This document shows, in pieces, positions 1-64,000 of a DNA stretch of 64,000 nucleotides. Numbering within the stretch: the stretch's first letter is position 1; each line of letters begins with the position of its first letter. Where the stretch lies: NCBI GenBank assembly GCA_019358915.1, contig JAHHIM010000020.1:16388-80387 (forward strand), written 5' to 3'. The stretch comes from Trichormus sp. ATA11-4-KO1 (GTDB lineage: Bacteria; Cyanobacteriota; Cyanobacteriia; Cyanobacteriales; Nostocaceae). Under the pieces are notes generated by a model. That model worked only from the letters and a program-made list of their open reading frames with translations, did not search any database and was not told the DNA's origin. The translations under genes were made by a program, and so were the position numbers.

Positions 1-819
1 TTATTCACTCCTATTGCAGAGATAGACCCAACAAAGTGCGAACAGCAATTTCAACAAAAGAGGCAAGAACTCTTAGTATTAGAAGAGATTTTGCAGTTTC
101 AAAAACTTGACTTTTGTTTATTAATGTCTTCATTAACCTCTGTTTTAGGAGGATTAGGCTCTGTTAGCTACTCAGCAACTAGTCTTTTGATGGATACTTT
201 TGCTTACCAGCATAATCAGAAAAATCCTGTAACTTGGATGAGTATTAACTGGGATGCATGGCAATTGGAAACAGACAATCAAGAAATATTTGCTAGTACA
301 AGCTTGGCAGAATTCGCCATCCAGCCCCAAGAAGTTATTAAAGCTCTTGAAAGTATTCTTTTATGGAGCCAATATCATCAAATAGTTGTTTCGACTGGTA
401 ATTTACAATCTAGAATTGACCAATGGATTAGGCTAGAATCTTCACAAGAAAAAAGAACTACCCAACAAAATAATTTATCTTCTCGTCACTCAAGACCGAA
501 TTTAAAAAATGCTTATGTTACTCCTAGTAACGATGTAGAGCACAAGCTGGCTAATATTTTTCAAGAGTTATTAGGTATTGAGCCAATCGGGATTCATGAT
601 AACTTCTTTGCATTAGGTGGTGACTCACTCACAGGAACTGTACTTATCTCTCAGGTTCGCAAACATTTCCAGGTAGAATTACCTGTGCGTTCTCTCTTTG
701 AAGCGCCTACTGTATCTGAGTTAGCTTTGGTAATTGAAGAAATTATTATAGAAGAAATAGAACAATTATCTTTCAATGCGGAAACAGATAAAACTTTTGA
801 TATGCAGTTGTCAAATTAG
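1..819 (+). CDS. C-terminal part (KR-ACP) of a type I PKS module; gene begins upstream of the window
   Basis: Frame 1 is open from base 1 (LFTPIAEID...). KR C-terminal motifs LDFCLLMSS, SYSATS and SINWDAW are followed by a carrier domain with FFALGGDSL. Confidence 0.9.
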   Translation, partial: LFTPIAEIDPTKCEQQFQQKRQELLVLEEILQFQKLDFCLLMSSLTSVLGGLGSVSYSATSLLMDTFAYQHNQKNPVTWMSINWDAWQLETDNQEIFASTSLAEFAIQPQEVIKALESILLWSQYHQIVVSTGNLQSRIDQWIRLESSQEKRTTQQNNLSSRHSRPNLKNAYVTPSNDVEHKLANIFQELLGIEPIGIHDNFFALGGDSLTGTVLISQVRKHFQVELPVRSLFEAPTVSELALVIEEIIIEEIEQLSFNAETDKTFDMQLSN

Positions 820-839
820 GTTAGTTCAGGATAAAAATC

Positions 840-1703
840 ATGAAAATTCAAGTTGTAGGTGTAGTTGGAGCAGGTGTGATGGGAATTGGGTTAGCCCAAA
901 ATCTCGCCCAAACTGGTCATCAAGTAATTCTAGTAGATATTTCCGCAGAAATTTTGGAACGTGCCCAGGCACAAATCAAAAAAAACATTCGTTTTCAAGG
1001 GTTTTTCAATAAAAATGAAAAATTAGAAAATCCAGAAGATATTCTACATAAAATCAAGTTTTCTCAAAATTATAATTTTTTTGAAAAAGCTGAATTTGTG
1101 ATTGAAAATGTTACGGAAAAGTGGGATCTTAAGAAAGAAATATATCCACAGCTTGATGCCATCTGTCCCGATAACACCGTATTTGCAGCCAATACTTCTG
1201 CTATTTCCATTACTCGTATTGCTTCAGTCACTAAACGTGCTGACAAAGTTATTGGAATGCACTTCATGAACCCAGTGCCAATGAAGCCGATAGTGGAAAT
1301 GATTCGCGGGTATCATACATCTGATGAAACAATTTCAACAGCAAAAGAATTATTATCACAGATGGGTAAAGAAGGCATTCTCGTCAACGATTCTCCTGGT
1401 TTTGTTTCCAATCGAGTTCTCATGTTGACGATAAATGAAGCCATTTTTTTACTACAAGACCAAGTTGCTTCAGTGGAAGAAGTGGATAGAATTTTCAAAA
1501 CTTGTTTTGGTCACAAGATGGGACCTTTGGAAACTGCCGACTTAATTGGATTAGATACAATTCTTTTCTCCATAGAAGTTTTGTATGAAAGTTTCAATGA
1601 TAGTAAATATAGACCTTGCCCAATGCTAAAAAAAATGGTAGATGCAGGATTGCATGGTCGTAAAACTGGACAAGGTTTCTATGCTTATAGCGAAGCAATT
1701 TGA
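840..1703 (+). CDS. 3-hydroxyacyl-CoA/ACP dehydrogenase, FkbK/ZmaG-like
   Basis: Rossmann motif GVVGAGVMG, plus GMHFMNP, PGFVSNR and MGPLETADLIGLD; adjacent to ACP, acyl-CoA dehydrogenase and FkbH genes. Confidence 0.9.
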   Translation: MKIQVVGVVGAGVMGIGLAQNLAQTGHQVILVDISAEILERAQAQIKKNIRFQGFFNKNEKLENPEDILHKIKFSQNYNFFEKAEFVIENVTEKWDLKKEIYPQLDAICPDNTVFAANTSAISITRIASVTKRADKVIGMHFMNPVPMKPIVEMIRGYHTSDETISTAKELLSQMGKEGILVNDSPGFVSNRVLMLTINEAIFLLQDQVASVEEVDRIFKTCFGHKMGPLETADLIGLDTILFSIEVLYESFNDSKYRPCPMLKKMVDAGLHGRKTGQGFYAYSEAI

Positions 1704-1750
1704 AGTCAAAAAGTCAAATATAATTGTATTAAAAATAAGTGAATTAAATA

Positions 1751-2002
1751 ATGTCAGAAATTCCTGCAAAGATTAAAGAATTCCTATCCCGTTTTTTTCG
1801 TAATCATGACTTACAGCTAGATGAGGATATCTTCGCTCTTGGTTTTGTCAACTCTATGTTTGCTATGCAACTTGTCTTATTTATTGAACAAGAATTTCAG
1901 ATTACTATTGAAAACGAAGACTTAGATTTTGCCAACTTTAAAACAATCAATGCTATGACTTGTCTGATAGAAAGCAAAATAAATTTAGTTCCGCAAACAT
2001 AA
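1751..2002 (+). CDS. Stand-alone acyl carrier protein, FkbJ/ZmaD-like
   Basis: 83 aa with GFVNSMFAMQLV, the phosphopantetheine motif typical of hydroxy/methoxymalonyl-ACP carriers. Confidence 0.9.
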   Translation: MSEIPAKIKEFLSRFFRNHDLQLDEDIFALGFVNSMFAMQLVLFIEQEFQITIENEDLDFANFKTINAMTCLIESKINLVPQT

Positions 2003-2043
2003 GTTTTTGACATTTGTAAAACTTTTTATATGGAAGTCAAAAC

Positions 2044-3225
2044 ATGAAAATTGAGTTGACTGCTCAACAAAAAGACGCTCAAGCTGAATTTAGAGCTTTC
2101 GTCAACGCAGAAATTTTTCCATACGCCAATCAATACGACCAAGCAGAATATACTCCGCCCCAACTCATTGAAAAATTTGCTGAACAAGGATATTTGGGTG
2201 CTATATTACCCAAGAAATTTGGTGGTAAAAGTATAGATATTATCACCTATGGTCTTCTCAATGAAGAAGTTGGACGGGGCTGTTCTTCGCTAAGAAGTTT
2301 ACTCACCGTGCATAGCATGGTTGCTTATGCTTTGTGTAAATGGGGTACTAAATCTCAAAAAGAATATTGGTTACCTAAATTAGCATTTGGTGAAGTAATA
2401 GCGGCTTTCGCCTTAAGTGAACCTAATGTGGGTAGTGATGCTAAAAGTATAGAAACCACGGCGACAGTTTCTGGTGATGCTTATATCTTAAATGGGCAGA
2501 AAAAGTGGATTACCTACGGACAAATTGCGGATGTTTTTTTAGTATTTGCTCAATGTGCAGGTAAACCCTCCGCTTTTTTAGTAGAAAAAAATAGTCCTGG
2601 ACTTGTCATCAAACCTATTTCTGGGATGTTAGGCGTTAAAGCTTCCATGTTAGCCGAGCTACATTTTCAGGATTGTCGGATTCCCCAAGAAAATTTAGTA
2701 GGTAAGTTAGGTTTTGGTTTTGCTTATGTTGCTGCTTCTGCACTCTCTTATGGAAGATACAGTGTAGCATGGGGTGCCGTGGGAATTGCTCAAGCTTGTT
2801 TAGAAGCTTGCATTCAATACACGAGTGAACGCCAACAGTTTGGTGTGTATCTCAAAGAACATCAATTGATTCGACAAATGATCACAGAAATGATAGCTAA
2901 TGTGAAAGCTGCACGATTACTGTGCTATCAAGCTGGCTATCTTAAAGAAATAGGCGATCGCACTTCGATAAGTGAGACTTCAATTGCTAAATATTTTGCC
3001 TCTACCACTGCAACCAAAATCGCTAATGATGCTGTACAAATTCACGGAGCTAATGGTTGTACAAATGAATATTCTGTCGCTAGATATTTGCGAGATGCCA
3101 AAATTATGGAAATCATCGAAGGTAGCACACAAATACAACAAATAACTATTGCTGATTACGGTTATCAAGAGTATATGTCACAATCTACTCCCACTATGCC
3201 TGAAAAATTATTGGCAAGGATGTGA
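2044..3225 (+). CDS. Acyl-CoA/ACP dehydrogenase, FkbI/ZmaE-like
   Basis: Motifs AFALSEPNVGSD, NGQKKWIT, RQQFG, QIHGANG and IIEGSTQIQ. Confidence 0.9.
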   Translation: MKIELTAQQKDAQAEFRAFVNAEIFPYANQYDQAEYTPPQLIEKFAEQGYLGAILPKKFGGKSIDIITYGLLNEEVGRGCSSLRSLLTVHSMVAYALCKWGTKSQKEYWLPKLAFGEVIAAFALSEPNVGSDAKSIETTATVSGDAYILNGQKKWITYGQIADVFLVFAQCAGKPSAFLVEKNSPGLVIKPISGMLGVKASMLAELHFQDCRIPQENLVGKLGFGFAYVAASALSYGRYSVAWGAVGIAQACLEACIQYTSERQQFGVYLKEHQLIRQMITEMIANVKAARLLCYQAGYLKEIGDRTSISETSIAKYFASTTATKIANDAVQIHGANGCTNEYSVARYLRDAKIMEIIEGSTQIQQITIADYGYQEYMSQSTPTMPEKLLARM

Positions 3226-3229
3226 AAAC

Positions 3230-4300
3230 ATGGTTAGTATTAAAGGTGAAGTTTTCAATCATCAACAAGCTGCGAAAACTTCTATTAAATGTGTAGTTTG
3301 GGATTTAGATAACACAGTCTGGGATGGCGTGTTGTTGGAAGATGACTGCGTTTCTTTACGAAATCAGGCAGTTGAGATTATCAAAACCTTGGATAGTCGC
3401 GGCATTTTACAATCTATTGCCAGTAAAAATGATGCTGCCAAAGCAATGGCTAAACTCCAAGAGTTTGAATTACATGAATATTTTCTCTATCCCCAAATTA
3501 ACTGGAATTCCAAATCTAGTTCTATTCAGGAAATATCTCAGTCTCTTAATCTAGGAATTGATGCATTTGCCTTTATAGATGACCAATTATTTGAATTAGA
3601 AGAAGTTAACTTTTCATTACCTGAAGTGCTATGTATTGATGCAGCGAAATTAACAAATTTACTAGATATGCCAGAAATGAATCCTCGTTTTATTACGGAA
3701 GATTCAAAACAAAGGCGATTAATGTATATTAGTGATATAGTTAGAAATAATTCCGAAAAAAGTTTTGTTGGTACTCAAGAGGAATTTTTAGCTACACTCA
3801 ATATGACTTTTACAATCTCTTCTGCCCAGGAAGATGATTTACAAAGAGCCGAAGAATTAACAGTCAGAACCAATCAATTGAATACAACAGGTCATACGTA
3901 TTCCTATGATGAACTAAATTATTTTCGGCAATCAGATCAGCATAAATTGTTAATTGCCAGTTTGGAGGATAAGTACGGTAGCTACGGCAAAATTGGATTA
4001 GTTCTTGTGGAATGCCAAGAGTTGGTATGGACTATAAAACTTTTGCTAATGTCTTGTCGTGTGATGTCTAGAGGTATCGGCACAATTATGCTGAACTATA
4101 TGATGGCATTGGCTAAAAATAACAATGTTCGTCTGCGTTCTGAGTTCGTTGCTAACGATCGCAATAGAATGATGTATGTGTCTTACAAGTTTGCTGGATT
4201 CCAGGAAATCGCCAAGCACGGAGATTTGCAAATTTTAGAAAATGACCTCACACGCATTCAACCCTTTCCCGAATATGTAAACGTCAAAATTCTCAATTAG
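3230..4300 (+). CDS. FkbH-like glyceryl-ACP transferase/phosphatase (HAD-IIIC)
   Basis: KCVVWDLDNTVWDG, SIASKND, FIDD, RTNQLN and LMSCRV. ATG at 3230, just after the upstream stop, is preferred to the track start at 3149. Confidence 0.9.
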   Translation: MVSIKGEVFNHQQAAKTSIKCVVWDLDNTVWDGVLLEDDCVSLRNQAVEIIKTLDSRGILQSIASKNDAAKAMAKLQEFELHEYFLYPQINWNSKSSSIQEISQSLNLGIDAFAFIDDQLFELEEVNFSLPEVLCIDAAKLTNLLDMPEMNPRFITEDSKQRRLMYISDIVRNNSEKSFVGTQEEFLATLNMTFTISSAQEDDLQRAEELTVRTNQLNTTGHTYSYDELNYFRQSDQHKLLIASLEDKYGSYGKIGLVLVECQELVWTIKLLLMSCRVMSRGIGTIMLNYMMALAKNNNVRLRSEFVANDRNRMMYVSYKFAGFQEIAKHGDLQILENDLTRIQPFPEYVNVKILN

Positions 4301-4327
4301 AAGTGCTTGTAGCTTGATAGGGGCATT

Positions 4328-7300
4328 ATGGACAACACAAAAGACAAACTTTTACAACGACGATCAAAGCTTTCACCTGCTCAGCGCGCCCTGCTGGAAA
4401 AACGGCTGCGGGGTGAAGTTGATTCTCAATTAAAAGTCATTCCCAGACGTTCTCAAATAAGTCCTGCGCCCCTATCTTTTGCCCAGCAAAGGTTGTGGTT
4501 TCTTCATCAATTAGATCCCGATAATCCTTACTATAGTGAGCTAGCGTGTGTACAGCTCTTGGGTACGCTGAATATAGATGCTCTAGAAAAAAGTTTCAAC
4601 GAAATTGTGCAACGCCATGAAGCCTTACGTACTACTTTTGAGATAGTTGCAGAACAAGCAGTTCAAGTTATTCATCCTACTGTAACTGTCAGAGTTCCAG
4701 TGGTGAACTTGCGCTTAATGCCAGAAGTTGAACGACAAGTACAAATTGAGCAGTTAACCACACAGATAGCTCAAAAACCCTTTGACTTGGCAACTGCTCC
4801 GTTATTGCGGACTATGCTGCTGCAAATAGATGCACAAGAATATTTACTGCTATTCACGATTCATCATATTGTTGTTGATGGCTGGTCTATTGGATTATTC
4901 ATTCGTGAATTAGCCGCACTTTATGAAGCCTTTTCTATAGGCAAAACATCTCCTCTTCCTGAACTTCCTATCCAGTATGCAGACTTTGCCATTTGGCAAC
5001 GTCAGTGGTTGCAAGGGGAATTACAAAAGACGCAACTTGATTATTGGAAGCAACAGTTGGCAGGCGCTGCAACCTTGGTTTTACCCACAGATAGACCAAG
5101 GCCAGCAGTCCAAAGCTTCCGAGGTGCAGTGGCTTCTTTTGAGCTATCAGCAAGCTTAACTGATATGCTTAGGGATTTGAGCAACGCCGAAGGGGTAACC
5201 CTGTTTATGACTCTTTTGGCTGCGTTTCAAGCTTTACTTTACCGTTACACAGGGCAAGAAGACATTTGCGTTGGTTCCCCAATTGCAAACCGCAACCAAA
5301 GCGAGATTCAAGGGTTGATTGGTTTTTTTGTCAATACCCTTGTGCTGCGAACTCATCTTTCTGGTAATCCCTCTTTTTTGGAATTGTTGAATCGAGTGCG
5401 CGAGGTATGCGTAGGTGGGTATGCCCATGCAGATATACCTTTTGAGCAGTTGGTAGAAGAACTGCAACCAGAAAGAAACCTCAGTCATATGCCTTTGTTT
5501 CAGGTAATGTTTGCCTTACAGGAAGATACCCAAAAGGAATTGACACTACCTGGTTTAAGTTTGAATTGGCTACCTGCGGATACTCGGACTGCTAGGTTTG
5601 ATTTAACTCTGCACATTGTAGATGCTAAACCAGAATTGAGGGGGTTATTAGAATACAGAACCGATTTGTTTGATACTGCAACTATTACTCGGATAGTAAA
5701 GCATTTTCAGACTTTACTAGAAGGGATTATAGCAAATCCACAAGCAAGGTTATCCGACTTACCACTATTGACGGCTGATGAGTTACATCAGCAATTACTG
5801 GAGTGGAATAATACAAAAGTTGAATATCCTCAACAGCAATGCATTCATCAGTTATTTGAAGCGCAAGTAGAACGCACACCTGATGCAATAGCAGTAGTCT
5901 TTGAGGATGAACAGTTAACTTATTGGGAATTAAATACCAGAGCGAATCAATTAGCACACTATTTGCGATCGCTGGGAGTAAAACCAGAGGTATTGGTGGG
6001 GATTTGTGTGGAGCGTTCCTTGGATATGGTTATCGGACTATTAGCCATCCTCAAAGCTGGTGGCGCATACGTACCCCTAGATCCAAACTATCCCAAAGAA
6101 CGATTAGCATTTATCCTAAAAGACACTCAGGCTCCAGTGTTACTAACTCAAGCATCTCTTATGGAAGTAATGCCGCAACACAAAGCTCAAGTTGTTTCTT
6201 TAGATACTGATTGGCATCTGATTGAACAACAAAGTCCAGACAATTTATTCTCTCAACTAACTCCTGATAACCTGGCTTATATCATTTATACCTCTGGTTC
6301 AACAGGCAGACCCAAAGGTGTAATGATTAAACACAGTAGCACAGTTGCAATGTTGAATTGGGCAAACAAAACCTACACAATTGAAGATAGGAAAGGAGTT
6401 TTGGCATCCACTTCAATTTGCTTCGACCTTTCGGTTTTTGAGTTGTTTGTGCCTCTGTGTTGCGGTGGCAAGCTTATTTTAATTGAGAATGCCCTATATT
6501 TATCAACTTTGCCAACAGCCTTTAATGTAACCTTAATTAATACTGTCCCAAGTATAATTTTACAGTTATTCAAAAATAATGCTATTCCAACTTCAGTCCA
6601 GACTGTGAATTTAGCAGGAGAAGCACTTCACAATCAACTCGTACAGCAACTTTATTGCCAGGATAATATAAAACAAATATTTAACTTATATGGGCCTTCT
6701 GAAGATACAACTTATTCAACTTCGGCTTGGATACACAAGGGTACTAACAACACCCCACCGATTGGTTTCCCAATTCACAACACGCAGACTTATTTGTTAG
6801 ATCAGAATTTACAACTTGTTCCTATAGGCGTACCAGGAATGTTGTATGTTGGCGGTGCAGGTTTAGCCCGTGGTTATCTAAACAAACCAGAACTGACTGC
6901 GGAGAAATTTATTCCCAATCCTTACACAAAATTGCCAGGGGAAAGGTTATATAAAACTGGAGATTTAGCCCGCTATTTACCAAATGGAGAACTAGAATAC
7001 ATTGGTCGCATTGACTATCAAGTAAAAGTTCGTGGTTTCCGTATTGAAATAGGAGAAATTGAAGCATTTATTCTTCAGCATCTGGGAGTACAAGAAGCTG
7101 TAGTTACAGTTCATTCTTCGGCAACAGATTCTCAACAAATAGTTGCCTATGTAGTCCCCAAATCCCAGCAAACGCCAACGATTTCTGAACTACGCAGTTT
7201 TTTGAAAACTAAGTTGCCAAACTACATGGTGCCAACAGCTTTTGTTATCTTGCAGGCACTACCTCTGACACCTAATGGTAAGATTGACCGTAAGGCATTA

Positions 7301-9004
7301 AAAGCACCTGATACAGCAAGAAATCAAGATAAAGAACTAGTAATACCGCGTAATTGTCTAGAAGCCAAGCTGACAGAAATTTGGGTAGATGTGCTGGGCG
7401 TGGAACAAGTGGGTATTTTCGATAACTTTTTTGAATTAGGTGGGGATTCTATCCTTGCCATTGTAGTTATTACCAGAGCTAACCAAGCAGGTTTAAAACT
7501 GACCGTTAAACAGTTATTTCAACATCAAACAGTTGCCGATTTGACATCTGTAGCAGTAACAAAAAAGGTAACCCAAGCTGAACAAGGGCTGATAACAGGT
7601 TTAGTCTTTCTCACACCGATCCAGAAATGGTTCTTTGAACAAAATCTCCTCGCACCCCATCACTGGAACCAAGCAGTTTTACTAGAAGTTAAACATGTTC
7701 TTGACCTAGCTGTATTAGAAAAATCCATACAGCAATTGTTATTACACCATGATGCTCTCCGCTTACGATTTGAGCAAACAGAGTCTGGTTGGCAGCAGAT
7801 TATAGCTAGCTTAGATGTAAAAATCCCCTTAATACATTTGGATTTCTCTGATTTATCAGAAAACGAACAGGAACTAGCCATCGAAGCAGCAGCCACCAAA
7901 TTACAAGCTAGTTTGAATCTCTCAGATGGTTTACTAATGCGAGTTGCTTTGTTTGACTTAGGGTATCGACCAAGGCATTTGTTGATTATCATCCATCATT
8001 TAGTTGTAGATGGCGTTTCTTGGCGGATTTTACTGGAAGATTTGGAGACAGTATACCAACAATTCAATCAAGGCAAAAAGATACAACTGCCATCAAAGAC
8101 AACTTCGTGGAAATATTGGTCGCAATGCCTACAAGAATATGCACAATCAACTACTCTTGAGCAAGAATGGGACTATTGGCTGCGAGAATCTTGGCAACAG
8201 ATTACTCCTTTACCAGTTGATTTTTCTGACGGTGAAAATACAGTAGCTTCGACTCAAAACATCTCAATTGTTCTGACGGTAGAACAGACTCAAGCCTTAC
8301 TAAAAAAAGTGCCAAAAGCTTATAATACACAAATTAACGATGTCTTGCTCACGGCACTAGTACAAGCTTTTTATCAATGGACTGGGAAGAATTTTGTATT
8401 ACTAGCTCTAGAAGGTCATGGGCGAGAAGAAATTTTCGCTGGTGTCGATTTGTCACGCACGGTAGGTTGGTTTACATCGATTTTTCCAGTGCTATTAGAT
8501 TTGAGGGAAACGTCTCATCCTATAGAGGCGTTGAAATTAATTAAAGAGCAACTGCGGGGTATTCCCAATAAAGGCATGGGTTATGGTGTCCTACGTTATT
8601 TGAGTCAGAATAATCCAAAAGTTGAGTTATTGCGATCGCTTCCCCAACCTGAGGTAGTCTTCAATTACTTAGGTCAGTTCGATCAAACATTTTCAGACTC
8701 ATCAATATTTAAAATTTCTCAGGACGCTCAAGGACAAACACGCAATTCGTTGAACGGGGAAGCCTATATCCTCAGTATCGATGCTTTGGTAATTGATCAG
8801 CAATTAAGAATAAATTGGACTTACAGCGAAAAAATACATCGACGAAGCACGATTGAAAGACTAGCACAAGGATTTTTAGAAGCATTACAAACACTCATCA
8901 CTCATTGCCAATCTCCTGAAATTGGCGGATATACACCTTCTGATTTTCCAGAAGCAGACTTGAGTCAAGAAGATTTGGAACGGTTTTTAGAAAGAATCAA
9001 TTAA
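4328..9004 (+). CDS. NRPS C-A(Ala)-T-E; predicted D-Ala module
   Basis: C motif HHIVVDG; A pocket read by eye as DLFNNALTY (Ala type); T GGDSI; E motifs HHLVVDGVSW, EGHGRE and RTVGWFT; C-terminal YTPSDFP docking segment. Confidence 0.9.
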   Translation: MDNTKDKLLQRRSKLSPAQRALLEKRLRGEVDSQLKVIPRRSQISPAPLSFAQQRLWFLHQLDPDNPYYSELACVQLLGTLNIDALEKSFNEIVQRHEALRTTFEIVAEQAVQVIHPTVTVRVPVVNLRLMPEVERQVQIEQLTTQIAQKPFDLATAPLLRTMLLQIDAQEYLLLFTIHHIVVDGWSIGLFIRELAALYEAFSIGKTSPLPELPIQYADFAIWQRQWLQGELQKTQLDYWKQQLAGAATLVLPTDRPRPAVQSFRGAVASFELSASLTDMLRDLSNAEGVTLFMTLLAAFQALLYRYTGQEDICVGSPIANRNQSEIQGLIGFFVNTLVLRTHLSGNPSFLELLNRVREVCVGGYAHADIPFEQLVEELQPERNLSHMPLFQVMFALQEDTQKELTLPGLSLNWLPADTRTARFDLTLHIVDAKPELRGLLEYRTDLFDTATITRIVKHFQTLLEGIIANPQARLSDLPLLTADELHQQLLEWNNTKVEYPQQQCIHQLFEAQVERTPDAIAVVFEDEQLTYWELNTRANQLAHYLRSLGVKPEVLVGICVERSLDMVIGLLAILKAGGAYVPLDPNYPKERLAFILKDTQAPVLLTQASLMEVMPQHKAQVVSLDTDWHLIEQQSPDNLFSQLTPDNLAYIIYTSGSTGRPKGVMIKHSSTVAMLNWANKTYTIEDRKGVLASTSICFDLSVFELFVPLCCGGKLILIENALYLSTLPTAFNVTLINTVPSIILQLFKNNAIPTSVQTVNLAGEALHNQLVQQLYCQDNIKQIFNLYGPSEDTTYSTSAWIHKGTNNTPPIGFPIHNTQTYLLDQNLQLVPIGVPGMLYVGGAGLARGYLNKPELTAEKFIPNPYTKLPGERLYKTGDLARYLPNGELEYIGRIDYQVKVRGFRIEIGEIEAFILQHLGVQEAVVTVHSSATDSQQIVAYVVPKSQQTPTISELRSFLKTKLPNYMVPTAFVILQALPLTPNGKIDRKALKAPDTARNQDKELVIPRNCLEAKLTEIWVDVLGVEQVGIFDNFFELGGDSILAIVVITRANQAGLKLTVKQLFQHQTVADLTSVAVTKKVTQAEQGLITGLVFLTPIQKWFFEQNLLAPHHWNQAVLLEVKHVLDLAVLEKSIQQLLLHHDALRLRFEQTESGWQQIIASLDVKIPLIHLDFSDLSENEQELAIEAAATKLQASLNLSDGLLMRVALFDLGYRPRHLLIIIHHLVVDGVSWRILLEDLETVYQQFNQGKKIQLPSKTTSWKYWSQCLQEYAQSTTLEQEWDYWLRESWQQITPLPVDFSDGENTVASTQNISIVLTVEQTQALLKKVPKAYNTQINDVLLTALVQAFYQWTGKNFVLLALEGHGREEIFAGVDLSRTVGWFTSIFPVLLDLRETSHPIEALKLIKEQLRGIPNKGMGYGVLRYLSQNNPKVELLRSLPQPEVVFNYLGQFDQTFSDSSIFKISQDAQGQTRNSLNGEAYILSIDALVIDQQLRINWTYSEKIHRRSTIERLAQGFLEALQTLITHCQSPEIGGYTPSDFPEADLSQEDLERFLERIN

Positions 9005-9024
9005 GAAGGTAAAAATTAAACAAA

Positions 9025-10422
9025 ATGAGAGAAAATATCGAAGATATATACCCCCTATCTCCCATACAGCATGGTATGCTGTTTCACAGGTTGCAAGCCC
9101 CAGAAATGGGACTATATCATATACAATTAGTCTATACTTTCAGTGGCAATCTCAACATTGCTGCATTTATATACGCTTGGCAGCAAGTCACAAACCGCCA
9201 CACAATCTTGCGTACAAGCTTCTATTGGGAAGAATTAGATAAACCATTACAAGTGGTGCATCAACAAGTAGAAGTACCTGTAGAGTACCAAAATTGGCGA
9301 CAACTTGAGCAATTTGAACAACAAGAGCGTTTAAAGTCTTTTCTTGATAGCGATCGCCTACAGAGTTTTGATTTTTCCCAAGCACCTCTAATGCGTGTGG
9401 CTATCATCCAAATTCAGGAAAACTCCTACTATCTTGTTTGGAGTCATAACCTAATTATTCTAGATGGTTGGTCATATCCATTAGTATTAAATGATGTGAT
9501 TGAAATTTATGAAGCGTGCTGTCTTGGTCAAGATGCGCCCTTATCCAAGGGTAGTTGCTTTAAAGATTACATAAAATGGCTCAAACAGCAAGATTTAGTA
9601 AAAGCTGAGGAGTTTTGGCGACAGCAACTCCGTGGAGTCAAACAACCAACTCCTTTAACTAACTTATACTCAAATACCTCATCCAATGAAGAAAACTATG
9701 AGGATATACAAATTAGCCTATCTCAAGAAACTACAAATAATCTAAATTTATTGGCAAGACAGCATCACCTCACCATGAATACTCTAGTTCAGGGAGCTTG
9801 GGCTATACTTCTGTATTACTACAGTGGCAAAAATGATGTAGTCTATGGCTGTACTACTTCTGGTCGTCCAGTAGATTTAGAGGGTTCGGAATCAATGGTA
9901 GGGGAAATGGTTAATACCTTACCAGTACATGTCAAGGTAAACATGGATGAGTATTTATTACCTTGGCTGCAAGAATTACAAAATCAATTAATAGATATTC
10001 GTGAGTATGAATATTACCCGTTGGTAAATATTCAAAAATGCAGCAAAGTGCCAGGAAATGTGCCTTTATTTGAAAGCATCGTGGTGTTTGAGAATCAAAA
10101 AACAGGCAAATTTTTGGAACAATGGGGAAGTTTAAACATCTGTGAGAGAATTAACTTTTACAAAACTAACTATCCTCTAACTATAGTTGGATATCCTGGC
10201 TCAGAACTGACACTCGGAATTAATTATGATTTTCACCGCTTTGATGCGGCAACAATCATGAATATATTGGAACATCTAAAGAGACTGCTTGAAGGCATAG
10301 TGACGAATCCGCAAGTATGTCTTCAAAAATTATTGTTGTTTATAGAACAAAAACGCCACATTGAATTATTAAGTTTAGAAACAGAAATGTCATTAGATTT
10401 TGATTTTGTGTCAACCAATTAA
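9025..10422 (+). CDS. Free-standing DCL-like condensation domain with a non-canonical active site
   Basis: IEDIYPLSPIQHGMLFH, RHTILRTSF, SGRP and TNYPL; active site reads WSHNLIILDGWS. Confidence 0.85.
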   Translation: MRENIEDIYPLSPIQHGMLFHRLQAPEMGLYHIQLVYTFSGNLNIAAFIYAWQQVTNRHTILRTSFYWEELDKPLQVVHQQVEVPVEYQNWRQLEQFEQQERLKSFLDSDRLQSFDFSQAPLMRVAIIQIQENSYYLVWSHNLIILDGWSYPLVLNDVIEIYEACCLGQDAPLSKGSCFKDYIKWLKQQDLVKAEEFWRQQLRGVKQPTPLTNLYSNTSSNEENYEDIQISLSQETTNNLNLLARQHHLTMNTLVQGAWAILLYYYSGKNDVVYGCTTSGRPVDLEGSESMVGEMVNTLPVHVKVNMDEYLLPWLQELQNQLIDIREYEYYPLVNIQKCSKVPGNVPLFESIVVFENQKTGKFLEQWGSLNICERINFYKTNYPLTIVGYPGSELTLGINYDFHRFDAATIMNILEHLKRLLEGIVTNPQVCLQKLLLFIEQKRHIELLSLETEMSLDFDFVSTN

Positions 10423-10496
10423 TGTCAGAAGGCATTATGTTAACATTTGACATCTTCCTAAAAATATTGTGTAATTCATTCAAAAATAATCACACC

Positions 10497-11753
10497 ATGA
10501 ATATATTTGAAAAATGTGAATCAAACGTCAGGAGCTATTGCCGTAATTTTCCCGACATCTTTCATAGAGCTAAAGGTTCTCTCATTTATTCTGACTCAGG
10601 TAGAGAGTATATTGATTTTTTTGCGGGAGCAGGTGCTTTAAATTATGGACATAATCATGACTATATCAAACAAAAGGTCATCTCATATTTAGAAGCTGAT
10701 GGCATAGCACATGGTTTAGATATGTATACTTCAGCCAAGGAGAAGTTTTTATCCAAATTTCATGAAATTGTCTTAACTTCAAAAAAACTCGATTATCGCG
10801 TTCAGTTTTGTGGTCCAACAGGAACAAATGCAGTAGAAGCGGCTTTAAAACTAGCGAGAAAAGTCAAACAAAGAACAGGCATATTCTCCTTCATGGGAGC
10901 ATATCATGGCATGACATTAGGCAGCCTATCTATTAGCGGCAACACTACAATTAAATCGAGTGCAATTGGTACATCCAGTAATGTCACATTTATGCCTTAT
11001 CCCTATGGATTCATGGCAAGTTTTGATACAATAGAATATATAGAGTCGGTGTTAAATGATGTCAACTCCGGAATTGAAAAACCAGCAGCAATCATCTTTG
11101 AAACAGTGCAAGCTGAAGGTGGAGTTGTTGTCGCTCCTATTGAATGGATGCAAAGATTAAGAAATTTGTGTGACGAGAATGATATTTTATTGATCTGTGA
11201 TGATATTCAAGTCGGCTGTGGTCGAACTGGCTCTTTCTTTTCTTTTGAAAGAGCAGATATTATTCCTGATATGGTAGTACTTTCTAAATCTATTAGTGGA
11301 TATGGTTTTCCCATGTCACTATTATTGATTAAACCAGAATTAGATATCTGGGAACCGGGTGAACATAATGGCACTTTTCGGGGTAATCAATTAGCATTTA
11401 TCGGCGCAACAGCAGCTTTAGAGTATAGAGAAAGTAGTAATCTTGAACAAGATGTCAAAGGTAAAGAGCTTCTTTTAAAAAAATTTCTTACTCAAGAAAT
11501 AGCGCCAATCAATGAAAATATAGCTATACGTGGAATTGGTATGATTTGGGGTATTGATGTAAAAAATTTTGGGGGTCAGAGTTTCGCCAAAAGTATCACA
11601 TCGCGTTGCTTTGAATTAGGTGTAATAGTTGAATGTGCAGGTAGAAATGATACTGTAATTAAAATTTTACCACCTTTGATAATTGATACAACCACCTTAG
11701 AAAAGGGTTGCTCAATTATTAAAAAAGCTTTTGATGATTGCTTGTCAAATTAA
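10497..11753 (+). CDS. ectB: Diaminobutyrate-2-oxoglutarate transaminase (EctB/PvdH-like, class III PLP), supplying 2,4-diaminobutyrate
   Basis: ESNVRSYCR, FFAGAGALNYGHN, GPTGTNAVEAALK, DDIQVGCGRTG, LSKS and GEHNGTFRG. Start MNIFEK at 10497 preferred to 10422. No ectA or ectC in the window, so a homolog rather than an ectoine operon. Confidence 0.88.
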   Translation: MNIFEKCESNVRSYCRNFPDIFHRAKGSLIYSDSGREYIDFFAGAGALNYGHNHDYIKQKVISYLEADGIAHGLDMYTSAKEKFLSKFHEIVLTSKKLDYRVQFCGPTGTNAVEAALKLARKVKQRTGIFSFMGAYHGMTLGSLSISGNTTIKSSAIGTSSNVTFMPYPYGFMASFDTIEYIESVLNDVNSGIEKPAAIIFETVQAEGGVVVAPIEWMQRLRNLCDENDILLICDDIQVGCGRTGSFFSFERADIIPDMVVLSKSISGYGFPMSLLLIKPELDIWEPGEHNGTFRGNQLAFIGATAALEYRESSNLEQDVKGKELLLKKFLTQEIAPINENIAIRGIGMIWGIDVKNFGGQSFAKSITSRCFELGVIVECAGRNDTVIKILPPLIIDTTTLEKGCSIIKKAFDDCLSN

Positions 11754-11799
11754 ATTGACATCCGTTCACACTTCAAAAAAACACTTATCAGGAGAAAAT

Positions 11800-14568
11800 A
11801 TGATGCAGACATCATACTTTAATGACTTATTATCTCAAAGAATTTACTGGCTAAATAAGTTGTCAGGAGAACTACCAGAAACAAATCTGATGCTGGATTT
11901 TGTCAGACCTTTAGTTTCTAGTAATAAAAACAAATCTCTTAGCTTTAACTTATCAAATGACTTATCTCAAGCCATTATTAAGTTAACTCAAGGTTCTTAC
12001 TTTTCCACTTACTGGGTACTAGTATCTGCATTGAATATCTTGCTGCAAAAATACACTCAAAATAATGATGTTATTGTGGGAATACCTATATATGAACAAA
12101 TTGGTACAGATTGTGTAAGTAGCAAAGTAATTCCTTTGAGGACTCAGGTAAATCCCCAAGTTTTATGCAAAGATTATCTTTTAACAGTTAAAAAGGAAAT
12201 TATCAGTGCTTTCAACAATCAAAACTATCATTTTGATGAATTAATTCAGTTGTTATATCTGCCTACAGTTCCTAATCGTTGCTCACTCTTTGATATAGTA
12301 ATTTTATTGGAAAATATTCATGATAAAAAGCATTTAGGTCAGCTTAATAATGATATTACAATTTCCTTTTCAGTCAACCCTGAAGGTATTAATGGCTATA
12401 TTGAGTATAAAGAAGATTTATTTAAAGATGAAAATATAAAATTGGTAAGTAGATATTATACTAATGTTATTGCAAATCTGATTGATAACTTAAATGTCAA
12501 AATATCGGATATTGCTTTATTAAAAGACGCAGATAAACACCAGCTATTAACAAAATTCAATGACAATAGTAAAGACTATCCAATTGAGCAGACAATTAAT
12601 CAATTATTTGAACAGCAGGTAGCCAAAAATCCCAACAAAATAGCTGTTATTCATAACTCAAACAAATTAACTTATCAAGAACTCAATCAAAAAGCTAACC
12701 AAATTGCCAAATTATTGCGGAAATCAGGAATTAAGAAAGGTGAGTTTGTAGGAATTTTTAAAAGCCGTGATCTCAATTTTTTGGTAGCGATTCTGGCAGT
12801 ATATAAAGCAGGTGGAGCATACGTACCTATTGATAGTACTTATCCGCCAAATCGAATTCAATATATGCTATCTAATAGCAATGTCAGGTTTTTATTCACA
12901 GATTTTTCACTACTAAATGTTTTAGAACAATTGGTGGGAGAGTGTGAAAAATTGGAGTCTATTATTTGTTTAGATGATGTAACTCCTGAACATCTATCGC
13001 TTACAAATCAGTCTAATTTAAATATATATAATAAATATAATTATTATCAGTTACCTCATGACAACATAGAAAATATTAATAATGCTGTAGACCCAGCTTA
13101 TATGCTTTATACTTCTGGGTCTACAGGACTACCCAAAGGGGCAATTGTCAGACATGACGGTGCAATTAATCATATTTATGCTCAATTTGATGCTTTAGAA
13201 TTAAATGAAGAGTTTTGTTTCCTGCAAAGTGCGCCTGCTTCAACTGATATTTCTGTTTGGCAATTTCTGGCACCAATTTTAATTGGAGGAAAGACTGTAA
13301 TTATCGATATTGAAACTGTGGCAATTCCTGAAAAATTATTTAAAGTAATTAAATCCGAGAAAATTACAGTTGTAGAATTAGTACCAACATTATTTGGAGG
13401 TTTACTAGAGTATACTTCCCAACTACGAAGCCATGAAAGAGTATTACCAGATTTAAAGTGGATGATGTTATCTGGTGAATCTGTTTCAATTCAATGGGTA
13501 AATAAATGGTTGGAAATGTACCCAGAAATTAAAATTGCTAATGCTTATGGACCGACAGAGGCCTCTGATGATATTACTCAATTAATTGTGGACAAGCCTT
13601 TTCCTGAGAACCAAAGAACAGTTCCCATTGGTAAACCATTAGCCAACTTAAATCTCTATATTTTAGATGAGGAAATGCAATTATTACCTATTGGCGCTCC
13701 TGGAGAAATTTGTGTATCGGGAATTGGTGTAGGTAATGGATACTGGAAAAACGAAGAAAAAACCAAATTAAGTTTTGTTCCTAACCCCTTTACAGATGCT
13801 AATAATGATTTCCCGGGAAATTGCAGAGATTTAATTTATAAAACTGGAGATTTAGGAAGATGGCTACCTGATGGCAATATTGAATTTCTGGGACGTATTG
13901 ATCATCAGGTAAAAATTCGTGGTTTTCGGGTAGAATTGGGTGAAATTGAAACGTTTTTAGGTCAACATCCACTCGTACGTGAAAATATAGTTTTAGTTCA
14001 GCAAGAAGAAACAGGTAACGCTCAATTACTTGCTTATGTGGTGGCAAAAACGGAAGTAGTTCCTAGTATTAGTGAATTGCGTAGCTTTTTGAAGGAAAAA
14101 TTACCTGATCACATGATTCCTTCTATTTTTGTAATGTTGGAAAATCTTCCGTTGGCACCAAGTGGTAAAGTAGACCGTAAAACTTTACCTCAAGCAGATA
14201 ATCTGCGTCCGGAACTAGAAACAGCTTATATATCTCCGCGAAATGAGATAGAGCGAATAGTTGCCGATATTTGGCAGAAAATACTGAAAGTAGAAAAAGT
14301 CGGTATTCAAGATAACTTTTTTGACCTTGGTGGTCATTCGCTAAATATGCTTCAGGTTTACAGTAAACTGCGGGAACTTTTTAAAGCTGACTTAGCAATA
14401 ACTGATCTGTTTAAATATCCCACAATTAACTCAATATCTAGATATTTAAGTCAAGAAGAAGATAATAATATCCTTGACAAACAAAGTAATGAATTAAACG
14501 AAGAATTGGCAGTAGGCAAAATTAGATTAAAACAACGATTTTTACGCAATCAACAACAAAATACCTAA
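11800..14568 (+). CDS. NRPS (half C domain)-A(Dab-like)-T
   Basis: Begins at YWLNKLSGELP (C-terminal lobe of a C domain only). A pocket DIWEMSADD resembles the pyoverdine Dab pocket DIWELTADD; T GGHSL. AGGAG precedes ATG 11800. Confidence 0.85.
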   Translation: MMQTSYFNDLLSQRIYWLNKLSGELPETNLMLDFVRPLVSSNKNKSLSFNLSNDLSQAIIKLTQGSYFSTYWVLVSALNILLQKYTQNNDVIVGIPIYEQIGTDCVSSKVIPLRTQVNPQVLCKDYLLTVKKEIISAFNNQNYHFDELIQLLYLPTVPNRCSLFDIVILLENIHDKKHLGQLNNDITISFSVNPEGINGYIEYKEDLFKDENIKLVSRYYTNVIANLIDNLNVKISDIALLKDADKHQLLTKFNDNSKDYPIEQTINQLFEQQVAKNPNKIAVIHNSNKLTYQELNQKANQIAKLLRKSGIKKGEFVGIFKSRDLNFLVAILAVYKAGGAYVPIDSTYPPNRIQYMLSNSNVRFLFTDFSLLNVLEQLVGECEKLESIICLDDVTPEHLSLTNQSNLNIYNKYNYYQLPHDNIENINNAVDPAYMLYTSGSTGLPKGAIVRHDGAINHIYAQFDALELNEEFCFLQSAPASTDISVWQFLAPILIGGKTVIIDIETVAIPEKLFKVIKSEKITVVELVPTLFGGLLEYTSQLRSHERVLPDLKWMMLSGESVSIQWVNKWLEMYPEIKIANAYGPTEASDDITQLIVDKPFPENQRTVPIGKPLANLNLYILDEEMQLLPIGAPGEICVSGIGVGNGYWKNEEKTKLSFVPNPFTDANNDFPGNCRDLIYKTGDLGRWLPDGNIEFLGRIDHQVKIRGFRVELGEIETFLGQHPLVRENIVLVQQEETGNAQLLAYVVAKTEVVPSISELRSFLKEKLPDHMIPSIFVMLENLPLAPSGKVDRKTLPQADNLRPELETAYISPRNEIERIVADIWQKILKVEKVGIQDNFFDLGGHSLNMLQVYSKLRELFKADLAITDLFKYPTINSISRYLSQEEDNNILDKQSNELNEELAVGKIRLKQRFLRNQQQNT

Positions 14569-14591
14569 CAAATAATTAGTAATATACAATT

Positions 14592-17500
14592 ATGAAAGTC
14601 TCAGCAGATTTAAGTAATATAACTGGTTTAGAAATAGCGATTATTGGTATGAGTGGCTGTTTTTCTGGCGCTCAAAATATTGAGGAGTTTTGGCAAAATC
14701 TGCGAGATGGAGTGGAATTAATCCATAGATTTTCCGATCAAGAATTAGAAAAATTAGGTATAGAAGCTGCCTTATTAAAAGACCCAAATTATGTTAAAGC
14801 CGAGGGTGTAGTTAATGGTATAGACTTATTTGATGCTTCATTCTTCGACATCAGTCCGAGGGAAGCTGAAGTTATGGACCCTTCACTGCGTTTTTTCTTG
14901 GAACATTCATGGAAAGCACTTGAAGACGCAGGTTATAGCTGTGAAGCCTATAAAAAACCAATTGCAGTCTATGCCGGTGCAAGTTTTGACAGTTATCTAC
15001 TTAATATATATTCAAATTACGAGCTTGTAGCCTCTCTTGGTGATAGACAGATAGAAAAAGGAACTTCTCCAAGTTGTGTTACTACACTTACTTCTTATAA
15101 ATTAAACTTACAAGGGCCGAGTTATACAGTTCAAACCACCTGCTCCAGCTCATTAGTTGCTGTACATTTAGCTTGTCAAAGTTTGCTCAGTGGTGAGTGT
15201 AATATTGCTTTAGCCGGAGGAGTTTCAATATCGACAGCAGATGGTTATTTATATCAAGAAGGAGGAATTGAATCACCCGATGGACATTGCCGTGCTTTTG
15301 ATGCAAAAGCTGCGGGAACCGTCAGAGGCAGGGGTTTAGGTGTTATCGTTCTCAAGCGTTTAGAAGAAGCGATCGCCGATGGAGATACCATCCATGCTAT
15401 TATTAAAGGCTCTGCTATTAATAACGATGGGTCAGATAAAGTTAGCTACACGGCACCCAGCGTCAATGGTCAAGCCAAGGTAATTAGAGCCGCTCAGGTA
15501 ATGGCTGAGGTCGAACCCGATACCATTACCTATATCGAAGCACACGGCACTGGAACTGCTTTAGGTGATCCCATTGAAATATCTGCGTTAACACAAGCTT
15601 TTCGGACTAAAACACTCAAAAAAGGCTTTTGTGGCATTGGTTCTGTGAAAACTAACATAGGACATTTAGATGCAGCTGCAGGAATCGCAGGTTTGATTAA
15701 GACTGTACTAGCTTTAAAACACAAACAAATTCCGCCTAGTTTGAACTTTGAAGAACCATCACCCCAAATAGATTTCGCCAATAGTCCTTTTTATATCAAT
15801 CACAAATTATCTGAGTGGAAAACTAACGGTATCCCTCGCCGTGCAGGTGTTAGTTCCTTCGGTTTTGGCGGCACAAATGCCCATGTGATTTTGGAAGCAG
15901 CTCCAGTAATTGAACCCTCCAGTCCTTCTCGTCCCTGGCAATTATTATTACTTTCAGCTAAGACGAATACAGCACTGGAAACTGCTACCGAAAATCTGGC
16001 TAATCATCTCAAAAAGCATCCAAATTTAAATCTCGCTGATGCTGCTCATACTTTGCAAGTGGGGCGCTGGACTCTGAATCATCGCCGCATGGTAGTTTGC
16101 CAAAATCAAGAAGATGCAATTAAGGCACTGCAAGACCCGCAAAGAGCATTCATCCATTATCAAGAACCTTGTAATCGCCCAGTTGCGTTTATGTTTTCTG
16201 GGCAAGGTTCGCAATATGTAAATATGGGTCGGGAATTATACGACAGCGAAATTATATTTAGAGAACAAGTTGATTACTGCTGCAAACTGCTTAAACCTCA
16301 CTTAAAATTAGACTTGCGTATAGTTCTTTATCCCAACGAAGAAACATCTCAAGCAGCAACACAAAAATTGCAGCAAACAGCAATTACTCAACCAGCCCTG
16401 TTCGTCATTGAATACGCTCTTGCTAAGTTATGGATGACATGGGGTGTACGCCCACAGATGATGATTGGTCACAGTATAGGAGAGTATGTAGCTGCGACTT
16501 TGGCTGGAGTGTTTTCTTTAGAAGATGCTTTATTCATAGTAGCCACAAGAGGAAAACTCATGCAGGAGTTACCTGGTGGTGCTATGCTCTCAATTCAGCT
16601 TCCAGAAAAGGAAGTACAAAAATTCCTAGAAAAAGAAATATCTCTAGCTGCAAGTAATGCGCCTTCTTCCTGCGTGGTATCTGGTACCACAGAAGCAATA
16701 GAGAACTTGCAACATAAATTACAACAAATAGGTGTAAGTTGTAGGCCTTTGCATACTTCCCATGCCTTTCATTCTCCAATGATGACATCCGTCATTGAAA
16801 GCTTTGTGCAATTGTTACAAACAGTCAAACTCAATCCGCCTCAAAGTCCTTTTGTGTCAAACGTTAGTGGAACTTGGATAACAACAGCCCAAGCAACAGA
16901 CCCCAATTATTGGGCAAAACATTTAAGGCAACCTGTACGTTTTTGTGAAGGAATTATTGAGTTAGCTAAAACCCCAGAAATATTATTCTTAGAAGTAGGC
17001 CCTGGAAGGACTTTAAGCACTTTTGTTAAACAACAACAAAAAGCAGAATCTTTAGTACTGACCTCAATGCGCCATCCCCAAGAGCAGCAGTCTGATGTCG
17101 AATTTTTATTGAATAGTTTAGGTAAGCTATGGCTAGTGGGGGTGAAAGTAGATTGGTCTGGTTTTTACTCCTATGAGCGTCGTCATCGCATTCCTTTACC
17201 AACTTATCCGTTTGAACGCCAGCGTTACTGGATTGAGGTAAATAAAAACGCGACTCTGGCTATGAAGCAACAGCAATCGACAGACAAAAAGCCAGATATT
17301 GCTGACTGGTTTTACATTCCTCGTTGGAAAGAATCTACACCGCTCCAGCTTTTTCCCCAAGAGAAACTAGTAGAACAAAAATTATGTTGGTTAGTGTTTG
17401 TTGATACCTATGGAGTGGGCACAGAAATTGCCGAACGACTCAAACAACAAGGTCAGGATGTAATTAGCGTCAAATTTGCAGATAATTTTGCAAAAATTAG

Positions 17501-19328
17501 TGACTGTATATATACAATTAATCCTCAGCAAAGGGATGACTATGATAGTTTGCTGCAAGCATTACAACAAAAGAATTGGATTCCACAAAGAATTGCCCAT
17601 TGTTGGAGCGTTACTCCCAACGATGTTGTATCTAGTCAAGAGCTAGACGAACAAACACAAAATCAATTTTTTGAAGATTTTCAGTATCTCGGTTTCTGGA
17701 GCTTGCTTTTTTTGGCGCAGGCATGGGGAAAACGAGATATTAAGAATTGTTTGAAGTTGATGGTCGTAACTAGTAATTTATATGATGTCACTGGTGAAGA
17801 AAAATTATGCCCCTCAAAGGCAACCTTATTAGGTCCATGTAAGGTAATTCCCAAGGAATATTCCCATATAAATTGCTGTACTATTGATATAGTAATTAAC
17901 TCTGCAAAAACCCTATTAGAACCCAAAGTTTTAAATAATCTCATCCTAGAATTTACAGCAGAGCCAAGTAATGACATAGTTGTCTATCGTGGCAATCGTC
18001 GCTGGATTCAATCCTTCGAGCCTGTGCGTTTAGAGCAGAGCATAGCTGATAAAACTAAGTTAAGGGAGGGAGGGGTTTACTTAATTACTGGTGGATTAGG
18101 TGGCATTGGTTTAGTATTAGCAGAACACCTAGCAAAGACTGTGCAGGCTAAATTGGTGCTGGTGGGACGCAAGCAACTTCCTGAAAAAGATAATTGGTCT
18201 CAATGGTTAGCAACTCATGATGAGCAAGATAAGGTGAGCCAGATAATTCATCATGTGCAATTATTGGAGAGTTTTGGTGCAGAAGTTTTGGTAATTAGTG
18301 CTGATGTAACTAATTTCGCACAAATGCAATCTGTAATTGCTCAGTCAGTAGAAAAATTTGGTCAGATTCATGGTGTAGTCCATGCAGCTGGTGTTGCTGG
18401 TGGAGGTATCATACAACTCAAAACCCAGGAGATAGCAAATAAGGTACTAGCACCAAAAGTTAGAGGAACAATAGTACTCAAGCAAGTTTGTCAGAGAATT
18501 AATCTAGATTTCTTGGTGCTGTGCTCATCTCAAAGCTCTATTTTGGGTGAATTTGGACAGGTTGATTATTGTGCAGCTAATAACTTTTTAGATGTATATG
18601 CCTATAATGTTAATAAATCTGGACTGTTAACAATATCAATCGACTGGGACACTTGGCAAGAAGTCGGTATGGCAGTGGAAACTGTTGTCCCAAATGAAAT
18701 TAAACAAATAAGGGAAAAAGAGCGAAATAAAGGAATCAAGTCTCAAGAAGGAATCGAAGCTTTTAATCGTATTTTGTCAGTTAATCTACCTCATGTTATT
18801 GTATCGACACAAGATTTTGCAGCTTTAATTGAGCATAATAATTCTTTCAAGTATCTCGAAGAAGGATTAGCATCTTTAGAAGATAAATTAGCTTCAACAA
18901 GCCTTTCTCAAGCAATCCATCCCCGTCCTCATCTACGTAATGATTATGTTGCTCCTCGCAATGAAGAGGAAGTAATTGTGGCTCAAATCTGGCAAAATTT
19001 GCTAGGAATTAAACAGATAGGTATTTATGATAATTTTTTTGAATTGGGAGGAGATTCCTTATTAGCCACTCAACTTTTTTCTCGGTTACATAAAGAGTTT
19101 CCAGTCAAACTGTCTTTGCATAGCTTTTTTGCTGCGCCCACTATCATTGAACAAGCCTTAATAGTTAAACAGAGTCACAATTCAGGAGAAAATAGTAACC
19201 TCAAAATGATAGAAAGAATCGAGCGAAGTAATGAACAACAAACATTAGCCAAGCTTGATGAAATTTCTGATCAAGAAATTGAGCTATTACTTAATAATAT
19301 GTTAGCAAGCAAAGAGGCTAACCAATGA
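14592..19328 (+). CDS. Type I PKS module KS-AT(malonyl)-KR-ACP
   Basis: KS TTCSSS, EAHGTGT and NIGHL; AT GHSIG and HAFH; KR TGGLGGIG and YCAAN; ACP GGDSL; no DH or ER. Confidence 0.93.
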   Translation: MKVSADLSNITGLEIAIIGMSGCFSGAQNIEEFWQNLRDGVELIHRFSDQELEKLGIEAALLKDPNYVKAEGVVNGIDLFDASFFDISPREAEVMDPSLRFFLEHSWKALEDAGYSCEAYKKPIAVYAGASFDSYLLNIYSNYELVASLGDRQIEKGTSPSCVTTLTSYKLNLQGPSYTVQTTCSSSLVAVHLACQSLLSGECNIALAGGVSISTADGYLYQEGGIESPDGHCRAFDAKAAGTVRGRGLGVIVLKRLEEAIADGDTIHAIIKGSAINNDGSDKVSYTAPSVNGQAKVIRAAQVMAEVEPDTITYIEAHGTGTALGDPIEISALTQAFRTKTLKKGFCGIGSVKTNIGHLDAAAGIAGLIKTVLALKHKQIPPSLNFEEPSPQIDFANSPFYINHKLSEWKTNGIPRRAGVSSFGFGGTNAHVILEAAPVIEPSSPSRPWQLLLLSAKTNTALETATENLANHLKKHPNLNLADAAHTLQVGRWTLNHRRMVVCQNQEDAIKALQDPQRAFIHYQEPCNRPVAFMFSGQGSQYVNMGRELYDSEIIFREQVDYCCKLLKPHLKLDLRIVLYPNEETSQAATQKLQQTAITQPALFVIEYALAKLWMTWGVRPQMMIGHSIGEYVAATLAGVFSLEDALFIVATRGKLMQELPGGAMLSIQLPEKEVQKFLEKEISLAASNAPSSCVVSGTTEAIENLQHKLQQIGVSCRPLHTSHAFHSPMMTSVIESFVQLLQTVKLNPPQSPFVSNVSGTWITTAQATDPNYWAKHLRQPVRFCEGIIELAKTPEILFLEVGPGRTLSTFVKQQQKAESLVLTSMRHPQEQQSDVEFLLNSLGKLWLVGVKVDWSGFYSYERRHRIPLPTYPFERQRYWIEVNKNATLAMKQQQSTDKKPDIADWFYIPRWKESTPLQLFPQEKLVEQKLCWLVFVDTYGVGTEIAERLKQQGQDVISVKFADNFAKISDCIYTINPQQRDDYDSLLQALQQKNWIPQRIAHCWSVTPNDVVSSQELDEQTQNQFFEDFQYLGFWSLLFLAQAWGKRDIKNCLKLMVVTSNLYDVTGEEKLCPSKATLLGPCKVIPKEYSHINCCTIDIVINSAKTLLEPKVLNNLILEFTAEPSNDIVVYRGNRRWIQSFEPVRLEQSIADKTKLREGGVYLITGGLGGIGLVLAEHLAKTVQAKLVLVGRKQLPEKDNWSQWLATHDEQDKVSQIIHHVQLLESFGAEVLVISADVTNFAQMQSVIAQSVEKFGQIHGVVHAAGVAGGGIIQLKTQEIANKVLAPKVRGTIVLKQVCQRINLDFLVLCSSQSSILGEFGQVDYCAANNFLDVYAYNVNKSGLLTISIDWDTWQEVGMAVETVVPNEIKQIREKERNKGIKSQEGIEAFNRILSVNLPHVIVSTQDFAALIEHNNSFKYLEEGLASLEDKLASTSLSQAIHPRPHLRNDYVAPRNEEEVIVAQIWQNLLGIKQIGIYDNFFELGGDSLLATQLFSRLHKEFPVKLSLHSFFAAPTIIEQALIVKQSHNSGENSNLKMIERIERSNEQQTLAKLDEISDQEIELLLNNMLASKEANQ

Positions 19329-22300
19329 CAAACACTCACGATAATACTATTCATGGACTTTCCTCACAAACAAAACGTGAGCTTTTAGCAAAATTGCTGC
19401 AAGAAAAAGTGGGGAAGCCTCAAATTTTCCCCATGTCTTTTGCTCAACAAAGAATTTGGTTTATAGACCAATTACAGCCTGGAAATTTTGCTAATCATAT
19501 ATGGGCAGCTTTGCATATTCAGGGTTGCTTAAATCAAGTTTCATTATTACAAACTCTGAACGAAATCGTGCATCGCCATGAGGTTTTGCGAACTACTTTC
19601 GCAACTATATCAGAACAACCTGTTCAGGTGATTATTCCTAATTTAAACTTGGATTTACCAATTATCAATCTGGAAAATCTATCTAAGATTGAGCAAGGAA
19701 CTGAAGTTAAAAAGTTAGTTAGACAAGAAATAGAAAAACCCTTCAATTTGAGCCAACCTCCATTACTGCGAGCTACTTTGCTGCGTCTAGGTGAGATAGA
19801 ACATATTGTAGTGTTTACAATGCACCACATTATCTCTGATGGTTGGTCAATGGGAGTGCTAATTCAAGAAGTCGCAGCACTTTATGAAGCCTTCTCAAAA
19901 GGACAACCCTCACCCTTAGCAGAATTGCCAATTCAATACGTAGACTTCGCTGCTTGGCAACGACAATGGCTACAACAAGAAGTATTAAAATCACAAATAT
20001 CTTATTGGAAAAAACAGTTAGAGGGCGTACCCAAATTATTGGAATTACCCACTAACTACCCAAGACCAGCAATTCAAACTTTCCGGGGTGCAACCTATTC
20101 ATTTAAGTTATCTGATGAATTATCTATAGCCTTAAATAAGTTAAGCCAGCAGCATGGAATTACCTTATTTATGACCCTGTTGGCAGCTTGGCAAACACTG
20201 CTATGGCATTATACGGGTAATGAAGATATTGTAGTTGGGTCGCCCATTGCTAATCGCAACCGATCTGAACTAGAAGGATTAATTGGATTTTTTGCCAATA
20301 CAATTGTACTGAGAACTAATTTGGCAGGTAATCCCAGGTTTACAGAGCTACTCAAACGGGTGCAGGAAGTAGCATTGGGAGCTTATGCTCACCAAGACTT
20401 GCCTTTTGAGTTGTTAGTTGAAGAACTACAGCCACAGCGAGACTTAAGTCATACACCGCTATTTCAAGTGATGTTTGTGCTTCAGAATGCTCCCATGTCT
20501 GCGTTAGAGTTACCTGGTTTAACTATTAGTCCGTTAAATTTTGATAATGGCACGGCCAAGTTTGATTTGACTCTAGACATGACAGAAACCGAACAGGGAC
20601 TATTTGGCACTTTAGAATACGATACTGATTTGTTTACGGAAACTTCCATAAAAAGAATGGCGGGTCATTTGCAAACTTTGCTAGCAGGAATTGTAACTAA
20701 TCCACAGCAGCGTCTTGCAGAATCATCACTGCTCACAGAATCTGAAAAACATCAATTACTTGTAGAGTGGAACAATACAAAAATTGAGTATTCTCAGTGT
20801 CAATGTATTCATCAATTGTTTGAGGCGCAAGTAGAACGGAAACCTGATGCTATAGCTGTAGTATTTGCAGACCAACAGTTAACCTATCAGGAACTCAACA
20901 ACAGAGCCAATCAACTAGCACATTATTTGCAACTACTGGGAGTGCAACCAGAGGTCTTGGTAGGAATTTGTGTAGAGCGATCGCTTGATATGATCATTGG
21001 CATATTAGCTATCCTCAAGGCTGGTGGTGCATACATCCCACTAGACCCTAATTATCCCCAAGAACGATTAGCATTCATCCTCGAAGATACCCACGTGTCG
21101 GTGGTGTTGACTCAAGCCTCGCTGTTGACAAAAATACCCCAACACCAAGCACAAGTCATTTGTTTAGATGCTGATTGGCAAACAAATACCCAACAAAGCC
21201 AAGAAAATTTATTCTCCCAACTCACTCCTGATAACTTGGCTTATGTTATCTATACCTCTGGTTCCACAGGTAAGCCCAAGGGTGTGCAAATTACCCACAA
21301 GGCTTTGAGCAACTTTCTGTTGGCGATGAAACAAACCCCTGGAATCACCGCAGAAGACATCTTACTCGCAGTCACGACCTATTCTTTTGATATTGCAGCA
21401 TTAGAATTATTTTTACCAATCATCATCGGCGCGCGCTCAGTCATTGTTAGCCGGGAAATAGCCGTAGATGGAATACAGTTGTCAGCAAAACTAATTGACT
21501 CAAAAGCTACAGTTATGCAAGCCACACCAGCTACTTGGCAGTTACTTTTAACAGCAGGTTGGAGTGGTAATCGTCAATTAAAAATTCTTTGTGGTGGCGA
21601 AGCTTTACCCGTACATTTAGCTCATCAATTACGTCAACAATGTGCTTCTTTGTGGAATATGTACGGCCCTACCGAAACCACAATTTGGTCAGCAGCATCA
21701 GAGGTCAAAACTGATAGCGAAGTTGTATCCATTAGTCAGCCAATTGCCAATACGCAATTATATATCTTAGACCAATATAACCAGTTAGTTCCTGTAGGTG
21801 TAGCAGGCGAATTACATATAGGCGGGGATGGATTGGCGCGTGGGTATTTCCTCCGTCCTGATATTACAGCAGAAAAATTTATTCCTCATCCCTACGCTAA
21901 AAACATAGGAGAAAGGTTATACAAAACTGGAGATTTAGCCCGTTATCTGCCGAATGGAGAGATAGAGTACATTGGTCGGATTGACTATCAAGTAAAAGTA
22001 CGTGGTTTTCGGATTGAACTAGGCGAAATTGAAGCTGTCATCAATCAATATCCCGCAGTTCGAGAAACCATAGTCACAGTACGAGAAGATGAAGTAGATT
22101 CTCAGAGTTTAGTAGCTTATGTAGTTCCTCAAGTTCAGCAAAGATTGGTAACTACAGAATTGCGAAGATTCTTAGAGTCAAAGTTGCCTAGTTACATGAT
22201 ACCGGGGGCTGTTGTCATGCTGGAGGCGCTGCCACTCACGCCTAATGGTAAAGTTGACCGCAAAGCTTTACCTGCTCCTGATTTGACATTGTTATCATCA

Positions 22301-24010
22301 GTTAATCTGCTGACTGCGACTACACCGATTGAGAATTTATTAACGGGTATTTGGGCGGAAGTACTTGGTATTAATCAAATAGGTGTTGAGCAAAATTTCT
22401 TTGAATTGGGAGGACACTCTTTAATTGCGACTCGCGTTATTTCCCAAATTCGCCAAGTGTTTCAAGTAGAGTTACCTTTAAGTTATTTGTTTGCAAAACC
22501 AACTATTGCTGGACTAGCAAAAGAAATTGAAAAAGCGATTCAGGCAAACTCAGGAGTTGAACAGACGAATATTGAGCGAGTTGAGCGATCGCCACAATTA
22601 CCGCTATCATTTGCTCAACAAAGACTGTGGTTTCTCGACCAGTTGGAACCAAACAACAGTGCCTATAACATTTTCCACGCTGTAAGGATTCAGGGTTCGC
22701 TCAACATTGTTGCACTCAAGCAGAGTTTCCAGGAAATTGTGCAGCGTCATGAAGCTTTGCGAACCAGCTTTCAAACTATAGATGGTCAACCAATACAGGT
22801 TATTGCTCCCATCCTAAATCTGTCCATCCCCGTCATAGATTTAAGTGAATGCTCTTTATTAGAACAAGAACTAGAGATCCATCAGTTAGCCACACAAGAG
22901 GCGCAACAACCTTTTGACTTAACCCAATGCCCTTTACTCAGGGTGACTCTAGTGCAATTGCACGCACAAGAATACATCATCCTGCTGACAATACACCACA
23001 TTGTCTCAGATGCCTGGTCAATGGGGATATTAGTTGAGGAATTAGCAGCGCTGTACCCCGTCTTTTGCACTGGTAAGCCTTTGCAACTTGCGGAATTACC
23101 TATCCAGTATGCAGATTTTGCAGTTTGGCAGCGCCAATGGTTCCAAAAAGATGTATTACAAACCCAGCTTGCTTATTGGAAACAACAACTAGGTAGTACA
23201 TGTCCCCGATTAGCATTGCCTAAACCATCTTTGCGTGCAACTGTTGAAACTAACCAAGGTGCAAAGCAATCATTTACATTGTCTCCAGAGATAAGTGAGG
23301 CGATTAATCTGCTAAGTCGTGAAAAAGGGGTAACTTTATTCATGACATTGCTAGCAGCTTTCCAAGTGTTGCTTTATTGTTTTACAGGTACTCAAGATAT
23401 CCGAATTGGTTCACCCATCGCCAACCGCAACCGAGTGGAGATTGAAAAACTGATTGGATTCTTTGTCAATACCTTGGTGCTACGTATCGACTTATCTGGT
23501 AATCCTAGTTTCTCAGAATTATTGGTGCGATCGCGTCAAGTTACCTTAGAAGCCTATGCACATCAATACTTGCCTTTTGAAAAACTCGTAGAAGAACTAC
23601 AACCACAAAGAAATTTAAATCATCATCCATTGTATCAAGCATGGTTTGTCCTCCAAAATACTCCCATGCCGCCGTTAGAACTACCAAATTTAACCCTCAC
23701 TTCATTTGAGGTTGACAGCAATCCAGTGCGACATGATTTACTTTTAGAAATTTGGCCAAGTCCAGAAGGTCTTAAAGGCAGGTTTGAGTATAAAACTGAC
23801 TTATTTGACAAGGCTAGTATTTCTCGATTGATTAAATATTTAAACACACTTCTAAGCCATGTTGTTGCACATCCAAATACAACGCTCAATGAACTAGCAA
23901 CAATGATTGCTCAAATTGATAGAGAACAACAGAAACTGCAAAAACAAGAACTTCAAGCCACAGAACATCAGAAATTAAAGATGATTAAACGAAAAACTAT
24001 CCGCAATTAA
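19325..24010 (+). CDS. NRPS C-A(Gly)-T-C
   Basis: C HHIISDG; A pocket DILQLGMIW (Gly type); T GGHSL; terminal C HHIVSDA. Confidence 0.92.
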   Translation: MTNTHDNTIHGLSSQTKRELLAKLLQEKVGKPQIFPMSFAQQRIWFIDQLQPGNFANHIWAALHIQGCLNQVSLLQTLNEIVHRHEVLRTTFATISEQPVQVIIPNLNLDLPIINLENLSKIEQGTEVKKLVRQEIEKPFNLSQPPLLRATLLRLGEIEHIVVFTMHHIISDGWSMGVLIQEVAALYEAFSKGQPSPLAELPIQYVDFAAWQRQWLQQEVLKSQISYWKKQLEGVPKLLELPTNYPRPAIQTFRGATYSFKLSDELSIALNKLSQQHGITLFMTLLAAWQTLLWHYTGNEDIVVGSPIANRNRSELEGLIGFFANTIVLRTNLAGNPRFTELLKRVQEVALGAYAHQDLPFELLVEELQPQRDLSHTPLFQVMFVLQNAPMSALELPGLTISPLNFDNGTAKFDLTLDMTETEQGLFGTLEYDTDLFTETSIKRMAGHLQTLLAGIVTNPQQRLAESSLLTESEKHQLLVEWNNTKIEYSQCQCIHQLFEAQVERKPDAIAVVFADQQLTYQELNNRANQLAHYLQLLGVQPEVLVGICVERSLDMIIGILAILKAGGAYIPLDPNYPQERLAFILEDTHVSVVLTQASLLTKIPQHQAQVICLDADWQTNTQQSQENLFSQLTPDNLAYVIYTSGSTGKPKGVQITHKALSNFLLAMKQTPGITAEDILLAVTTYSFDIAALELFLPIIIGARSVIVSREIAVDGIQLSAKLIDSKATVMQATPATWQLLLTAGWSGNRQLKILCGGEALPVHLAHQLRQQCASLWNMYGPTETTIWSAASEVKTDSEVVSISQPIANTQLYILDQYNQLVPVGVAGELHIGGDGLARGYFLRPDITAEKFIPHPYAKNIGERLYKTGDLARYLPNGEIEYIGRIDYQVKVRGFRIELGEIEAVINQYPAVRETIVTVREDEVDSQSLVAYVVPQVQQRLVTTELRRFLESKLPSYMIPGAVVMLEALPLTPNGKVDRKALPAPDLTLLSSVNLLTATTPIENLLTGIWAEVLGINQIGVEQNFFELGGHSLIATRVISQIRQVFQVELPLSYLFAKPTIAGLAKEIEKAIQANSGVEQTNIERVERSPQLPLSFAQQRLWFLDQLEPNNSAYNIFHAVRIQGSLNIVALKQSFQEIVQRHEALRTSFQTIDGQPIQVIAPILNLSIPVIDLSECSLLEQELEIHQLATQEAQQPFDLTQCPLLRVTLVQLHAQEYIILLTIHHIVSDAWSMGILVEELAALYPVFCTGKPLQLAELPIQYADFAVWQRQWFQKDVLQTQLAYWKQQLGSTCPRLALPKPSLRATVETNQGAKQSFTLSPEISEAINLLSREKGVTLFMTLLAAFQVLLYCFTGTQDIRIGSPIANRNRVEIEKLIGFFVNTLVLRIDLSGNPSFSELLVRSRQVTLEAYAHQYLPFEKLVEELQPQRNLNHHPLYQAWFVLQNTPMPPLELPNLTLTSFEVDSNPVRHDLLLEIWPSPEGLKGRFEYKTDLFDKASISRLIKYLNTLLSHVVAHPNTTLNELATMIAQIDREQQKLQKQELQATEHQKLKMIKRKTIRN

Positions 24011-24025
24011 ATCAGAAAATTAACA

Positions 24026-25084
24026 ATGACAAATACCAGTTTTAATAAAAAAATCAAAAAATTGGGGATTATCAATCGTAAATCTGTCAGTGTATCCCCA
24101 GACGAATTAATCAAAATCTCGTATTTGCAACCCAAAACCTCTCTTCCTTTAATTGTGCAACCAAATGTAGAATCCTTAAATCTGATAGTTTGGACTCAGC
24201 ATAATCGCCCTTGGATTGAAAAGAATTTATTGCAACATGGAGGCATACTTTTTCGAGATTTTAACGTCAAAAATATAACTGAATTTGAGCAATTTATGCA
24301 AGCAATTTCAGGAAACTTGCTGCAATATTCTTATCGTTCTACGCCACGTACTCAGGTCAGTGAAAATATTTATACTTCTACTGAATATCCGGCAACTCAT
24401 TTCATTCCTTTACATAATGAAATGTCTTACTCTCGTACTTGGCCGATGAAAATTGCCTTTTTTTGTATTAATAAAGCGCCACAAGGAGGAGAAACGCCAA
24501 TTGCAGATAGTCGCCGGATTTTTGCTCGTTTAGATACAAAAATTAAAGAAAAGTTCCTGCAAAAACAAGTAATGTATGTGCGAAACTATGGAATAGGATT
24601 AGATTTATCCTGGCAGAATGTCTTTAATACTAATAACAAATCTGAAGTAGAAGCATATTGCCAGAAAATAGGAATTGAATTAGAGTGGAAAGATAGTGAT
24701 ACTTCCGGTATCAGCTTAAAAACTCGTCAAATCTGTCAAGCCGTTGCCAAGCATCCCCAGACATCCGAAATAGTTTGGTTTAATCAAGCTCATTTATTCC
24801 ATGTATCTAATCTAGAACCAACTATTCGCGCACAGCTTTTGGCTGATTTCTCAGAAGAAAATTTACCTCGCAATAGTTATTACGGTGATGGTTCTGCCAT
24901 TGAGACTTCGATATTAGAAGAAATTCGAGAAATTTATCAGCAAGAAGCAATTATTTTTCCTTGGCAAGCAGGAGATATATTGCTACTGGATAATATGCTG
25001 GCTGCACATGGTAGGATGCCATTTCAAGGCTCACGTAAGGTTGTAGTCGGGATGGCTGAAGAATACAATTGTCAGGAAGTTTAG
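24026..25084 (+). CDS. Stand-alone TauD/SyrP-like Fe(II)/2-oxoglutarate aspartyl beta-hydroxylase
   Basis: RSTPRT, YTSTEYP, HNEMSY, GGETPIAD, WFNQAHLFH and DNMLAAHGR; immediately precedes an Asp module. Confidence 0.88.
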   Translation: MTNTSFNKKIKKLGIINRKSVSVSPDELIKISYLQPKTSLPLIVQPNVESLNLIVWTQHNRPWIEKNLLQHGGILFRDFNVKNITEFEQFMQAISGNLLQYSYRSTPRTQVSENIYTSTEYPATHFIPLHNEMSYSRTWPMKIAFFCINKAPQGGETPIADSRRIFARLDTKIKEKFLQKQVMYVRNYGIGLDLSWQNVFNTNNKSEVEAYCQKIGIELEWKDSDTSGISLKTRQICQAVAKHPQTSEIVWFNQAHLFHVSNLEPTIRAQLLADFSEENLPRNSYYGDGSAIETSILEEIREIYQQEAIIFPWQAGDILLLDNMLAAHGRMPFQGSRKVVVGMAEEYNCQEV

Positions 25085-25105
25085 TGCAAAAAACAGGTTT
25101 TGAAT

Positions 25106-28100
25106 ATGCAAAAACAACAAATTTCAGGATTTAGATTATCTCCCCAACAAAAGCATTTATGGTTATTACAACAAAATGATTTAACTGCACCATATCGCGT
25201 CCAGTGTGCAGTTCTAATCACCGAAAAATTGAAGACTGATGTGTTAAAAACAGCATTACAAAATGTTGTTAATCAATATGAGATTCTGCGGACTACTTTT
25301 TCTTTCCTTCCCGGAATGGAAATACCATTACAAGTGATAGTTGATAATTATAATATTTCTCTGACTGAATTTAATTTCACTGATTTGTCCTGGCAAGAGC
25401 AAGAAAGTAAAATTGAGTCACTATTGACTGAAATAAAAACAGTACATTTTAATTTAGAAAATAATCCACCATTCCAAGCATACATTGTCAGTTTATCCTC
25501 AGAAAAATATATACTAATATTAAATTTATCTGCATTAATCGCAGATAGCTCAACTCTCAAATATTTGATAAATAAAATTAGTACTTCATACTCAGCCTGC
25601 TTACAAGGTCAAGATATTAGTAATGAACCAATACAATATGCAGATATTGCTGAATGGCAAAACGAACTTCTAGATTCAGAAGAGTCAGAGCTAGGGAAAG
25701 AGTATTGGCGCAAACAAGATATTACTTCTATTGATAATTTGCATCTTTGGTTTGAAAATCAACAAATTGAAACTTCAGAATTTCAGCCTCAATGTATTTC
25801 TTTAACTATCAATAATGATTTAGTAAAACAAATAGAATCATTAACTCATATATATAATGTCAATAAATGTGATTTTCTGCTAGCTTGTTGGCTAATAATG
25901 CTTTGGAAAATCACCAGACAGCCAGATATGTTTATTGGTGTTGCTAGTGATGGGAGAAAATATGAAGAATTAGACCAAGCTTTAGGACTGTTAACTAAGT
26001 ATTTACCACTTTGTTTTCATTTAGAAGCAGAATTTAAATTTAGTGAAATATTAAAACAAGTAACTGAGTCTGCAAATAACGCCTACGAATGGCAAGAATA
26101 TTTTACCTGGGAGGAAACATTTAAATCAGAAGCTTTTTGTCCATTTAGTTTTGAATTTGCAGAAAATTATTCTGTTGCAGACCTATCATTTTCTCTATAT
26201 AAACAGTATTCTTGTATCGATAAATTTAAAATTAATTTAATTTGCATTGACAAAAGTGATAGTTTAATTACTGAATTACATTTTGATGCAAATTTGTATA
26301 ATACTCAAGATATCCAAACTTTATCAGAACAGTTCAAAACTTTATTAGAAGATGCAATTGCCAATCCTGAAGCTACCATTAGTCAGCTAAATATTCTCAG
26401 CGATCGCACATTACAAAAAATTCTCGTTGAGTTCAACAATACAACTGTCGATTATCCCTCAAATAAGTGCCTACATCAGCTATTTGAAGAACAAGTAGCA
26501 CGCACACCAGAGCAAATAGCTGTTATCTTTGAGCAACAACAACTAACTTATACACAGTTAAATGCACGAGCTAATCAACTAGCTCATTACTTGCGCCAGC
26601 ACGGAGTAGGATCTGAAGTAGTGGTTGCACTGTATATGGAGCGATCGCTAGAATTAATTATCGGATTATTAGCTATTCTCAAAGCTGGTGGAGCTTATAT
26701 TCCCCTAGATCCAGCGTATCCCCAAGAGCGTTTAGCCTGGATGCTGGCAGATGCCAAAGTACCAATATTATTAACTCAACAGCAGCTAGTCAAAACCCTC
26801 CCCGAACATTCAGCACAGGTAATATGCTGGGATCAGGAAGAGGATGCGATCGCTCACCAGAGCCAGGAAAATCCTCATAGCAGCGTGAATCCTGAAAATT
26901 TGGTCTATGTATTGTTCACATCTGGCTCTACTGGCAAACCCAAAGGAGTTGCAGTTGAGCATCGACAACTGAGTAACTACCTCAACGCGATCGTTCAAAC
27001 GCTAGACTTATCTGGATGTAACAGCTTTGCTCACATTTCTACCTTTGCAGCTGATTTAGGCAACACCATTATCTTTCCTTCCCTTTGTACAGGCGGATGT
27101 CTGCACATAGTTTCCTCAGAACGGATTTCCAACCCAGAAGCACTAGCAGACTATTTTCACCAACACCCCATCGATTGCCTTAAGATTGTTCCTGCTCACC
27201 TGGCAGCTCTAATGACAGCTTCTCAACCAGAAAAAATCTTACCTCGACAACGCCTGATTTTAGGTGGTGAGGCTTGTAATTGGCAGTTAATTGAGCAAAT
27301 TCAGCAATTAACTACTGAGTGCCGCATTTTTAACCACTACGGCCCCACGGAAACTACTGTCGGTGTACTAACCTACCCCATTGAGCCAGGAAAAACCCCA
27401 CTTAACTCTAATACAGTTCCCATTGGGCGACCAATTCCTAATACGCAAATCTATATATTAGACTCTTGCTTACAACCAGTACCCATAGGAGTGCCTGGTG
27501 AGTTACACATTGGTGGTGCAAGTGTAACTAGAGGCTACCTCAATCATCCCGACTTAACAAATCAAAAGTTTATTACCAATCCTTTCATAAAAACAGGATG
27601 TCTCTACAAAACCGGAGATTTAGCTCGCTACTTACCAGATGGAAACATTGAGTTTCTCGGCAGAATTGACCAGCAAGTTAAAATTCGCGGTTACCGTATT
27701 GAGTTAGGAGAGATTGAGATAGTACTCAAACAACACCCATCGATGCGGGAGGCTGTGGTTATCTGCCATGAAGAACAAACAGGTAACAAGCGGCTAATTG
27801 CTTATGTAGTAGTAAAAACACAATCTGCCCTAAATAATACCCATCTGCGCGAATTTTTGCAGGAAAAGCTACCCCAGTATATGCTGCCGTCGGTATTCAT
27901 GCAGTTGCAGGCTTTACCGTTATTGCCCAATGGCAAAATAAACCGCCAAGCTTTACCAGTACCCGATACCAGCAAGGCAGAGTTTGCTGTCGCACCTCGT
28001 ACCCAGGTTGAAGAAGTGTTAGCTGGAATTTGGGCAGATATTCTAGAACTACCGCAAGTTGGTATCTATGACAACTTCTTTGAGGTAGGTGGAGATTCGA

Positions 28101-28366
28101 TTCTCAGCATTCGCATTGTTGCTAAAGCCAATCAAGCGGGTTTACAACTTACCCCCAAGCAGATGTTTGAATATCAGACAATTGCCGAACTCGCAGCCGT
28201 GGTGCAGGTAAATCAAGAGAAGCAACTGGAAGAGGAAATTCCGTTGACACCCCCTCAACCTCCGTCTCACAACAGCGCAAGTTATACACCCTCCGACTTT
28301 CCGCAAGCAAATTTAAACCAAAAAGATTTAGATAATTTTCTGACAAAACTCAATCAAAAAAAATGA
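25106..28366 (+). CDS. NRPS interface(C-like)-A(Asp)-T with a vestigial, deleted E domain
   Basis: GFRLSPQQKHLW start; LSALIAD in place of HHxxxDG; A pocket DLTKIGHVG (Asp); T GGDSI; then PLTP..YTPSDFP. Alternative TTG start at 25100. Confidence 0.88.
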   Translation: MQKQQISGFRLSPQQKHLWLLQQNDLTAPYRVQCAVLITEKLKTDVLKTALQNVVNQYEILRTTFSFLPGMEIPLQVIVDNYNISLTEFNFTDLSWQEQESKIESLLTEIKTVHFNLENNPPFQAYIVSLSSEKYILILNLSALIADSSTLKYLINKISTSYSACLQGQDISNEPIQYADIAEWQNELLDSEESELGKEYWRKQDITSIDNLHLWFENQQIETSEFQPQCISLTINNDLVKQIESLTHIYNVNKCDFLLACWLIMLWKITRQPDMFIGVASDGRKYEELDQALGLLTKYLPLCFHLEAEFKFSEILKQVTESANNAYEWQEYFTWEETFKSEAFCPFSFEFAENYSVADLSFSLYKQYSCIDKFKINLICIDKSDSLITELHFDANLYNTQDIQTLSEQFKTLLEDAIANPEATISQLNILSDRTLQKILVEFNNTTVDYPSNKCLHQLFEEQVARTPEQIAVIFEQQQLTYTQLNARANQLAHYLRQHGVGSEVVVALYMERSLELIIGLLAILKAGGAYIPLDPAYPQERLAWMLADAKVPILLTQQQLVKTLPEHSAQVICWDQEEDAIAHQSQENPHSSVNPENLVYVLFTSGSTGKPKGVAVEHRQLSNYLNAIVQTLDLSGCNSFAHISTFAADLGNTIIFPSLCTGGCLHIVSSERISNPEALADYFHQHPIDCLKIVPAHLAALMTASQPEKILPRQRLILGGEACNWQLIEQIQQLTTECRIFNHYGPTETTVGVLTYPIEPGKTPLNSNTVPIGRPIPNTQIYILDSCLQPVPIGVPGELHIGGASVTRGYLNHPDLTNQKFITNPFIKTGCLYKTGDLARYLPDGNIEFLGRIDQQVKIRGYRIELGEIEIVLKQHPSMREAVVICHEEQTGNKRLIAYVVVKTQSALNNTHLREFLQEKLPQYMLPSVFMQLQALPLLPNGKINRQALPVPDTSKAEFAVAPRTQVEEVLAGIWADILELPQVGIYDNFFEVGGDSILSIRIVAKANQAGLQLTPKQMFEYQTIAELAAVVQVNQEKQLEEEIPLTPPQPPSHNSASYTPSDFPQANLNQKDLDNFLTKLNQKK

Positions 28367-29784
28367 AAACAGAAAACATCGAAGATATTTACGAACTGTC
28401 ACCAATACAAAAAGGGATTCTGTTTCACAGCTTATTTGCTCCGGAATTGGGACTGTATTTTTTTCAGATGCCCTTTGTTTTGCGTGGTCATCTTAATGTT
28501 GCAGCTTTTGAGCAAGCTTGGCAAGAAGTAGCAGCTAGACACACAATCTTACGCACTGGTTTTTATTGGGAAGACATTAACAAACCACTACAAGTGGTGT
28601 ATCGAGAAATCCAAATAACTCTAGATGAGCATGATTGGCGGGAAATAGATTCTAGTCAACAGCAACAGCAATTAAAGTCATTTCTGGAGAGCGATCGCCA
28701 GCGAGGCTTTGATATGTCTCAAGAATGTTTAATGCGTCTGAGTTTGTTCCGCCTCACAGATGATTGTTATCAATTTGTTTGGAGCCGACACTTTATCGTT
28801 TTAGATGGGTGGTCAGTACCTATAGTGCTGAATGAGGTAATTCAAATTTATGAAGGACTTTGTCAAGGTAAGCAAGTATCGTTAACACCCAGCATTCCCT
28901 ATCGGCATTACATCAACTGGTTGCAAAAGCAAAATATATCTGAAGCAGAGGTATTCTGGCGACAAGCATTGCATGGTTTAAAAACCCCTACTTCCTTACA
29001 AAAGTTAAATGCAAAAAATCTTTCTCCCCAGGAAGCAAAATATGAAGAACAACGCATCACTGTATCGACAGCAACCACAACAGCCCTACAGTTTCTAGCA
29101 AGACAGCATCAGCTGACGCTGAGTACACTTTTTCAGGGATTATGGGCTATTCTTTTGAGTCACTATAGTGGTGAAAAAAAAGTCCTTTATGGGTGTACTG
29201 TTGCTGGTCGTCCTATCGAACTAGTCAGAGAAGAACCACTTTTAGGATTATTTGTTAACAGCTTGCCTGTATGGGTGGACGTGGACGCTGAACAATTTCT
29301 GCTGGTGTGGCTGAAGCAACTTCAAAAACAAATAGTTGAAATGCGCCAGTATGAATGGACACCATTGGTAGAGATTCAAGGATGGAGTGAAATACCACGT
29401 AGCTTACCTTTATTTGAGAGCATTTTAGTCTATGAAAACGCACCAGTAGAGAAAATTTTACAAGAAGGGCATAGTATTATAGATATCTCAAATTCATCTA
29501 TATTCTCTGATTCAAGTACTTTTTATAAGACTAACTATCCTATCGCAATAGCTGTTTATCCAGGTTCCAGTTTTTGTATTGGCATTGATTATGATTTCCG
29601 CCGCTTCGACGCTGCAACAATTACTGGCATATTGCAGCATTTTGATATCTTACTCCAAAACATAATAAATCATCCTGAAGTGCGTATTCAGGAATTATCT
29701 TTGCTGACGGATCGAGAGCAAAACATCTCTGTGATGTTGGAAAAACAAATAATATTTAATTTTAATTTAACTGCGTGCAATTAG
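28363..29784 (+). CDS. Second free-standing DCL-like condensation domain with a non-canonical active site
   Basis: IEDIYELSPIQKGILFH, RHTILRTGF and TNYPI; active site WSRHFIVLDGWS; clear paralog of 9025..10422. Confidence 0.85.
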   Translation: MKTENIEDIYELSPIQKGILFHSLFAPELGLYFFQMPFVLRGHLNVAAFEQAWQEVAARHTILRTGFYWEDINKPLQVVYREIQITLDEHDWREIDSSQQQQQLKSFLESDRQRGFDMSQECLMRLSLFRLTDDCYQFVWSRHFIVLDGWSVPIVLNEVIQIYEGLCQGKQVSLTPSIPYRHYINWLQKQNISEAEVFWRQALHGLKTPTSLQKLNAKNLSPQEAKYEEQRITVSTATTTALQFLARQHQLTLSTLFQGLWAILLSHYSGEKKVLYGCTVAGRPIELVREEPLLGLFVNSLPVWVDVDAEQFLLVWLKQLQKQIVEMRQYEWTPLVEIQGWSEIPRSLPLFESILVYENAPVEKILQEGHSIIDISNSSIFSDSSTFYKTNYPIAIAVYPGSSFCIGIDYDFRRFDAATITGILQHFDILLQNIINHPEVRIQELSLLTDREQNISVMLEKQIIFNFNLTACN

Positions 29785-29864
29785 GAATATGAGGATAGTG
29801 GAATTTATTACCTCAATCTGATTAAGCTTATTTTAATACATCTTTCTTTTCCCAAACTTTAATC

Positions 29865-30755
29865 ATGATTACTTCATCTTCAATAATTGACAAACACTAC
29901 AAACTTTCACATCAAGAATTTATTTCAAGTTATGTAAAGCCAGCAAAACCAGTCATCATTTCTGGATTAATTGAAAATTGGGATGCTTTTGGTAAATGGT
30001 CATTAGATTTTTTGCAAGAAAGTGCCCCAGAAATTAATATTTGTGCTAAGGAGTTTACTAACGGCACCATAAAAACTAACAATTTTACACTCAAAGAGTA
30101 TACAAAAATCATTAAAGAATTTGAAATAAAAAACAAATATCATGAAAATGTTGCATCACCTCCTTATTGCCATGATATTCCTCTGTTTAGCTTAGTTCCT
30201 CATCTCATTAGAGATGTTCAATTTCCCACAAATTATTTACCAAAATGGTATACAGAAAAATGGTGGCGCTATTGTCAATTTTTTATAGGAGCATCTAATA
30301 GCCTAACTCCATTACATTTTGATTGTCTTTTAACAAATAATCTTTTTTTCCAAATTGTTGGACGCAAAAAATTTACTATACTCACATATGAGGACAAAAA
30401 ATATTGTTATCGATATGATTGGCGATGGTTTAAGGTCAATCCAGAGAATCCTGATTTTGATAAGTATCCAAAATATAAAAATGCTAGACCAATTGAAATT
30501 ATTGTAAATCCTGGCGATATTTTATATATGCCTCCTGGTACTTTGCATCATGTAAGAAGTTTAGATATGTCAATTTCTTTTAATATTGATTGGCATACCA
30601 ACAGCAGCGTAATTAATAGTTTAACAGCTTGTTTAAAAGGGATGCCAATGCAAAACGTTTATTATAATTTTTTATTAACATTAGGCTTGGTTTTTCAAGT
30701 ACCTCCTCAAATAATTTTTAAATTTTACAAAACTTATCTAAATTATATTTCCTAA
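29865..30755 (+). CDS. JmjC/cupin-like Fe(II)/2-oxoglutarate oxygenase
   Basis: KPVIISG, TPLHFD (HxD), QIVGRKKF and PGDILYMPPGTLHHVRS. Confidence 0.85.
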   Translation: MITSSSIIDKHYKLSHQEFISSYVKPAKPVIISGLIENWDAFGKWSLDFLQESAPEINICAKEFTNGTIKTNNFTLKEYTKIIKEFEIKNKYHENVASPPYCHDIPLFSLVPHLIRDVQFPTNYLPKWYTEKWWRYCQFFIGASNSLTPLHFDCLLTNNLFFQIVGRKKFTILTYEDKKYCYRYDWRWFKVNPENPDFDKYPKYKNARPIEIIVNPGDILYMPPGTLHHVRSLDMSISFNIDWHTNSSVINSLTACLKGMPMQNVYYNFLLTLGLVFQVPPQIIFKFYKTYLNYIS

Positions 30756-30907
30756 TGTAAAACAGCTAAATTGTATATTTTAGTTGATATTAAAGCATAT
30801 TGCGATCGCTAAAAATGAAATGAGTGTTCAAATATAAAATAGTTTTTTGATAATTATTTGACACGATAAATTGACCAAGATTACAATTCACATAAAAAAG
30901 GTAACAA

Positions 30908-33900
30908 ATGACAATTAATCAGCAAATTCAAGATTTAATTACTCCTGAAGAGTTATTTTCACAAAAATTTTATTGGGTAAATCAGCTATCTGGAGAACTA
31001 CCAGAATCAAATTTCATCACAGATTTCATTAGACCTGCAATTTATCGAGGAAAGAATAAGTCTGTTGAGTTTAATTTACCAGATAAATTATCAGCATCTC
31101 TGATTAAGTTTACAAATCATTCTTATCTATCCATTTATTTATTGCTTGTCTCAGCGCTTGGTATATTGTTGCGAAAATATACTGGTAGTAATGATGTAAT
31201 TATTGGTTCGCCAACTTATCAGAATGCAGAAATTAACGAAAATACAAGTAATAAAATTTTACCTTTACGCTTGTATGTAGATAGTCAAGTTACCTTTAAA
31301 GATTTTCTGCTTCATGTTAAAGAAAAAATGGTTAGCGCCTATAGCCATCAAGATTATAATTTTGATGAATTAGTTAGCTTATTGGAAATACCAAAAACAC
31401 CAAACAGATGCCCAATTTTTGATATTGCAATTTTATTAGAAAACATTCACGAATATATTAACATAAATAATGATGTAACATTTGCTTTTAAAGTAACTGG
31501 AAACTCTATCCAAGGTCAGGTAAAATATGTCGATAGTCTTTTTCAAGAAACAACTATTAAGACTATTATTAAATATTACCTGAATATCCTGGAAGCTATT
31601 ATTTCTGATTGTTATACACAAATTGTCGATATTTCCTTCCTCAAAGCAGAAGATGAATATAAAATTCTATCAGCTTTTAACAATAATTTGCAAGCAGGAT
31701 ATCCCTTAAATCAGACTATCAACCAGTTATTTGAACAGCAGGTAGAGCAAACACCAAACCGCATAGCAGCAGTTTTTGGCAATCTTGAACTCACTTACCA
31801 AGAATTAAATCAAAAAGCCAATCAACTCGCTAGATTTTTACAGAATTTAGGAGTCAAACAAAGAGAATTCGTGGGAATTCTCAAAGAGCGAGATATTAAT
31901 TTTCTTATCGGCATACTTGCCATATATAAAGCTGGTGGAGCTTACGTACCAATTGATAGTACGTATCCCTCAGATAGAATCAAGTACATGGTATATAACA
32001 GCGAAGTGAAGATTCTTTTAACAGATTCTTCTTGCTTAAATATACTCATAAATTTACAAAAAGATTGTCCGCACCTACAATTCCTAGTCTGTTCAGATAT
32101 CAAACCTCAGGTAGCAAATTTCAATCAGTTAATAAATATTGACATATACGATCAAAGAGATTTTAAGAATTTACCACAAGAAAATTTAGAAATTATTAAT
32201 GTAGCCAGCGATCCGGCATATATGCTCTATACTTCGGGGTCAACTGGTTTACCTAAGGGGGCAATTGTTAGGCATGATGGTGCAATCAATCATATTTATG
32301 CTCAGTTTGATGCTTTAGAGTTGAATGAAGATTTTTGTTTTCTCCAAAGCGCTGCTGCTTCTACAGATATTTCTGTCTGGCAATTTCTAGCACCGCTATT
32401 AATTGGTGGAAAAACAGTCATAGTCGATATTGAAAGCGGTTTTGTACCTGAAAAGTTATTTAAAGTTCTTCAAGAACAAAGAATAACTGTTGTTGAATTA
32501 GTACCAGCAGTATTTGGCGGATTAATAGACTATATTTCTCAATTATTACCTCACCAAAGATTGTTACTTGATTTGAAGTGGATGATGGTAGTAGGAGAAC
32601 CAGTATCAGTTCAAAGGCTAAATCAATGGTTGAGGATTTATCCTTCCATCAAAGTAGCTGATGCTTACGGTCCAACTGAAGCTGCTGATGATATTACTCA
32701 GTACATTGTAGAAAAACCTTTACCAGAGAGCCAACGAACAGTTCCTATTGGTAAACCATTAGCAAACTTAAATATTTATATTCTTGACCCAAAACTCAAC
32801 TTATTACCAATTGGAGTTCCTGGGGAAATTTGTGTTGCAGGAATTGGAGTGGGTAATGGTTACTGGAAAAATGAAGAAAAAACAAATTTAAGCTTTGTTG
32901 CCAATCCTTTTCCCCACACTACTAAATTATTACCAGAAACTTACCGAGATTTAATTTATAAAACCGGAGATTTAGGAAGATGGTTACCTGATGGGAATAT
33001 TGAGTTTTTAGGACGTATTGATCATCAAGTAAAAATTCGTGGCTTTCGTGTTGAACTGGGAGAAATAGAGGCTCTACTAGCAAAGCATCCAGCAATCAGG
33101 GAGGCTGTAGTTATACTCAGGGAAGATATCCCTGGTGAAAAACGTTTGGTAGCTTATATGATTGTATCCAGCGACCAAATACCAACAAACGACCCAGCAG
33201 TTAGCAGTGAATTAATCCTAGAGCTACGCAATTCACTCAAAGAAAGATTGCCAGACTATATGATACCGTCAGCTTTCTTACTGCTGGAAGCATTTCCCCT
33301 GAGTCCTAGTGGCAAAATAGACCGTAAGGCATTACCAGTACCAGATTGGTCACAACGAAATTTAGCGCAGTCTTATATTGCACCCCGCACACCTACAGAG
33401 GAAATGATAGCTGGTATTTGGTCGCAGGTGCTTGGTGTTGAGCAAGTGGGTGTTGATGATAACTTTTTTGACCTGGGAGGACATTCCTTATTAGCAACTT
33501 TGGTTGTTTCCCAGTTGCGGAATGTATTCCACATAGAACTACCTTTGCGTAATATTTTTGACTTTCCCACAGTGGTAACCTTAGCAAAGTCTGTGGAGAT
33601 AATGAAGCAGTCACAGGAGCATCTCCAGTCACCGCCCATAGTACCCATCCCCCGGAATGGTAAGGAGCCACTGTCATTTGCACAACAACGGTTGTGGTTT
33701 ATCGACCAGTTAGAACCAAACAACCCTGCCTATAACCACTTTAATGCTGTACGTATTACAGGTGCGCTCAACATAGTTGCATTAAAACAGAGCCTCAATG
33801 AAATTATCAGACGACATGAAGCTTTGCGAACGAGTTTTCCGGCCGCAGATGGTCAACCAATTTGTGCGATCGCCCCAGCTTTGACCTTAGAACTACCTGT

Positions 33901-36034
33901 GGTAGAGTTGCAAGTATTGTCGGCAAATCAGCGAGAAGCAGAGGTGTTGCAGCTAGCTCAACAAGAAGCAGCACAACCGTTTGATTTAGCCCAGTCACCT
34001 TTGTTGCGAGCAAAATTGTTGAAGTTAGACGCAGCAGAGTATGTTTTACTCCTGACAATACACCATATTATTTTTGATGGCTGGTCTAGTGGGGTACTTA
34101 ACCAAGAAATAGTCACACTTTACGAAGCTTTTTCTTCTGGAAAGCCTTCACCCTTGGCAGAACTTTCTATCCAATATGCTGATTTTGCTTACTGGCAGCG
34201 ACAATGGTTGCAAGGTAAAACACTAGAAACCCAACTGTCCTACTGGCAAAAACAGTTAGCAGGTGCTTCTACAAGTTTGGATCTACACAAAATAGCCAGC
34301 AACTTCTCATCTACTGTCAAAATAGAGGCTACAGAGGCATCCTTCTTACTTTCCCCTGAGCTATCCGAACAAATCAAAAAACTCAGCCGCCAAGAGGGAG
34401 TCACACTGTTTATGACCCTACTGGCAATTTTTCAAATACTTTTATATCGCTACACAAATCAGGATGACATTATAGTTGGCACTGATGTCGCCAACCGCAA
34501 TCGAGCCGAAATTGAACCACTAATCGGTTTCTTTGTCAACTTGCTGGTTTTACGCACCGACTTATCTGGCAACCCTAGTTTTCAAGAACTGCTAGGGCGG
34601 GTGCGTGAAGTCACTTTGGGGGCTTATGCCCACCAAGACTTACCTTTTGCCAAGTTAGTAGAAGAATTACGTCCAGATAGAAATTCTAGTGCCACACCAC
34701 TATTTCAGGTGTTATTTGTTCTGCAAAATGTTCCTATGCCTACTGTAGAACTTTCAGACCTCACCCTCGCACCGATGGAGATTGATAACGGTCTAGCAAA
34801 GTTTGATTTAGCTTTATTTTTGGCAGAAACACCATCAGGAATTGTGGGGACTTGGAAGTATAATACCGATTTATTTAATGCTGCTACTATTACTCGCATC
34901 TCAGAGCATTTTGCCATTTTATTGCAGAGTATTGTTGCTCAACCTGATGCCAGAATTAACACTTTAGAAATGCTAACTGAAGTTGAAAAGAAACAACAAA
35001 TGATGGAACAAGCAAAACAAGAACAAAGCAAACTGAAAAAGTTTATGCAGGTTAAGCCTAAGGCGATGAAGTTGCCACAGGGACAACTAATCACCACCGA
35101 TTATCTACAGCCTGGTGAAACACTTCCCCTCGTGATTAAACCTGCTGTTGAGCAAATTGATCTGATTGACTGGGTGAAAAGTCACAAAGAATTAATTGAA
35201 TCAAAATTGTTATCTCATGGTGCTTTGCTGTTTAGAGGTTTTAATATTGATTCACCATCAGCATTTGAGAATTTAGCACAAGCTATTTGTCCACAGTTGT
35301 TTGGTGAGTATGGCGATTTACCACGCGAGGGAATAGGCGGGAAAGTTTACGGTTCTACCCCATATCCATCAGACCAAGCTATTTTATTTCACAACGAAAG
35401 TTCACATCTACACTGCTGGCCTTTAAAAATTTGGTTTTTCTGCTTGCAAAGTCCTCAAGTTGGTGGCGAAACACCTATAGTGGATTGTCGCAAAGTATAT
35501 CAGTTACTTGATCCGAAGTTGCGATCGCACTTTGAACAAAAGCAATTAATGTATGTTCGTAACTACATTCAAGGTTTGGATGTCAGCTGGCAAGAATTTT
35601 TCCATACAAGCGATCGCACAGTAGTTAAAAAATACTGTCATCAAGCTAAGATTGATTTTGAGTGGAAGGAAGAGGATCATTTTTTGACTCGGCAAGTACG
35701 GCCTGCTATAACCAAGCATCCTCAAACTGGTGAGTTAATCTTTTTCAACCAAATTCAGCTGCATCATGTATCTTGCTTAGAACCAGCCGTCAAAGACTCT
35801 TTGTTATCAACTTTTGGCGCAGAAAAACTGCCCCGAAATGTTTATTATGGCGATGGTTCTCCTATTGAAGATGCTGTAGTCGAGGAAATTTGCTCAGTTT
35901 ACGAGCAAGCCAAAGTGAGTTTTCCTTGGCAGCAAGGTGATGTGTTAATGCTGGATAATATGCTGACTGCACATGGTCGTAACCCTTATGTGGGGCCACG
36001 TAAAATTTTGGTGGCTATGGGTGAAATGCACTAA
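30908..36034 (+). CDS. NRPS (half C)-A(Dab-like)-T-C-TauD with a fused beta-hydroxylase
   Basis: Starts YWVNQLSGELP; A pocket DIWEMVADD; T GGHSL; C HHIIFDG; C-terminal TauD with YGDLP, HNESSH and DNMLTAHGR. Confidence 0.9.
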   Translation: MTINQQIQDLITPEELFSQKFYWVNQLSGELPESNFITDFIRPAIYRGKNKSVEFNLPDKLSASLIKFTNHSYLSIYLLLVSALGILLRKYTGSNDVIIGSPTYQNAEINENTSNKILPLRLYVDSQVTFKDFLLHVKEKMVSAYSHQDYNFDELVSLLEIPKTPNRCPIFDIAILLENIHEYININNDVTFAFKVTGNSIQGQVKYVDSLFQETTIKTIIKYYLNILEAIISDCYTQIVDISFLKAEDEYKILSAFNNNLQAGYPLNQTINQLFEQQVEQTPNRIAAVFGNLELTYQELNQKANQLARFLQNLGVKQREFVGILKERDINFLIGILAIYKAGGAYVPIDSTYPSDRIKYMVYNSEVKILLTDSSCLNILINLQKDCPHLQFLVCSDIKPQVANFNQLINIDIYDQRDFKNLPQENLEIINVASDPAYMLYTSGSTGLPKGAIVRHDGAINHIYAQFDALELNEDFCFLQSAAASTDISVWQFLAPLLIGGKTVIVDIESGFVPEKLFKVLQEQRITVVELVPAVFGGLIDYISQLLPHQRLLLDLKWMMVVGEPVSVQRLNQWLRIYPSIKVADAYGPTEAADDITQYIVEKPLPESQRTVPIGKPLANLNIYILDPKLNLLPIGVPGEICVAGIGVGNGYWKNEEKTNLSFVANPFPHTTKLLPETYRDLIYKTGDLGRWLPDGNIEFLGRIDHQVKIRGFRVELGEIEALLAKHPAIREAVVILREDIPGEKRLVAYMIVSSDQIPTNDPAVSSELILELRNSLKERLPDYMIPSAFLLLEAFPLSPSGKIDRKALPVPDWSQRNLAQSYIAPRTPTEEMIAGIWSQVLGVEQVGVDDNFFDLGGHSLLATLVVSQLRNVFHIELPLRNIFDFPTVVTLAKSVEIMKQSQEHLQSPPIVPIPRNGKEPLSFAQQRLWFIDQLEPNNPAYNHFNAVRITGALNIVALKQSLNEIIRRHEALRTSFPAADGQPICAIAPALTLELPVVELQVLSANQREAEVLQLAQQEAAQPFDLAQSPLLRAKLLKLDAAEYVLLLTIHHIIFDGWSSGVLNQEIVTLYEAFSSGKPSPLAELSIQYADFAYWQRQWLQGKTLETQLSYWQKQLAGASTSLDLHKIASNFSSTVKIEATEASFLLSPELSEQIKKLSRQEGVTLFMTLLAIFQILLYRYTNQDDIIVGTDVANRNRAEIEPLIGFFVNLLVLRTDLSGNPSFQELLGRVREVTLGAYAHQDLPFAKLVEELRPDRNSSATPLFQVLFVLQNVPMPTVELSDLTLAPMEIDNGLAKFDLALFLAETPSGIVGTWKYNTDLFNAATITRISEHFAILLQSIVAQPDARINTLEMLTEVEKKQQMMEQAKQEQSKLKKFMQVKPKAMKLPQGQLITTDYLQPGETLPLVIKPAVEQIDLIDWVKSHKELIESKLLSHGALLFRGFNIDSPSAFENLAQAICPQLFGEYGDLPREGIGGKVYGSTPYPSDQAILFHNESSHLHCWPLKIWFFCLQSPQVGGETPIVDCRKVYQLLDPKLRSHFEQKQLMYVRNYIQGLDVSWQEFFHTSDRTVVKKYCHQAKIDFEWKEEDHFLTRQVRPAITKHPQTGELIFFNQIQLHHVSCLEPAVKDSLLSTFGAEKLPRNVYYGDGSPIEDAVVEEICSVYEQAKVSFPWQQGDVLMLDNMLTAHGRNPYVGPRKILVAMGEMH

Positions 36035-36445
36035 GCACAAAATTTTCTTGAGAAATTATCGCAAAATTTATGATAATATATCTCAAATAATCCATAACAC
36101 TCATCTTGTACTTAGCCCTAGCCATGAGAAATCGTCGGCTATACAAACATCAAAACTTTGTGGCTTCCCGTAGGGTAGTCCATCCGCGCAGATAACGGAA
36201 AATTAAATCTTTTTTCCTTCCTACTTCCTCACTGACAAAGAAAACAACACTCAAAAACCTTACGCCATCAACCTCTGTATTACTGATTTCTCCGTGTTCT
36301 CTGAGTCTCTGTGGTTCATTTATTCTGTTGAGAACTCCGTTTAAGAGTCACCATTCATAACCAAATAAAAAACCTACACCTGTTAGCTTCCCACTCCCCA
36401 CTCCCCACCTACACAAAATAAATTCAAAAATCAAAGCAGATTACT

Positions 36446-39400
36446 ATGCAAGCTGAAACAATTGAGGGCTTTCGACTCTCTCCACAGCAAAAAAGTTTGT
36501 GGTTACTCCAACAAGATAGTGATGTTTATCGCGCCCAATGTAGCATTTTAATTGCAGGCAAAATTAAAATAGAAGTTCTGCAAGCAGCCTTACAGCAAAT
36601 TATCAATCAGCATGAAATTTTCCGGACTACATTTCATCGTCGTCCTGGCATAAAATTTCCTATTCAAGTAATAGCAGATAGTTGTAATATATCCTGGAAT
36701 AATATCAATCTCAGTGATTTAGCTGGGCAGGAACAACAAAATAAAATTGCAGAATTATTGCAGCAAGAGAAGTCTTATGTTTGTCAATTTGAGCAAAGTC
36801 CATTATTACGTTCTTGCCTGTTAACTTTATCAGAACAACAGTATCTTTTAATATTGACTTTGCCGTCATTGTGTGCAGATAGCTGGACAATCAAAAATTT
36901 AGTCAAAGAAATCAGCGATAATTATGCTGCACATTTAGATGGTAAAGAAATACCAGAGCCAGGAGTACAGTACATTCAATTTTCTGAATGGCAGAATGAA
37001 CTGATAGAAGCAGAAGAAGCAGAAACAGGAAAAAATTACTGGCAAGGACAAAATTTCGTCAACCAAATTCCTCATATACTGCCTTTCGAGAGTAAGTTTA
37101 TCGACACATTTGAGACTGATTGTTACTCTATCAATATAGATTCCAGTTTAGTGAAAAAGCTGGAAGCGATCGCTACTATAAATAAAACTACAATTAGTGA
37201 ATTATTACTAGCTTGTTGGCAAATATTATTCTACAGAATATTAAAACAATCAGATATTTTTGTAAGTACTGTTTTTCATGGCAGAAACTACGAAGAACTA
37301 CATACAATAATGGGTCTATTAGCTAAATGGCTACCAATTCGTTGTAGTTTTCAAGATAATTTTAAATTTAAGGAAATTTTATCGCAAACGAGCGAAACTC
37401 TACGCAATCACCATCAATACCAGGAATATTTTATTGGTGAAGAAGAAACAGAAACAACCGCCAAATTGCCAATAAGCTTTGAGTTTGAGGAACATCCAAG
37501 CACTTATTACAGCGATGGGGTTTCGTTTTCTCTTCATCAGCAGTATGTCTGTTTTGATAGATTCAAAATCAAGCTTTCCTGCATACGTACAGAAGCTTAT
37601 TTATGTGCAGAATTTCATTACGATACTAATTTATTTGTACAAGCAGATATTGCCAGATTAGCAGAACAATTTCTGACTTTAGTAGCAAGTGTAGCTAACA
37701 ATATAGAGTCTACAGTTAGTGAGTTAGAAATTCTCAGCGATCGCCAACGACAACAATTATTAATTGATTTCAATCAAACTCATATTAATCATCCAAAAGA
37801 TAAGTGTATTCATCATCTGTTTGAAGCACAGGTAGAGCAAACACCACACAACATTGCTGTTGTATTTCAAGAAGAACAACTAACATATATTGAACTGAAT
37901 AATCGCGCCAACCAATTAGCTCACTACCTACAAAAATTAGGAGTTGATACAGAAACACTAGTAGGTATTTATTTAGAGCGATCGCACCTCAACATTATTG
38001 CTCTTTTAGCTATTCTCAAAGCTGGTGCAGCTTACGTACCACTAGATCCAGCATTACCACCAGAAGCTTTAGAATTTCGGTTACAGGATGTGCAAGCGTC
38101 AGTTTTATTAACCCAAGATTCACTAGTTCAACAACTTTCGGAAACTGCTGTACAAGTCATTTGCTTAGATAAAAACTGGGAAGTAATTACCCAAGAAAAT
38201 CAAAGTAATCCTCAAACTTTGGTAAAACCAGAAAATTTAGTTTATGCTATTTTCACCTCTGGTTCTACAGGTAAACCCAAAGCAGTTGGCGTTGAACATC
38301 AGCAACTCCTCAATTACTTATACGGTGTTGTAGATAGACTCGACTTGCCAAAAGGCGGAAGCTTCGCTACTGTTTCCACATTTGCGGCTGACTTGGGTAA
38401 CACAGTCATCTTCGCAGCGTTGTGTCACGGTGGATGTCTGCATATCTTATCTCAAGAGCAAGCATCAGATCCCCAAGCACTAGCAGATTACTTCCAACAG
38501 CATCCCATCGACTGCTTAAAGATTGTTCCCTCTCACTTAGCTGCTTTAATAGCATCCTCTCCTCCTCAGACTCTCCTCCCTCGTCAGTGTCTAATTTTGG
38601 GTGGAGAAGTCAGCAGTTGGGATTTAATTGAGAAAATTCAAGCACAAGCACCAAAATGTCAGATTTTTAACCATTATGGCCCGACAGAAACAACTGTAGG
38701 AGTGCTAACTTACCCAGTTTACAGCCGAAAATATAGCCATAATTCACACACAGTACCTCTGGGTAAACCCTTAGCTAATACCCAAGTTTACGTACTAGAC
38801 ACACAGCTACGTCCCGTACCCATAGGCGTACCAGGCGAACTTTATATTGGTGGCGCGTCACTCAGTAGAGGTTACCTCAATCGACCGGAACTAACAACCG
38901 AGAGGTTTATTCAAAATCCTTTCATACCCGAAGCAAAATTATACAAAACCGGAGACTTAGTACGTTACTTGCCAGATGGAAATCTAGAATTTCTCGGAAG
39001 AAGTGACAACCAAGTGAAAATTCGTGGCTTCCGTATTGAATTAGGGGAAATTGAAGCTACCTTGAGACAGCATCCTAGTGTACAGGAAGTTGTAGTCCTA
39101 GCAACACAGGAAAAACTTGGTGATCAGCGTTTAGTAGCGTATATAGTTGTCAATTCTCCATCAGGACTCACCAACCAAAAACTTGAATCTGCACTCCCAG
39201 GGGAACTACGCAATTTCTGTTTGCAAAAGCTAACTGAGTATATGTTACCTTCAGCTTTTGTTTTCTTGAAAACACTGCCATTAACACCCAATGGTAAGAT
39301 AGACCGTCAAGCCTTGCTAGCCATTGAACACACTCGTCCTCAGCTAGCACAGACTTATGTAGCACCACGTACTCCCACAGAAAAGCAGTTGGCTGAGATT

Positions 39401-40801
39401 TGGATAAATCTCTTGAATTTGACACAAGTTGGTATTCATGATAACTTCTTTGAATTAGGTGGACATTCCCTACTAATCACTCAGTTACTTGCCAAAGTCC
39501 GCAACACTTTTCACGTAGATATACCTTTACGAGAATTTTTTAATGCAGCTACTATTGCTGATTTAGCTCAAAGCATTGACAACAAACAGGAAGTTAATTG
39601 CACCAATATTGATCTCAATGCTGAAGCTGTTTTAGACCCAGAAATTCGTCCTGTAGGAAGTCCAGTAGATTACAGCGAAGTAAATTTCATTTTCTTAACA
39701 GGTGCAACTGGGTTTTTAGGAGTATTTTTACTTTACGAACTACTACAACAAACATCAGCAAAGATTTATTGTCTGGTGCGTGCTAACACAACTGTAGATG
39801 GTAAAAATAGGCTGCAAAACAGCTTACAATCTTACTTACTTTGGGATGAAAGTTTTAGCGATCGCATGATTCCCGTCATGGGAGATTTATCTCAACCGCG
39901 ATTGGGATTGTCAGAGTCAGAGTTTAGCAATTTCGCCAGCCAAATAGATGTCATCTATCATAATGGTGCATTTGTCAACTTTACATACCCATATTCCCAA
40001 CTCAAAGTAGCCAACGTCTTAGGCACTCAAGAAGTATTAAGATTAGCGGCTCAAGTTAAAGTTAAGCCAGTACATTTTATTTCCACTATTGGTGTAGTTG
40101 GTGCAGCTGATTCCCAACTAGAAATAATTCGCGAAGATACCCCGAATAATCGCAGTGAAAATATCAAAAGTGGTTATACCCAGAGTAAATGGGTAGCCGA
40201 AAAATTAGTCAAAATAGCAGGCGATCGCGGTATTCCCATTTCTATTTACAGACCAGGCCGCATTTCTGGACATTCAGTTACGGGTGTTTGCAACGTCAAT
40301 GATCACACCTTCAGAATGATTAAAGGCTGTATTCAACTTGGTAGTGCGCCTCTTAATGACTCAATGGTGAATTTAACTCCCATTGATTATGCTAGCAAAG
40401 CAATTATTTATTTATCTCGGCAAAAAGCATCCTTAGGCAAAGTGTTTCATATTATTAATCCTCAGCCTCAACCTTGGAATGAAATGATTAATATCATTGC
40501 TGATTTTGGTTATGCACTCAAGCCAATTGCCTATGAAAAATGGCGCTTAGAACTACTACAAGCAGTCGAGCGATCGCCTGATAATGCTTTGTCTCCTTTA
40601 ATTGGCACCTTTACTGATAGCGAAACACCAAAAAGCAATGCAGAGGAGTCATCACCATCCCAATTAGATTATGAAAATACTCTCACTGGATTAGCAGAAA
40701 CTGCAATTAATTGTCCACCAGTAAATGCCAAATTACTAAATACTTATTTCTCTTACTTAATTGACAGTGGCTTTTTAAATGCTCCACAGTTAATTATTTA
40801 G
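36446..40801 (+). CDS. Terminal NRPS interface-A(Asp)-T-R (thioester reductase)
   Basis: GFRLSPQQ and LPSLCAD; A pocket DLTKIGHVG; T GGHSL; R domain FLTGATGFLG, GYTQSKWVAE and YRPG. Confidence 0.92.
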   Translation: MQAETIEGFRLSPQQKSLWLLQQDSDVYRAQCSILIAGKIKIEVLQAALQQIINQHEIFRTTFHRRPGIKFPIQVIADSCNISWNNINLSDLAGQEQQNKIAELLQQEKSYVCQFEQSPLLRSCLLTLSEQQYLLILTLPSLCADSWTIKNLVKEISDNYAAHLDGKEIPEPGVQYIQFSEWQNELIEAEEAETGKNYWQGQNFVNQIPHILPFESKFIDTFETDCYSINIDSSLVKKLEAIATINKTTISELLLACWQILFYRILKQSDIFVSTVFHGRNYEELHTIMGLLAKWLPIRCSFQDNFKFKEILSQTSETLRNHHQYQEYFIGEEETETTAKLPISFEFEEHPSTYYSDGVSFSLHQQYVCFDRFKIKLSCIRTEAYLCAEFHYDTNLFVQADIARLAEQFLTLVASVANNIESTVSELEILSDRQRQQLLIDFNQTHINHPKDKCIHHLFEAQVEQTPHNIAVVFQEEQLTYIELNNRANQLAHYLQKLGVDTETLVGIYLERSHLNIIALLAILKAGAAYVPLDPALPPEALEFRLQDVQASVLLTQDSLVQQLSETAVQVICLDKNWEVITQENQSNPQTLVKPENLVYAIFTSGSTGKPKAVGVEHQQLLNYLYGVVDRLDLPKGGSFATVSTFAADLGNTVIFAALCHGGCLHILSQEQASDPQALADYFQQHPIDCLKIVPSHLAALIASSPPQTLLPRQCLILGGEVSSWDLIEKIQAQAPKCQIFNHYGPTETTVGVLTYPVYSRKYSHNSHTVPLGKPLANTQVYVLDTQLRPVPIGVPGELYIGGASLSRGYLNRPELTTERFIQNPFIPEAKLYKTGDLVRYLPDGNLEFLGRSDNQVKIRGFRIELGEIEATLRQHPSVQEVVVLATQEKLGDQRLVAYIVVNSPSGLTNQKLESALPGELRNFCLQKLTEYMLPSAFVFLKTLPLTPNGKIDRQALLAIEHTRPQLAQTYVAPRTPTEKQLAEIWINLLNLTQVGIHDNFFELGGHSLLITQLLAKVRNTFHVDIPLREFFNAATIADLAQSIDNKQEVNCTNIDLNAEAVLDPEIRPVGSPVDYSEVNFIFLTGATGFLGVFLLYELLQQTSAKIYCLVRANTTVDGKNRLQNSLQSYLLWDESFSDRMIPVMGDLSQPRLGLSESEFSNFASQIDVIYHNGAFVNFTYPYSQLKVANVLGTQEVLRLAAQVKVKPVHFISTIGVVGAADSQLEIIREDTPNNRSENIKSGYTQSKWVAEKLVKIAGDRGIPISIYRPGRISGHSVTGVCNVNDHTFRMIKGCIQLGSAPLNDSMVNLTPIDYASKAIIYLSRQKASLGKVFHIINPQPQPWNEMINIIADFGYALKPIAYEKWRLELLQAVERSPDNALSPLIGTFTDSETPKSNAEESSPSQLDYENTLTGLAETAINCPPVNAKLLNTYFSYLIDSGFLNAPQLII

Positions 40802-40861
40802 AGCTTGACAGTAAATCATACCAATAAACAAACCACAGAGGCACAGAGAGCGCAAAGAAGA

Positions 40862-42076
40862 ATGAAAGAAAATATCAGAATGACTATACCAGGTCGAGTT
40901 ACAGCCGCAGGAACACGGCGTTACAGGGAAAAACATCAAAAGTATTGTGCATCCAATTTTTTTTATGCAGCTGGTGAACTGATTACCAGTTCTATTGGCA
41001 TTGGGACGCTAATTAATCAAATGGATGAGCAAACCGACCAACTGATGACGCAAGCGATCGCAGAATCAGTACGGTGCGGAGTAAACTTAATTGACACCTC
41101 AATTAGTTATGGCTACCAGCAAGCAGAACGTAGTATAGGAAAAGCTATCTATAATCTTCTTGAATCGGGAGAGGTATCCAGAGATGAACTGATTATCTGT
41201 ACCAAAGGTGGAGTCATACCGCATCCAGAGAACAACCTAGCCGACTGGTTTCAGCACCACTATGTTGAGCCAAGTAACTGTAGAATCAACATGACAGATA
41301 TCGCGGCATCACGTTACTGCATACACCCAGAATACCTGCAAGATCAGCTCAACCGCAGCCTCAAAAATCTCGGACTCCAAACCATCGATGTTTACTACAT
41401 CCATAATCCCGAAAGACAGCTATTAGAAATTGCGCCTGATATTTTCTACAGTAAGTTACGCGCAGCTTTTGAGGTCATGGAAGATGCCGTAGATGCTGGA
41501 AAAATAGCTGCTTATGGTCTAGCAACTTGGGAAGGTTTTCGTGTACCTCCAACTTCCCGCGAGCATTTAGATTTAGCAAAAATTAAGTCTATTGCTCAGG
41601 AAGTAGCTGGAAATAAACAAGACCGATTCCGGTTCATCCAATTTCCCTTGAACATGGTAATGCTAGAAGCACTTCTGTCACCAACTCAGCAAATTGCCGG
41701 ACAAAAAGTTCCCATCTTAGAAGCTGCTTATCGTTTAGGCATGATTCCCGTAGCCAGTAATTCTATTTATCAAGGACAAATCGCTGGTAAAATTCCCGAA
41801 CACATCGCTACTGCTTTGAGTGACAAACTGTGGACTGACTGTCAACGCGCACTCCAATACACCCGCAGCACTCCTGGTATTGCTACTGCTCTTGTGGGAA
41901 TGAAAGGTATAAAACATATAGAAGAAAACTTAGCTTTGAAAACTATTTCATCACTTGAGATAAATAACTTTCAGGCAGTTACACATGCAATTGTTCAAGT
42001 GTTAAAAAGTATGCAAATCGATGATACTTCTTGGACATTTGATTTATCTAAGCTATCTTATTCTAAAAACAATTAA
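40862..42076 (+). CDS. Aldo/keto reductase
   Basis: IGIGT, DTSISYG, TKGG and YIHNP give the Asp/Tyr/Lys/His tetrad. Start is uncertain (40805 TTG, 40862 or 40880 ATG). Confidence 0.85.
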   Translation: MKENIRMTIPGRVTAAGTRRYREKHQKYCASNFFYAAGELITSSIGIGTLINQMDEQTDQLMTQAIAESVRCGVNLIDTSISYGYQQAERSIGKAIYNLLESGEVSRDELIICTKGGVIPHPENNLADWFQHHYVEPSNCRINMTDIAASRYCIHPEYLQDQLNRSLKNLGLQTIDVYYIHNPERQLLEIAPDIFYSKLRAAFEVMEDAVDAGKIAAYGLATWEGFRVPPTSREHLDLAKIKSIAQEVAGNKQDRFRFIQFPLNMVMLEALLSPTQQIAGQKVPILEAAYRLGMIPVASNSIYQGQIAGKIPEHIATALSDKLWTDCQRALQYTRSTPGIATALVGMKGIKHIEENLALKTISSLEINNFQAVTHAIVQVLKSMQIDDTSWTFDLSKLSYSKNN

Positions 42077-42265
42077 CACAAAGATCAGGAATAAGTAGGA
42101 CGTCGTAAATAATTAAAGGTTTGTAGTGAGTTAGCGCGGTCTTGGGGGTTTCCCCATGAGCGACTAACGTACAGCCTGTGGCATCCGGAGGCATTACCCG
42201 TAGGGTAAGGACTTTAGTCCTTAAATAATAGCTAGAGCCAAACACAGACTAACAGGAGCAAAAAA

Positions 42266-42496
42266 ATGTATCAAGACGACAAAGAAGATACCACGATTTA
42301 CAAAGTTGTAGTCAATCACGAAGAGCAGTATTCCATCTGGCCTGCTGAGCGAGAAAATGCACTCGGCTGGCGGGATGCAGGCAAAAGTGGACTGAAGGCA
42401 GAATGTCTTGAGTACATCAAGCAAGTCTGGACTGATATGAGACCACTAAGTTTAAGGAAGAAGATGGAAGAAACCACCCGCAGTCAGACTCACTAA
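42266..42496 (+). CDS. mbtH: MbtH-like NRPS accessory protein
   Basis: [14 protein letters not shown] and [14 protein letters not shown] upstream. Confidence 0.95.
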
Positions 42497-42676
42497 ATTG
42501 AAATTCTCCCTTTGACAAAAGTCGTATGCAATACGGAGAGCGATTTTTTCGGGGGAGATGGGCAACAATTAACCAGGGGCGTTAAACATCAATCATCCCA
42601 AAGACCTGGAAACTGGGTAGATGCAAATTCGGTGTAACGAACAGTGTGCTGAATATTAGTCCTCTCCGACAAAGAA

Positions 42677-42706
42677 TGTAGAGACGTTCCATGGAACGTC
42701 TCTACA
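42677..42706. repeat. Perfect 30-bp palindrome, GTAG-type REP-like
   Basis: TGTAGAGACGTTCCA/TGGAACGTCTCTACA is its own reverse complement. Confidence 0.85.
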
Positions 42707-43016
42707 AGGTTTTGGAAACAGCATATTGAATTTTTGGAGATGTCTCCTAACACGCAAGAATTCTGTGATTTCATTAAAGACTTTTGCTTGGTTGTCGCCC
42801 TCCTTAATGTATTATACAAGTAATAATATAAATTACAAACATGGGAAATTAAATAAAGTGAGTAAGAAATGAGCAAGTTTTGGTCTGGAAAGTGAGTAGT
42901 AGGAGCAAATAAGCTGTGGATCACTTTGGTAATAGCCACAGTTTTTTTTTGAAATCCAAATCAACCTGCTATTTCCATACCAACACTAGAGGCTAAACAC
43001 CTCAAGGAGGGCAACC

Positions 43017-44267
43017 ATGAGGACAAATGCTCATATCACCTTTTTTATACCAATTGAAAACAGGTTATTCATAGATGAAGTAGTCCAACACATGGCATTT
43101 TTTTTTATCAAACGATTGCTTTGCTTTTTTCGTACCATAGCGGCTGTCGCTATTTTGCTTGTAGTACTAATCTATGCACCTCCTTCAGCTAAAGCTTCAG
43201 ACCACCAAGACACAACTTTTCTGGCCACTAAGCTGACTGCTGCTGATCTCACGGATTTGTTTGTATTTGAAAGTCCAAATGACCCTAATAATGCTGTCCT
43301 AGTAATGGACTTTGATCCTCTCATTGTTTCTAGGGAGAATAGGCCGTTCGACCCCAATGTTCTATATCAGTTCAAGGTTGATAACAATGGTGACAGTATC
43401 GAAGATGTCGTACTCCAATTTAAAATAAATGGCACAGGCTCACAGCAAACTGTCACAGTATACGGACCAGACCGTCCCACAAAAGTAGGAACAGAATCCA
43501 CCTTAGTTACAGCAAATTGGACAGGGCCACTCAACCAAGCATTCAGCACACATAACGGATTGAAGGTCTTCGTTGGCTTACGCAAAGACCCGTTCTTTTT
43601 CGATCTAGAGCAATTCTTTAAAATTATCCCAGATCGCAACTATAACTTGCAACCTAATCCCAGTCCTCCCTTCCAAGTTCTTTCCTTTAGACCAGCAGGT
43701 CAAGCAAAAGATACCCTAGCTCCATTTAATGTCCACTCAATCATTGTTGAGTTACCCAGGGAACTACTTGGTAGTGGCAAGATTGGTGCTTGGATAACAA
43801 CTAGTGTAAAAACGCCTAGACTCCAAAACGGTAACTTTGCTCAAATTGAACGGTTAGCAGTTCCAGCCTTGAATGAACTTTTTATGGACTTCAAAGCCCA
43901 TAATAATAGTAATCTTCAAACACCAACAAAAGATGCTAGCAATCAGTCCCAATTCATTCAAGCTTTTGTGAATGCAATTGGCAGACCTCAAGGTATAGCC
44001 AATGCAGTTATTTCTGTAGCAATTCCTGATGTCATCCAAGCTGACCTTTCTAAATCCAATGGTAGTTACTTTGGTTCTCAATTGGGTAACAACTTTGGTG
44101 GTAGAAGACCAAAAGATGACGTAATCGATGTCACAGCATCTGTCGTCTTTGGTGATGCAGTTACAGGAATTACGGCTGGTCAAATTCCGGCGTTAACTAG
44201 CGATAATGTCGGTCCCGACAATACTAACTTTCTGCCTACCTTTCCTTATTTAGGCAATCCTTTGTAA
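43017..44267 (+). CDS. DUF4331-family secreted protein
   Basis: AAGGAGG RBS; signal-like segment ending AKA then SDHQD; DLTDLFVF, FVGLRKDPFFFD, NVHSI, QIERLAVP, GRRPKDDVID and FPYLGNP. Alternative start at 43092. Confidence 0.8.
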   Translation: MRTNAHITFFIPIENRLFIDEVVQHMAFFFIKRLLCFFRTIAAVAILLVVLIYAPPSAKASDHQDTTFLATKLTAADLTDLFVFESPNDPNNAVLVMDFDPLIVSRENRPFDPNVLYQFKVDNNGDSIEDVVLQFKINGTGSQQTVTVYGPDRPTKVGTESTLVTANWTGPLNQAFSTHNGLKVFVGLRKDPFFFDLEQFFKIIPDRNYNLQPNPSPPFQVLSFRPAGQAKDTLAPFNVHSIIVELPRELLGSGKIGAWITTSVKTPRLQNGNFAQIERLAVPALNELFMDFKAHNNSNLQTPTKDASNQSQFIQAFVNAIGRPQGIANAVISVAIPDVIQADLSKSNGSYFGSQLGNNFGGRRPKDDVIDVTASVVFGDAVTGITAGQIPALTSDNVGPDNTNFLPTFPYLGNPL

Positions 44268-44272
44268 AATTT

Positions 44273-45694
44273 ATGTATCTAAGAATACTATTATTAGTAG
44301 TGCTGGCTAGCCTACTGATTTTACTAAGACCCTCTGATGCACAGGCAATTAGTTTAGGCTACACCAATAAATTAGTCAGCACATACTACCTTGTTGGGCA
44401 ACTACTGACTGTTAAGCAGTCACAAGTAGTCAAGGATTCTCCTCTAGTCTTCCCTGATTATCTAGAGCGATCGCATATTATCAGCGTCTATGAGGAGAAA
44501 GTTGCTCAATCTCCCGATTCCTCAATATTCTTACGTCTACTAGCCGATCAATATTTGCGGCGCTTTCGAGAAGTTGGAGATATAGAAGATGTGTTACGAG
44601 CAGAACAGGCGGCACGTAGCTCCCTAGCACTACAGCCGCACCATAATCAAGTTTCTTCTATGCTCTTAGCATCAGCTTTACTATCTCAACATAAGTTTAG
44701 ACAGGCCTTAGATGTATTAAATAATTCATCTGTTGATAATGCCAGCACTGTCTCGCTCAAAGCATCAATTCAAATGGAATTGGGTGACTATGAAGCAACC
44801 CATCAATTATTGCAGAATCTGACTGACCAAACATCTAACACTGGCCACAATGCAGTTGTTGCTCGTTATTTAGAGCTAACTGGCAATTTAACATCAGCAC
44901 GGCAACTGTTAGATGAAGCAATGCAGGAGATGGACTCTTTCTACACGAACCCAGCAGAAACCCGTGCTTGGTTTCATGTCCGGGCTGGGGATCTGGCTCT
45001 TGCGTCCGGGAACTTTGTTCTGTCTGAGCAGCGATACCAAGAAGCTCTTGACCTCTTCCCTCGACATATAGCTGCGTTTACAGGACTAGCCCGCCTCTAT
45101 GCCTCTGAGCATCGATGGCAAGATGCTCTCAATGCCGCGAATCAAGGTATAGAACTGATGCCGTTGGTAGAAACGCTTGGGTACAAAGCCGATGCCCAAC
45201 TGGCTTTGGGAGACCAAGCAGGTGCAGCTGCAACTGAAGATTTGATCGGGGTAGTAGCTGATCTCAGCAAGGTTAAAGGAATCTATGATCGCGCTTTAGC
45301 GATCTACTACACCGAACACGGAATCCACCTACCAGAAGCACTACAGATTGCCCGTAGTGAAGTAGTAGTGCGGGATGATATCTATGCAGAGGATACGCTG
45401 GCTTGGGCAGCTGCGGCTAATGGACAATGGCAAGAAGCACAACAGGCCGCACAACGGGCAACTCGCTATGGCACAGAAGATGCTTTGCTACAATTTCATG
45501 CTGGCATGATTGCGCTTCACTTAGGTAATCGTGAGGAAGCAATTAAACGACTAACTCAAGCTGTCAGCCTCAATCCTCACTTTCATCACAAGTACGCTGA
45601 TGAAGCTCATCAAGTTTTGGCTAATTTAGTACCATCTATCTATCTGATTCAGGAAAATCACTTAACTCCTGACGTTATAAGAGGTTCTCTATGA
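44273..45694 (+). CDS. Secreted tetratricopeptide-repeat protein
   Basis: N-terminal hydrophobic signal (..AQA) and repeated TPR-like helices (YQEALDLFP, DTLAWA, QAVSLNPHF). Confidence 0.8.
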   Translation: MYLRILLLVVLASLLILLRPSDAQAISLGYTNKLVSTYYLVGQLLTVKQSQVVKDSPLVFPDYLERSHIISVYEEKVAQSPDSSIFLRLLADQYLRRFREVGDIEDVLRAEQAARSSLALQPHHNQVSSMLLASALLSQHKFRQALDVLNNSSVDNASTVSLKASIQMELGDYEATHQLLQNLTDQTSNTGHNAVVARYLELTGNLTSARQLLDEAMQEMDSFYTNPAETRAWFHVRAGDLALASGNFVLSEQRYQEALDLFPRHIAAFTGLARLYASEHRWQDALNAANQGIELMPLVETLGYKADAQLALGDQAGAAATEDLIGVVADLSKVKGIYDRALAIYYTEHGIHLPEALQIARSEVVVRDDIYAEDTLAWAAAANGQWQEAQQAAQRATRYGTEDALLQFHAGMIALHLGNREEAIKRLTQAVSLNPHFHHKYADEAHQVLANLVPSIYLIQENHLTPDVIRGSL

Positions 45695-47145
45695 AAAAGC
45701 TGCTGCATCAGTTGGCTTGGATGACTGCAATCATCACCATGTGTTTATTTTGGATGCCGAGGGCAGATGCCCATCCTCTAGGCAATTTCACCATCAATCA
45801 CTATGCGGGAGTCCAGGTAGCACCGGATGGTGTAGGGATTGATTATGTTCTGGATATGGCAGAAATCCCGGCTTTTCAGGAGATTAATCGCTTAGATACT
45901 AATCACAATCGCCAAACTGAGCCGTTAGAAACGGTTCAATACCCAGATCAAAAATGCCATGAGGCTAACTCACAGCTAGAACTGCTCATTAACAAACAGC
46001 TTTTAGCTTTGTCTGTGGTTAAATCAGCAGTCGAATTTCCTCTCGGTGTGGCAGGATTATCTACACTGCGTCTGAGTTGTAGCTTTCATGGAACAATCGA
46101 GTTATTGGGCGCGGATCAATTACTAGAGTTTGAAGATAAATTCTTCCCACAGCGTCTGGGTTGGCGTGAAATTACTGTGGTAGCCAATGGTGTTCCGGTT
46201 CAAGGTAATTTTGCCGCTTCTAGCATTAGTAACCGCTTGAGAGATTATCCCAATGACTTACTCAGTAGTCCTCTTGAGCAGCGTCATATTTCCTTGAAAC
46301 TCAATCCATCTCTGATATCAAATAAACAAACACTACCACCGTCTGTTAAATCATCCAGTCACTCAGATAATGTTTTGATAGGAAGAGGCAATGATGTTTT
46401 TACTAACCTGATTACCCAGGAAAATCATAATTTCTTGACTATCCTGATAGCTCTAGCGATCGCCTTTTTCTGGGGTGGTATACATGCTCTTTCCCCTGGT
46501 CATGGAAAAACTGTGGTGGGTGCTTATTTGGTAGGCTCTCGCAGCAAGCCCCAACACGCTCTATTTCTGGGGCTGATTATGACGATTACCCATACATCTG
46601 GCATATTTGCTTTAGGGCTGGTCACTCTTGGCACATCCCAGTTTATCTTGACAGAGCAATTGTACCCTTGGTTAAGTGTAATCTCTGGGATACTGGTAAC
46701 TGTGATTGGTCTGAATTTGTTTATCAGGCGATGGCAAGGAAATCAGGTCTTTCATGTACATAGTTATCATCACCATCATGACCACGATCATGTACACCAT
46801 GAGCATTCACATTATAATGTGTCCTCTCTAACATGGTCTAGCATACTGGCACTAGGAATTTCTGGCGGTTTGTTACCTTGTCCTTCAGCCTTGGTAGTAT
46901 TGCTAAGTGCGATCGCGCTAGGAAAAATTGGCTTTGGACTAGCTCTGGTGTCTGCCTTTAGCTTAGGTCTAGCATCAGTACTTACTGGAATCGGCTTAAT
47001 GTTGGTCTACGCTAAAGATAGGTTTGAGCATTTACCACTTCAGATACCCAAGATCAGAATGTTACCAATGGCAAGTGCTTTAGGCATTACCTTAATTGGC
47101 TTAGGTATTACTTCTCAGTCCTTATTGGGGCAACCTTGGAACTAA
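45691..47145 (+). CDS. Ni/Co transporter (RcnA/HoxN-like) with an N-terminal extracytoplasmic domain
   Basis: Signal then HPLGNFTINHY; HALSPGHGKT; His-rich loop HVHSYHHHHDHDHVHHEHSH; GLLPCPSAL; several TM helices. ATGA overlap with the upstream gene. Confidence 0.82.
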   Translation: MKKLLHQLAWMTAIITMCLFWMPRADAHPLGNFTINHYAGVQVAPDGVGIDYVLDMAEIPAFQEINRLDTNHNRQTEPLETVQYPDQKCHEANSQLELLINKQLLALSVVKSAVEFPLGVAGLSTLRLSCSFHGTIELLGADQLLEFEDKFFPQRLGWREITVVANGVPVQGNFAASSISNRLRDYPNDLLSSPLEQRHISLKLNPSLISNKQTLPPSVKSSSHSDNVLIGRGNDVFTNLITQENHNFLTILIALAIAFFWGGIHALSPGHGKTVVGAYLVGSRSKPQHALFLGLIMTITHTSGIFALGLVTLGTSQFILTEQLYPWLSVISGILVTVIGLNLFIRRWQGNQVFHVHSYHHHHDHDHVHHEHSHYNVSSLTWSSILALGISGGLLPCPSALVVLLSAIALGKIGFGLALVSAFSLGLASVLTGIGLMLVYAKDRFEHLPLQIPKIRMLPMASALGITLIGLGITSQSLLGQPWN

Positions 47146-47188
47146 ATAAAATTGCTGAGTTTTGTAAAAATAACCCTGAATAACTATT

Positions 47189-47800
47189 ATGTCACAAGCA
47201 ATTAAAGAATCCATTGTTATTACTTCTGTTGTGATCGCTCTATCTCTAAGTGTTACCCTACCTTCTGAGGCATTCACAGCTTCATATTCAGGTGACACAA
47301 CAAATGCACCAACCTTTAACCGCCCTGAAACAGAAGGTTTTGAAGGTGGTACTAATCCACCCACAGCACTTTCTAGTAACGGTACTGCTGTTCCTTATTT
47401 CAGCCAACCCTTCTTTGTTAATACTACTGGCTCTTATGATATCGTCGGTTCTCAAGCTTTCCTGGGTATTCAATTTTTGTACCAGAATAGTTTTGACTCG
47501 ACTACCCCATTAGCTAATTTACTCAACGGGAATGATCCTTTCCCTGATGAGGGTAACTCTGGTTTTAATGGGTTAAACTTAATAGCCAATAATCAATACT
47601 TTTTAGTCACTACTGGATTTGACAATAGCAATAACAGTTTTGGTGCTTTTAGCAATACCATTACAGGTCTTGGCAACATTACACTCGGTAGCATTCCTGT
47701 AAATGTTCCTGAACCTTCCTCAATCGCCAGCACAATAGTCTTTGGTCTTTTTGGTGGTGGCTTAGTGCTAAAACGCAAACTGAAAATTCGTGATTTGTAA
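47189..47800 (+). CDS. PEP-CTERM sorting-domain protein
   Basis: Signal peptide; S/T/N/G-rich body; C-terminal VPEPSS, hydrophobic helix and KRKLK. Confidence 0.88.
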   Translation: MSQAIKESIVITSVVIALSLSVTLPSEAFTASYSGDTTNAPTFNRPETEGFEGGTNPPTALSSNGTAVPYFSQPFFVNTTGSYDIVGSQAFLGIQFLYQNSFDSTTPLANLLNGNDPFPDEGNSGFNGLNLIANNQYFLVTTGFDNSNNSFGAFSNTITGLGNITLGSIPVNVPEPSSIASTIVFGLFGGGLVLKRKLKIRDL

Positions 47801-47888
47801 TTACGTTTTTGCAAGGGTTTCAGACATTTCAAATGGGTGATTTATTTACACCATGCCTTACTAGTACTTTGTCAAGTTAGTTTTGAGG

Positions 47889-47922
47889 GTTTGTAGTAAG
47901 GACTAAAGTCCTTACTACAAAC
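47889..47922. repeat. Perfect 16-bp inverted repeat between convergent genes (REP-like or bidirectional terminator)
   Basis: GTTTGTAGTAAGGACT-AA-AGTCCTTACTACAAAC. Confidence 0.8.
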
Positions 47923-48205
47923 TCGCTGATCCATCAATTTAAACTGGGCACGCTACTAGTTTATTACTGGTTGGATGTGATGAGTTTTTTTTGCAAATGT
48001 TATTTGAAAAAAGTATGAAACGCTTGATCTTCATTTTTTTGGTAACTGCTTTGTGCATAATAGGTTACTTTGAATTTAACTTATCCCAGGCTGAACAAAT
48101 GTTTTGGCTCAATCTGAGTCTTTGATGTCCTCTGTTTTGGCTGGATTGTCATTAACTAGAAGCCAAAATAACCATATTTCTTGACTTCTGATGGCTGAAT
48201 TTTTG

Positions 48206-50356
48206 CTAGCTAATTTCTTTTTGCCATAAAATATCCGCAACTCTCATTACACCAGCTTTGAGATGACGACGATAGGTACTGAAAGGCAAATCTAGTAACT
48301 CAGCTGCTTGTTCTTGGGTAAGAGCGGGATTTAAATACGTTCGATAAATAGCTCGGTAGAATTTTTCATCACGTGGAGATGATTGTAAGGATTCAGCTGC
48401 TTGTTTTACCAACTGTTGTAAAGCCTTAACAAGTTTACTCAAACTTGCTTTTGTAGCAGCTTGTTCTTCCACTAAGCTTGAGTATACTTCGTGTACGCTA
48501 CGCGATCGCACTAATGGATTACGCTGCAAGACATCGGGACGATTAAAGCTACGTAGCACATTCTGCACTGCTTCTACAAATTCTGGCTGACTGAGAACTA
48601 AAAAAGATTCACTAACTGAATTGTTGTCTACAAGTTCTACGACAGCCCCAACCTCTTTTTGTGCCAAAATTTCTTGCCATGCAGTTGGCGATACAATTCG
48701 CCAGTCGTGTCCATAAACACCATAGTGTTTTCCCCCGACTGTAAAATCAGCTTCAGGAAGTCGTATCAAGTCAAAGTAGTCTAACATTGCTGCCCAAGTA
48801 TCTGTTTGAGCGCAAGGCAGGAAAGTGTATGCCAAACCCGATGTTTTCTGAAAATACTGTACAAAATTAACGAAAATCAGACTTTGCGTAGGAGAAACAA
48901 CTTGATAAGTATCCCGCGCCATCCAGAAGCGGAAGATAGTCGCGCCTTCGTTAGCGCGTAATGGTGCATGAGTTTGGAGATATTGCCAAGATGCAAGAGC
49001 GCCTGGATCTGCACTTAAATCTTCAACAGTTGCGGTGTGCAATGCCACCATCATCGCAAATCCCGCAGGTTCAGAGTGTGAGTCACGGAATACGACTACG
49101 TTCTGTGGTTGGATCTGCAACCAGTGATTTGCTATTTTTGCTGATTCTTCACCTTCGTATTGTGCCACCATCTTCAGCAATGCGGTTGTATCAGTTTCCC
49201 TTAGTGAGTCAGTTAATAAACTACTTTGCTCACCCCAGGTAAAACAAGATCGAATATCTGAGTTATCCCGATGCAAGAAAATGTAATCAAGTAACACTCG
49301 ATGCTTTTCTACTCCTTGGGTTTGTCCTAAGCGTTTAGTGTAGTATTGGCGCGCGCAGTGATGTAATTGATTGTAAAATTCAGGGTTACGCCAACGCAAA
49401 TCAGCAATTAAAACTTCTCGTGCTAAATCATGGGGAAATAAACCCCATTGTCCTGATTCGATGAAAGACAGTCCGCGCAACCACTCAAATAAATCGTGGA
49501 CATCAAGTGTCTCCTCTAAGGAGTGAACTTTACCAGCCAAAGTATTTTCAGGTTCAGCTAATATTTGATTTAGTGATACTTCGGTAGTCAGTCGTACTAC
49601 AGCACAAGCTTCTAAGGCCATCCGGTGTGCGGGTGTTGGCACTTCTTTTACAAATCTTTCTAACAATGTCTTGACAACATTGGGGGCAGATTCTGCTTGA
49701 AAAGAGGCTTCTTTTGCCTGGGCAAACACTTCAGCAACTAAAGATAATGCTAGAGGATGTCCGTGGGTAAAATCTAGAATCGCTTGGTGTTGCGTAGTGG
49801 GGATACCTCGTGCAGTGAGGTAAGTTTGGCTTTCTTCAGCAGAGAGGTTGACTAGGGGCAAAGTGTGCATCAAAGCTTGCCAACCTGCATCGCTGCTCCA
49901 AGGAGATGAGGGGGGATTGCGTCCAGCAATCACAATTAAAGTATTAACAGACAAGCAAGGTAAGAATACTTCCCGCAACCATTCATCTATTTGGGCAATA
50001 GCTTCGTAAGTATCAATAAAAATTACATTACGTTTTTGCCTATCAGCTAGTACATCTAAAAGAGAATCTGATTCTTTCAATTCCATCAACGAGTGCAACG
50101 TGCTGATAAAAGATTCTGATGTAGCTTCTATATTACGTGCTTCTACGTAAAAGGTAGGTATTTTTAAATTTTCGGAAACCCGCAAAAACTGCTGCATAAG
50201 GGTTGTCTTGCCTACACCTCCTAGGCCAAAGACTTGCAAAATGTGAAAAGGTAATTCTGGAGATGCGATCGCTTTTTGAAATAGCTCCAGTTCCCGTCCA
50301 CGTCCCACAAATCTGCGATTTCGTTCTGCACTTAGCCGTTCTAATAGAGATGTCAT
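48206..50356 (-). CDS. STAND-type P-loop ATPase with a C-terminal HTH (probable transcriptional regulator)
   Basis: FVGRGREL, Walker A GLGGVGKTT, Walker B IFIDTYE, GHPLAL, and C-terminal TQEQAAELLDLPFSTYRRHL. Confidence 0.8.
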   Translation of the reverse strand: MTSLLERLSAERNRRFVGRGRELELFQKAIASPELPFHILQVFGLGGVGKTTLMQQFLRVSENLKIPTFYVEARNIEATSESFISTLHSLMELKESDSLLDVLADRQKRNVIFIDTYEAIAQIDEWLREVFLPCLSVNTLIVIAGRNPPSSPWSSDAGWQALMHTLPLVNLSAEESQTYLTARGIPTTQHQAILDFTHGHPLALSLVAEVFAQAKEASFQAESAPNVVKTLLERFVKEVPTPAHRMALEACAVVRLTTEVSLNQILAEPENTLAGKVHSLEETLDVHDLFEWLRGLSFIESGQWGLFPHDLAREVLIADLRWRNPEFYNQLHHCARQYYTKRLGQTQGVEKHRVLLDYIFLHRDNSDIRSCFTWGEQSSLLTDSLRETDTTALLKMVAQYEGEESAKIANHWLQIQPQNVVVFRDSHSEPAGFAMMVALHTATVEDLSADPGALASWQYLQTHAPLRANEGATIFRFWMARDTYQVVSPTQSLIFVNFVQYFQKTSGLAYTFLPCAQTDTWAAMLDYFDLIRLPEADFTVGGKHYGVYGHDWRIVSPTAWQEILAQKEVGAVVELVDNNSVSESFLVLSQPEFVEAVQNVLRSFNRPDVLQRNPLVRSRSVHEVYSSLVEEQAATKASLSKLVKALQQLVKQAAESLQSSPRDEKFYRAIYRTYLNPALTQEQAAELLDLPFSTYRRHLKAGVMRVADILWQKEIS

Positions 50357-50584
50357 TGCATCCCTTCCTTAAATTTTACGTAGAATTACTGCTTTAAAGT
50401 ATGAAGGATGTTTCTTATTTTTGTAAAATATGCTTTGATAAATTTATAAATTTTACATAAAAACTTAAAAGCGTAATACTAGTGAGCTATTGCTAAGTAA
50501 CCTTGTTAGGCAGTATTAGTTTAACTCCGAGTTTTATTGCTCTGACTTCATTTCATTGTTCGACATGGAATTCATTGGTTTCAA

Positions 50585-50667
50585 TAGACTTATTGCAAAA
50601 GTGCTAATTTTACACTTTCTCTCTGCGCCTCTGCGTGAGGCAAATAAATATTTATGCAAGAGGTCTA
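50585..50667. repeat. Short MITE-like dispersed repeat
   Basis: Imperfect IR TAGACTTATTGCA/TGCAAGAGGTCTA around CTCTGCGCCTCTGCGTG. Confidence 0.5.
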
Positions 50668-50754
50668 ATGTTGAATTATTTTGCTTGCTTTAGTTGAAAG
50701 TCCAGTTGTTGAGGACAAAAGCCCCAACTTGGCTTTGCCCGCCGTTGGGGTGGT

Positions 50755-52308
50755 TCACTCATCTTCCAGTTGCAGCAATTGTTCATCAATGGTTTTTATC
50801 CGCCCACGCACAATTTCTTCTGAGAGAATTCGCTTACGCATGGCCTCGTTGAGCGCTCCTTTTTCAGCTAGGAGTAATCGGCGGCGGATGGCATCAAGTT
50901 TACCAATATCACCGCTTTTGGATTCAAACTCTTGAGGACGGCGATTATAGAATTCCCGTAGTGTCTTTTCTGCGGCGGCAATTCGCACTTGATAGGCTGA
51001 ACGCATTTCTTCATAGACAGCTTTCGGTAATACCCCAGATTTCAACAGGCTATCTAATTCATCCTGTGCTGCTTTACCTGTGATTAATTGGGCTTGCATT
51101 TCTTCTACTTGCTGACGAGATTTAGATAAGTGAGACAGATTTAAACGTTTTACCAACCACGGTAAACTCACACCCTGTCCCACCAAAGAGAGCAAAACTG
51201 TGCCAAAGACTATGGGAATAATTGTTTCTCGCCCTACAAGTCCAATGGGTAAGCTGAGTGCTAGCGCCATCGAAAGCGAGCCTTTAATATTACCAAGAGA
51301 CAAAACATGCTGCCAACGCCACGGTATGGAACGGTCAAACCAACCCACCATCGCTAAAAGTGGATAAACAGAAACTACGCGTCCCATTTGATAAGCGAGA
51401 ATTGCTAGTAATACCGCAGGTAGGGTATTCCAGAGAGTGAATAGGTCAACTTCTAGACCAATCAATAAAAAAATTAAGCTATTGACACCAAAACCAAGAG
51501 ATTCCCAAAAGGTCAGTAATGTCAAGCGAGTAGAAGCCGATACGTTCCCCGAAAGCCCATTAGTTCCCACTATTAAGCCAGCCACAACTACTGCCACTAC
51601 ACCGGAAACACCAAGTAATTGCCCAGCTTGAAAAGCACCCAATGCTACTGCCATTGTCAGTAAAATACTACTGAGTGGCTCATCTGACCTGACAAATAAA
51701 CCCGTACTCAAATAGCCAATAATTAGTCCTACCAAAGTACCGCCCACAATTACAACAAAAAATTCTTGGAATCCATCCAGAATTGTCAGTGAGCCAGCCG
51801 CATTAAATTTTAGAATTAGGCTAAATAGAACTAGCGCTACACCATCATTAAATAAACTTTCTCCCTCAACAATGGTAGAAAGTCGTGAAGGAACAGGCAC
51901 TTCCTTAAACACAGCAATTACGGAAACAGTATCGGTAATTGCTAAAATTACCCCAGCTAATAATGCCTGTATCCAACTTAGTCCCAACCCCCATTTCAAC
52001 AATACCGCCGTCACACTAGAAGAAATGACGACCCCTGGCCCTGCTAGTAGGGCTATTGGCTTAACGGTGCTACGGAGGCGGCTGATGTCCGTATTTATAG
52101 CTGCTTCAAATACCAGAATTGGTAAAAACAGATTCAAAATTAAAGAATCATTCAAACCAATACGGCGTGGTAACAGTTCAGTAATCGCTAATCCTGCCAG
52201 TACTAAACCTGCAACATAAGGAACCCGTAGCCTGCGAGATAGCAAAGCCACACCTGTAGCAACTAACAGAAGAATAATTGAAACCTTGACTAATTCGGTA
52301 ACATCCAC
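50755..52308 (-). CDS. Na+/H+ antiporter, CPA1 (NhaP-like)
   Basis: FLPILVFEAA, ITDTVSV and EGESLFNDG; many TM helices; hydrophilic C-terminal tail. Confidence 0.9.
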   Translation of the reverse strand: MDVTELVKVSIILLLVATGVALLSRRLRVPYVAGLVLAGLAITELLPRRIGLNDSLILNLFLPILVFEAAINTDISRLRSTVKPIALLAGPGVVISSSVTAVLLKWGLGLSWIQALLAGVILAITDTVSVIAVFKEVPVPSRLSTIVEGESLFNDGVALVLFSLILKFNAAGSLTILDGFQEFFVVIVGGTLVGLIIGYLSTGLFVRSDEPLSSILLTMAVALGAFQAGQLLGVSGVVAVVVAGLIVGTNGLSGNVSASTRLTLLTFWESLGFGVNSLIFLLIGLEVDLFTLWNTLPAVLLAILAYQMGRVVSVYPLLAMVGWFDRSIPWRWQHVLSLGNIKGSLSMALALSLPIGLVGRETIIPIVFGTVLLSLVGQGVSLPWLVKRLNLSHLSKSRQQVEEMQAQLITGKAAQDELDSLLKSGVLPKAVYEEMRSAYQVRIAAAEKTLREFYNRRPQEFESKSGDIGKLDAIRRRLLLAEKGALNEAMRKRILSEEIVRGRIKTIDEQLLQLEDE

Positions 52309-52504
52309 TGAGGTTTTGGCAAGTTATTTTGGTTTGCTGATAGATTCTTATCTTAAGGCGTGGGTTGACAAATGCGACTCTTACGCATCTGATCAAGTCC
52401 TGAGTCCATTCTTGATTCTTGACCAATTAACATGCCACATTAAACTGATGTCATCTGCAACAAATCAGATGATGTAAGTGCAAAAATATACCAAGATTTT
52501 ACTT

Positions 52505-54076
52505 ATGGTGTTTGAATCAGCAATTGGTGAAGAAATTATCACCACTAATCTCAAGCAATTTCTTTTAGTACTTTCGGTATCTTTAGGGGTGGCGACGTTA
52601 CCCCAAATATTTAGTTGGTTTCGTCATATTCCTTATACTTTACTGCTGGTGATTGTTGGCTTGGGGTTGGCGTTCGTTGATGTTCGCCTGGTAACCCTTT
52701 CTCCAGAGTTGATTTTGTTCATCTTTTTACCGCCGTTGTTATTTGAAGCTGCATGGAATCTAAAATGGTCAGATTTAAAGCGCAATTTTGTCACCATTTG
52801 TCTGTATGCGGTGTTGGGGGTGGTAATTTCCATTGCGGGGATCGCAATTGGTCTCAATCAACTAGCTGGTATATCTCTAACTACAGCTTTGCTCATTGGC
52901 GCTAGTTTATCTGCGACTGACCCTGTTTCTGTGACCGCTTTGTTCCGCGAACTAGGCGTGGGTAAAGGTCTGACTACCATGATGGAAGGCGAAAGCTTGT
53001 TTAATGATGGCATGGCAGTAGTGGCCTTTGGTTTTTTAGTAGCGCTGTCTTTGGGAAGTGCTCAATTGGCTTTCCAACCAGTTGTAGTGCAGTTATTTAC
53101 TGTTGTCGGTCTTGGTGTAGCGGTGGGAGGATTAATTGGCTTTGGTATCTCCTACCTCACCCAACGCTTTGACTTGCCAATGGTGGAACAGTCTTTAACT
53201 TTAGTTTCGGCTTACGGTACTTACTTAATTATCGAAGAATTGGGTGGTTCTGGAGTCATTGGGGTTGTCACCACAGGCTTAATTTTAGGGAACTTTGGCT
53301 CTCGCATCGGCATGAATCCCCGCACTAGGGTGATTGTTTCCGAGTTTTGGGAATTTTTGGCGTTTTTTGTCAACTCAATTGTATTTTTGCTGATTGGCGA
53401 CCAAATTCGCTTTGCTAGTTTGGGAGAAAACCTGCAAATTATTGCCGTCACAATCATAGCCATGATTTTGATGAGGGCAGTTGCTATTTACCTTCTGAGC
53501 AACTTGAGTGCTGTGATCACTAAATATACAATTCCTTTACCTGAACAAACCATATTATGGTGGGGTGGTGTGCGTGGTTCTGTTTCTATTGCCCTAGCAT
53601 TGAGTGTACCCATAGGATTACCAGAGCGCGAAAAAATCATTGCTACGGTGTTTGGAGTAGTTTTATTTACCCTACTGGTTCAAGGTTTGTCTATCAAACC
53701 TTTGTTGCAGAAGTTGGATCTTTTGGGTGATGCGCCTTTACGTCAGCGATATTCAGAACTAGTTACCCGTCATATTGCCCTAGAACGCGTGCTGCAATAT
53801 CTGCAAGCCGATAAACGTCCAGGTATTGACCCAGAGTTTTACCGTTACCAAGAGACCCTAATCAAAGGTGAGATTGAAAATCTCCAAATGAAAATTGATA
53901 AATTACAAAATGAGTATCCCAATCTTCGCAACTTTACAACTCAACAGTTCCGAGAAGAATTATTAGCAATTGAGGCAGATACCTATGCCGAATTTGTCAA
54001 GGCTGGTCGGTTAAATACAGAATTGGCTCCCATGCTTGATGATGTTTGGCAGCAGGGAAATGGTAAAGCAGGATAA
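52505..54076 (+). CDS. Na+/H+ antiporter, CPA1 (NhaP-like)
   Basis: FLPPLLFEAA, ATDPVSV, EGESLFNDG and GGVRG. ATG 52505 preferred to GTG 52478. Confidence 0.9.
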   Translation: MVFESAIGEEIITTNLKQFLLVLSVSLGVATLPQIFSWFRHIPYTLLLVIVGLGLAFVDVRLVTLSPELILFIFLPPLLFEAAWNLKWSDLKRNFVTICLYAVLGVVISIAGIAIGLNQLAGISLTTALLIGASLSATDPVSVTALFRELGVGKGLTTMMEGESLFNDGMAVVAFGFLVALSLGSAQLAFQPVVVQLFTVVGLGVAVGGLIGFGISYLTQRFDLPMVEQSLTLVSAYGTYLIIEELGGSGVIGVVTTGLILGNFGSRIGMNPRTRVIVSEFWEFLAFFVNSIVFLLIGDQIRFASLGENLQIIAVTIIAMILMRAVAIYLLSNLSAVITKYTIPLPEQTILWWGGVRGSVSIALALSVPIGLPEREKIIATVFGVVLFTLLVQGLSIKPLLQKLDLLGDAPLRQRYSELVTRHIALERVLQYLQADKRPGIDPEFYRYQETLIKGEIENLQMKIDKLQNEYPNLRNFTTQQFREELLAIEADTYAEFVKAGRLNTELAPMLDDVWQQGNGKAG

Positions 54077-54078
54077 AT

Positions 54079-55110
54079 TCAGGTGGTTGGCTGCTTCCAT
54101 TTATCAAGAATATCTCTAAAGACGAGTTCTTCTATCCAAGTTTTGGCAACTACTGCCAAAGGTAGCGCCATGAGTAATCCCAAGGCTCCAAAAAAGCTGG
54201 TGAAAAAGATTTGCGCCGTCAGGGTAAAAGCAGGTAAGAGCGCTACCTGTTTGGCCATGACTGTGGGAGTTAGCCAGTAGCTTTCTATGTTCTGAATGAC
54301 GACGTATAAAATCAAAACAGCGATCGCTTTCCAAGGTGTATCGAGAAAGGCGATCGCCATTGGTAAAATGACACTCAAGGTGGGGCCAATGTTGGGAATA
54401 AAGTTGAGTAGTCCTGCTAGTACTGCATGAGCCAACACTAACGGCACTTGTAAAATCCACAATCCCAACCCACTGAGAAAGCCAATAAATACCATTTCAA
54501 TCAACGCCCCAATTGTCCAGTTTCCCAAACCCTCCCCGCATCGAGTGAGAATTTCTTCTACCCGATGGCGATAAAATGAGGGAAAACACCGGACAAAGAC
54601 TCTCCGGTATGGTTGCGGATTAACTAGCAGCATTAAAGTTAAAACCAGCACTAGCAAAAATTCTAACGCCGCAGTCACTCCAGTAGAGAAGAAGGCGATC
54701 GCCTGGTTGAGAAGATTTTGAATTAAAGGTTGCAGTTGCCGGATCAATCCATTGATATCTGGAATATTCGGCATATACGGACCTATGATAGTTTCTTCTA
54801 ACCAATTTATACCTTGCTGAATCCTCGCCAGTCCCGTGGGAAACAGCATGACTAGTTCCTGAAACTGCTCGATAAAAGCTGGCACAATCAGCAAGAAACA
54901 AATAATTAACAGAGCAACCACAATACTCAAACTGAGCCACACCGCCCAAATCCGTTGCATCCCAGACCTCTGAAACCGCCGCACCAGTAAACTAATCGCT
55001 GTTGCCAGTACCACGGCTGTAAATAAAAGCAACAATAATTGGCGAATTTGCCAAAGGATGTAAAGTGAGACAACCAGCGCGAAAAATCCCAGCAATTGGC
55101 CAATGTTCAT
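54079..55110 (-). CDS. AI-2E family transporter
   Basis: LNFIPNIGP, QNIESYWLTP and GALGLLMALP; hydrophobic profile. Confidence 0.88.
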   Translation of the reverse strand: MNIGQLLGFFALVVSLYILWQIRQLLLLLFTAVVLATAISLLVRRFQRSGMQRIWAVWLSLSIVVALLIICFLLIVPAFIEQFQELVMLFPTGLARIQQGINWLEETIIGPYMPNIPDINGLIRQLQPLIQNLLNQAIAFFSTGVTAALEFLLVLVLTLMLLVNPQPYRRVFVRCFPSFYRHRVEEILTRCGEGLGNWTIGALIEMVFIGFLSGLGLWILQVPLVLAHAVLAGLLNFIPNIGPTLSVILPMAIAFLDTPWKAIAVLILYVVIQNIESYWLTPTVMAKQVALLPAFTLTAQIFFTSFFGALGLLMALPLAVVAKTWIEELVFRDILDKWKQPTT

Positions 55111-55245
55111 GATCTCTGCCTCACATTTTGCCTGCTTTGATCAATAAATCTCATAACATCGATGTTAGATGCAAACTTAGTCAGAATAAATTGATTGAAG
55201 GTAATATTGAAACCAACTTTTGGATTATTCCTTTTTATTACCAAT

Positions 55246-55550
55246 AGGACTTACGCAAGAACTCTCTGAAACCCTCTTGACTAAGTAGGTGGGTGGGAAA
55301 ATTTATCGCTAGGATAAGGCAGAAGGCAGAAGGCAGGAGGCAGAAGGGAAGAGGGTTTTAAGCTGATTCATTTTTCTTTACATAAGGGAAGAGGGTTTTA
55401 AGCTGATTCATTTTTCTTTACATAGTTGATTTTATTTGTGCCTACCTACTTATCTCTATTGCTACGCAACGCTAACGTGGTAAGCGTAGCTATGCCCGTC
55501 AGGGCTTTACGCTTTAGCAATACGTTTTTTCATTATTTTGCGTAAGTCCT
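55246..55550. repeat. Nested MITE-like/dispersed repeat complex
   Basis: Outer 13-bp perfect IR AGGACTTACGCAA (55246-55258 and 55538-55550); inner IR TAAGTAGGT (55282 and 55452); 4x AGGCAGR; 40-bp tandem duplication. Confidence 0.75.
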
Positions 55551-55853
55551 GACCAAGTACCAAAAAGGATACACCTAAAATCATATAATTCACAACAGAA
55601 AATCATGAAAAACTATATTAAAAGATAGAAGTTAAATGAATTATAAAAGTTTAATTTATTGATTTGAGAAATAATTGCAGAAAGCAAAGGGCTGTATTCC
55701 TGTTATTTCGTTCGCTATACTTGTTTGATAAATATTTTTAGCTTCTTTTAAAAGTGTTATTTTATCTAATTACAAACTTATCCCAATTCTCCATGAGGCT
55801 GCTGTTAACGAAGTCAGAAGTCAGAGAGAAGAAGGAATAATTTAGGATTCGGT

Positions 55854-56417
55854 ATGAAAAGTCAATTGTCCCGGATGGTTTGGCTTGTCAGCGTAACGAT
55901 GGCAGGCATTGCGTTTGTCTTAACTGGATGTGAACAGGCGGTTGAGTATTTGCCACCGTTGCCTAGAGTCCAGATTCCATCTAACAGGCCAGAACAGCCG
56001 CCACTCCCGCCCCAATCCGCGACAACTACCCAAATAGAGGTAGCAGTTCGACAACGCATTAATGAATTACGGCAAGAAAATGAGCTACAACCCTTACAGC
56101 ATAATGAAAAGCTAGCACAAGTAGCGCGTGACTACAGCCGACAAATGGCAGAACAAAACTTTTTCAGTCACACTGGTGCCGATGGTAGTACTCTACAAGA
56201 CAGAGTGAGTGCTGGCGGTATCATCTACTGGGTTGTAGGTGAAAATCTGTTTAAAAGTACAAACGTTCCGCAACCTGTAAAAGTAGCAGTTGATGGTTGG
56301 ATGAAAAGTCCCGGACATCGTGAGAATATTGTGCGTCCAGTTTTTACAGAAACGGGTGTAGGAGTTTGGCGAGTTGGCAACACTTACTACATAACACAGT
56401 TGTTCTTGCGGCGTTAA
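55854..56417 (+). CDS. CAP (SCP) domain lipoprotein
   Basis: Lipobox LTGC; INELR, FFSHTG, GENL, WMKSPGHRENI and GVG. Confidence 0.88.
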   Translation: MKSQLSRMVWLVSVTMAGIAFVLTGCEQAVEYLPPLPRVQIPSNRPEQPPLPPQSATTTQIEVAVRQRINELRQENELQPLQHNEKLAQVARDYSRQMAEQNFFSHTGADGSTLQDRVSAGGIIYWVVGENLFKSTNVPQPVKVAVDGWMKSPGHRENIVRPVFTETGVGVWRVGNTYYITQLFLRR

Positions 56418-56496
56418 AAATGGGAGGAAAGAATGATCAACTGTCAAAGGGCTAATAACCATATAAATCACCTAGTTAATCACAGCTTTTTCAGCG

Positions 56497-57045
56497 TTAA
56501 CCTAATAATTCATCCACTGCAATATTAAATCCTGCGAGTAGTACTTGAGTTCTCACTACTTCGCCAGAAATAAACACAAGTCGCTGATTTTTAGTAATTA
56601 CAATAATCCAGCTATTTTCTGGAAACACTAACCAAACTTCTTCACTTCCAAATTGCAAATATTCTTGAGATTTAGCAATCATATCCTCTGCTAAATCTGT
56701 AGGGGAAATAATTTCAGCTATCAGAGGAAAACTTTGGGGTAAAACCGCAGGTTCACCAAACTGCTGCATTAGTTCTGGTGTCAAATAAGCCACATCAGGA
56801 CGACGACCTCGTTGATTAGTCAGACAGGGTACTTCTGTATATACTTCCCCACCTTGTCCACTAGTTTCTTTGTAATTTCTCCAGTAAGTCGCTATGTTTG
56901 CCTGTATGCGACTGTGTTTCAATGTCACTTCTTCTTTTTCCAGTAATTCCCCATTTACCCATTCTGTACCTTCTGGTGGACTTTGTAGCCAATTTTCTAG
57001 GGAATAATCTGTTGATAAATTTTCTCGAACGTTACTGATAACCAT
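56497..57045 (-). CDS. Uma2 family endonuclease-fold protein
   Basis: EWVNGEL, RRPDVAY, AEIISP and EVWLVFP. Confidence 0.88.
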   Translation of the reverse strand: MVISNVRENLSTDYSLENWLQSPPEGTEWVNGELLEKEEVTLKHSRIQANIATYWRNYKETSGQGGEVYTEVPCLTNQRGRRPDVAYLTPELMQQFGEPAVLPQSFPLIAEIISPTDLAEDMIAKSQEYLQFGSEEVWLVFPENSWIIVITKNQRLVFISGEVVRTQVLLAGFNIAVDELLG

Positions 57046-57178
57046 AATTATCTATAATCATAAAAAGTATATTTTAATCATAAATTATCTTGAGGATGTC
57101 TATTTAATTTGGCAAAATATATATCTAGAGTTAGTATTAAGAATTTTAAATTTGAATTAAAGTATTTGTACATGGCTG

Positions 57179-57203
57179 TTAGGACGGGTTTTCCCCGTCC
57201 TAA
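57179..57203 (-). terminator. Putative intrinsic terminator of icd
   Basis: TTAGGACGGG-TTTTC-CCCGTCCTAA, a 10-bp stem 13 bp past the icd stop. Confidence 0.6.
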
Positions 57204-57216
57204 TAATTAACTAAAA

Positions 57217-58638
57217 TTAACCAAAATGTTGAATAATTGCGTCGGCAAATTCAGAACATTTTAATGGTTCTACTGGTGGTTCTAGCAACCGGGCTAAATC
57301 ATAGGTGACCTGACTATGAGCGATCGCCTTTCCTAAACCTTGCTTAATCAGGTCTGCGGCTTCTTGCCAACCCAGATATTCCAGCATCATCACACCAGAC
57401 AAAATCACTGAACCGGGATTAATCCGGTCTAGGCCGGCGTGTTTGGGTGCTGTGCCGTGGGTAGCTTCAAATATGGCACAGGCATCGCCAATATTTGCCC
57501 CTGGCCCCATTCCTAAACCACCAACAATAGCAGCCGCCGCATCAGATAAGTAATCGCCGTTTAAGTTCATTGTCGCCAGAATCGAATACTCATCGGGTCT
57601 GGTTTGAATTTGTTGGAAAATACTGTCAGCAATTCGGTCATTGACCATGATTTTTTCTTTCCATTGGCCATTACCGTGGCTTTCCCAAATTGAGTTAAGA
57701 ACTGTTTCCACTTCCTTGACAATTTGCGCTTTTTTCTCTTGAGTTAAGGAATCATAACCAGGGTCAATTTGTCTGGCGTTGTCTTCTGAAGAAATATCTG
57801 GATTTTTTTCCTTGTTACTTAAAATCCAAGATTCCCTTTCTGTAACGCATTCAGAGCGAAATTCACTGGTAGCTAATTCATAACCCCAATCACGAAAAGC
57901 GCCTTCGGTATATTTCATAATGTTGCCCTTATGCACCAAAGTCACTTGTTGTTTGTGTTTGGGTAGCAGCAAGGCATGTTTGATGGCGCGCCTGACTAAA
58001 CGCTGGGAACCAGTTTTGCTGATGGGTTTGATGCCAATACCCGCATCAAGGGGGATTTGTTTTTTCCCATGTTCTGGGGTCGCGGGGATGAGTTCTTCGT
58101 TGAGGATTTTAATCAAGCGATCGCCTATTTCACTTCCCTGTTTCCACTCAATACCCAAGTAAATATCTTCCGTATTTTCCCGATAAACAATCACATCCAG
58201 CTTTTCTGGATTTTTGTGGGGCGAGGGTGTACCTGGATAATAGCGGCAAGGACGTACACAAGCATAAAGGTCAAAAATTTGCCGTAGCGCCACATTTAAA
58301 GAACGAATTCCACCGCCGATGGGGGTAGTTAAAGGGCCTTTAATGGCTACACCATATTCTTGAATTGCCGTTAAGGTATCCTGAGGTAAATACTGATATG
58401 TGCCATATAAATCACAGGCTTCATCCCCAGCATAAACCTTAAACCAACTAATTTGACGCTGACCATTGTATGCCTTGGCGATCGCCGCATCTAACACTTT
58501 TTGGGTAGCAGGCCAAATATCAATACCTGTGCCATCGCCCCGAATAAAAGGGATAATTGGATTGTCAGGTACAATTGGCTCACCATTTTTAAAGGTGATT
58601 TTTGCTCCGGTTGTGGGGGGGATAATCTTGTCGTACAT
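57217..58638 (-). CDS. icd: NADP-dependent isocitrate dehydrogenase
   Basis: [41 protein letters not shown] and EATHGTAPK. Confidence 0.97.
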
Positions 58639-58914
58639 ACTTCAAACACTCCTGAACGTTACGCCGCCAGCTAGAAAATCTTTCTTTGACAAGCTTGCAG
58701 ATTTTGCTATGTCTTTTGTTCACCCAGACATGAGGCGCAGATTTTCCCCTGATTTCCCTTGTGCAGTATTTGGGGCTAAGCTATGGAATTCAGTGAAACC
58801 ATTGCAATTTTGTACGATCAAAAATAGTAAACTACTTTTCGCTATCAGTGCTTCACCCTGGAGAACAACCGATAGCCAATCGCTTTTTCACTGAACGCTA
58901 ACACGAGTAATGGC

Positions 58915-59634
58915 ATGACAGACCCAATGATTTTATCAGGCACTGCTAATGACATCGACTCCCTTCGACAATCGTTAATCGCTGGGTCTCTTCAAGTCCA
59001 ACAACAGATTATCCCACAGTTAGCTAACTTGGGTAATCAGGGATTAGATGTGTTGATGGAATTTTTACAGAAACGAAGTGACAACCCAGCAACTTGGATC
59101 GATGGCAAAGCTTACCAAGTCCTCTATAACTCTGATGCACCTCCAGCCAAAGAATTTCTGCTTTCCTGTTTTCCTGAGGGAATTGTACCTCTAAAATCAG
59201 AGTGCGGGATTAATTACAATCCCTTGCAACAGCTACTTGCTGTCCAGGACTTCCAAGCAGCCGATCGCATGACCATCCAAAAGCTGTGTGAACTAGCAGG
59301 GCCAACTGCTGTCCAAAGAAAATGGTTGTATTTTACTGAGGTAGAAAATGCCCCAGCTATTGACTTGCAAACTATTAACAACCTCTGGTTAGTCCACTCT
59401 GAGGGCAAATTTGGCTTTTCAGTGCAGCGAGAAATCTGGCTGAGTTTAGGCAAAAACTGGGATAATTTCTGGCCGAAAATTGGTTGGAAAGATGGTAATA
59501 ACTGGACGCGATACCCCAACCAGTTTACTTGGGATTTGAGCGCCCCTAGAGGTCACTTACCTTTGTCTAATCAACTGCGGGGAGTACGGGTTTTTGCTTC
59601 GTTGTTGTCTCACCCAGTTTGGTCTACAAAGTAA
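58915..59634 (+). CDS. gun4: GUN4 porphyrin-binding Mg-chelatase activator with N-terminal ARM-like domain
   Basis: RKWLYFTEV, LWLVHSEGKFGFSVQREIW, WTRYP and APRGHLPLSNQLRG. Confidence 0.92.
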   Translation: MTDPMILSGTANDIDSLRQSLIAGSLQVQQQIIPQLANLGNQGLDVLMEFLQKRSDNPATWIDGKAYQVLYNSDAPPAKEFLLSCFPEGIVPLKSECGINYNPLQQLLAVQDFQAADRMTIQKLCELAGPTAVQRKWLYFTEVENAPAIDLQTINNLWLVHSEGKFGFSVQREIWLSLGKNWDNFWPKIGWKDGNNWTRYPNQFTWDLSAPRGHLPLSNQLRGVRVFASLLSHPVWSTK

Positions 59635-59716
59635 GTTAAAAGTGAAAAATCAAAAGTTAACAATTCTGGAATTTTAACTTTACCAATTTGCAAATCTTCA
59701 GACCCCAAATCGAATA

Positions 59717-60823
59717 ATGGCACAAGTTCATTTAGAAGACATTAAGCGTAGATTTAACAACGTCACCGCTATTGAAGACATTACCTTGGAAATTCCCGAT
59801 GGTGAGTTTTGGGTTTTAGTTGGGCCGTCGGGTTGTGGTAAGTCTACAATTTTGCGCACGATCGCCGGCTTGGAATCTGCCACATCCGGTAATTTGTTTA
59901 TTGGCGATCGCTTGATGAATAATGTTCCCGCTAGACAAAGGGATGTAGCAATGGTGTTTCAAAACTACGCCCTTTATCCGCACATGACGGTGGCGCAAAA
60001 CATTGCCTTTGGGTTAAAAATGCGGAAAGTTGACCCCAAGATGATTCAAGAACGGGTGGTGAATGTAGCGCGATCGCTTTCTTTGGAACACCTACTGGAT
60101 CGCAAACCTAAGCAACTTTCTGGAGGACAGCAACAACGGGTAGCGTTAGGACGAGCGATCGCCCGTGAACCGCAAGTATTTTTGCTTGATGAGCCTTTAT
60201 CTAATTTAGATGCCCAGTTGCGCGATGATACAAGAGCAGAATTAAAACAGTTGCATCAGCAATTAGGTATTACAACTATCTACGTTACCCACGATCAAGT
60301 CGAGGCGATGACTTTAGCTGATAAGATTGTGGTGCTAGATCGGGGACGGATTCAGCAAATTGGTGATCCGCAAAGTATTTACGCGCGTCCCGCTAACCAG
60401 ATGGTAGCAACTTTTTTGGGTAATCCCCCAATGAATATTTTGCCGGCAATTTATAAGAATGATGTTTTTGATGTTAGTGGTCAGTCATTAACCGTTCCAT
60501 CTGTGGTGAGGGAACGGGTACAGTTGCGTCAAGGACAAAGTTTTGATTTGGGGATTCGTCCTGAACATATCACAATAGATACTAACTCAGCACTCAGCAC
60601 TCAAAACTCAGCACTTTTAGTAGTTGAGGTGAAGGTGGTGGAACCTTTGGGGAGGGAAACTTTGATTCGTGCAAGTTTACCGGGTTCAATGGCGGTGCTG
60701 AATATTCAAACTGGTGCTGATGTTCGGCCACGTCCAGGCGATCGCTTGTCTCTGCAATTGGATTTAAGTCAGTTGTTTGTGTTTGATCCTAAAACTGGTG
60801 AGCGAATTTCACCGCAAGAGTAG
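59717..60823 (+). CDS. Sugar/polyol ABC transporter ATP-binding protein (MalK/MsmK-like)
   Basis: GPSGCGKS, VFQNYALYPH, LSGGQQQR, LDEPLSNLDA and YVTHDQ; C-terminal GIRPEH TOBE region. Confidence 0.93.
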   Translation: MAQVHLEDIKRRFNNVTAIEDITLEIPDGEFWVLVGPSGCGKSTILRTIAGLESATSGNLFIGDRLMNNVPARQRDVAMVFQNYALYPHMTVAQNIAFGLKMRKVDPKMIQERVVNVARSLSLEHLLDRKPKQLSGGQQQRVALGRAIAREPQVFLLDEPLSNLDAQLRDDTRAELKQLHQQLGITTIYVTHDQVEAMTLADKIVVLDRGRIQQIGDPQSIYARPANQMVATFLGNPPMNILPAIYKNDVFDVSGQSLTVPSVVRERVQLRQGQSFDLGIRPEHITIDTNSALSTQNSALLVVEVKVVEPLGRETLIRASLPGSMAVLNIQTGADVRPRPGDRLSLQLDLSQLFVFDPKTGERISPQE

Positions 60824-60843
60824 CGATCGCTTAGTGGGAAAAT

Positions 60844-61656
60844 TTAACTAGCAGGCACAAGCTTAAATCCTGTAGCTTTCAAAATTTCAGTATCGCCTTT
60901 TTTTACCGTCAGAATTGGCGCAGCATTTCCATCTTCTGTAATAGCTTGTGACCAAATGTAACGATAATCTCCATTCACCCAACCCATTACACATTCACCA
61001 CGCCGACAAGACATTTTCCCGCCTGTTAAATTTATACAATTACCTTTGGCATCGCATCCTTTATAAGTCAAATTTCCCGTATTGTTAACCCCTGTCCAAG
61101 AATCTCTATTACCAATAGAGATTGTCCACTGGCCATTACTGAGAGTTTGTGTGTTGCTGTTGGTGGGTTGATTCGATGTTTTTTCATCCAAGATTTCCAT
61201 GTTACTAATAATCGATTCTTGGCGACTTTTGCCACAGGGTTCAGCACTTTCACAATCATTTAATGATGCGATTTCGTAAGAAGCACGGATTTTCTTATTT
61301 AAATATTTTTCTGATTCAGCACAAATTTCAAACGAAGCACCTACATGATGTTCAATTCCCTGTTCATCTACTATGGTGGCGTAGCAGATAATATCGCCAG
61401 TTACCAATTCTTTAACTGTACCAATTTGTGGTTGTTTGGTTTGGTTACTGCTAGAAGTTTCATTAACTACTGTAGTTGTATCTTGCTCATTTATAGTATT
61501 TTGTGGAGCAGGTGTAGTTTGATTAGGAATTTCTGTTAACTTTTCTTGTGTAGATTCAGTTTTAGTTTGTGCAACAGTATCTGTTTGTGAATCACCACAA
61601 CTTGTAATCCAGATAGAGCAAATCATTAAGGCAATTGTCGGAATTAATTTGTTCAT
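60844..61656 (-). CDS. Hypothetical lipoprotein
   Basis: Signal with ITSC lipobox; T/Q-rich linker; two small Cys-containing domains. Confidence 0.7.
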   Translation of the reverse strand: MNKLIPTIALMICSIWITSCGDSQTDTVAQTKTESTQEKLTEIPNQTTPAPQNTINEQDTTTVVNETSSSNQTKQPQIGTVKELVTGDIICYATIVDEQGIEHHVGASFEICAESEKYLNKKIRASYEIASLNDCESAEPCGKSRQESIISNMEILDEKTSNQPTNSNTQTLSNGQWTISIGNRDSWTGVNNTGNLTYKGCDAKGNCINLTGGKMSCRRGECVMGWVNGDYRYIWSQAITEDGNAAPILTVKKGDTEILKATGFKLVPAS

Positions 61657-61727
61657 TGAAACTTTTCAAACAACCTCTCACATCTTAAACAATCAATTTT
61701 ATAATGTCTATTAACTCTACTGATAAT

Positions 61728-62771
61728 TTAAATCGCCAAGGAAGACTGTAATTTTACTAAATTATCAGGAGTAAAAGCCCCATGTTCCGTAATTATGGCT
61801 GTAATCAAATTAGCTGGGGTAACATCAAAAGCTGGATTATAAAAATCAACACCCGCAGGTGTCAGTATAGTATTGCCAACTTGATATATTTCCACTGGAT
61901 TACGCTCCTCAATGGGGATTTGGGCACCATCAGTTAATTCAAAATCAACAGTAGACAGAGGAGCCGCTACAAAAAAAGGAATATCATGGGCTTTAGCTGC
62001 GATCGCCACACTATAAGTACCAATTTTATTCGCAGTATCACCATTGGCAGCAATGCGATCGGCACCCACAACTACAGCATGAATTAAACCTTGTTTCATG
62101 CAATGGGCTGCCATATTATCAGTAATTACCGTTACAGGAATATTTTCTTGCACACATTCCCAAGCGGTGAGTTTTGCACCTTGCAAACGGGGGCGGGTTT
62201 CATCAGCAAAAACACGCTCTAACCGTCCTTCCCTCCAAGCGGAACGGACAACACCCAAAGCTGTACCGTAACCAGCAGTAGCTAACGCCCCAGCATTGCA
62301 GTGAGTAAGTATTGTCAGCTTTTCTAGGGTACTAGGTAATACTTTCAAACCATGATCACCGATCGCCTGACAGGTTTGCAAATCTTCAGCATTGATAGCT
62401 TGGGCTGTTTGGAACAGGTTTTGTTTGATGTCTTCTACTGTTCCTGGAGTTTCATAAGCTGTTTTCATCATGCGGCTGATTGCCCAAAATAAATTCACAG
62501 CCGTCGGACGAGTGGAACGCAACAACTGGGCGACTTTTTCCAAGCGTTTCCAGAACTCATGGGTATCTGTCGTCTCAATTTCTCTAGCACCAAGATACAT
62601 TCCGTAAGCCGCAGCCACACCAATAGCTGGCGCACCTCGCACAATCATGGTTTTAATTGCCTGTGCCATGTCTTCGCTGCGGTGAATTTCCACAACAGTA
62701 TACTCATTGGGTAACCGGGTTTGGTCAATTAAGGAAACTGAATTATTATGCCAAATAACAGGGTAAACCAT
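61728..62771 (-). CDS. mtnA: S-methyl-5-thioribose-1-phosphate isomerase
   Basis: [40 protein letters not shown] and NPAFDVTP. Start MVYPVIW preferred to 62810. Confidence 0.95.
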
Positions 62772-62929
62772 AGGGTAATGGGGAGAAAAAAAGAAATACC
62801 AAGTTTTCATCCTAAACTACTTAGCTCACTCCCAAGCCATTTTCATAACGGGACTTACCAATAAAAAACATCCAAAAAGCCAACCCCATAAACCTTGCAC
62901 TTCTTGGTTTCTCAATGTTCTCAGTGTCT

Positions 62930-63154
62930 CTAACGTATTATTTTGAGCAGAACTGGTTTTTTATTCCACGGTAAATCATGAATCATTCTCCAATGATTTT
63001 GATGTATACTGTAAGTAGGTTTTCCACGGTTGGGACAAGTTGAATATTTTACTCCTTTTTCTACCGTTATAATTATCTCTTCCCCTTCAATTTCCTGGAA
63101 ATCTAATACTTCCATGTCCGGGAGATTCAGGATTTGATCTACAGGAACTTTCAT
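62930..63154 (-). pseudogene. ISL3 transposase N-terminal fragment
   Basis: ILNLP..CPNRG..IHDLPW..VLLK matches the ISL3 zinc-ribbon region; stops after 74 aa with no DDE core. Confidence 0.8.
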
Positions 63155-63331
63155 ATCTATTTACTAAAAATTTACTCTTTTATAGTATGAATGCTCATGC
63201 TTGGCTTATTAAATATATTTAATATTTCTTAAATCCCTTCCCCGCCTATCTCCCAGACATCAATACTAATAATTTAATTCTCTTAAAATTCGTCAAAATT
63301 CAATATCCACCATAAAACTACCGAAAGAACC
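62930..63331 (-). mobile_element. Truncated ISL3-family insertion sequence (left end plus transposase N-terminal fragment)
   Basis: Minus strand begins GGTTCTTTCGG at 63331, an ISL3-like end, followed by the transposase fragment at 62930..63154. Confidence 0.75.
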
Positions 63332-63401
63332 AAAAGTATTTAGTTTGCACATTTAAGCTAGATTAAACTCCTATGAAGTGGGCATCTTGCCAGCCCGAAT
63401 G

Positions 63402-63872
63402 TTAAATAATTTCATGCTTTTTACCATTAAATTTCTCAAATATTAAGCGATGAGATGAATAACCGAATTCATCATCACGTTCTTCATATTGTTGAATCCA
63501 ATTCTGGAGAAACTCAAAAGTTTGTGCTTGCTCTTCTGGTGATTTAAATTTGTGCGGCTCCCACGGGCGATCGCGGTTATTTTCAAGACACTTATCAGTC
63601 CCAGGATTGAGGAAATAAACTTCAGTTGAAAATTCTATTGCAATTTTGATTAACGTACTATAACAACCTTCAATTACCCAACCAGGATTATTCTTGATGA
63701 ATTCTTGCAAGTCATTGGCTGCATCTTGGTGAGAACGTCGTATAGCAATTTGGTTTGTTTCCCAAGCAATAGTATCAAGATCGAGAACTGGAACACCTAA
63801 CTCTTCACCCAGTTTCTTAGCCAGTGTGCTTTTTCCAGAACTAGAATTACCAAAGATTAAAATTCTATACAT
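63402..63872 (-). CDS. Small P-loop kinase (adenylate/shikimate kinase-like, FlaR-like)
   Basis: ILIFGNSSSGKSTLA, LDLD and WVIEGCY. Confidence 0.8.
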   Translation of the reverse strand: MYRILIFGNSSSGKSTLAKKLGEELGVPVLDLDTIAWETNQIAIRRSHQDAANDLQEFIKNNPGWVIEGCYSTLIKIAIEFSTEVYFLNPGTDKCLENNRDRPWEPHKFKSPEEQAQTFEFLQNWIQQYEERDDEFGYSSHRLIFEKFNGKKHEII

Positions 63873-64000
63873 TTATAGGAGTTACGCATTGACAAAAAAT
63901 TCCATTCATGTGTATTAAGCAGCACAAGTATTGGTAAGATTTTCTACAATGTAATCACGCACAACCAAAGTGAATAAGTTCCTTTGCAATTCATACCAAT

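Follow-up and report, generated by a model that had tools for sequence, protein, structure and literature searches.

The combination of two β-hydroxyaspartate (βOH-Asp) residues with a diamino-hydroxy acid in which malonate extends a basic amino acid, which is what we predict for the product of the gene cluster described here, occurs in alterobactin. Unlike the predicted product, alterobactin is catechol-capped and not acylated, has a Lys-derived ketide and is proteobacterial. Among cyanobacteria the closest described compounds are the cyanochelins, a class defined by the presence of genes for two βOH-Asp residues (10.64898/2026.07.30.741596). All three cyanochelins carry an N-terminal five-membered heterocycle, which a Cy domain forms from Cys, Ser or Thr, and the peptide of cyanochelins A and C finishes with βOH-Asp-Gly-DHABA, the terminal βOH-Asp being reduced to the alcohol DHABA (10.64898/2026.07.24.740629). 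The reductive release of cyanochelin B turns Gly into ethanolamine. βOH-Asp is found in non-metallophore lipopeptides as well, and the antiSMASH NRP-metallophore rule uses the CyanoBH_Asp1/2 and IBH/TBH hydroxylase profiles with cut-offs (PMC12971057). The 2026 list of cyanobacterial siderophores has 24 structures, few beside the roughly 200 cluster regions that have been predicted (PMC12971057), so that another orphan cluster adds moderate value.

We analyzed a window of 64,000 nucleotides of contig C20, in which positions 1..42496 hold 19 genes, all on the + strand and with all frames open, for which Pfam returned the domains given below. The first-pass annotation had described here a line for an uncharacterised bis-βOH-Asp metallophore; the FAAL–NRPS–PKS cluster actually starts at C20:1346, about 15 kb 5' of the window. 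Repeats within the stretch are paralogous domains with identities of 88% or less and thus give no sign of a collapsed assembly. Module order, adenylation pockets and active-site motifs were read from the sequence, and the biosynthetic steps are what we infer. The cluster is intact and probably iron-regulated, in a Nostocales-type cyanobacterium, and we consider it likely that its product is an undescribed cyanochelin-like lipopeptide siderophore that binds Fe and has a fatty-acid tail. The first half would probably consist, in this order, of a fatty acyl chain, Asn, a hydroxylated ketide, a C-methylated and probably unreduced hydroxymalonyl unit, D-Ala and Dab; from this Dab the second half would probably continue with another hydroxylated ketide, Gly, βOH-Asp, a possibly hydroxylated Dab and βOH-Asp, up to reductive release.

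The likeness to cyanochelins A and C, as both are described in 10.64898/2026.07.24.740629, covers initiation by a FAAL, a pair of Asp modules that each have their own β-hydroxylase, the predicted conversion of the terminal βOH-Asp to DHABA and, probably, neighbouring transport genes; with cyanochelin C it extends to a FAAL fused to an NRPS module. The cluster differs from theirs in the absence of a Cy domain or heterocycle, in having Dab as spacer where theirs is Gly, in its three PKS modules and two Dab modules, and in the presence of a hydroxymalonyl cassette, a JmjC and an AKR. Neither is there an acylase in the cluster, the sole penicillin-amidase-family gene of the genome being located on C36. 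No Cy-clade domain (clades being taken from the quick version of the tree) and no Cys/Ser/Thr heterocycle pocket was found in the cluster, and because a heterocyclisation domain is lacking the product is none of the cyanochelins A, B and C. Cyanochelin B (PMC12628792; AP017310.1) shares the code of the Asp pockets, the pairing of a fused with a stand-alone hydroxylase, the interface domains and reductive release, and probably also the divergent TonB receptor and a ketide unit of the 2-hydroxy-2-methyl type. However, cyanochelin B makes this unit with AT–Ox–cMT–KR (an oxidase route) directly on the fatty acid, whereas here it is predicted to come from hydroxymalonyl-ACP plus cMT, unreduced and after the Asn-ketide, and the peptide core differs. 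It is very unlikely that the product is an already described compound whose link to the cluster was missed: the 2026 list consists of schizokinen, synechobactins, anachelins, cyanochelins, leptochelins and lusichelins, the modules here are ordered differently from those of cyanochelins B and C and of the salicylate-capped lusichelin and leptochelin lines, and none of the 120 homologues listed for either query protein carried a pathway name.

Biosynthesis would begin at the FAAL–ACP–C–A–T gene 5' of the window (C20:1346-6706), the upstream starter that the first-pass annotation had proposed to look for and a hallmark of the cyanochelin class. The FAAL would load a fatty acid, and the A domain, which we take to be specific for Asn, would add the next residue. 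PKS1 (KS–AT–KR–ACP; C20:6699-11339, also 5' of the window) would provide a malonate extension and reduction. The following PKS2, of which the KR tail and ACP fall within the window (1..819, +, Pfam), is a protein of 1956 aa with the order KS–AT–cMT–KR–ACP and a hydroxymalonyl-type AT (GYSLG). Downstream is a cassette formed by a 3-hydroxyacyl-CoA dehydrogenase-like gene (840..1703, +, Pfam 3HCDH), a stand-alone ACP (1751..2002, +, GFVNSM motif), an acyl-CoA dehydrogenase-like gene (2044..3225, +, Pfam) and an FkbH-like glyceryl-ACP loader (3149..4300, +, probable ATG at 3233; TIGR01686 with 276 bits over a cut-off of 147). These four would generate hydroxymalonyl-ACP for the GYS-type AT of PKS2. 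The cassette lacks an O-methyltransferase gene and its cognate AT has the GYSxG motif, both as in the Zma type. Zwittermicin A has the same GYSxG acyltransferase (ZmaA, PDB 4QBU, the best PDB match of the PKS2 AT), FkbH, ACP and two dehydrogenases, but the module found here adds a C-methyltransferase and a degenerate KR within a siderophore-type line. GYS-type ATs were confined to the 8 cassette-bearing clusters and made up 9 of the 41 ATs listed. The best PDB match of the embedded MT was the CurJ cMT; a role as O-methyltransferase is less likely, since 7/7 PDB matches were PKS-type or putative methyltransferase domains. The KR motifs (GGLEDIG/HTAK) are degenerate, the same in 3 orthologues. 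Probably, PKS2 loads hydroxymalonyl, C-methylates it and does not reduce it, the degenerate KR leaving a ketone in a 2-hydroxy-2-methyl-3-oxo unit. This predicted route, hydroxymalonyl-ACP plus a C-methyltransferase, looks new. The word hydroxymalonyl in the aetokthonostatin paper turned out to be a legend abbreviation; the part consulted deals with malonyl units that are reduced and mentions no cassette.

The next gene (4328..9004, +) encodes C–A–T–E, and would incorporate D-Ala; its pocket, DLFNNALTYK, which we take to be an Ala code, is followed by the E domain. Dab would then be added by a split module made of a stand-alone C of the DCL clade (9025..10422, +) and a half-C (C-lobe only)–A–T protein (11731..14568, +) with the pocket DIWEMSADDK. 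Between them, a diaminobutyrate–2-oxoglutarate transaminase of the EctB/PvdH type (10422..11753, +, probable start 10500) would supply Dab; it passes three Dab-transaminase cut-offs (NF006733, TIGR02407 and TIGR00709). PKS3 (KS–AT–KR–ACP; 14592..19328, +) has a malonyl-type AT (GHSIG/HAFH) and an intact KR, and is predicted to extend and reduce, turning Dab into a 4,6-diamino-3-hydroxyhexanoyl unit, before the C–A–T–C protein at 19325..24010 (+, pocket DILQLGMIWK) adds Gly. Further on, the code DLTKIGHVGK of Asp appears twice and the second Dab pocket is DIWEMVADDK. All pockets were extracted by alignment, and the six readings of the first-pass annotation (Ala with E, Dab, Gly, Asp, Dab, Asp) hold, together with its malonyl-KR module, its Dab synthase and the order of the product tail. 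β-Ala in place of Dab was rejected, the VDWV/VDWI-type pockets of relatives, presumably those for β-Ala, being different from the Dab pockets of this cluster. At 8/10 positions the latter agree with the pocket of the final PvdL module (DIWELTADDK). In a check of the extraction, 6/7 cyanochelin B codes of other strains were reproduced (PMC12628792 Table S2), the Ser code deviating at the last positions, and DLTKIGHVGK is the published βOH-Asp code.

Both Dab steps have C domains encoded by stand-alone genes without the catalytic second His of the canonical HHxxxDG motif, which corrects the first reading. The replacement is Leu in 9025-10422 (SHNLIILDG) and Phe in the second one, also of the DCL clade (28363-29784, +; SRHFIVLDG). 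The same His is lost in 30/52 homologous stand-alone C domains, indicating a family trait, and private decay was therefore rejected. The half-C keeps invariant LENIH and NDI stretches, and Dab coupling may be non-canonical. Between the second C and its half-C partner lies the JmjC/cupin_8 Fe(II)/2-oxoglutarate oxygenase (29865..30755, +), which has the Pfam domain and the HxD...H motif expected of the JmjC oxygenase first claimed. A pocket residue of the split Dab module co-varies with this enzyme, in 17/19 cases with JmjC and 0/36 without. Most likely the substrate of the JmjC is the Dab handled by the following module, half-C–A(Dab)–T–C–TauD (30908..36034, +). Action on Asn, the laxaphycin-type role, is less likely because of the gene position and the pocket co-variation. 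The idea of the His-less C as a platform that recruits JmjC found no association, His being lost in 11/19 cases with JmjC and 19/33 without (hand count). Dab transaminases were present in 112 and JmjC in 68 of 389 genomes. The widespread split Dab module, with a stand-alone C often devoid of the catalytic His and a pocket residue that tracks JmjC, is apparently new.

Module 4 of the pyoverdine synthetase PvdL with PvdH (PDB 9UP2/9LCP) is similar in its Dab pocket (8/10), DCL-type C and dedicated Dab transaminase. PvdL has a single whole C domain with HHILID, in contrast to the His-less stand-alone C plus half-C–A–T found here, once with JmjC. In pyoverdine the step of this module leads to a tetrahydropyrimidine ring (PMC9569983). 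Tentatively, the split Dab module might be an undescribed unit for ring closure (tetrahydropyrimidine) or use of the γ-amine, with hydroxylation by JmjC, giving ectoine/hydroxyectoine-like rings. A tetrahydropyrimidine would in that case close with the residue preceding Dab, the EctB-type transaminase feeding the module. If true, the Dab rings and the C-methylated hydroxymalonyl would provide the third metal site otherwise missing from bis-βOH-Asp peptides, and a ring-forming split Dab module would be a new chelator chemistry in cyanobacteria.

For the cyanochelin-like siderophore that we favor, the two gene sets for βOH-Asp that characterize the class are present, each an Asp module with interface domain plus a β-hydroxylase. 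The first comprises a stand-alone TauD-family enzyme (24026..25084, +) and an interface (His-less C-like) domain–A(Asp)–T protein (25100..28366, +), without E domain but keeping a post-E-like docking tail; Asp would be β-hydroxylated on the carrier. After the second Dab, probably hydroxylated by JmjC, the final Asp would be added by interface domain–A(Asp)–T–R (36446..40801, +), β-hydroxylated by the TauD fused to the preceding module, released by R and reduced to DHABA by the aldo-keto reductase (40805..42076, +). By the rule quoted in PMC12628792, the first βOH-Asp, with its stand-alone hydroxylase and no E domain, is predicted to be L-erythro, and the terminal unit to derive from L-threo. 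Both TauD enzymes keep HxE...H and fall within the cyanochelin B clades, with 55% (stand-alone) and 64% (fused) identity to their counterparts, separate from four hydroxylases preceding Asn modules. The R domain, as in cyanochelins A, B and C, is a thioester reductase (TIGR01746 over cut-off), and the AKR keeps its Pfam domain and the active-site D/Y/K/H. It gave no PDB match at 1e-8, and follows an R-domain gene in 5/5 other loci whose neighbourhood was inspected. The AKR probably reduces the released aldehyde to the alcohol. For the linear alcohol with a C12 acyl chain the predicted [M+H]+ is 1051.552 with Dab and 1067.547 with hydroxy-Dab, changing by ±28.031 for every two carbons and by −18.011 for every amidine ring. 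Thus, the two hydroxylases, the AKR and the MbtH-like protein that closes the cluster (42266..42496, +, Pfam) were correctly identified at first, and of the aldehyde or alcohol end then proposed reductive release stands and the alcohol is more likely. Fe(III) would be bound by two α-hydroxy-carboxylates, with the α-hydroxy-keto unit or a modified Dab as candidates for the third site; the complex is expected to be photoreactive, with the divergent TonB receptor as its route of uptake.

The gene start of this receptor falls just outside the contig. Over C20:1-759 the contig shares 90% identity with the sequence directly 5' of an intact TonB receptor in a genome of the same genus (G001), and a contig of run X1, possibly the assembly source, spans the start of C20 plus some 600 bases of the receptor 5' end. 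The receptor first sought upstream was thus located by its start, adjoining the contig end, the whole gene being absent from the assembly. We scanned the upstream region with the Fur 7-1-7 box consensus, and a weak match with 1 mismatch was found at C20:27-41, a score reached by 2/40 shuffles; boxes with at most 1 mismatch were also present in 7/12 other upstream regions. Naive counting of shared 17-mers gave mostly AT-rich words. TonB receptors accompany 17/22 compared cluster stretches, and 4 of the other 5 stretches stop at the FAAL gene or close to it. The two Dab, the hydroxylated ketides and the ZmaA-like AT would also fit a cationic lipopeptide that acts on membranes or ribosomes and binds metal only incidentally, similar in composition to syringomycin, turnercyclamycin or zwittermicin/paenilamicin. 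Non-metallophore βOH-Asp lipopeptides are, besides, known false positives (PMC12971057). Such a product is nevertheless unlikely considering the divergent receptor start, the receptors of the related clusters, the cyanochelin clades of the hydroxylases and the βOH-Asp-X-βOH-Asp-R ending, which is that of cyanochelins A and C. The bis-βOH-Asp metallophore first proposed is supported, at sequence level, by the FAAL, the receptor start and the grouping of the hydroxylases with those of cyanochelin B.

The 22 stretches were chosen from protein matches in samples of 61, 401 and 389 genomes, a non-exhaustive set, and the exact module order appeared in 0/22. Scanning genome contigs for JmjC yielded no more than 5 loci, all of them distant and from outside the cyanobacteria. 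No described compound combining hydroxymalonyl, Dab-ketide and reductive release was found in the literature (MIBiG being outside the comparison), as the first-pass annotation had stated, but it overstated the rarity: a hydroxymalonyl AT, a ketide derived from Dab and an R accompanied by an AKR occur together also in G617, and the DHABA release is published. Two further genomes (G442 and G452) combine a hydroxymalonyl/cMT module with Dab, two Asp-hydroxylation modules and R. The end chemistry is thus already known, and for two building blocks, although they are frequent among related bacteria, no described product was found. The cluster carries both forms of the Dab module side by side, forms that are present in many Nostocales genomes, and a single compound would reveal the role of JmjC, amide formation by a His-less C and C-methylation of hydroxymalonyl on a PKS.

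The best DNA matches of the cluster are a patchwork, at 80-95%, to different relatives, and in G001 the central part of this locus is different, the two PKS genes being left only as a deletion remnant elsewhere. Moreover, two assembled siderophore-type receptors look broken, one frameshifted (C21) and one split between C62 and C9 with a 127-base repeat at the break. Together with the His-less C domains, this could describe a recently shuffled mosaic, silent or stalled at the Dab steps, in a genome with decaying siderophore uptake. We regard it as quite unlikely, given the open frames, the otherwise intact catalytic motifs, the recurrent His loss in the homologues (30/52) and the KR degeneration common to the 3 orthologues. 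The favored siderophore cluster is made of blocks each of which recurs in TonB-receptor-flanked clusters of related cyanobacteria, and it illustrates the block shuffling of these assembly lines between fixed ends.

The cluster starts outside the window, upstream on contig C20 of the Trichormus assembly, where an FAAL–ACP–C–A–T gene (C20:1346-6706) and a KS–AT–KR–ACP gene (C20:6699-11339), both outside the window, precede a KS–AT–MT–KR–ACP gene (C20:11336-17206) whose 3' end is at window position 819; the window itself is C20:16388-80387. The domains and common orientation described in the first-pass annotation were borne out, with 19 open genes in one direction over window 1-42496. The longest internal gap, 412 bases at window 36034-36446 between the last two NRPS genes, may be an internal-promoter site. 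The successive A-domain pockets read DLTKIGEVGK, which we take to be Asn; DLFNNALTYK, presumably Ala, followed by an E domain; DIWEMSADDK; DILQLGMIWK (Gly); DLTKIGHVGK (Asp); DIWEMVADDK; and DLTKIGHVGK, a second Asp code. When the extraction was checked on the cyanochelin B record, six of seven codes equalled those in Table S2 of PMC12628792 (from other producer strains), the sole mismatch being the last positions of the Ser code. Both DIWE pockets equal DIWELTADDK, read from the alignment for the last PvdL module, at 8 of 10 positions, and the residue added by that module is Dab (PMC9569983). The aminotransferase adjoining the Dab module scored above three Dab-transaminase cut-offs. Named homologues of two cluster proteins were mainly from Nostoc, Fischerella, Calothrix and kin, so the host is a Nostocales-type cyanobacterium.

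Quite probably the cluster works like that of cyanochelin, though it differs from those of cyanochelins A, B and C. In both Asp modules the opening domain is of the His-less interface type and clusters with the cyanochelin B ones. Likewise, the stand-alone (55%) and fused (64%) hydroxylases group with their respective cyanochelin B counterparts, and both are separate from the four enzymes preceding Asn modules. E is missing from the first Asp module, yet a tail remains there that resembles the segment following E in the Ala module, so an E domain seems to have been present once and since lost. The stereochemistry rule quoted in PMC12628792 predicts for this module the rare L-erythro βOH-Asp, the form found in cyanochelin C (10.64898/2026.07.24.740629). 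The R domain is intact. The AKR was found in 26 of 389 genomes and after an R gene in all five other loci examined; in G442, another of the genomes compared, an aminotransferase-like gene takes its position. In linear gramicidin an AKR finishes the reduction of the aldehyde. The terminus is likely DHABA, the alcohol from the terminal βOH-Asp, as in cyanochelins A and C (10.64898/2026.07.24.740629).

The AT of the second PKS carries a GYSLG motif, and its top PDB match was the hydroxymalonyl-ACP AT of ZmaA (E 1e-83). Among the 41 ATs compared (20 cluster stretches), nine have GYS, all within the eight clusters that carry an FkbH cassette. The MT embedded in the same PKS belongs to the C-methyltransferase family (CurJ, E 3e-48) and retains the SAM motif and the His/Glu pair, while the NADPH site of the KR is damaged, identically in three orthologues; G452 and G442 lack a KR in the corresponding module. 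We infer a 2-hydroxy-2-methyl-3-oxo unit as the product, with O-methylation by the embedded MT as a less likely alternative to C-methylation. The 2-hydroxy-2-methyl unit of cyanochelin B is built by AT–Ox–cMT–KR (PMC12628792), so a hydroxymalonyl AT with a cMT would be another way of making a comparable group.

The first-pass annotation had proposed a metallophore with two β-hydroxyaspartates, and in kind this reading is right, though it overstated rarity. The blocks recur in other clusters. The same module order was absent from all 22 other cluster stretches compared, 17 of which contain a TonB receptor. G499 shares FAAL–Asn–PKS–PKS(hydroxymalonyl, cMT). G571 and G652, which lack Asp hydroxylation, match this cluster in their hydroxymalonyl/cMT module, C type and Dab-ketide and likewise use a D-amino acid. 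Common to G442 and G452 are the hydroxymalonyl/cMT module, Dab, R and two Asp modules with hydroxylation, and G543 has all of these plus the AKR. G617 combines a hydroxymalonyl AT and a Dab-ketide with R, AKR and a single hydroxylated Asp. The corresponding locus of the same-genus genome G001 has an equal start and end (90% DNA identity across window 33443-42515) and a different middle, in fragments, its cassette lying elsewhere in the genome behind a KS–ACP deletion remnant. The cluster is one arrangement drawn from a shared pool of blocks. At G218:C2:36681-97733 (L003-L006) there is a block of PKS1, PKS2 and cassette whose proteins are mostly 79-99% identical to those here. It lies on a 307-kb contig, within another type of cluster that has a TonB receptor inside it, and this likeness suggests a recent transfer of the block.

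Two other clusters were seen among the relatives. G001:C22:120000-165205 (L032-L034) holds a second metallophore-like cluster of that genome, with four Cys/Cy modules, R, a halogenase-like gene (by eye) and its own GYS-AT/cMT module; the adjoining hydroxymalonyl cassette is 90-99% identical in protein to ours. G749, G760 and G666 (L059-L069) have a conserved, apparently aryl-capped cluster with a TonB receptor, arranged as Cys/Cy–basic amino acid–JmjC/Dab–VDWV-type module–PKS, for which we found no described product; its His-to-Met C domain also occurs in G011, G014, G511 and G684.

Homologues of the JmjC oxygenase were found in 68 and of the transaminase in 112 of the 389 family genomes. The JmjC gene is directly 5' of the transaminase in the 18 other JmjC loci fetched, the G617 copy being fragmented. 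Val occupies pocket position 301 in 17 of the 19 modules that go with JmjC and in none of the 36 that do not. A quick tree placed this pairing in two distinct clades, but the genomes had been picked by JmjC presence, and kin are not independent. Here the Ser-type module adjoins the transaminase and the Val-type module the JmjC gene. On the simplest reading, JmjC would hydroxylate the second Dab. Neither a described product nor this Dab/JmjC module was found in the literature searched, subscription journals and MIBiG lying outside the search.

N-terminal to each Dab A domain lies just the C-lobe of a condensation domain; a complete C domain, of the DCL clade, is encoded by its own gene upstream. 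Both stand-alone C domains have lost the second His, one to Leu and the other to Phe. We surveyed 54 transaminase loci, 40 chosen for the test (30 from genomes without a JmjC match and 10 from genomes with one) and 14 others, obtaining 55 Dab modules from 53 loci and none from G741. In 52 of the 55 a DCL-type C precedes a half-C module, the three rows of other layout being left out. The His is absent in 30 of these 52 and in 0 of 15 other DCL domains, so its loss is a shared trait and not decay. The half-C is conserved: mean identity is 63%, compared with 76% in the A domain, and its LENIH and NDI stretches are invariant (40 of 119 homologues sampled). The His-less C domain could form a standard amide or a γ-amide, or else a tetrahydropyrimidine like that of the pyoverdine Dab step. 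A bolder reading is a non-canonical Dab-coupling unit that would form (hydroxy)tetrahydropyrimidine rings, but we consider it unlikely. Speaking against the ring, PvdL makes tetrahydropyrimidine with its HH motif intact, and 22 of the 52 homologous domains keep the His.

Just 1.3 kb of contig C20 precede the FAAL gene, and C20:1-759 shares 90% identity with the DNA immediately 5' of an intact TonB receptor in G001. A Fur-like box at C20:27-41 is a weak match to the consensus. In X1, a sequencing run that is maybe the source of the assembly and so non-independent, one 853-base contig bridges the C20 junction and the 5' end of the receptor. Its depth, about twice that of neighbouring contigs, may be the cause of the break; the remainder of this receptor had no coverage in X1 at 80% likeness. 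The assembly, which holds contigs >10 kb only, contains three receptor barrels; two are siderophore-type, and both of these appear to be broken, which counts against the iron link. The one at C21:13508-16200 looks frameshifted in a G run, and the other is apparently split near codon 447 between the end of C62 and the start of C9, at a 127-base repeat common to two other contig ends.

Right after MbtH, at window 43017-47800 (+), are four genes (DUF4331, TPR, a NicO/RcnA-like membrane protein and a 203-aa protein with a PEP-CTERM-like tail, labelled by eye). As this block is absent from the matching site of G001 and every other locus checked for it, it is probably a separate insertion, possibly nickel-related. 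Window 48206-50356 (-) codes for a 716-aa protein that shows a weak AAA/ATPase domain at its N-terminus and matched nothing in NCBIfam. Outside this cluster the assembly has just one more NRPS-type A domain, at a contig end (C49:24245-25747).

Follow-up and report, generated by a model that had tools for sequence, protein, structure and literature searches.

We find that the window, the whole 64,000-nucleotide stretch that was analysed, carries two copies of a cassette in which a free-standing condensation (C) protein without the catalytic histidine precedes an A-T protein that has only half a C domain at its N-terminus. The reading that we favour, at roughly even odds (a probability of about 0.5), is that the free C catalyses condensation in trans and without the His, docked on a C-lobe that has been put to a new use, within a portable cyanobacterial diamino-acid cassette. 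The order of this cassette in cyanobacteria is a free DCL-type C, an optional JmjC, an EctB-type aminotransferase for diaminobutyrate (Dab) and a half-C-A-T protein. The surrounding cluster is of the cyanobacterial siderophore type. The features discussed below are collected in Table 1.

Table 1. The two cassettes and the modules beside them, with positions in the window.
Feature	Position	Strand	Basis
Donor module C-A-T-E, Ala-type code DLFNNALTYK; putative supplier of the D-configured donor	4328..9004	+	Pfam, E motif, hand-read A code
Free-standing DCL-type condensation protein (free C1, P0001, 465 aa)	9025..10422	+	Pfam, solved relatives, dN/dS
Degenerate motif N-L-I-I-L-D-G replacing HHxxxDG in free C1	9448..9468	+	Sequence reading
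Predicted docking element: tail at the C-terminus of free C1 (residues 440-465), which carries the L451/E452/E454/F459 motif	10342..10419	+	Conservation, predicted interface
Class-III aminotransferase, EctB type (diaminobutyrate--2-oxoglutarate transaminase); putative precursor supply	10422..11753	+	NCBIfam TIGR02407
Half C domain: C-terminal lobe only, LCL-like, degenerate C5 motif, shortened latch	11800..12585	+	Pfam, solved match, alignment
A-T part of half-C-A-T; code DIWEMSADDK (acidic pocket, Dab-like)	12586..14568	+	Pfam, code reading
Downstream PKS module KS-AT-KR-ACP; would extend the Dab thioester	14592..19328	+	Pfam
Second free C (free C2, P0003), motif R-H-F-I-V-L-D-G	28363..29784	+	Motif reading
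Gene for a JmjC/Cupin_8 hydroxylase, after free C2 and before its half-C partner	29865..30755	+	Pfam
Second half-C-A(DIWEMVADDK)-T, fused to C-TauD	30908..36034	+	Pfam, half-C alignment, code

As a full-length C domain, free C1 covers positions 2-449 of the 456 in the Condensation profile (PF00668, E 6.5e-96); its motif region reads W-S-H-N-L-I-I-L-D-G-W-S (codons of the motif itself: aac cta att att cta gat ggt). Compared with W-S-K-H-H-L-I-L-D-G-W-S in canonical relatives, the first His has become Asn and the second, catalytic His has become Leu, a replacement already reported by an earlier, sequence-only reading of this DNA and legible in both protein and DNA. The second His is missing from all 44 of the closest homologues (P0004-P0047, 66-89% identity), so its loss is neither peculiar to this strain, the alternative that the earlier reading had allowed for, nor a chance lesion. 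Free C1 is under purifying selection (dN/dS 0.17 against 10 orthologues, next to 0.18 for the A-T part of its partner), and its core motifs are kept except for the His pair, with D147, G148, W149, S150 and N297 invariant in 68 free-C sequences.

Among solved structures, free C1 matches McyB C1 best (8hlk, E 9e-121, about 50% identity) and then the PvdL C domain that precedes the last A domain of that protein. The top matches, with E values from 9e-121 to 2e-67, are McyB C1, PvdL C3, bacitracin synthase 3, the TycB N-terminal C domain and SrfA-C, entries that we take to be DCL domains, which come after E domains; the LCL domain TycC6 reaches only 1e-27. The position of free C1 is likewise that of a DCL domain, directly after a C-A-T-E module with the E motif HHLVVDGVS (E-type motif IIIHHLVVDGVS at residue 1219 of the donor module protein 4328..9004). 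For the Ala-type code of this module, the position scheme and the code-to-substrate key are ones that we presume to apply. Lacking the catalytic HHxxxDG, free C1 is not counted here as a canonical DCL domain, but as a protein that probably descends from one and acts in the same way.

All free C proteins fall in a single clade (130 rows, SH-like support 99), which branches from within the integrated DCL domains that bear HH. At least two changes separate HH from non-HH forms on this tree, all inside the free-C clade; judged from the tree, two or more losses of the second His have occurred, none of them outside this clade. The variants found in the family are HH, NH, HL, HM, HF, NL, SL, NI and NF, with one AGG variant, and a contrast of HH with non-HH free C proteins shows differences only at and beside the His positions. 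Within HH-bearing free-C lineages the pair is conserved in 48 of 48 sequences, which suggests that the His matters there and that His-less lineages may therefore have shifted in function.

Many cyanobacteria have kept the layout of this cassette. A half-C-A-T protein follows 54 of 60 unique free or C-terminally fused C domains, and does so whatever the motif class of the free C: HH (17/18), Hx (19/21) or xx (14/14). Between free C and half-C-A-T, 39 of these 54 cassettes have the EctB gene and 15 a JmjC gene. In the co-occurrence survey, every scorable partner A domain (55/55) carried the acidic, Dab-like code DIWE[MI]x[AV]DDK, and none of 45 integrated DCL-A modules did. The free C is never fused to the half-C-A-T protein, yet nearly always adjoins it. 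As intact-HH sister cassettes have the same partner, the two-protein design is not a result of His loss; one such locus (L072) combines an HH free C with a half-C-A-T protein 76% identical to the one in the window.

In the second copy in the window, free C2, 49% identical to free C1, retains the first His and has Phe in place of the second. The module upstream of it is C-A-T only, with no E domain, although free C2 is DCL-like.

In the half-C-A-T open reading frame (11731-14568), residues 31-273 align only with positions 189-456 of the Condensation profile, and the AMP-binding domain begins at residue 293. Translation probably begins at ATG 11800, which has AGGAG 7 nt before it and would leave about 262 aa of half-C. 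The earlier description of an NRPS that contains YWLNKLSGELP and has only a C-terminal lobe of some 250 aa before its A domain is thus borne out. The best solved match of the lobe is the TycC6 C-lobe (residues 271-519, E 3.3e-22), and its closest relatives inside the window are LCL lobes. Mean column identity in its alignment (A2) is 64%, and His174 is invariant; with a dN/dS of 0.27 and column identity of 0.665 (0.675 for T), the lobe is under selection. The monomer model of the whole protein is only moderate (pLDDT 67.6, pTM 0.48) and superimposes loosely on C-A didomain structures (rmsd 9.7-11.7 Å).

The acids of the DIWEMSADDK pocket are D235 together with E278, D330 and D331, and the code strings of the partner A domains had no match in the literature searched. 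This acidic pocket and the neighbouring EctB gene together suggest Dab as the substrate. The aminotransferase passes the TIGR02407 equivalog cut-off (576.9 bits versus 552.2). Its gene, between free C1 and half-C-A-T, does not appear in the earlier reading. Counting against the Dab assignment, the accessible text of a preprint describes a cyanochelin C cluster in which a transaminase is paired with a beta-Ala module (10.64898/2026.07.24.740629).

By Pfam and motif reading, there is no canonical HHxxxDG C domain in the window between the D-Ala module and the next module, in agreement with the earlier statement that none is available for the D-Ala-Dab bond. The assembly line would break without free C1, because the sole release domain is the terminal R (36446-40801). 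The KS-AT-KR-ACP module after half-C-A-T recurs in this order at many related loci. I-like domains are found at 25100-26450 and 36446-37800, adjoining TauD genes, before both Asp A domains.

Structure prediction suggests that free C docks on the half-C lobe. Complexes of free C with half-C gave ipSAE values of 0.74, 0.75 and 0.78, while the best of three controls scored 0.00. The prediction passes the calibration mark; among the calibration cases, 116 of 157 solved complexes did so, and 2 of 215 mismatched pairs, counts that are approximate as our own alignments were used. Between runs, at least 95% of contacts were the same, and the partners had pLDDT values of 81-82. These scores express the confidence of a model and do not measure binding. 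The predicted interface is formed mainly by the conserved C-terminal tail of free C, whose L451/E452/E454/F459 motif is kept across the family, lying on the half lobe. It contains neither the free C motif region (residues 142-150) nor half-C His174, so a composite active site is not indicated. The two-protein device of the sequence-only reading survives in part: docking is predicted, but the design is independent of His loss. The A domain was left out of the predicted complex and might cover the face of the half lobe on which free C is placed; the prediction may also echo the packing of C-A linkers on C-lobes in solved structures.

The half lobe could instead be a mere recombination scar that stabilizes the Dab A domain and its selectivity through a C-lobe/A interface effect, with free C finding its partner in some other way. 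Truncated C* domains before A domains are known and thought to be inactive, and C-lobes tune A-domain selectivity, according to the accessible parts of two sources (PMC7253712; preprint 10.1101/2021.08.23.457306). At one locus (L118), moreover, half-C-A-T serves as a loading module with no free C upstream, and the predicted interface is not specially conserved (interface versus remaining residues, 0.676 versus 0.661 for half-C and 0.603 versus 0.709 for free C). We nevertheless consider this explanation improbable: all three controls failed where the real pair passed, the tail motif is conserved family-wide, the two proteins stay separate and yet side by side, and the N-terminal 41 residues of the lobe, disordered in the monomer model, nonetheless supply residues 6-19 to the predicted interface.

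In the docking mechanism that we prefer, a stand-alone DCL-type C would receive its donor, a D-aminoacyl or peptidyl chain, from the T-E module upstream. The inserted diamino acid would most likely be L-2,4-diaminobutyrate, made by the EctB-type aminotransferase, with a JmjC hydroxylase added in some cassettes. Of an ancestral LCL-type C domain, the A-T protein for Dab would have kept just the C-terminal lobe, at its own N-terminus; lying outside the catalytic centre, this lobe would act as a platform for the A domain and a docking site for free C, with contacts made by the conserved tail (residues ~440-462) and the final C-lobe helix of free C. The D-Ala-to-Dab amide would then form in the free C's own tunnel without the second His of HHxxxDG. 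That His would be dispensable in the free-C family, with catalysis by positioning of the two thioesters, possibly aided by the second amine of the acceptor. We infer both the catalytic competence of free C without the His and the amine that it would acylate; C domains with Leu, Met or Phe at the second-His position are not known to condense. Some C domains stay active when the second His is mutated, however, and one with HQxxxDM is active, as stated in the accessible sections of a review (PMC11546977). A more specific proposal is that the orphan C-lobe is an unrecognised NRPS docking domain that recruits a trans C via the C-terminal tail of that protein, and also that the second His is dispensable with a diamino-acid acceptor, perhaps because the second amine is the base or the side-chain amine the nucleophile (giving an isopeptide or cyclic amidine product); we offer this combination tentatively, and expect it to fail more readily than to hold.

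We think it doubtful that free C and the half domain form a device for acylating the side-chain (gamma) amine of Dab, which would yield an isopeptide with a free alpha-amine and make loss of the alpha-amine-positioning His the mark of a changed nucleophile. The motif is unusually variable only in the Dab-dedicated free-C family (both His are present in 38 of the 41 integrated DCL motifs that were read), the complex model has free C docked on the half lobe, and the A pocket points to a substrate with a second amine. HH and His-less cassettes, however, share partner, A code and downstream modules, as at L072, and therefore nothing ties His loss to changed regiochemistry; in the complex model, moreover, the half-lobe residues do not lie near the free C active site.

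Scaffold comparisons are provided by the I domains of beta-hydroxy-Asp siderophore synthetases and the X domain of glycopeptide synthetases. That the His-less free C is a catalytically dead scaffold of this kind, holding carriers or JmjC while the amide arises by uncatalysed aminolysis or another chain route, would fit the hydrophobic residues at the second-His position, the additional loss of the motif Asp in one relative (L086), the His-less C-like domains before both Asp A domains of the same cluster and the tailoring genes placed exactly between free C and half-C-A-T, but we consider it improbable given that free C is 50% identical to a working DCL domain and only 25-27% to the I-like domains of the window, shows, unlike them, no variation in the C5 motif and other tunnel residues, is accompanied by JmjC in only 15 of 54 cassettes and has no other C domain to replace it at either junction (copy 1 or copy 2).

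The role of the second His of HHxxxDG is described in the accessible text of the same review as a long-standing open question in NRPS enzymology (PMC11546977). The free-C family supplies natural pairs, kept under selection, in which an HH and a His-less protein work with the same partner module; this makes the role directly testable with wild-type proteins, and the conserved split arrangement of the family may show how diamino-acid bonds form without the catalytic His. If the half C-lobe is a true docking site, it would be a natural precedent for an NRPS module split at the C/A boundary, relevant to engineering schemes that cut inside C domains. In cyanochelin-like siderophore clusters, the cassette also connects a defined step of the assembly line with the cyanobacterial EctB-type gene for Dab.

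Reitz et al. (PNAS, 2019) reportedly dealt with the interface (I) domains in NRPSs for beta-hydroxy-Asp siderophores. That work on I domains is cited in the accessible text of the antiSMASH 8 paper. Free C1 is likewise C-like, without HHxxxDG and part of a siderophore-type cluster, and the layout is the same: a trans C domain is followed by a tailoring gene and, after it, by an A-T protein with a fused C-like adaptor. Unlike I domains, free C1 is not fused to an A domain, precedes a DIWE-code module and not an Asp A domain with a TauD partner, retains the C5 motif that is absent from the window's I-like domains, is close to catalytic DCL domains and is the sole bond-forming candidate; the adaptor at the Dab modules, for its part, is a half domain of LCL origin and not a full I domain.

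The half-C resembles the truncated C* at the N-terminus of loading A domains (ThdA, in the accessible part of PMC7253712, which also cites Meyer et al. 2016 for a C-lobe effect on McyB A domains) in having only the C-terminal lobe, and so cannot itself be catalytic. It differs in standing at an elongation step and not in an initiation module, since in 54 of 60 contexts a donor module and a free C come before it within the line, and in being nearly always paired with a trans C, twice in one cluster, for which it is the predicted docking site. VibH, like free C1, is a discrete condensation protein acting in trans; it keeps HHxxxDG and uses a free amine acceptor, as given in the accessible text of PMC11546977, whereas the acceptor of free C1 is presumably carrier-bound Dab on its half-C-lobe partner. 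VibH was not among the 35 solved sequences that match free C1 at E <= 1e-10. Cy domains (DxxxxD) and the streptothricin ORF18 C domain (HQxxxDM) form amides without the HH pair, according to the same portion of that review (PMC11546977), and are a precedent for a C fold in which the second His is not required; they have other polar motif residues, whereas free C has Leu, Met or Phe in an otherwise ordinary DCL domain. With DCL domains themselves (McyB C1, 8hlk; the PvdL C domain before a Dab-activating A domain, 9lcq and 9up2), free C1 shares the full C fold, motifs C1-C7 and a place after an E domain, from which it would accept a D-configured donor. It departs from them as a separate protein with an extra conserved C-terminal tail, with Asn and Leu for the first and second His, and with an A-T partner that brings an extra C-lobe of its own.

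The window holds a long hybrid PKS/NRPS cluster, all on one strand, in which a single layout recurs four times, each time with a condensation (C) domain in trans, followed by a tailoring gene and then by a C-like adaptor fused to A-T. This is seen in the gene order (see the table below) and in the C-like domains at the Asp modules.

Features of the cluster in gene order and of its downstream flank, with A codes read by hand
Feature	Position (nt)	Length	A code
PKS module end, KR-ACP			
3-Hydroxyacyl-CoA dehydrogenase, discrete ACP, acyl-CoA dehydrogenase, FkbH	840-4300		
Discrete ACP of this set	1751-2002	83 aa	
C-A-T-E			DLFNNALTYK
Free C1, stand-alone C protein	9025-10422	465 aa	
EctB-type aminotransferase			
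Half-C-A-T, copy 1	11731-14568		DIWEMSADDK
KS-AT-KR-ACP			
C-A-T-C	19325-24010		DILQLGMIWK
TauD, separate gene			
C-like-A-T	25100-28366	1088 aa	DLTKIGHVGK
Free C2, second copy of the stand-alone C protein	28363-29784		
JmjC			
Half-C-A-T-C-TauD, copy 2	30908-36034		DIWEMVADDK
C-like-A-T-R			DLTKIGHVGK
Aldo/keto reductase, end of cluster			
DUF4331, TPR protein, DsbD_2/NicO-like membrane protein, directly after cluster	43017-47145		

Under substrate keys and a position scheme that we assume, DLFNNALTYK is Ala-type, DILQLGMIWK Gly-type and DLTKIGHVGK Asp-type. The last domain of the Gly-type protein (~22580-24007), the second Pfam Condensation match in it, is not an E domain but a C domain of LCL-like type (TIHHIVSDAWS) that shares 53% identity with the C of the first module, so that the protein reads C-A(Gly)-T-C. 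Both Asp modules open with C-like domains (25100-26450 and 36446-37800) in which both His residues and the C5 motif are missing (SALIADSS, PSLCADSW), and a TauD lies ahead of each, one free and one fused. These domains resemble the 'interface' domains of beta-hydroxy-Asp siderophores, which were reportedly described in the synthetases of such compounds by Reitz et al. 2019. The accessible part of the antiSMASH 8 article cites the same work. Counterparts of the first Asp module at related loci (L055-L059) are ~1529 aa, which would leave room for an additional E domain; in the window, that module is C-like-A-T, so the DCL-like free C2 has no E domain before it. The gene set near the start of the window (840-4300) looks like a hydroxymalonyl-ACP extender-unit pathway, and no O-methyltransferase was seen within it. 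The trio that follows the cluster may be metal-related and tied to the siderophore-type product.

The condensation domain of free C1 is complete (positions 2-449 of the 456 in PF00668), and its motif reads W-S-H-N-L-I-I-L-D-G-W-S. The N-L-I-I-L-D-G stretch that the sequence-only reading had noticed at 9448-9468 is present in the translation, and its codons read aac cta att att cta gat ggt. Canonical relatives have W-S-K-H-H-L-I-L-D-G-W-S, so that in free C1 the first His has become Asn and the second, catalytic His has become Leu. Its top solved relative was McyB C1 (8hlk, E 9e-121, ~50% identity, motif HHHIILDGWS), followed by the PvdL C domain preceding the last A and then by bacitracin synthase 3, TycB and SrfA-C; in the same search of solved sequences, the LCL domain TycC6 scored well below these DCL relatives. 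Identity to free C2 is 49%, and to the other C/E domains of its own genome only 25-28%. An interpretation of the free C as an interface domain is not favored: it is only 25-27% identical to the I-like domains of the window, which are located elsewhere, and it keeps the C5 motif that they lack.

A word-index search limited to lengths of 255-814 aa returned 1629 homologues of free C1 at E <= 0.001, the best 120 of which were all ~460-490 aa; those with a named source organism were cyanobacterial without exception. Were the His loss a strain-specific lesion, homologues would generally keep HHxxxDG. Instead, the second His was absent from all 44 of the nearest homologues among the matches listed (66-89% identity). 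In a set of 120 proteins with a length of 440 aa or more, taken from homologue lists skewed toward relatives of the query, the motif classes were HH (48), HL (21), NL (20), HM (14), HF (12), SL (3), NI (1) and NF (1).

The next NRPS contains YWLNKLSGELP, as had been read from the sequence; its match to the Condensation profile (residues 31-273) does not begin until position 189 and is followed by the A and T domains. Its start is likely ATG 11800, because an AGGAG box lies 7 nt upstream, giving a half domain of ~262 aa. The best solved match of this half-C was the TycC6 C-terminal lobe (residues 271-519, E 3.3e-22). Its C5 motif is degenerate and its latch shortened. Within the window, its closest relatives were LCL lobes (E 1e-29), followed by free C (1e-7 to 1e-10) and I-like domains (~1e-6). 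Mean column identity across 38 half-C sequences was 64%, and a comparison of parts put half-C at 0.665, T at 0.675 and the A core at 0.795; the half-C dN/dS was 0.27. For the entire half-C-A-T, AlphaFold gave a model of moderate quality (pLDDT 67.6, pTM 0.48), confident at residues 42-250 and not at 1-41. It aligned over the C-lobe and A with the PvdL, McyB, ObiF1 and Txo1 didomains at rmsd 9.7-11.7 A, too loose for a claim of a canonical C-lobe/A platform. Elsewhere, a high-GC metagenome locus (L118, 7412-9979) encodes an 855-aa protein with a shortened C-lobe ahead of A. This protein looks like a loading module, has no upstream free C and belongs with the known C* remnants.

We examined 110 loci, of which 22 came from contigs chosen as one genome per species, 8 from sampled cyanobacterial genomes and 80 from contigs of metagenomes, including that of the window itself (L071). 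After identical C domains were dropped, 60 complete C domains remained, either free or fused C-terminally to another protein, and 54 of them had a half-C-A-T next. Four of the other six were at a contig end or of C-TauD type, and two (L108, L138) had a full C-A-T next. The half-C-A-T partner was found for 17/18 free C domains with both His, 19/21 with the first only, 14/14 with neither and all three unclassified ones, which carry an N-H motif (WSFNHIIIDGWG). EctB was present in 39 of the 54 cassettes and JmjC in 15, while 14 had neither. DIWE[MI]x[AV]DDK was found in 55/55 partner rows in which the A domain was complete (rows not de-duplicated; three more were of insufficient length, and a loose filter had admitted eight other proteins).

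This code was found in none of 45 integrated DCL-A modules, and the integrated relatives nearest the free-C clade are located ahead of Gly-type A domains. At some loci (L032, L033, L086, L104), the cassette C forms the C-terminal end of the upstream NRPS/PKS protein; fusion to half-C-A-T was not seen among the loci examined. A fused C-half-C-A-T form was rejected, since none of the 45 integrated modules had an extra half lobe (~270 aa) between C and A; a search of longer proteins, whose best identity to free C1 was 56% among the 120 listed (8000 candidates scored), is weak evidence of its absence. Sister cassettes, such as that of L072, where an HH-type free C occurs with a half-C-A-T sharing 76% identity with that of the window, show that HH and His-less C proteins serve one and the same partner. 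At L104 (5552-11404), the cassette C stands at the C-terminus of a PKS module (KS-AT-KR-ACP-C), a fusion from which the donor can be envisaged as an ACP-bound polyketide, with no requirement for a D-aminoacyl chain.

In a tree of 151 C-domain rows, built with FastTree only, all stand-alone C domains and two C-terminally fused forms grouped in a single 130-row clade with an SH-like support of 99, and this clade is nested within integrated DCL domains that carry HH. The distribution of HH and non-HH motifs on this tree required at least two changes, every one within the clade. When 48 HH, 59 L/M/I-type and 13 F-type free C domains were compared, consistent differences were limited to alignment positions 141, 143 and 144; with changes only at and beside the His positions, no compensating catalytic residue was found elsewhere in the His-less proteins. 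Residues D147, G148, W149, S150 and N297 are invariant across 68 free-C sequences, and the median dN/dS of free C1 was 0.17 (10 orthologues), compared with 0.18 for the A-T part. By these sequence measures, the His-less free C is under selection and functional, and its gene is not in decay.

Other motif variants were also observed. Four loci (L092, L093, L097, L104) have F/V/L-N-H-I-I-I/L-D-G-W-G, with the first His gone and the second kept; the C-terminally fused relative at L086 (1544-6151) reads R-H-F-I-I-A-G-G-W-S and has lost the motif Asp; and K-H-N, N-H-Q and N-Y-H occur rarely, in the integrated DCL-A(Gly) modules of L078, L139 and L098. Loss of His may be tolerated with small or unhindered acceptors.

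The sequence-only reading had envisaged a two-protein condensation device in which the half domain docks the free C. A single complex prediction, made from a free-C alignment (A3, 68 rows) and a half-C alignment (A2, 38 rows) with the A domain left out, gave ipSAE values of 0.74, 0.75 and 0.78, compared with 0.00 for the best of three controls; partner pLDDT was 81-82, and contact agreement between runs was at least 95%. The ipSAE mark, reached in calibration by 116/157 solved complexes and 2/215 mismatched pairs, is a rough guide here, where our own alignments were used. On the free C, the predicted interface comprises the tail (440-462) along with 409-417, 213-217 and 265-268, and on the half lobe residues 6-19, 61-73, 98-101, 124-140 and 147-151. 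The tail motif L451, E452, E454, F459 is 81-96% conserved, and interface residues are no better conserved than the remainder of the proteins. Neither the free-C motif region nor the invariant His174 of half-C (LLENIH) falls within the interface, so the model supports docking of the free C on the half lobe and does not indicate a composite active site.

No other C domain in the window is able to join the D-Ala module to the next one, which bears out the earlier claim that a canonical C is unavailable for the D-Ala-Dab bond, and none is able to bridge the Asp module and the second module with a DIWE code. The terminal R is the only release domain in the cluster. Together with the conservation and selection of the free C, this argues that it must, to judge from gene content, pass the chain on. 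We therefore favor a reading in which the free C would be a DCL enzyme acting in trans, docked on the orphan C-lobe and able to condense without the second His of HHxxxDG. In the available part of a review (PMC11546977), mutation of the second His did not always abolish C-domain activity, and an HQxxxDM C domain was active. The second amine of the acceptor might act as the base, which would make the His dispensable in the cassette. Alternatively, the side-chain amine could itself be the nucleophile; the related proposal that the free C acylates the Dab side-chain amine to give an isopeptide bond is retained as a minority reading.

The substrate of the DIWE-code module is probably Dab (L-2,4-diaminobutyrate), to judge from its shallow, acidic pocket and from the EctB gene. 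The class-III aminotransferase encoded between free C1 and half-C-A-T, which the sequence-only reading had not mentioned, scores above the NCBIfam equivalog cut-off for EctB (576.9 bits against 552.2). A transaminase is also paired with a beta-Ala module in the cyanochelin C cluster, according to the accessible part of a preprint (10.64898/2026.07.24.740629), but beta-Ala is less likely as the substrate here because D235 is retained, three further acidic residues lie in the pocket and the aminotransferase passes the EctB cut-off. A solved-structure search with the A domain placed LgrA on top, with no Dab-specific nearest neighbor; the exact code strings were not found in the literature searched, where a looser search gave unrelated words only.

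In the accessible parts of their descriptions (PMC12628792; preprint 10.64898/2026.07.24.740629), cyanochelin clusters resemble the present one in having a fused or free TauD ahead of an Asp module and reductive release. We found no description, in the literature searched, of a free DCL with a half-C-A(Dab)-T cassette, of a catalytic His lost repeatedly from a C domain that elongation still requires, or of the predicted tail-to-half-lobe docking. DCL domains, stand-alone C enzymes, truncated C* remnants and His-less C-like adaptors are all known as separate elements; what appears to be new here is their conserved combination in a putative Dab cassette, the repeated His loss in an apparent elongation C and the predicted docking of its tail on the half lobe.

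Follow-up and report, generated by a model that had tools for sequence, protein, structure and literature searches.

A tail-bearing free condensation protein lacking its second histidine, before a probable half-C diaminobutyrate module in Trichormus: a maintained device with a predicted docking tail

Two half-C devices in one assembly line

The window analyzed here is a 64,000-nucleotide stretch of Trichormus sp. ATA11-4-KO1 (contig JAHHIM010000020.1, positions 16,388 to 80,387 of the forward strand), whose assembly line probably makes an iron-binding peptide (Table 1). Cyanochelin-type siderophore clusters (bioRxiv 10.64898/2026.07.24.740629) likewise start with FAAL, contain two hydroxy-Asp modules with TauD and end in reductive release. 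The cluster here has, beyond these, two Dab devices, three PKS modules and an extender cassette of the hydroxymalonyl type; the passages of that source that were searched gave 0 matches for Dab. No P450 was found among the 25 proteins scanned, and a Fur-box consensus had 0 matches upstream at 3 mismatches.

Each Dab device pairs a free-standing condensation (C) protein with an NRPS that opens with a half C, a domain without an N-lobe active site (the half C of copy 1 aligns to Pfam positions 189-456 only). Counting domains, we found that only two positions of the line lack a full C, and these are the ones that the two free C proteins occupy. They are separate from the two interface-type pseudo-C domains of the cluster. 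The copy-2 gene overlaps the end of its donor NRPS by 4 bases; the donor has lost its E domain and retained the COM tail, and copy 2 does not follow an E domain as a canonical DCL domain would. A PKS follows the Dab module of copy 1.

The sequence CACTTTATCGTTTTAGATGGG at 28789-28809 translates to HFIVLDG, with Phe at the second (catalytic) His, as the initial annotation had read it. That annotation had also described two intact ORFs with different hydrophobic replacements, and the ORFs, 473 and 465 aa long, are indeed intact and each match one Pfam Condensation domain, copy 1 having lost both His (NLIILDG). Copy 2 is DCL-type in sequence and fold, the HHxxxDG of a canonical DCL domain is absent, and its start fits the COM-acceptor motif L(T/S)PxQxG as given in PMC11546977. 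The tails LETEMSLDFDF and LEKQIIFNFNL were both present on the free C proteins. The NRPS after copy 2 does open with a half C, and the YWVNQLSGELP singled out earlier lies in this C-lobe-only domain, but a JmjC gene that had been overlooked, together with its link to the A-domain pocket, stands between the two genes. The half-C modules would load Dab, since their A-domain codes are DIWEMVADDK and DIWEMSADDK and an EctB-type aminotransferase is encoded at 10422-11753. Both codes resemble the pyoverdine Dab code.

Table 1. Features of the two devices and of the neighboring assembly line
Feature	Position	Strand	Basis or remark
Free C, copy 1, motif NLIILDG at 9448-9468	9025..10422	+	Sub-clade other than that of copy 2
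EctB-type diaminobutyrate aminotransferase, Dab supply	10422..11753	+	Above TIGR02407 cut-off
NRPS halfC-A(DIWEMSADDK)-T, copy 1	11731..14568	+	Half C and A-domain code
Stand-alone TauD hydroxylase, presumably serving the donor Asp module	24026..25084	+	
Donor NRPS, interface-type C-A(Asp-like)-T, which has lost its E domain and retains the COM-donor tail YTPSDFP... (from ~28283)	25100..28366	+	
Free-standing DCL-derived condensation protein, copy 2, 473 aa	28363..29784	+	COM-acceptor-like N-terminal start LSPIQKG
Active-site motif HFIVLDG, with Phe144 at the second His	28789..28809	+	Within copy-2 free C
Tyr388, family-specific residue of copy-2 free C	29524..29526	+	99% of 154 members
C-terminal tail, residues 447-470: helix and LEKQIIFNF	29701..29772	+	Predicted docking element
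JmjC/Cupin_8 oxygenase, 296 aa, intact HxD...H; candidate Dab beta-hydroxylase	29865..30755	+	Between free C and half-C NRPS
NRPS halfC-A(DIWEMVADDK)-T-C-TauD	30908..36034	+	Domain search and A-domain code
Half C reduced to the C-lobe, with a shortened floor loop and latch; predicted landing pad	30941..31681	+	Sequence comparison and complex prediction
Val562, A-domain pocket position 301	32591..32593	+	Covaries with JmjC presence
Final NRPS, interface-type C-A-T-reductase	36446..40801	+	

A family marked by its tail and Tyr388

The association with diamino-acid half-C modules that had been proposed for these two proteins extends across their family: a tail-bearing C precedes a half-C module in 36/36 loci with downstream DNA, and the Dab code was present in all 34 half-C modules with a readable A domain. 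Members are free or C-terminal, and none was found before an A domain in cis in 39 loci. They are not always free proteins, as had been supposed, being fused to an upstream NRPS or PKS in 7/39 loci, and their donors vary (T-E, T alone, or PKS). A single-chain C-halfC-A(Dab) fusion was found in 0 of 79 longer hits, which is weak evidence as long proteins crowded the search. The tandem DCL-C-A proteins L070, L073 and L111 were considered as the same device and set aside, their second C being of full length.

The second His is retained in 79/154 members as against 65/66 ordinary cis DCL domains; the site holds His, Phe, Met, Leu, Gln or Val, with 73 of the 75 replacements hydrophobic and 2 Gln, and the first His (position 143) is His in 148/154 and Asn in 6/154. 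The 34 loci with a readable A code share one context and fall into motif classes HF (23), HH (5), NH (3), HM (2) and HL (1). On the tree the ancestral state is His, and no fewer than 5 changes have to be assumed. His loss had been taken to define a specialized subtype, and we rejected it as a marker because half of the family keeps His in the same gene context; no clean pattern linked His state to donor type or to JmjC. At the sequence level, the markers of the family are the tail and a near-invariant Tyr388, found in 99% of the 154 members, a position occupied in the 66 cis DCL controls by Glu (61%) or Asp (20%).

The device is genuine and has been maintained. A check run on 16 close His-less pairs gave dN/dS of 0.12-0.28, bearing out the earlier view of maintenance rather than decay; copy 2 against its two nearest loci gave 0.20 and 0.15. 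One could read the free C proteins as decaying relics of duplicated modules, given that the lost residue is 98% conserved in the controls and that an E domain has been deleted immediately upstream. This is very improbable, as all pairs above 62% identity for which dN/dS could be computed gave 0.08-0.31, selection was equal in the His-keeping and His-less classes, and intact ORFs occur in several cyanobacterial families. Cultured carriers include Calothrix sp. PCC 7103 and Acaryochloris marina MBIC11017.

Neither docking in trans nor a Dab-coded acceptor accounts for the loss of His. The former is argued against by the C-terminal LCL domains of giant NRPSs, which keep HH in 72/72 cases counted by alignment, 40 of them tail-bearing (the representative search was dominated by such multi-domain giants and is informative only on the general junction); the latter by ordinary cis modules whose Dab code is identical or nearly so and which keep His (L116 twice, L234 and P0437). 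Repeated His loss was confined to the Dab-dedicated, DCL-derived clade. The role of the second His in HHxxxDG is still debated (PMC11546977 and PMC10510592, in the parts available), and the family amounts to a natural experiment, with orthologues in one context that vary at the His site, all under purifying selection, in small soluble proteins suited to assay. Plasmid searches returned 2 family-level matches, both cyanobacterial and with no characterized product. No description of the cassette or of the tail/half-C docking was found in the literature searched, and an earlier one may exist.

The tail and the half C as a predicted docking pair

Complex prediction placed the copy-2 tail on the half C with a score of 0.73, the best of 3 controls with unrelated proteins scoring 0.00; the mark used for this score is reached by 116/157 solved complexes and by 2/215 mismatched pairs. 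The runs shared at least 81% of contacts, with partner pLDDT of at least 80; residues 463-473 had pLDDT below 50 when the free C was predicted alone. The predicted interface sets tail residues 447-470 against half-C residues that include the conserved K20, K67, K131 and K138. Conservation of this interface (0.73) was not higher than that of the rest of the half C (0.75), and 17/38 of its residues are the same in both half Cs. The model predicts that the tail of the copy-2 free C docks on the half C and, with the conservation of the tail, favors the docking role suggested for both tails in the initial annotation. With such a pair, C and A of one module would sit on separate proteins, and NRPS engineering would gain a docking system that can be transplanted.

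The family has the architecture of a junction that is general in other phyla, namely a full C with an FxF tail upstream and a subunit starting with a C-lobe-only domain downstream; outside cyanobacteria this pairing of half C and tail is not specific to Dab. We take P0308 from Paenibacillus to be PmxA-like by its architecture. At the split C|A junction of the polymyxin/pelgipeptin type (P0308; PlpD/E/F, PMC3479019), the same full C with an acidic-aromatic FxF tail lies upstream, and the downstream protein of the P0308 type starts with a C-lobe-only domain carrying the same ~18-residue deletion as the half C here. The available part of PMC3479019 draws the subunits as C-A-T-C, A-T...C and A-T-TE and mentions neither a half C nor a docking tail. 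Unlike the family here, which descends from DCL domains, mostly stands free, is dedicated to Dab and often lacks the His, the C of that junction is LCL-type, fused, invariably HH (the 72 above) and serves any amino acid.

Other known domains resemble one half of the device. The C* of ACV synthetase module 1 and the ADA of Lys2/NPS3 reductases are the same half-size C-lobe without HHxxxDG before an A domain (PMC7884236); in the part of that source available they head aminoadipate initiation modules and are needed for adenylation, with no partner C or docking tail described, whereas the half C here heads an elongation module with a Dab-type code. The best sequence and fold matches of the free C were McyB C1 (8HLK) and PvdL C3 (9LCQ, 9UP2), at 387 and 297 bits with TM up to 0.86; PvdL C3 follows an E domain and works for a Dab module, but both lie in cis to A, keep HH, have Glu or Thr at 388 and are tail-less. 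VibH and other amine-acylating C domains are likewise free-standing, and VibH is cited among those tolerating loss of the second His (PMC10510592, PMC13310621, parts available), but VibH-like domains acylate a free small amine while the acceptor here would be T-bound. FAA-type domains have the second His in >99%.

Possible chemistry of the junction

That the free C is an active, docked trans C, regardless of regiochemistry, we consider quite probable. The best explanation in our view, at somewhat below an even chance, is a trans C that is active, has had its site remodelled, docks by its tail and joins the chain to the gamma-amine of Dab. The upstream COM tail would bind the N-terminus of the Phe-bearing protein, which would dock on the half C that opens the following synthetase, this half C presumably being retained solely to support the A domain and as a landing pad; the upstream chain would then be joined to T-bound (hydroxy-)diaminobutyrate via the side-chain amine. 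The available text of PMC10510592 and PMC11546977 has the second His positioning the alpha-amine, with several C domains tolerating its mutation, and an enzyme using another amine would therefore need none. Tyr388 might replace His in positioning the amine. The free alpha-amine may then close an ectoine-like tetrahydropyrimidine ring, a step that is, with the gamma-amine attack, the most uncertain one. By alignment, Tyr388 would lie at the end of the latch. Several observations go against this reading: the second His is kept in the 79 members counted above, the Dab module often precedes a PKS, where a free alpha-amine could self-cleave unless the ring forms, and PvdL C3, which stands before the ring-forming pyoverdine Dab, has not lost either His and is not paired with a half C.

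A tail-docked trans C could also form an ordinary alpha-peptide bond to Dab, His being dispensable through tight docking and a reactive acceptor. We give this a modest chance. The same junction makes ordinary bonds in P0308 (halfC-Leu-Thr-Dab-Dab, with a terminal C of HHMVSDG and an IEFAF tail), half of the family has HH, and L175, a Dab A domain of the same code in an ordinary LCL module, is nested within the half-C clade, so that parts interchange. However, an ordinary bond leaves unexplained both the HH of all 72 other trans-docked C domains and the fixed Tyr388. Even with an ordinary alpha-amide, the docking variant would remain.

An alpha-amide followed by cyclodehydration with the gamma-amine, in a Cy-like, tetrahydropyrimidine-forming C, is improbable. 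In its favor, PvdL C3 ranks with the nearest relatives of solved structure, and the hydroxy-Asp/Dab/hydroxy-Asp order is reminiscent of corrugatin. Cy domains lack the second His (PMC10510592), and pyoverdine Dab forms such a ring after a D-residue (PMC9569983). PvdL C3 is itself HH, though, and the DxxxxD motif of Cy domains is absent, the first His being kept at position 143 with the few Asn exceptions given above.

Equally improbable is that the His-less members are pseudo-enzymes, X- or interface-like, that bridge two synthetases or recruit JmjC while the amide forms by proximity. An I domain is a pseudo-C at the N-terminus of an A-T module on which a hydroxylase acts, an arrangement not seen in the 39 loci of the family. 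Interface (PMC10212144) and X domains are also C-like without the catalytic His and linked to oxygenases, but the former head A-T modules and the latter, which have a P450 partner, close glycopeptide NRPSs with HRxxxDG, absent from the free C, which fits neither. The loss of both His in copy 1, the interface-type domains of the cluster and JmjC directly after C in 29/29 JmjC loci speak for pseudo-enzymes. Against them, the line has no further full C that could make these bonds, replacements are limited to hydrophobic residues or Gln, and JmjC occurs alike with HH, HM, HL, NH and HF and is absent from most HF loci.

The nearest solved relative of the JmjC protein is JMJD5. JmjC presence goes together with Val at A-domain position 301 (24/25 against 0/30), which suggests that copy 2 uses hydroxy-Dab; gene order and pocket covariation make Dab the candidate substrate, which JmjC would hydroxylate for selection by the Val301 pocket. 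The cassette would thus predict chemistry of uncharacterized cyanobacterial metallophore clusters, including Dab hydroxylation (Val301 with JmjC). Rather unlikely, in our estimate, is the fullest form of the gamma-amine reading: an unrecognized C class, seated on a half C and with Tyr388 for His, that acylates the Dab side chain to give an ectoine-type ring, so that hydroxyectoine-like rings would, with JmjC, be installed by the cassette (C, JmjC, EctB-type aminotransferase and half-C Dab module) in the backbone of siderophores that form a widespread, unisolated cyanobacterial family. A KS is encoded by the next or second-next gene in 10/20 JmjC loci. The JmjC protein also carries a QIIFKF that recalls the QIIFNF of the free C; we judged the likeness to a second FxF docking tail coincidental because this stretch is basic and lies within the protein, ahead of a YLNYxS end that is invariant.

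Two His-less condensation proteins and their family

The initial annotation had described two intact, free-standing condensation (C) proteins, free C1 and free C2, in which the catalytic His is replaced. Both proteins are DCL-derived. Translation confirmed HFIVLDG in free C2, with Phe144 in place of the second His of the HHxxxDG motif, and the free C1 motif was NLIILDG. Both genes were undamaged single-domain ORFs ending in the tails quoted for them, and the NRPS placed after free C2 did open with a C-lobe-only domain (half C). It is not adjacent, however, as an overlooked JmjC gene lies between the two.

Coordinates of features in the window
Feature	Position	Remark
Extender cassette	840-4300	HADH, ACP (1751-2002), ACAD, FkbH; hydroxymalonyl-type
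Free C1	9025-10422	copy 1
Half-C NRPS, copy 1	11731-14568
Pseudo-C, interface type	25100	SALIAD
E deletion	28175-28366	clean; GGDSI-type T domain, few E-start residues, TPSD COM tail
Free C2	28363-29784	copy 2
Free C2 motif	28789-28809
JmjC gene	29865-30755
Low-GC stretch	29865-31700	JmjC and both half-C regions, GC 0.29 vs 0.42 in genome
Half-C NRPS, copy 2	30908-36034
Position 301, copy 2	32591	Val562
Pseudo-C, interface type	36446	PSLCAD
Terminal reductase, then aldo-keto reductase	36446-42076
Na+/H+ antiporter genes	50755-54076	adjacent, divergent pair

A family search gave 491 matches. Among the best 120 of these 491, the motif started with HH in 70, HF in 37, HM in 9, HQ in 2, NF in 1 and HV in 1, and nearly all carried an LEKExxFxF-like C-terminal tail. 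The second His was retained in 79 of 154 family members (matches pooled with locus proteins) versus 65 of 66 cis DCL domains of the same loci, its replacements in the family being Phe (59), Met (11), Leu (2), Gln (2) and Val (1). Position 388 was Tyr in 99% of the family versus Glu (61%) or Asp (20%) in the cis domains; Tyr276, Cys278 and Ile423 were also family-specific, and Asp273, Arg304, Tyr360 and Arg422 were relaxed. In a tree built with motif and tail excluded, in which deep nodes are weak, the family separated from the cis domains as a single clade that took in 154 of 155 sequences at support 0.99, the remaining one joining weakly; the two window copies were in different sub-clades. 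The ancestral state was His, with five changes by binary and seven by multistate parsimony. An NH-motif sub-clade (loci L049, L103 and L113) carries LEL-type tails in place of FxF, a sequence feature that hints at a second docking specificity.

Nei-Gojobori dN/dS, from pairs that are not independent, was 0.12-0.28 for the 16 HF pairs sharing more than 90% identity and 0.15-0.26 for six of eight computable HH pairs; free C2 gave 0.20 and 0.15 against related loci L002 and L003, and free C1 0.15 against L067. These values uphold the claim that the genes are maintained, and their decay is very improbable. As a whole, the initial reading had picked out something real and maintained, and its interpretation was partly borne out.

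Half-C modules and predicted docking

The proposed link to diamino-acid modules held. Among 39 distinct tail-C loci, the next synthetase, visible in 36, started with a half C in 36/36, and the diaminobutyrate (Dab)-type code D(I/V)WEMxADDK was found in 34/34 readable A domains, counts that include non-independent kin and hence carry no P value. The C domain was fused to an upstream NRPS or PKS in 7/39; two loci that this filter did not capture, window copy 1 and L113, also fit the pattern. Searched the other way, from the half C, 301 genomes gave eight family-level places (at least 230 bits versus at most 102 for others), two of them the window's own, and a tail C lay upstream in all six others. 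Codes were obtained from 104 of 120 half-C proteins (16 unread), every one DIW-type. The Acaryochloris marina pREB1 cluster (L232, 15949-27965) contains this cassette too, there with an HH-type C and beside chorismate-binding and benzoate-CoA ligase genes. Loci L070, L073 and L111 show a distinct arrangement, a tandem DCL and second full C (NHHQ motif) ahead of the A domain.

A score of 0.73, against 0.00 for the best control, was obtained for the predicted complex of free C2 with residues 10-500 of its partner, which cover the half C and some of the A core; the score mark is reached by 116/157 solved and 2/215 mismatched pairs, counts that are only rough for the alignments used here. Runs shared at least 81% of contacts, with partner pLDDT of at least 80. 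Predicted contacts involve the tail (447-470), 266-271 and 418-426 of free C2 and half-C residues 12-29, 67-78 and 131-147, among them four lysines with 92-97% conservation; taken as a whole, the interface is not conserved above the rest of the half C. Since the donor-carrier site is located on the C-lobe, according to reviews, we infer that the tail may sit on the donor face left vacant in the half C. Structure matches included no comparable complex, and a likeness to C-domain contacts is possible.

The half-C/tail junction is general. In a representative search, the first A domain lay at residues 200-330 in 50/150 giant NRPSs; 49 N-terminal matches, missing about 18 residues, had a median of 148 bits on the half-C profile versus 104 bits for 741 internal C-lobes. 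Named carriers are Paenibacillus, Abyssisolibacter and Aminicenantes. One protein, P0308, which we take to be PmxA-like, has codes for Leu, Thr, Dab and Dab, a terminal C and the end IEFAF. All 72 giant NRPSs that end in a C domain had HH, and 40 had the tail. The window device is a variant of a known split-module junction; it poses the question of catalysis without the His. The C/half-C cassette is not described in the available portions of PMC12904278, bioRxiv 10.64898/2026.07.24.740629, PMC12971057, PMC12628792, PMC9213223, PMC10510592, PMC11877528 and PMC11240249, or in those of PMC3479019, PMC3039948, PMC10212144, PMC7884236, PMC13310621, PMC9569983 and PMC11546977.

The JmjC gene and loss of the His

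Trans docking does not by itself free the His, and neither does a Dab acceptor; the family clade nevertheless loses it repeatedly while fixing Tyr388. Because the second His is credited with positioning the alpha-amine (PMC10510592, PMC11546977), the simplest special cause of its loss would be attack by another amine. We tentatively favor a reading in which the gamma-amine of Dab attacks in place of the alpha-amine, the active C, docked as predicted, catalyzing gamma-amine acylation with or without ring closure. An ordinary alpha-amide is somewhat unlikely as the product. An alpha-amide followed by cyclodehydration seems improbable; the hydroxy-Asp/Dab/hydroxy-Asp order resembles that of corrugatin. 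Ordinary cis modules can likewise contain a Dab-type A domain (L116 twice, L175, L234 and P0437), and therefore Dab does not call for the tail-C device. In L175 (1480-7353) an ordinary Dab module neighbors a half-C one, which makes this locus well suited as a natural comparison of the two.

The JmjC gene, whose nearest solved relative is JMJD5, had matches in 38/301 genomes, and the other loci returned had a tail C directly upstream and the aminotransferase downstream in 29/29. The 20 of 39 other matches extended downstream all showed halfC-A, with Val (19) or Ser (1) at A-domain pocket position 301. With duplicates removed, Val301 was present in 24/25 modules with JmjC versus 0/30 without, a tie that is suggestive only, because the A-domain tree gives one gain, about three reversions and one exception. 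Copy 2 has Val at this position and copy 1 Ser, one cluster holding a module of each kind. The copy 2 A domain is nearer to JmjC-type cassettes than to its ortholog L002, which, along with the low GC of the JmjC and half-C regions, suggests cassette exchange by recombination.

The surrounding cluster

The window is part of contig C20 of the source genome, which holds all the C-domain matches of that genome. Read from the window plus 16 kb upstream, the line runs FAAL-T-C-A-T, two PKSs, extender cassette, C-A-T-E, free C1, EctB-type aminotransferase, halfC-A-T, PKS, C-A(Gly)-T-C, TauD, I-A(Asp)-T, free C2, JmjC, halfC-A-T-C-TauD, I-A-T-R, aldo-keto reductase and an MbtH-like ORF. Substrates are presumed from our reading of the A-domain codes, with the last A domain left out, and I marks a presumed interface domain. 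Ahead of each I domain stand a C-terminal C and a TauD, the latter free in one case and fused in the other. One full C is required per amide; the two free C proteins fill both gaps in the line. That the free C is instead a scaffold has only a slim chance. The copy 2 donor NRPS has lost its E domain and retained a TPSD-type COM tail. The same loss is seen in L002 and L052, and E is present in L003 and others. The stereochemistry of the donor hydroxy-Asp may differ among relatives.

The product is likely a siderophore, by analogy with cyanochelin clusters, which share two hydroxy-Asp modules and reductive release (bioRxiv 10.64898/2026.07.24.740629). The terminal reductase with the aldo-keto reductase after it suggests release as an alcohol, as in cyanochelin C. 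The extender cassette is a hydroxymalonyl type within this probable siderophore cluster. No TonB-dependent receptor was found among 25 proteins scanned (including window 43017-47800 and L001 1-1345); upstream of the cluster, 1.3 kb remains before the end of the contig, and uptake genes may therefore be elsewhere. Downstream lie instead DUF4331, TPR and NicO-like genes, and the divergent antiporter pair.
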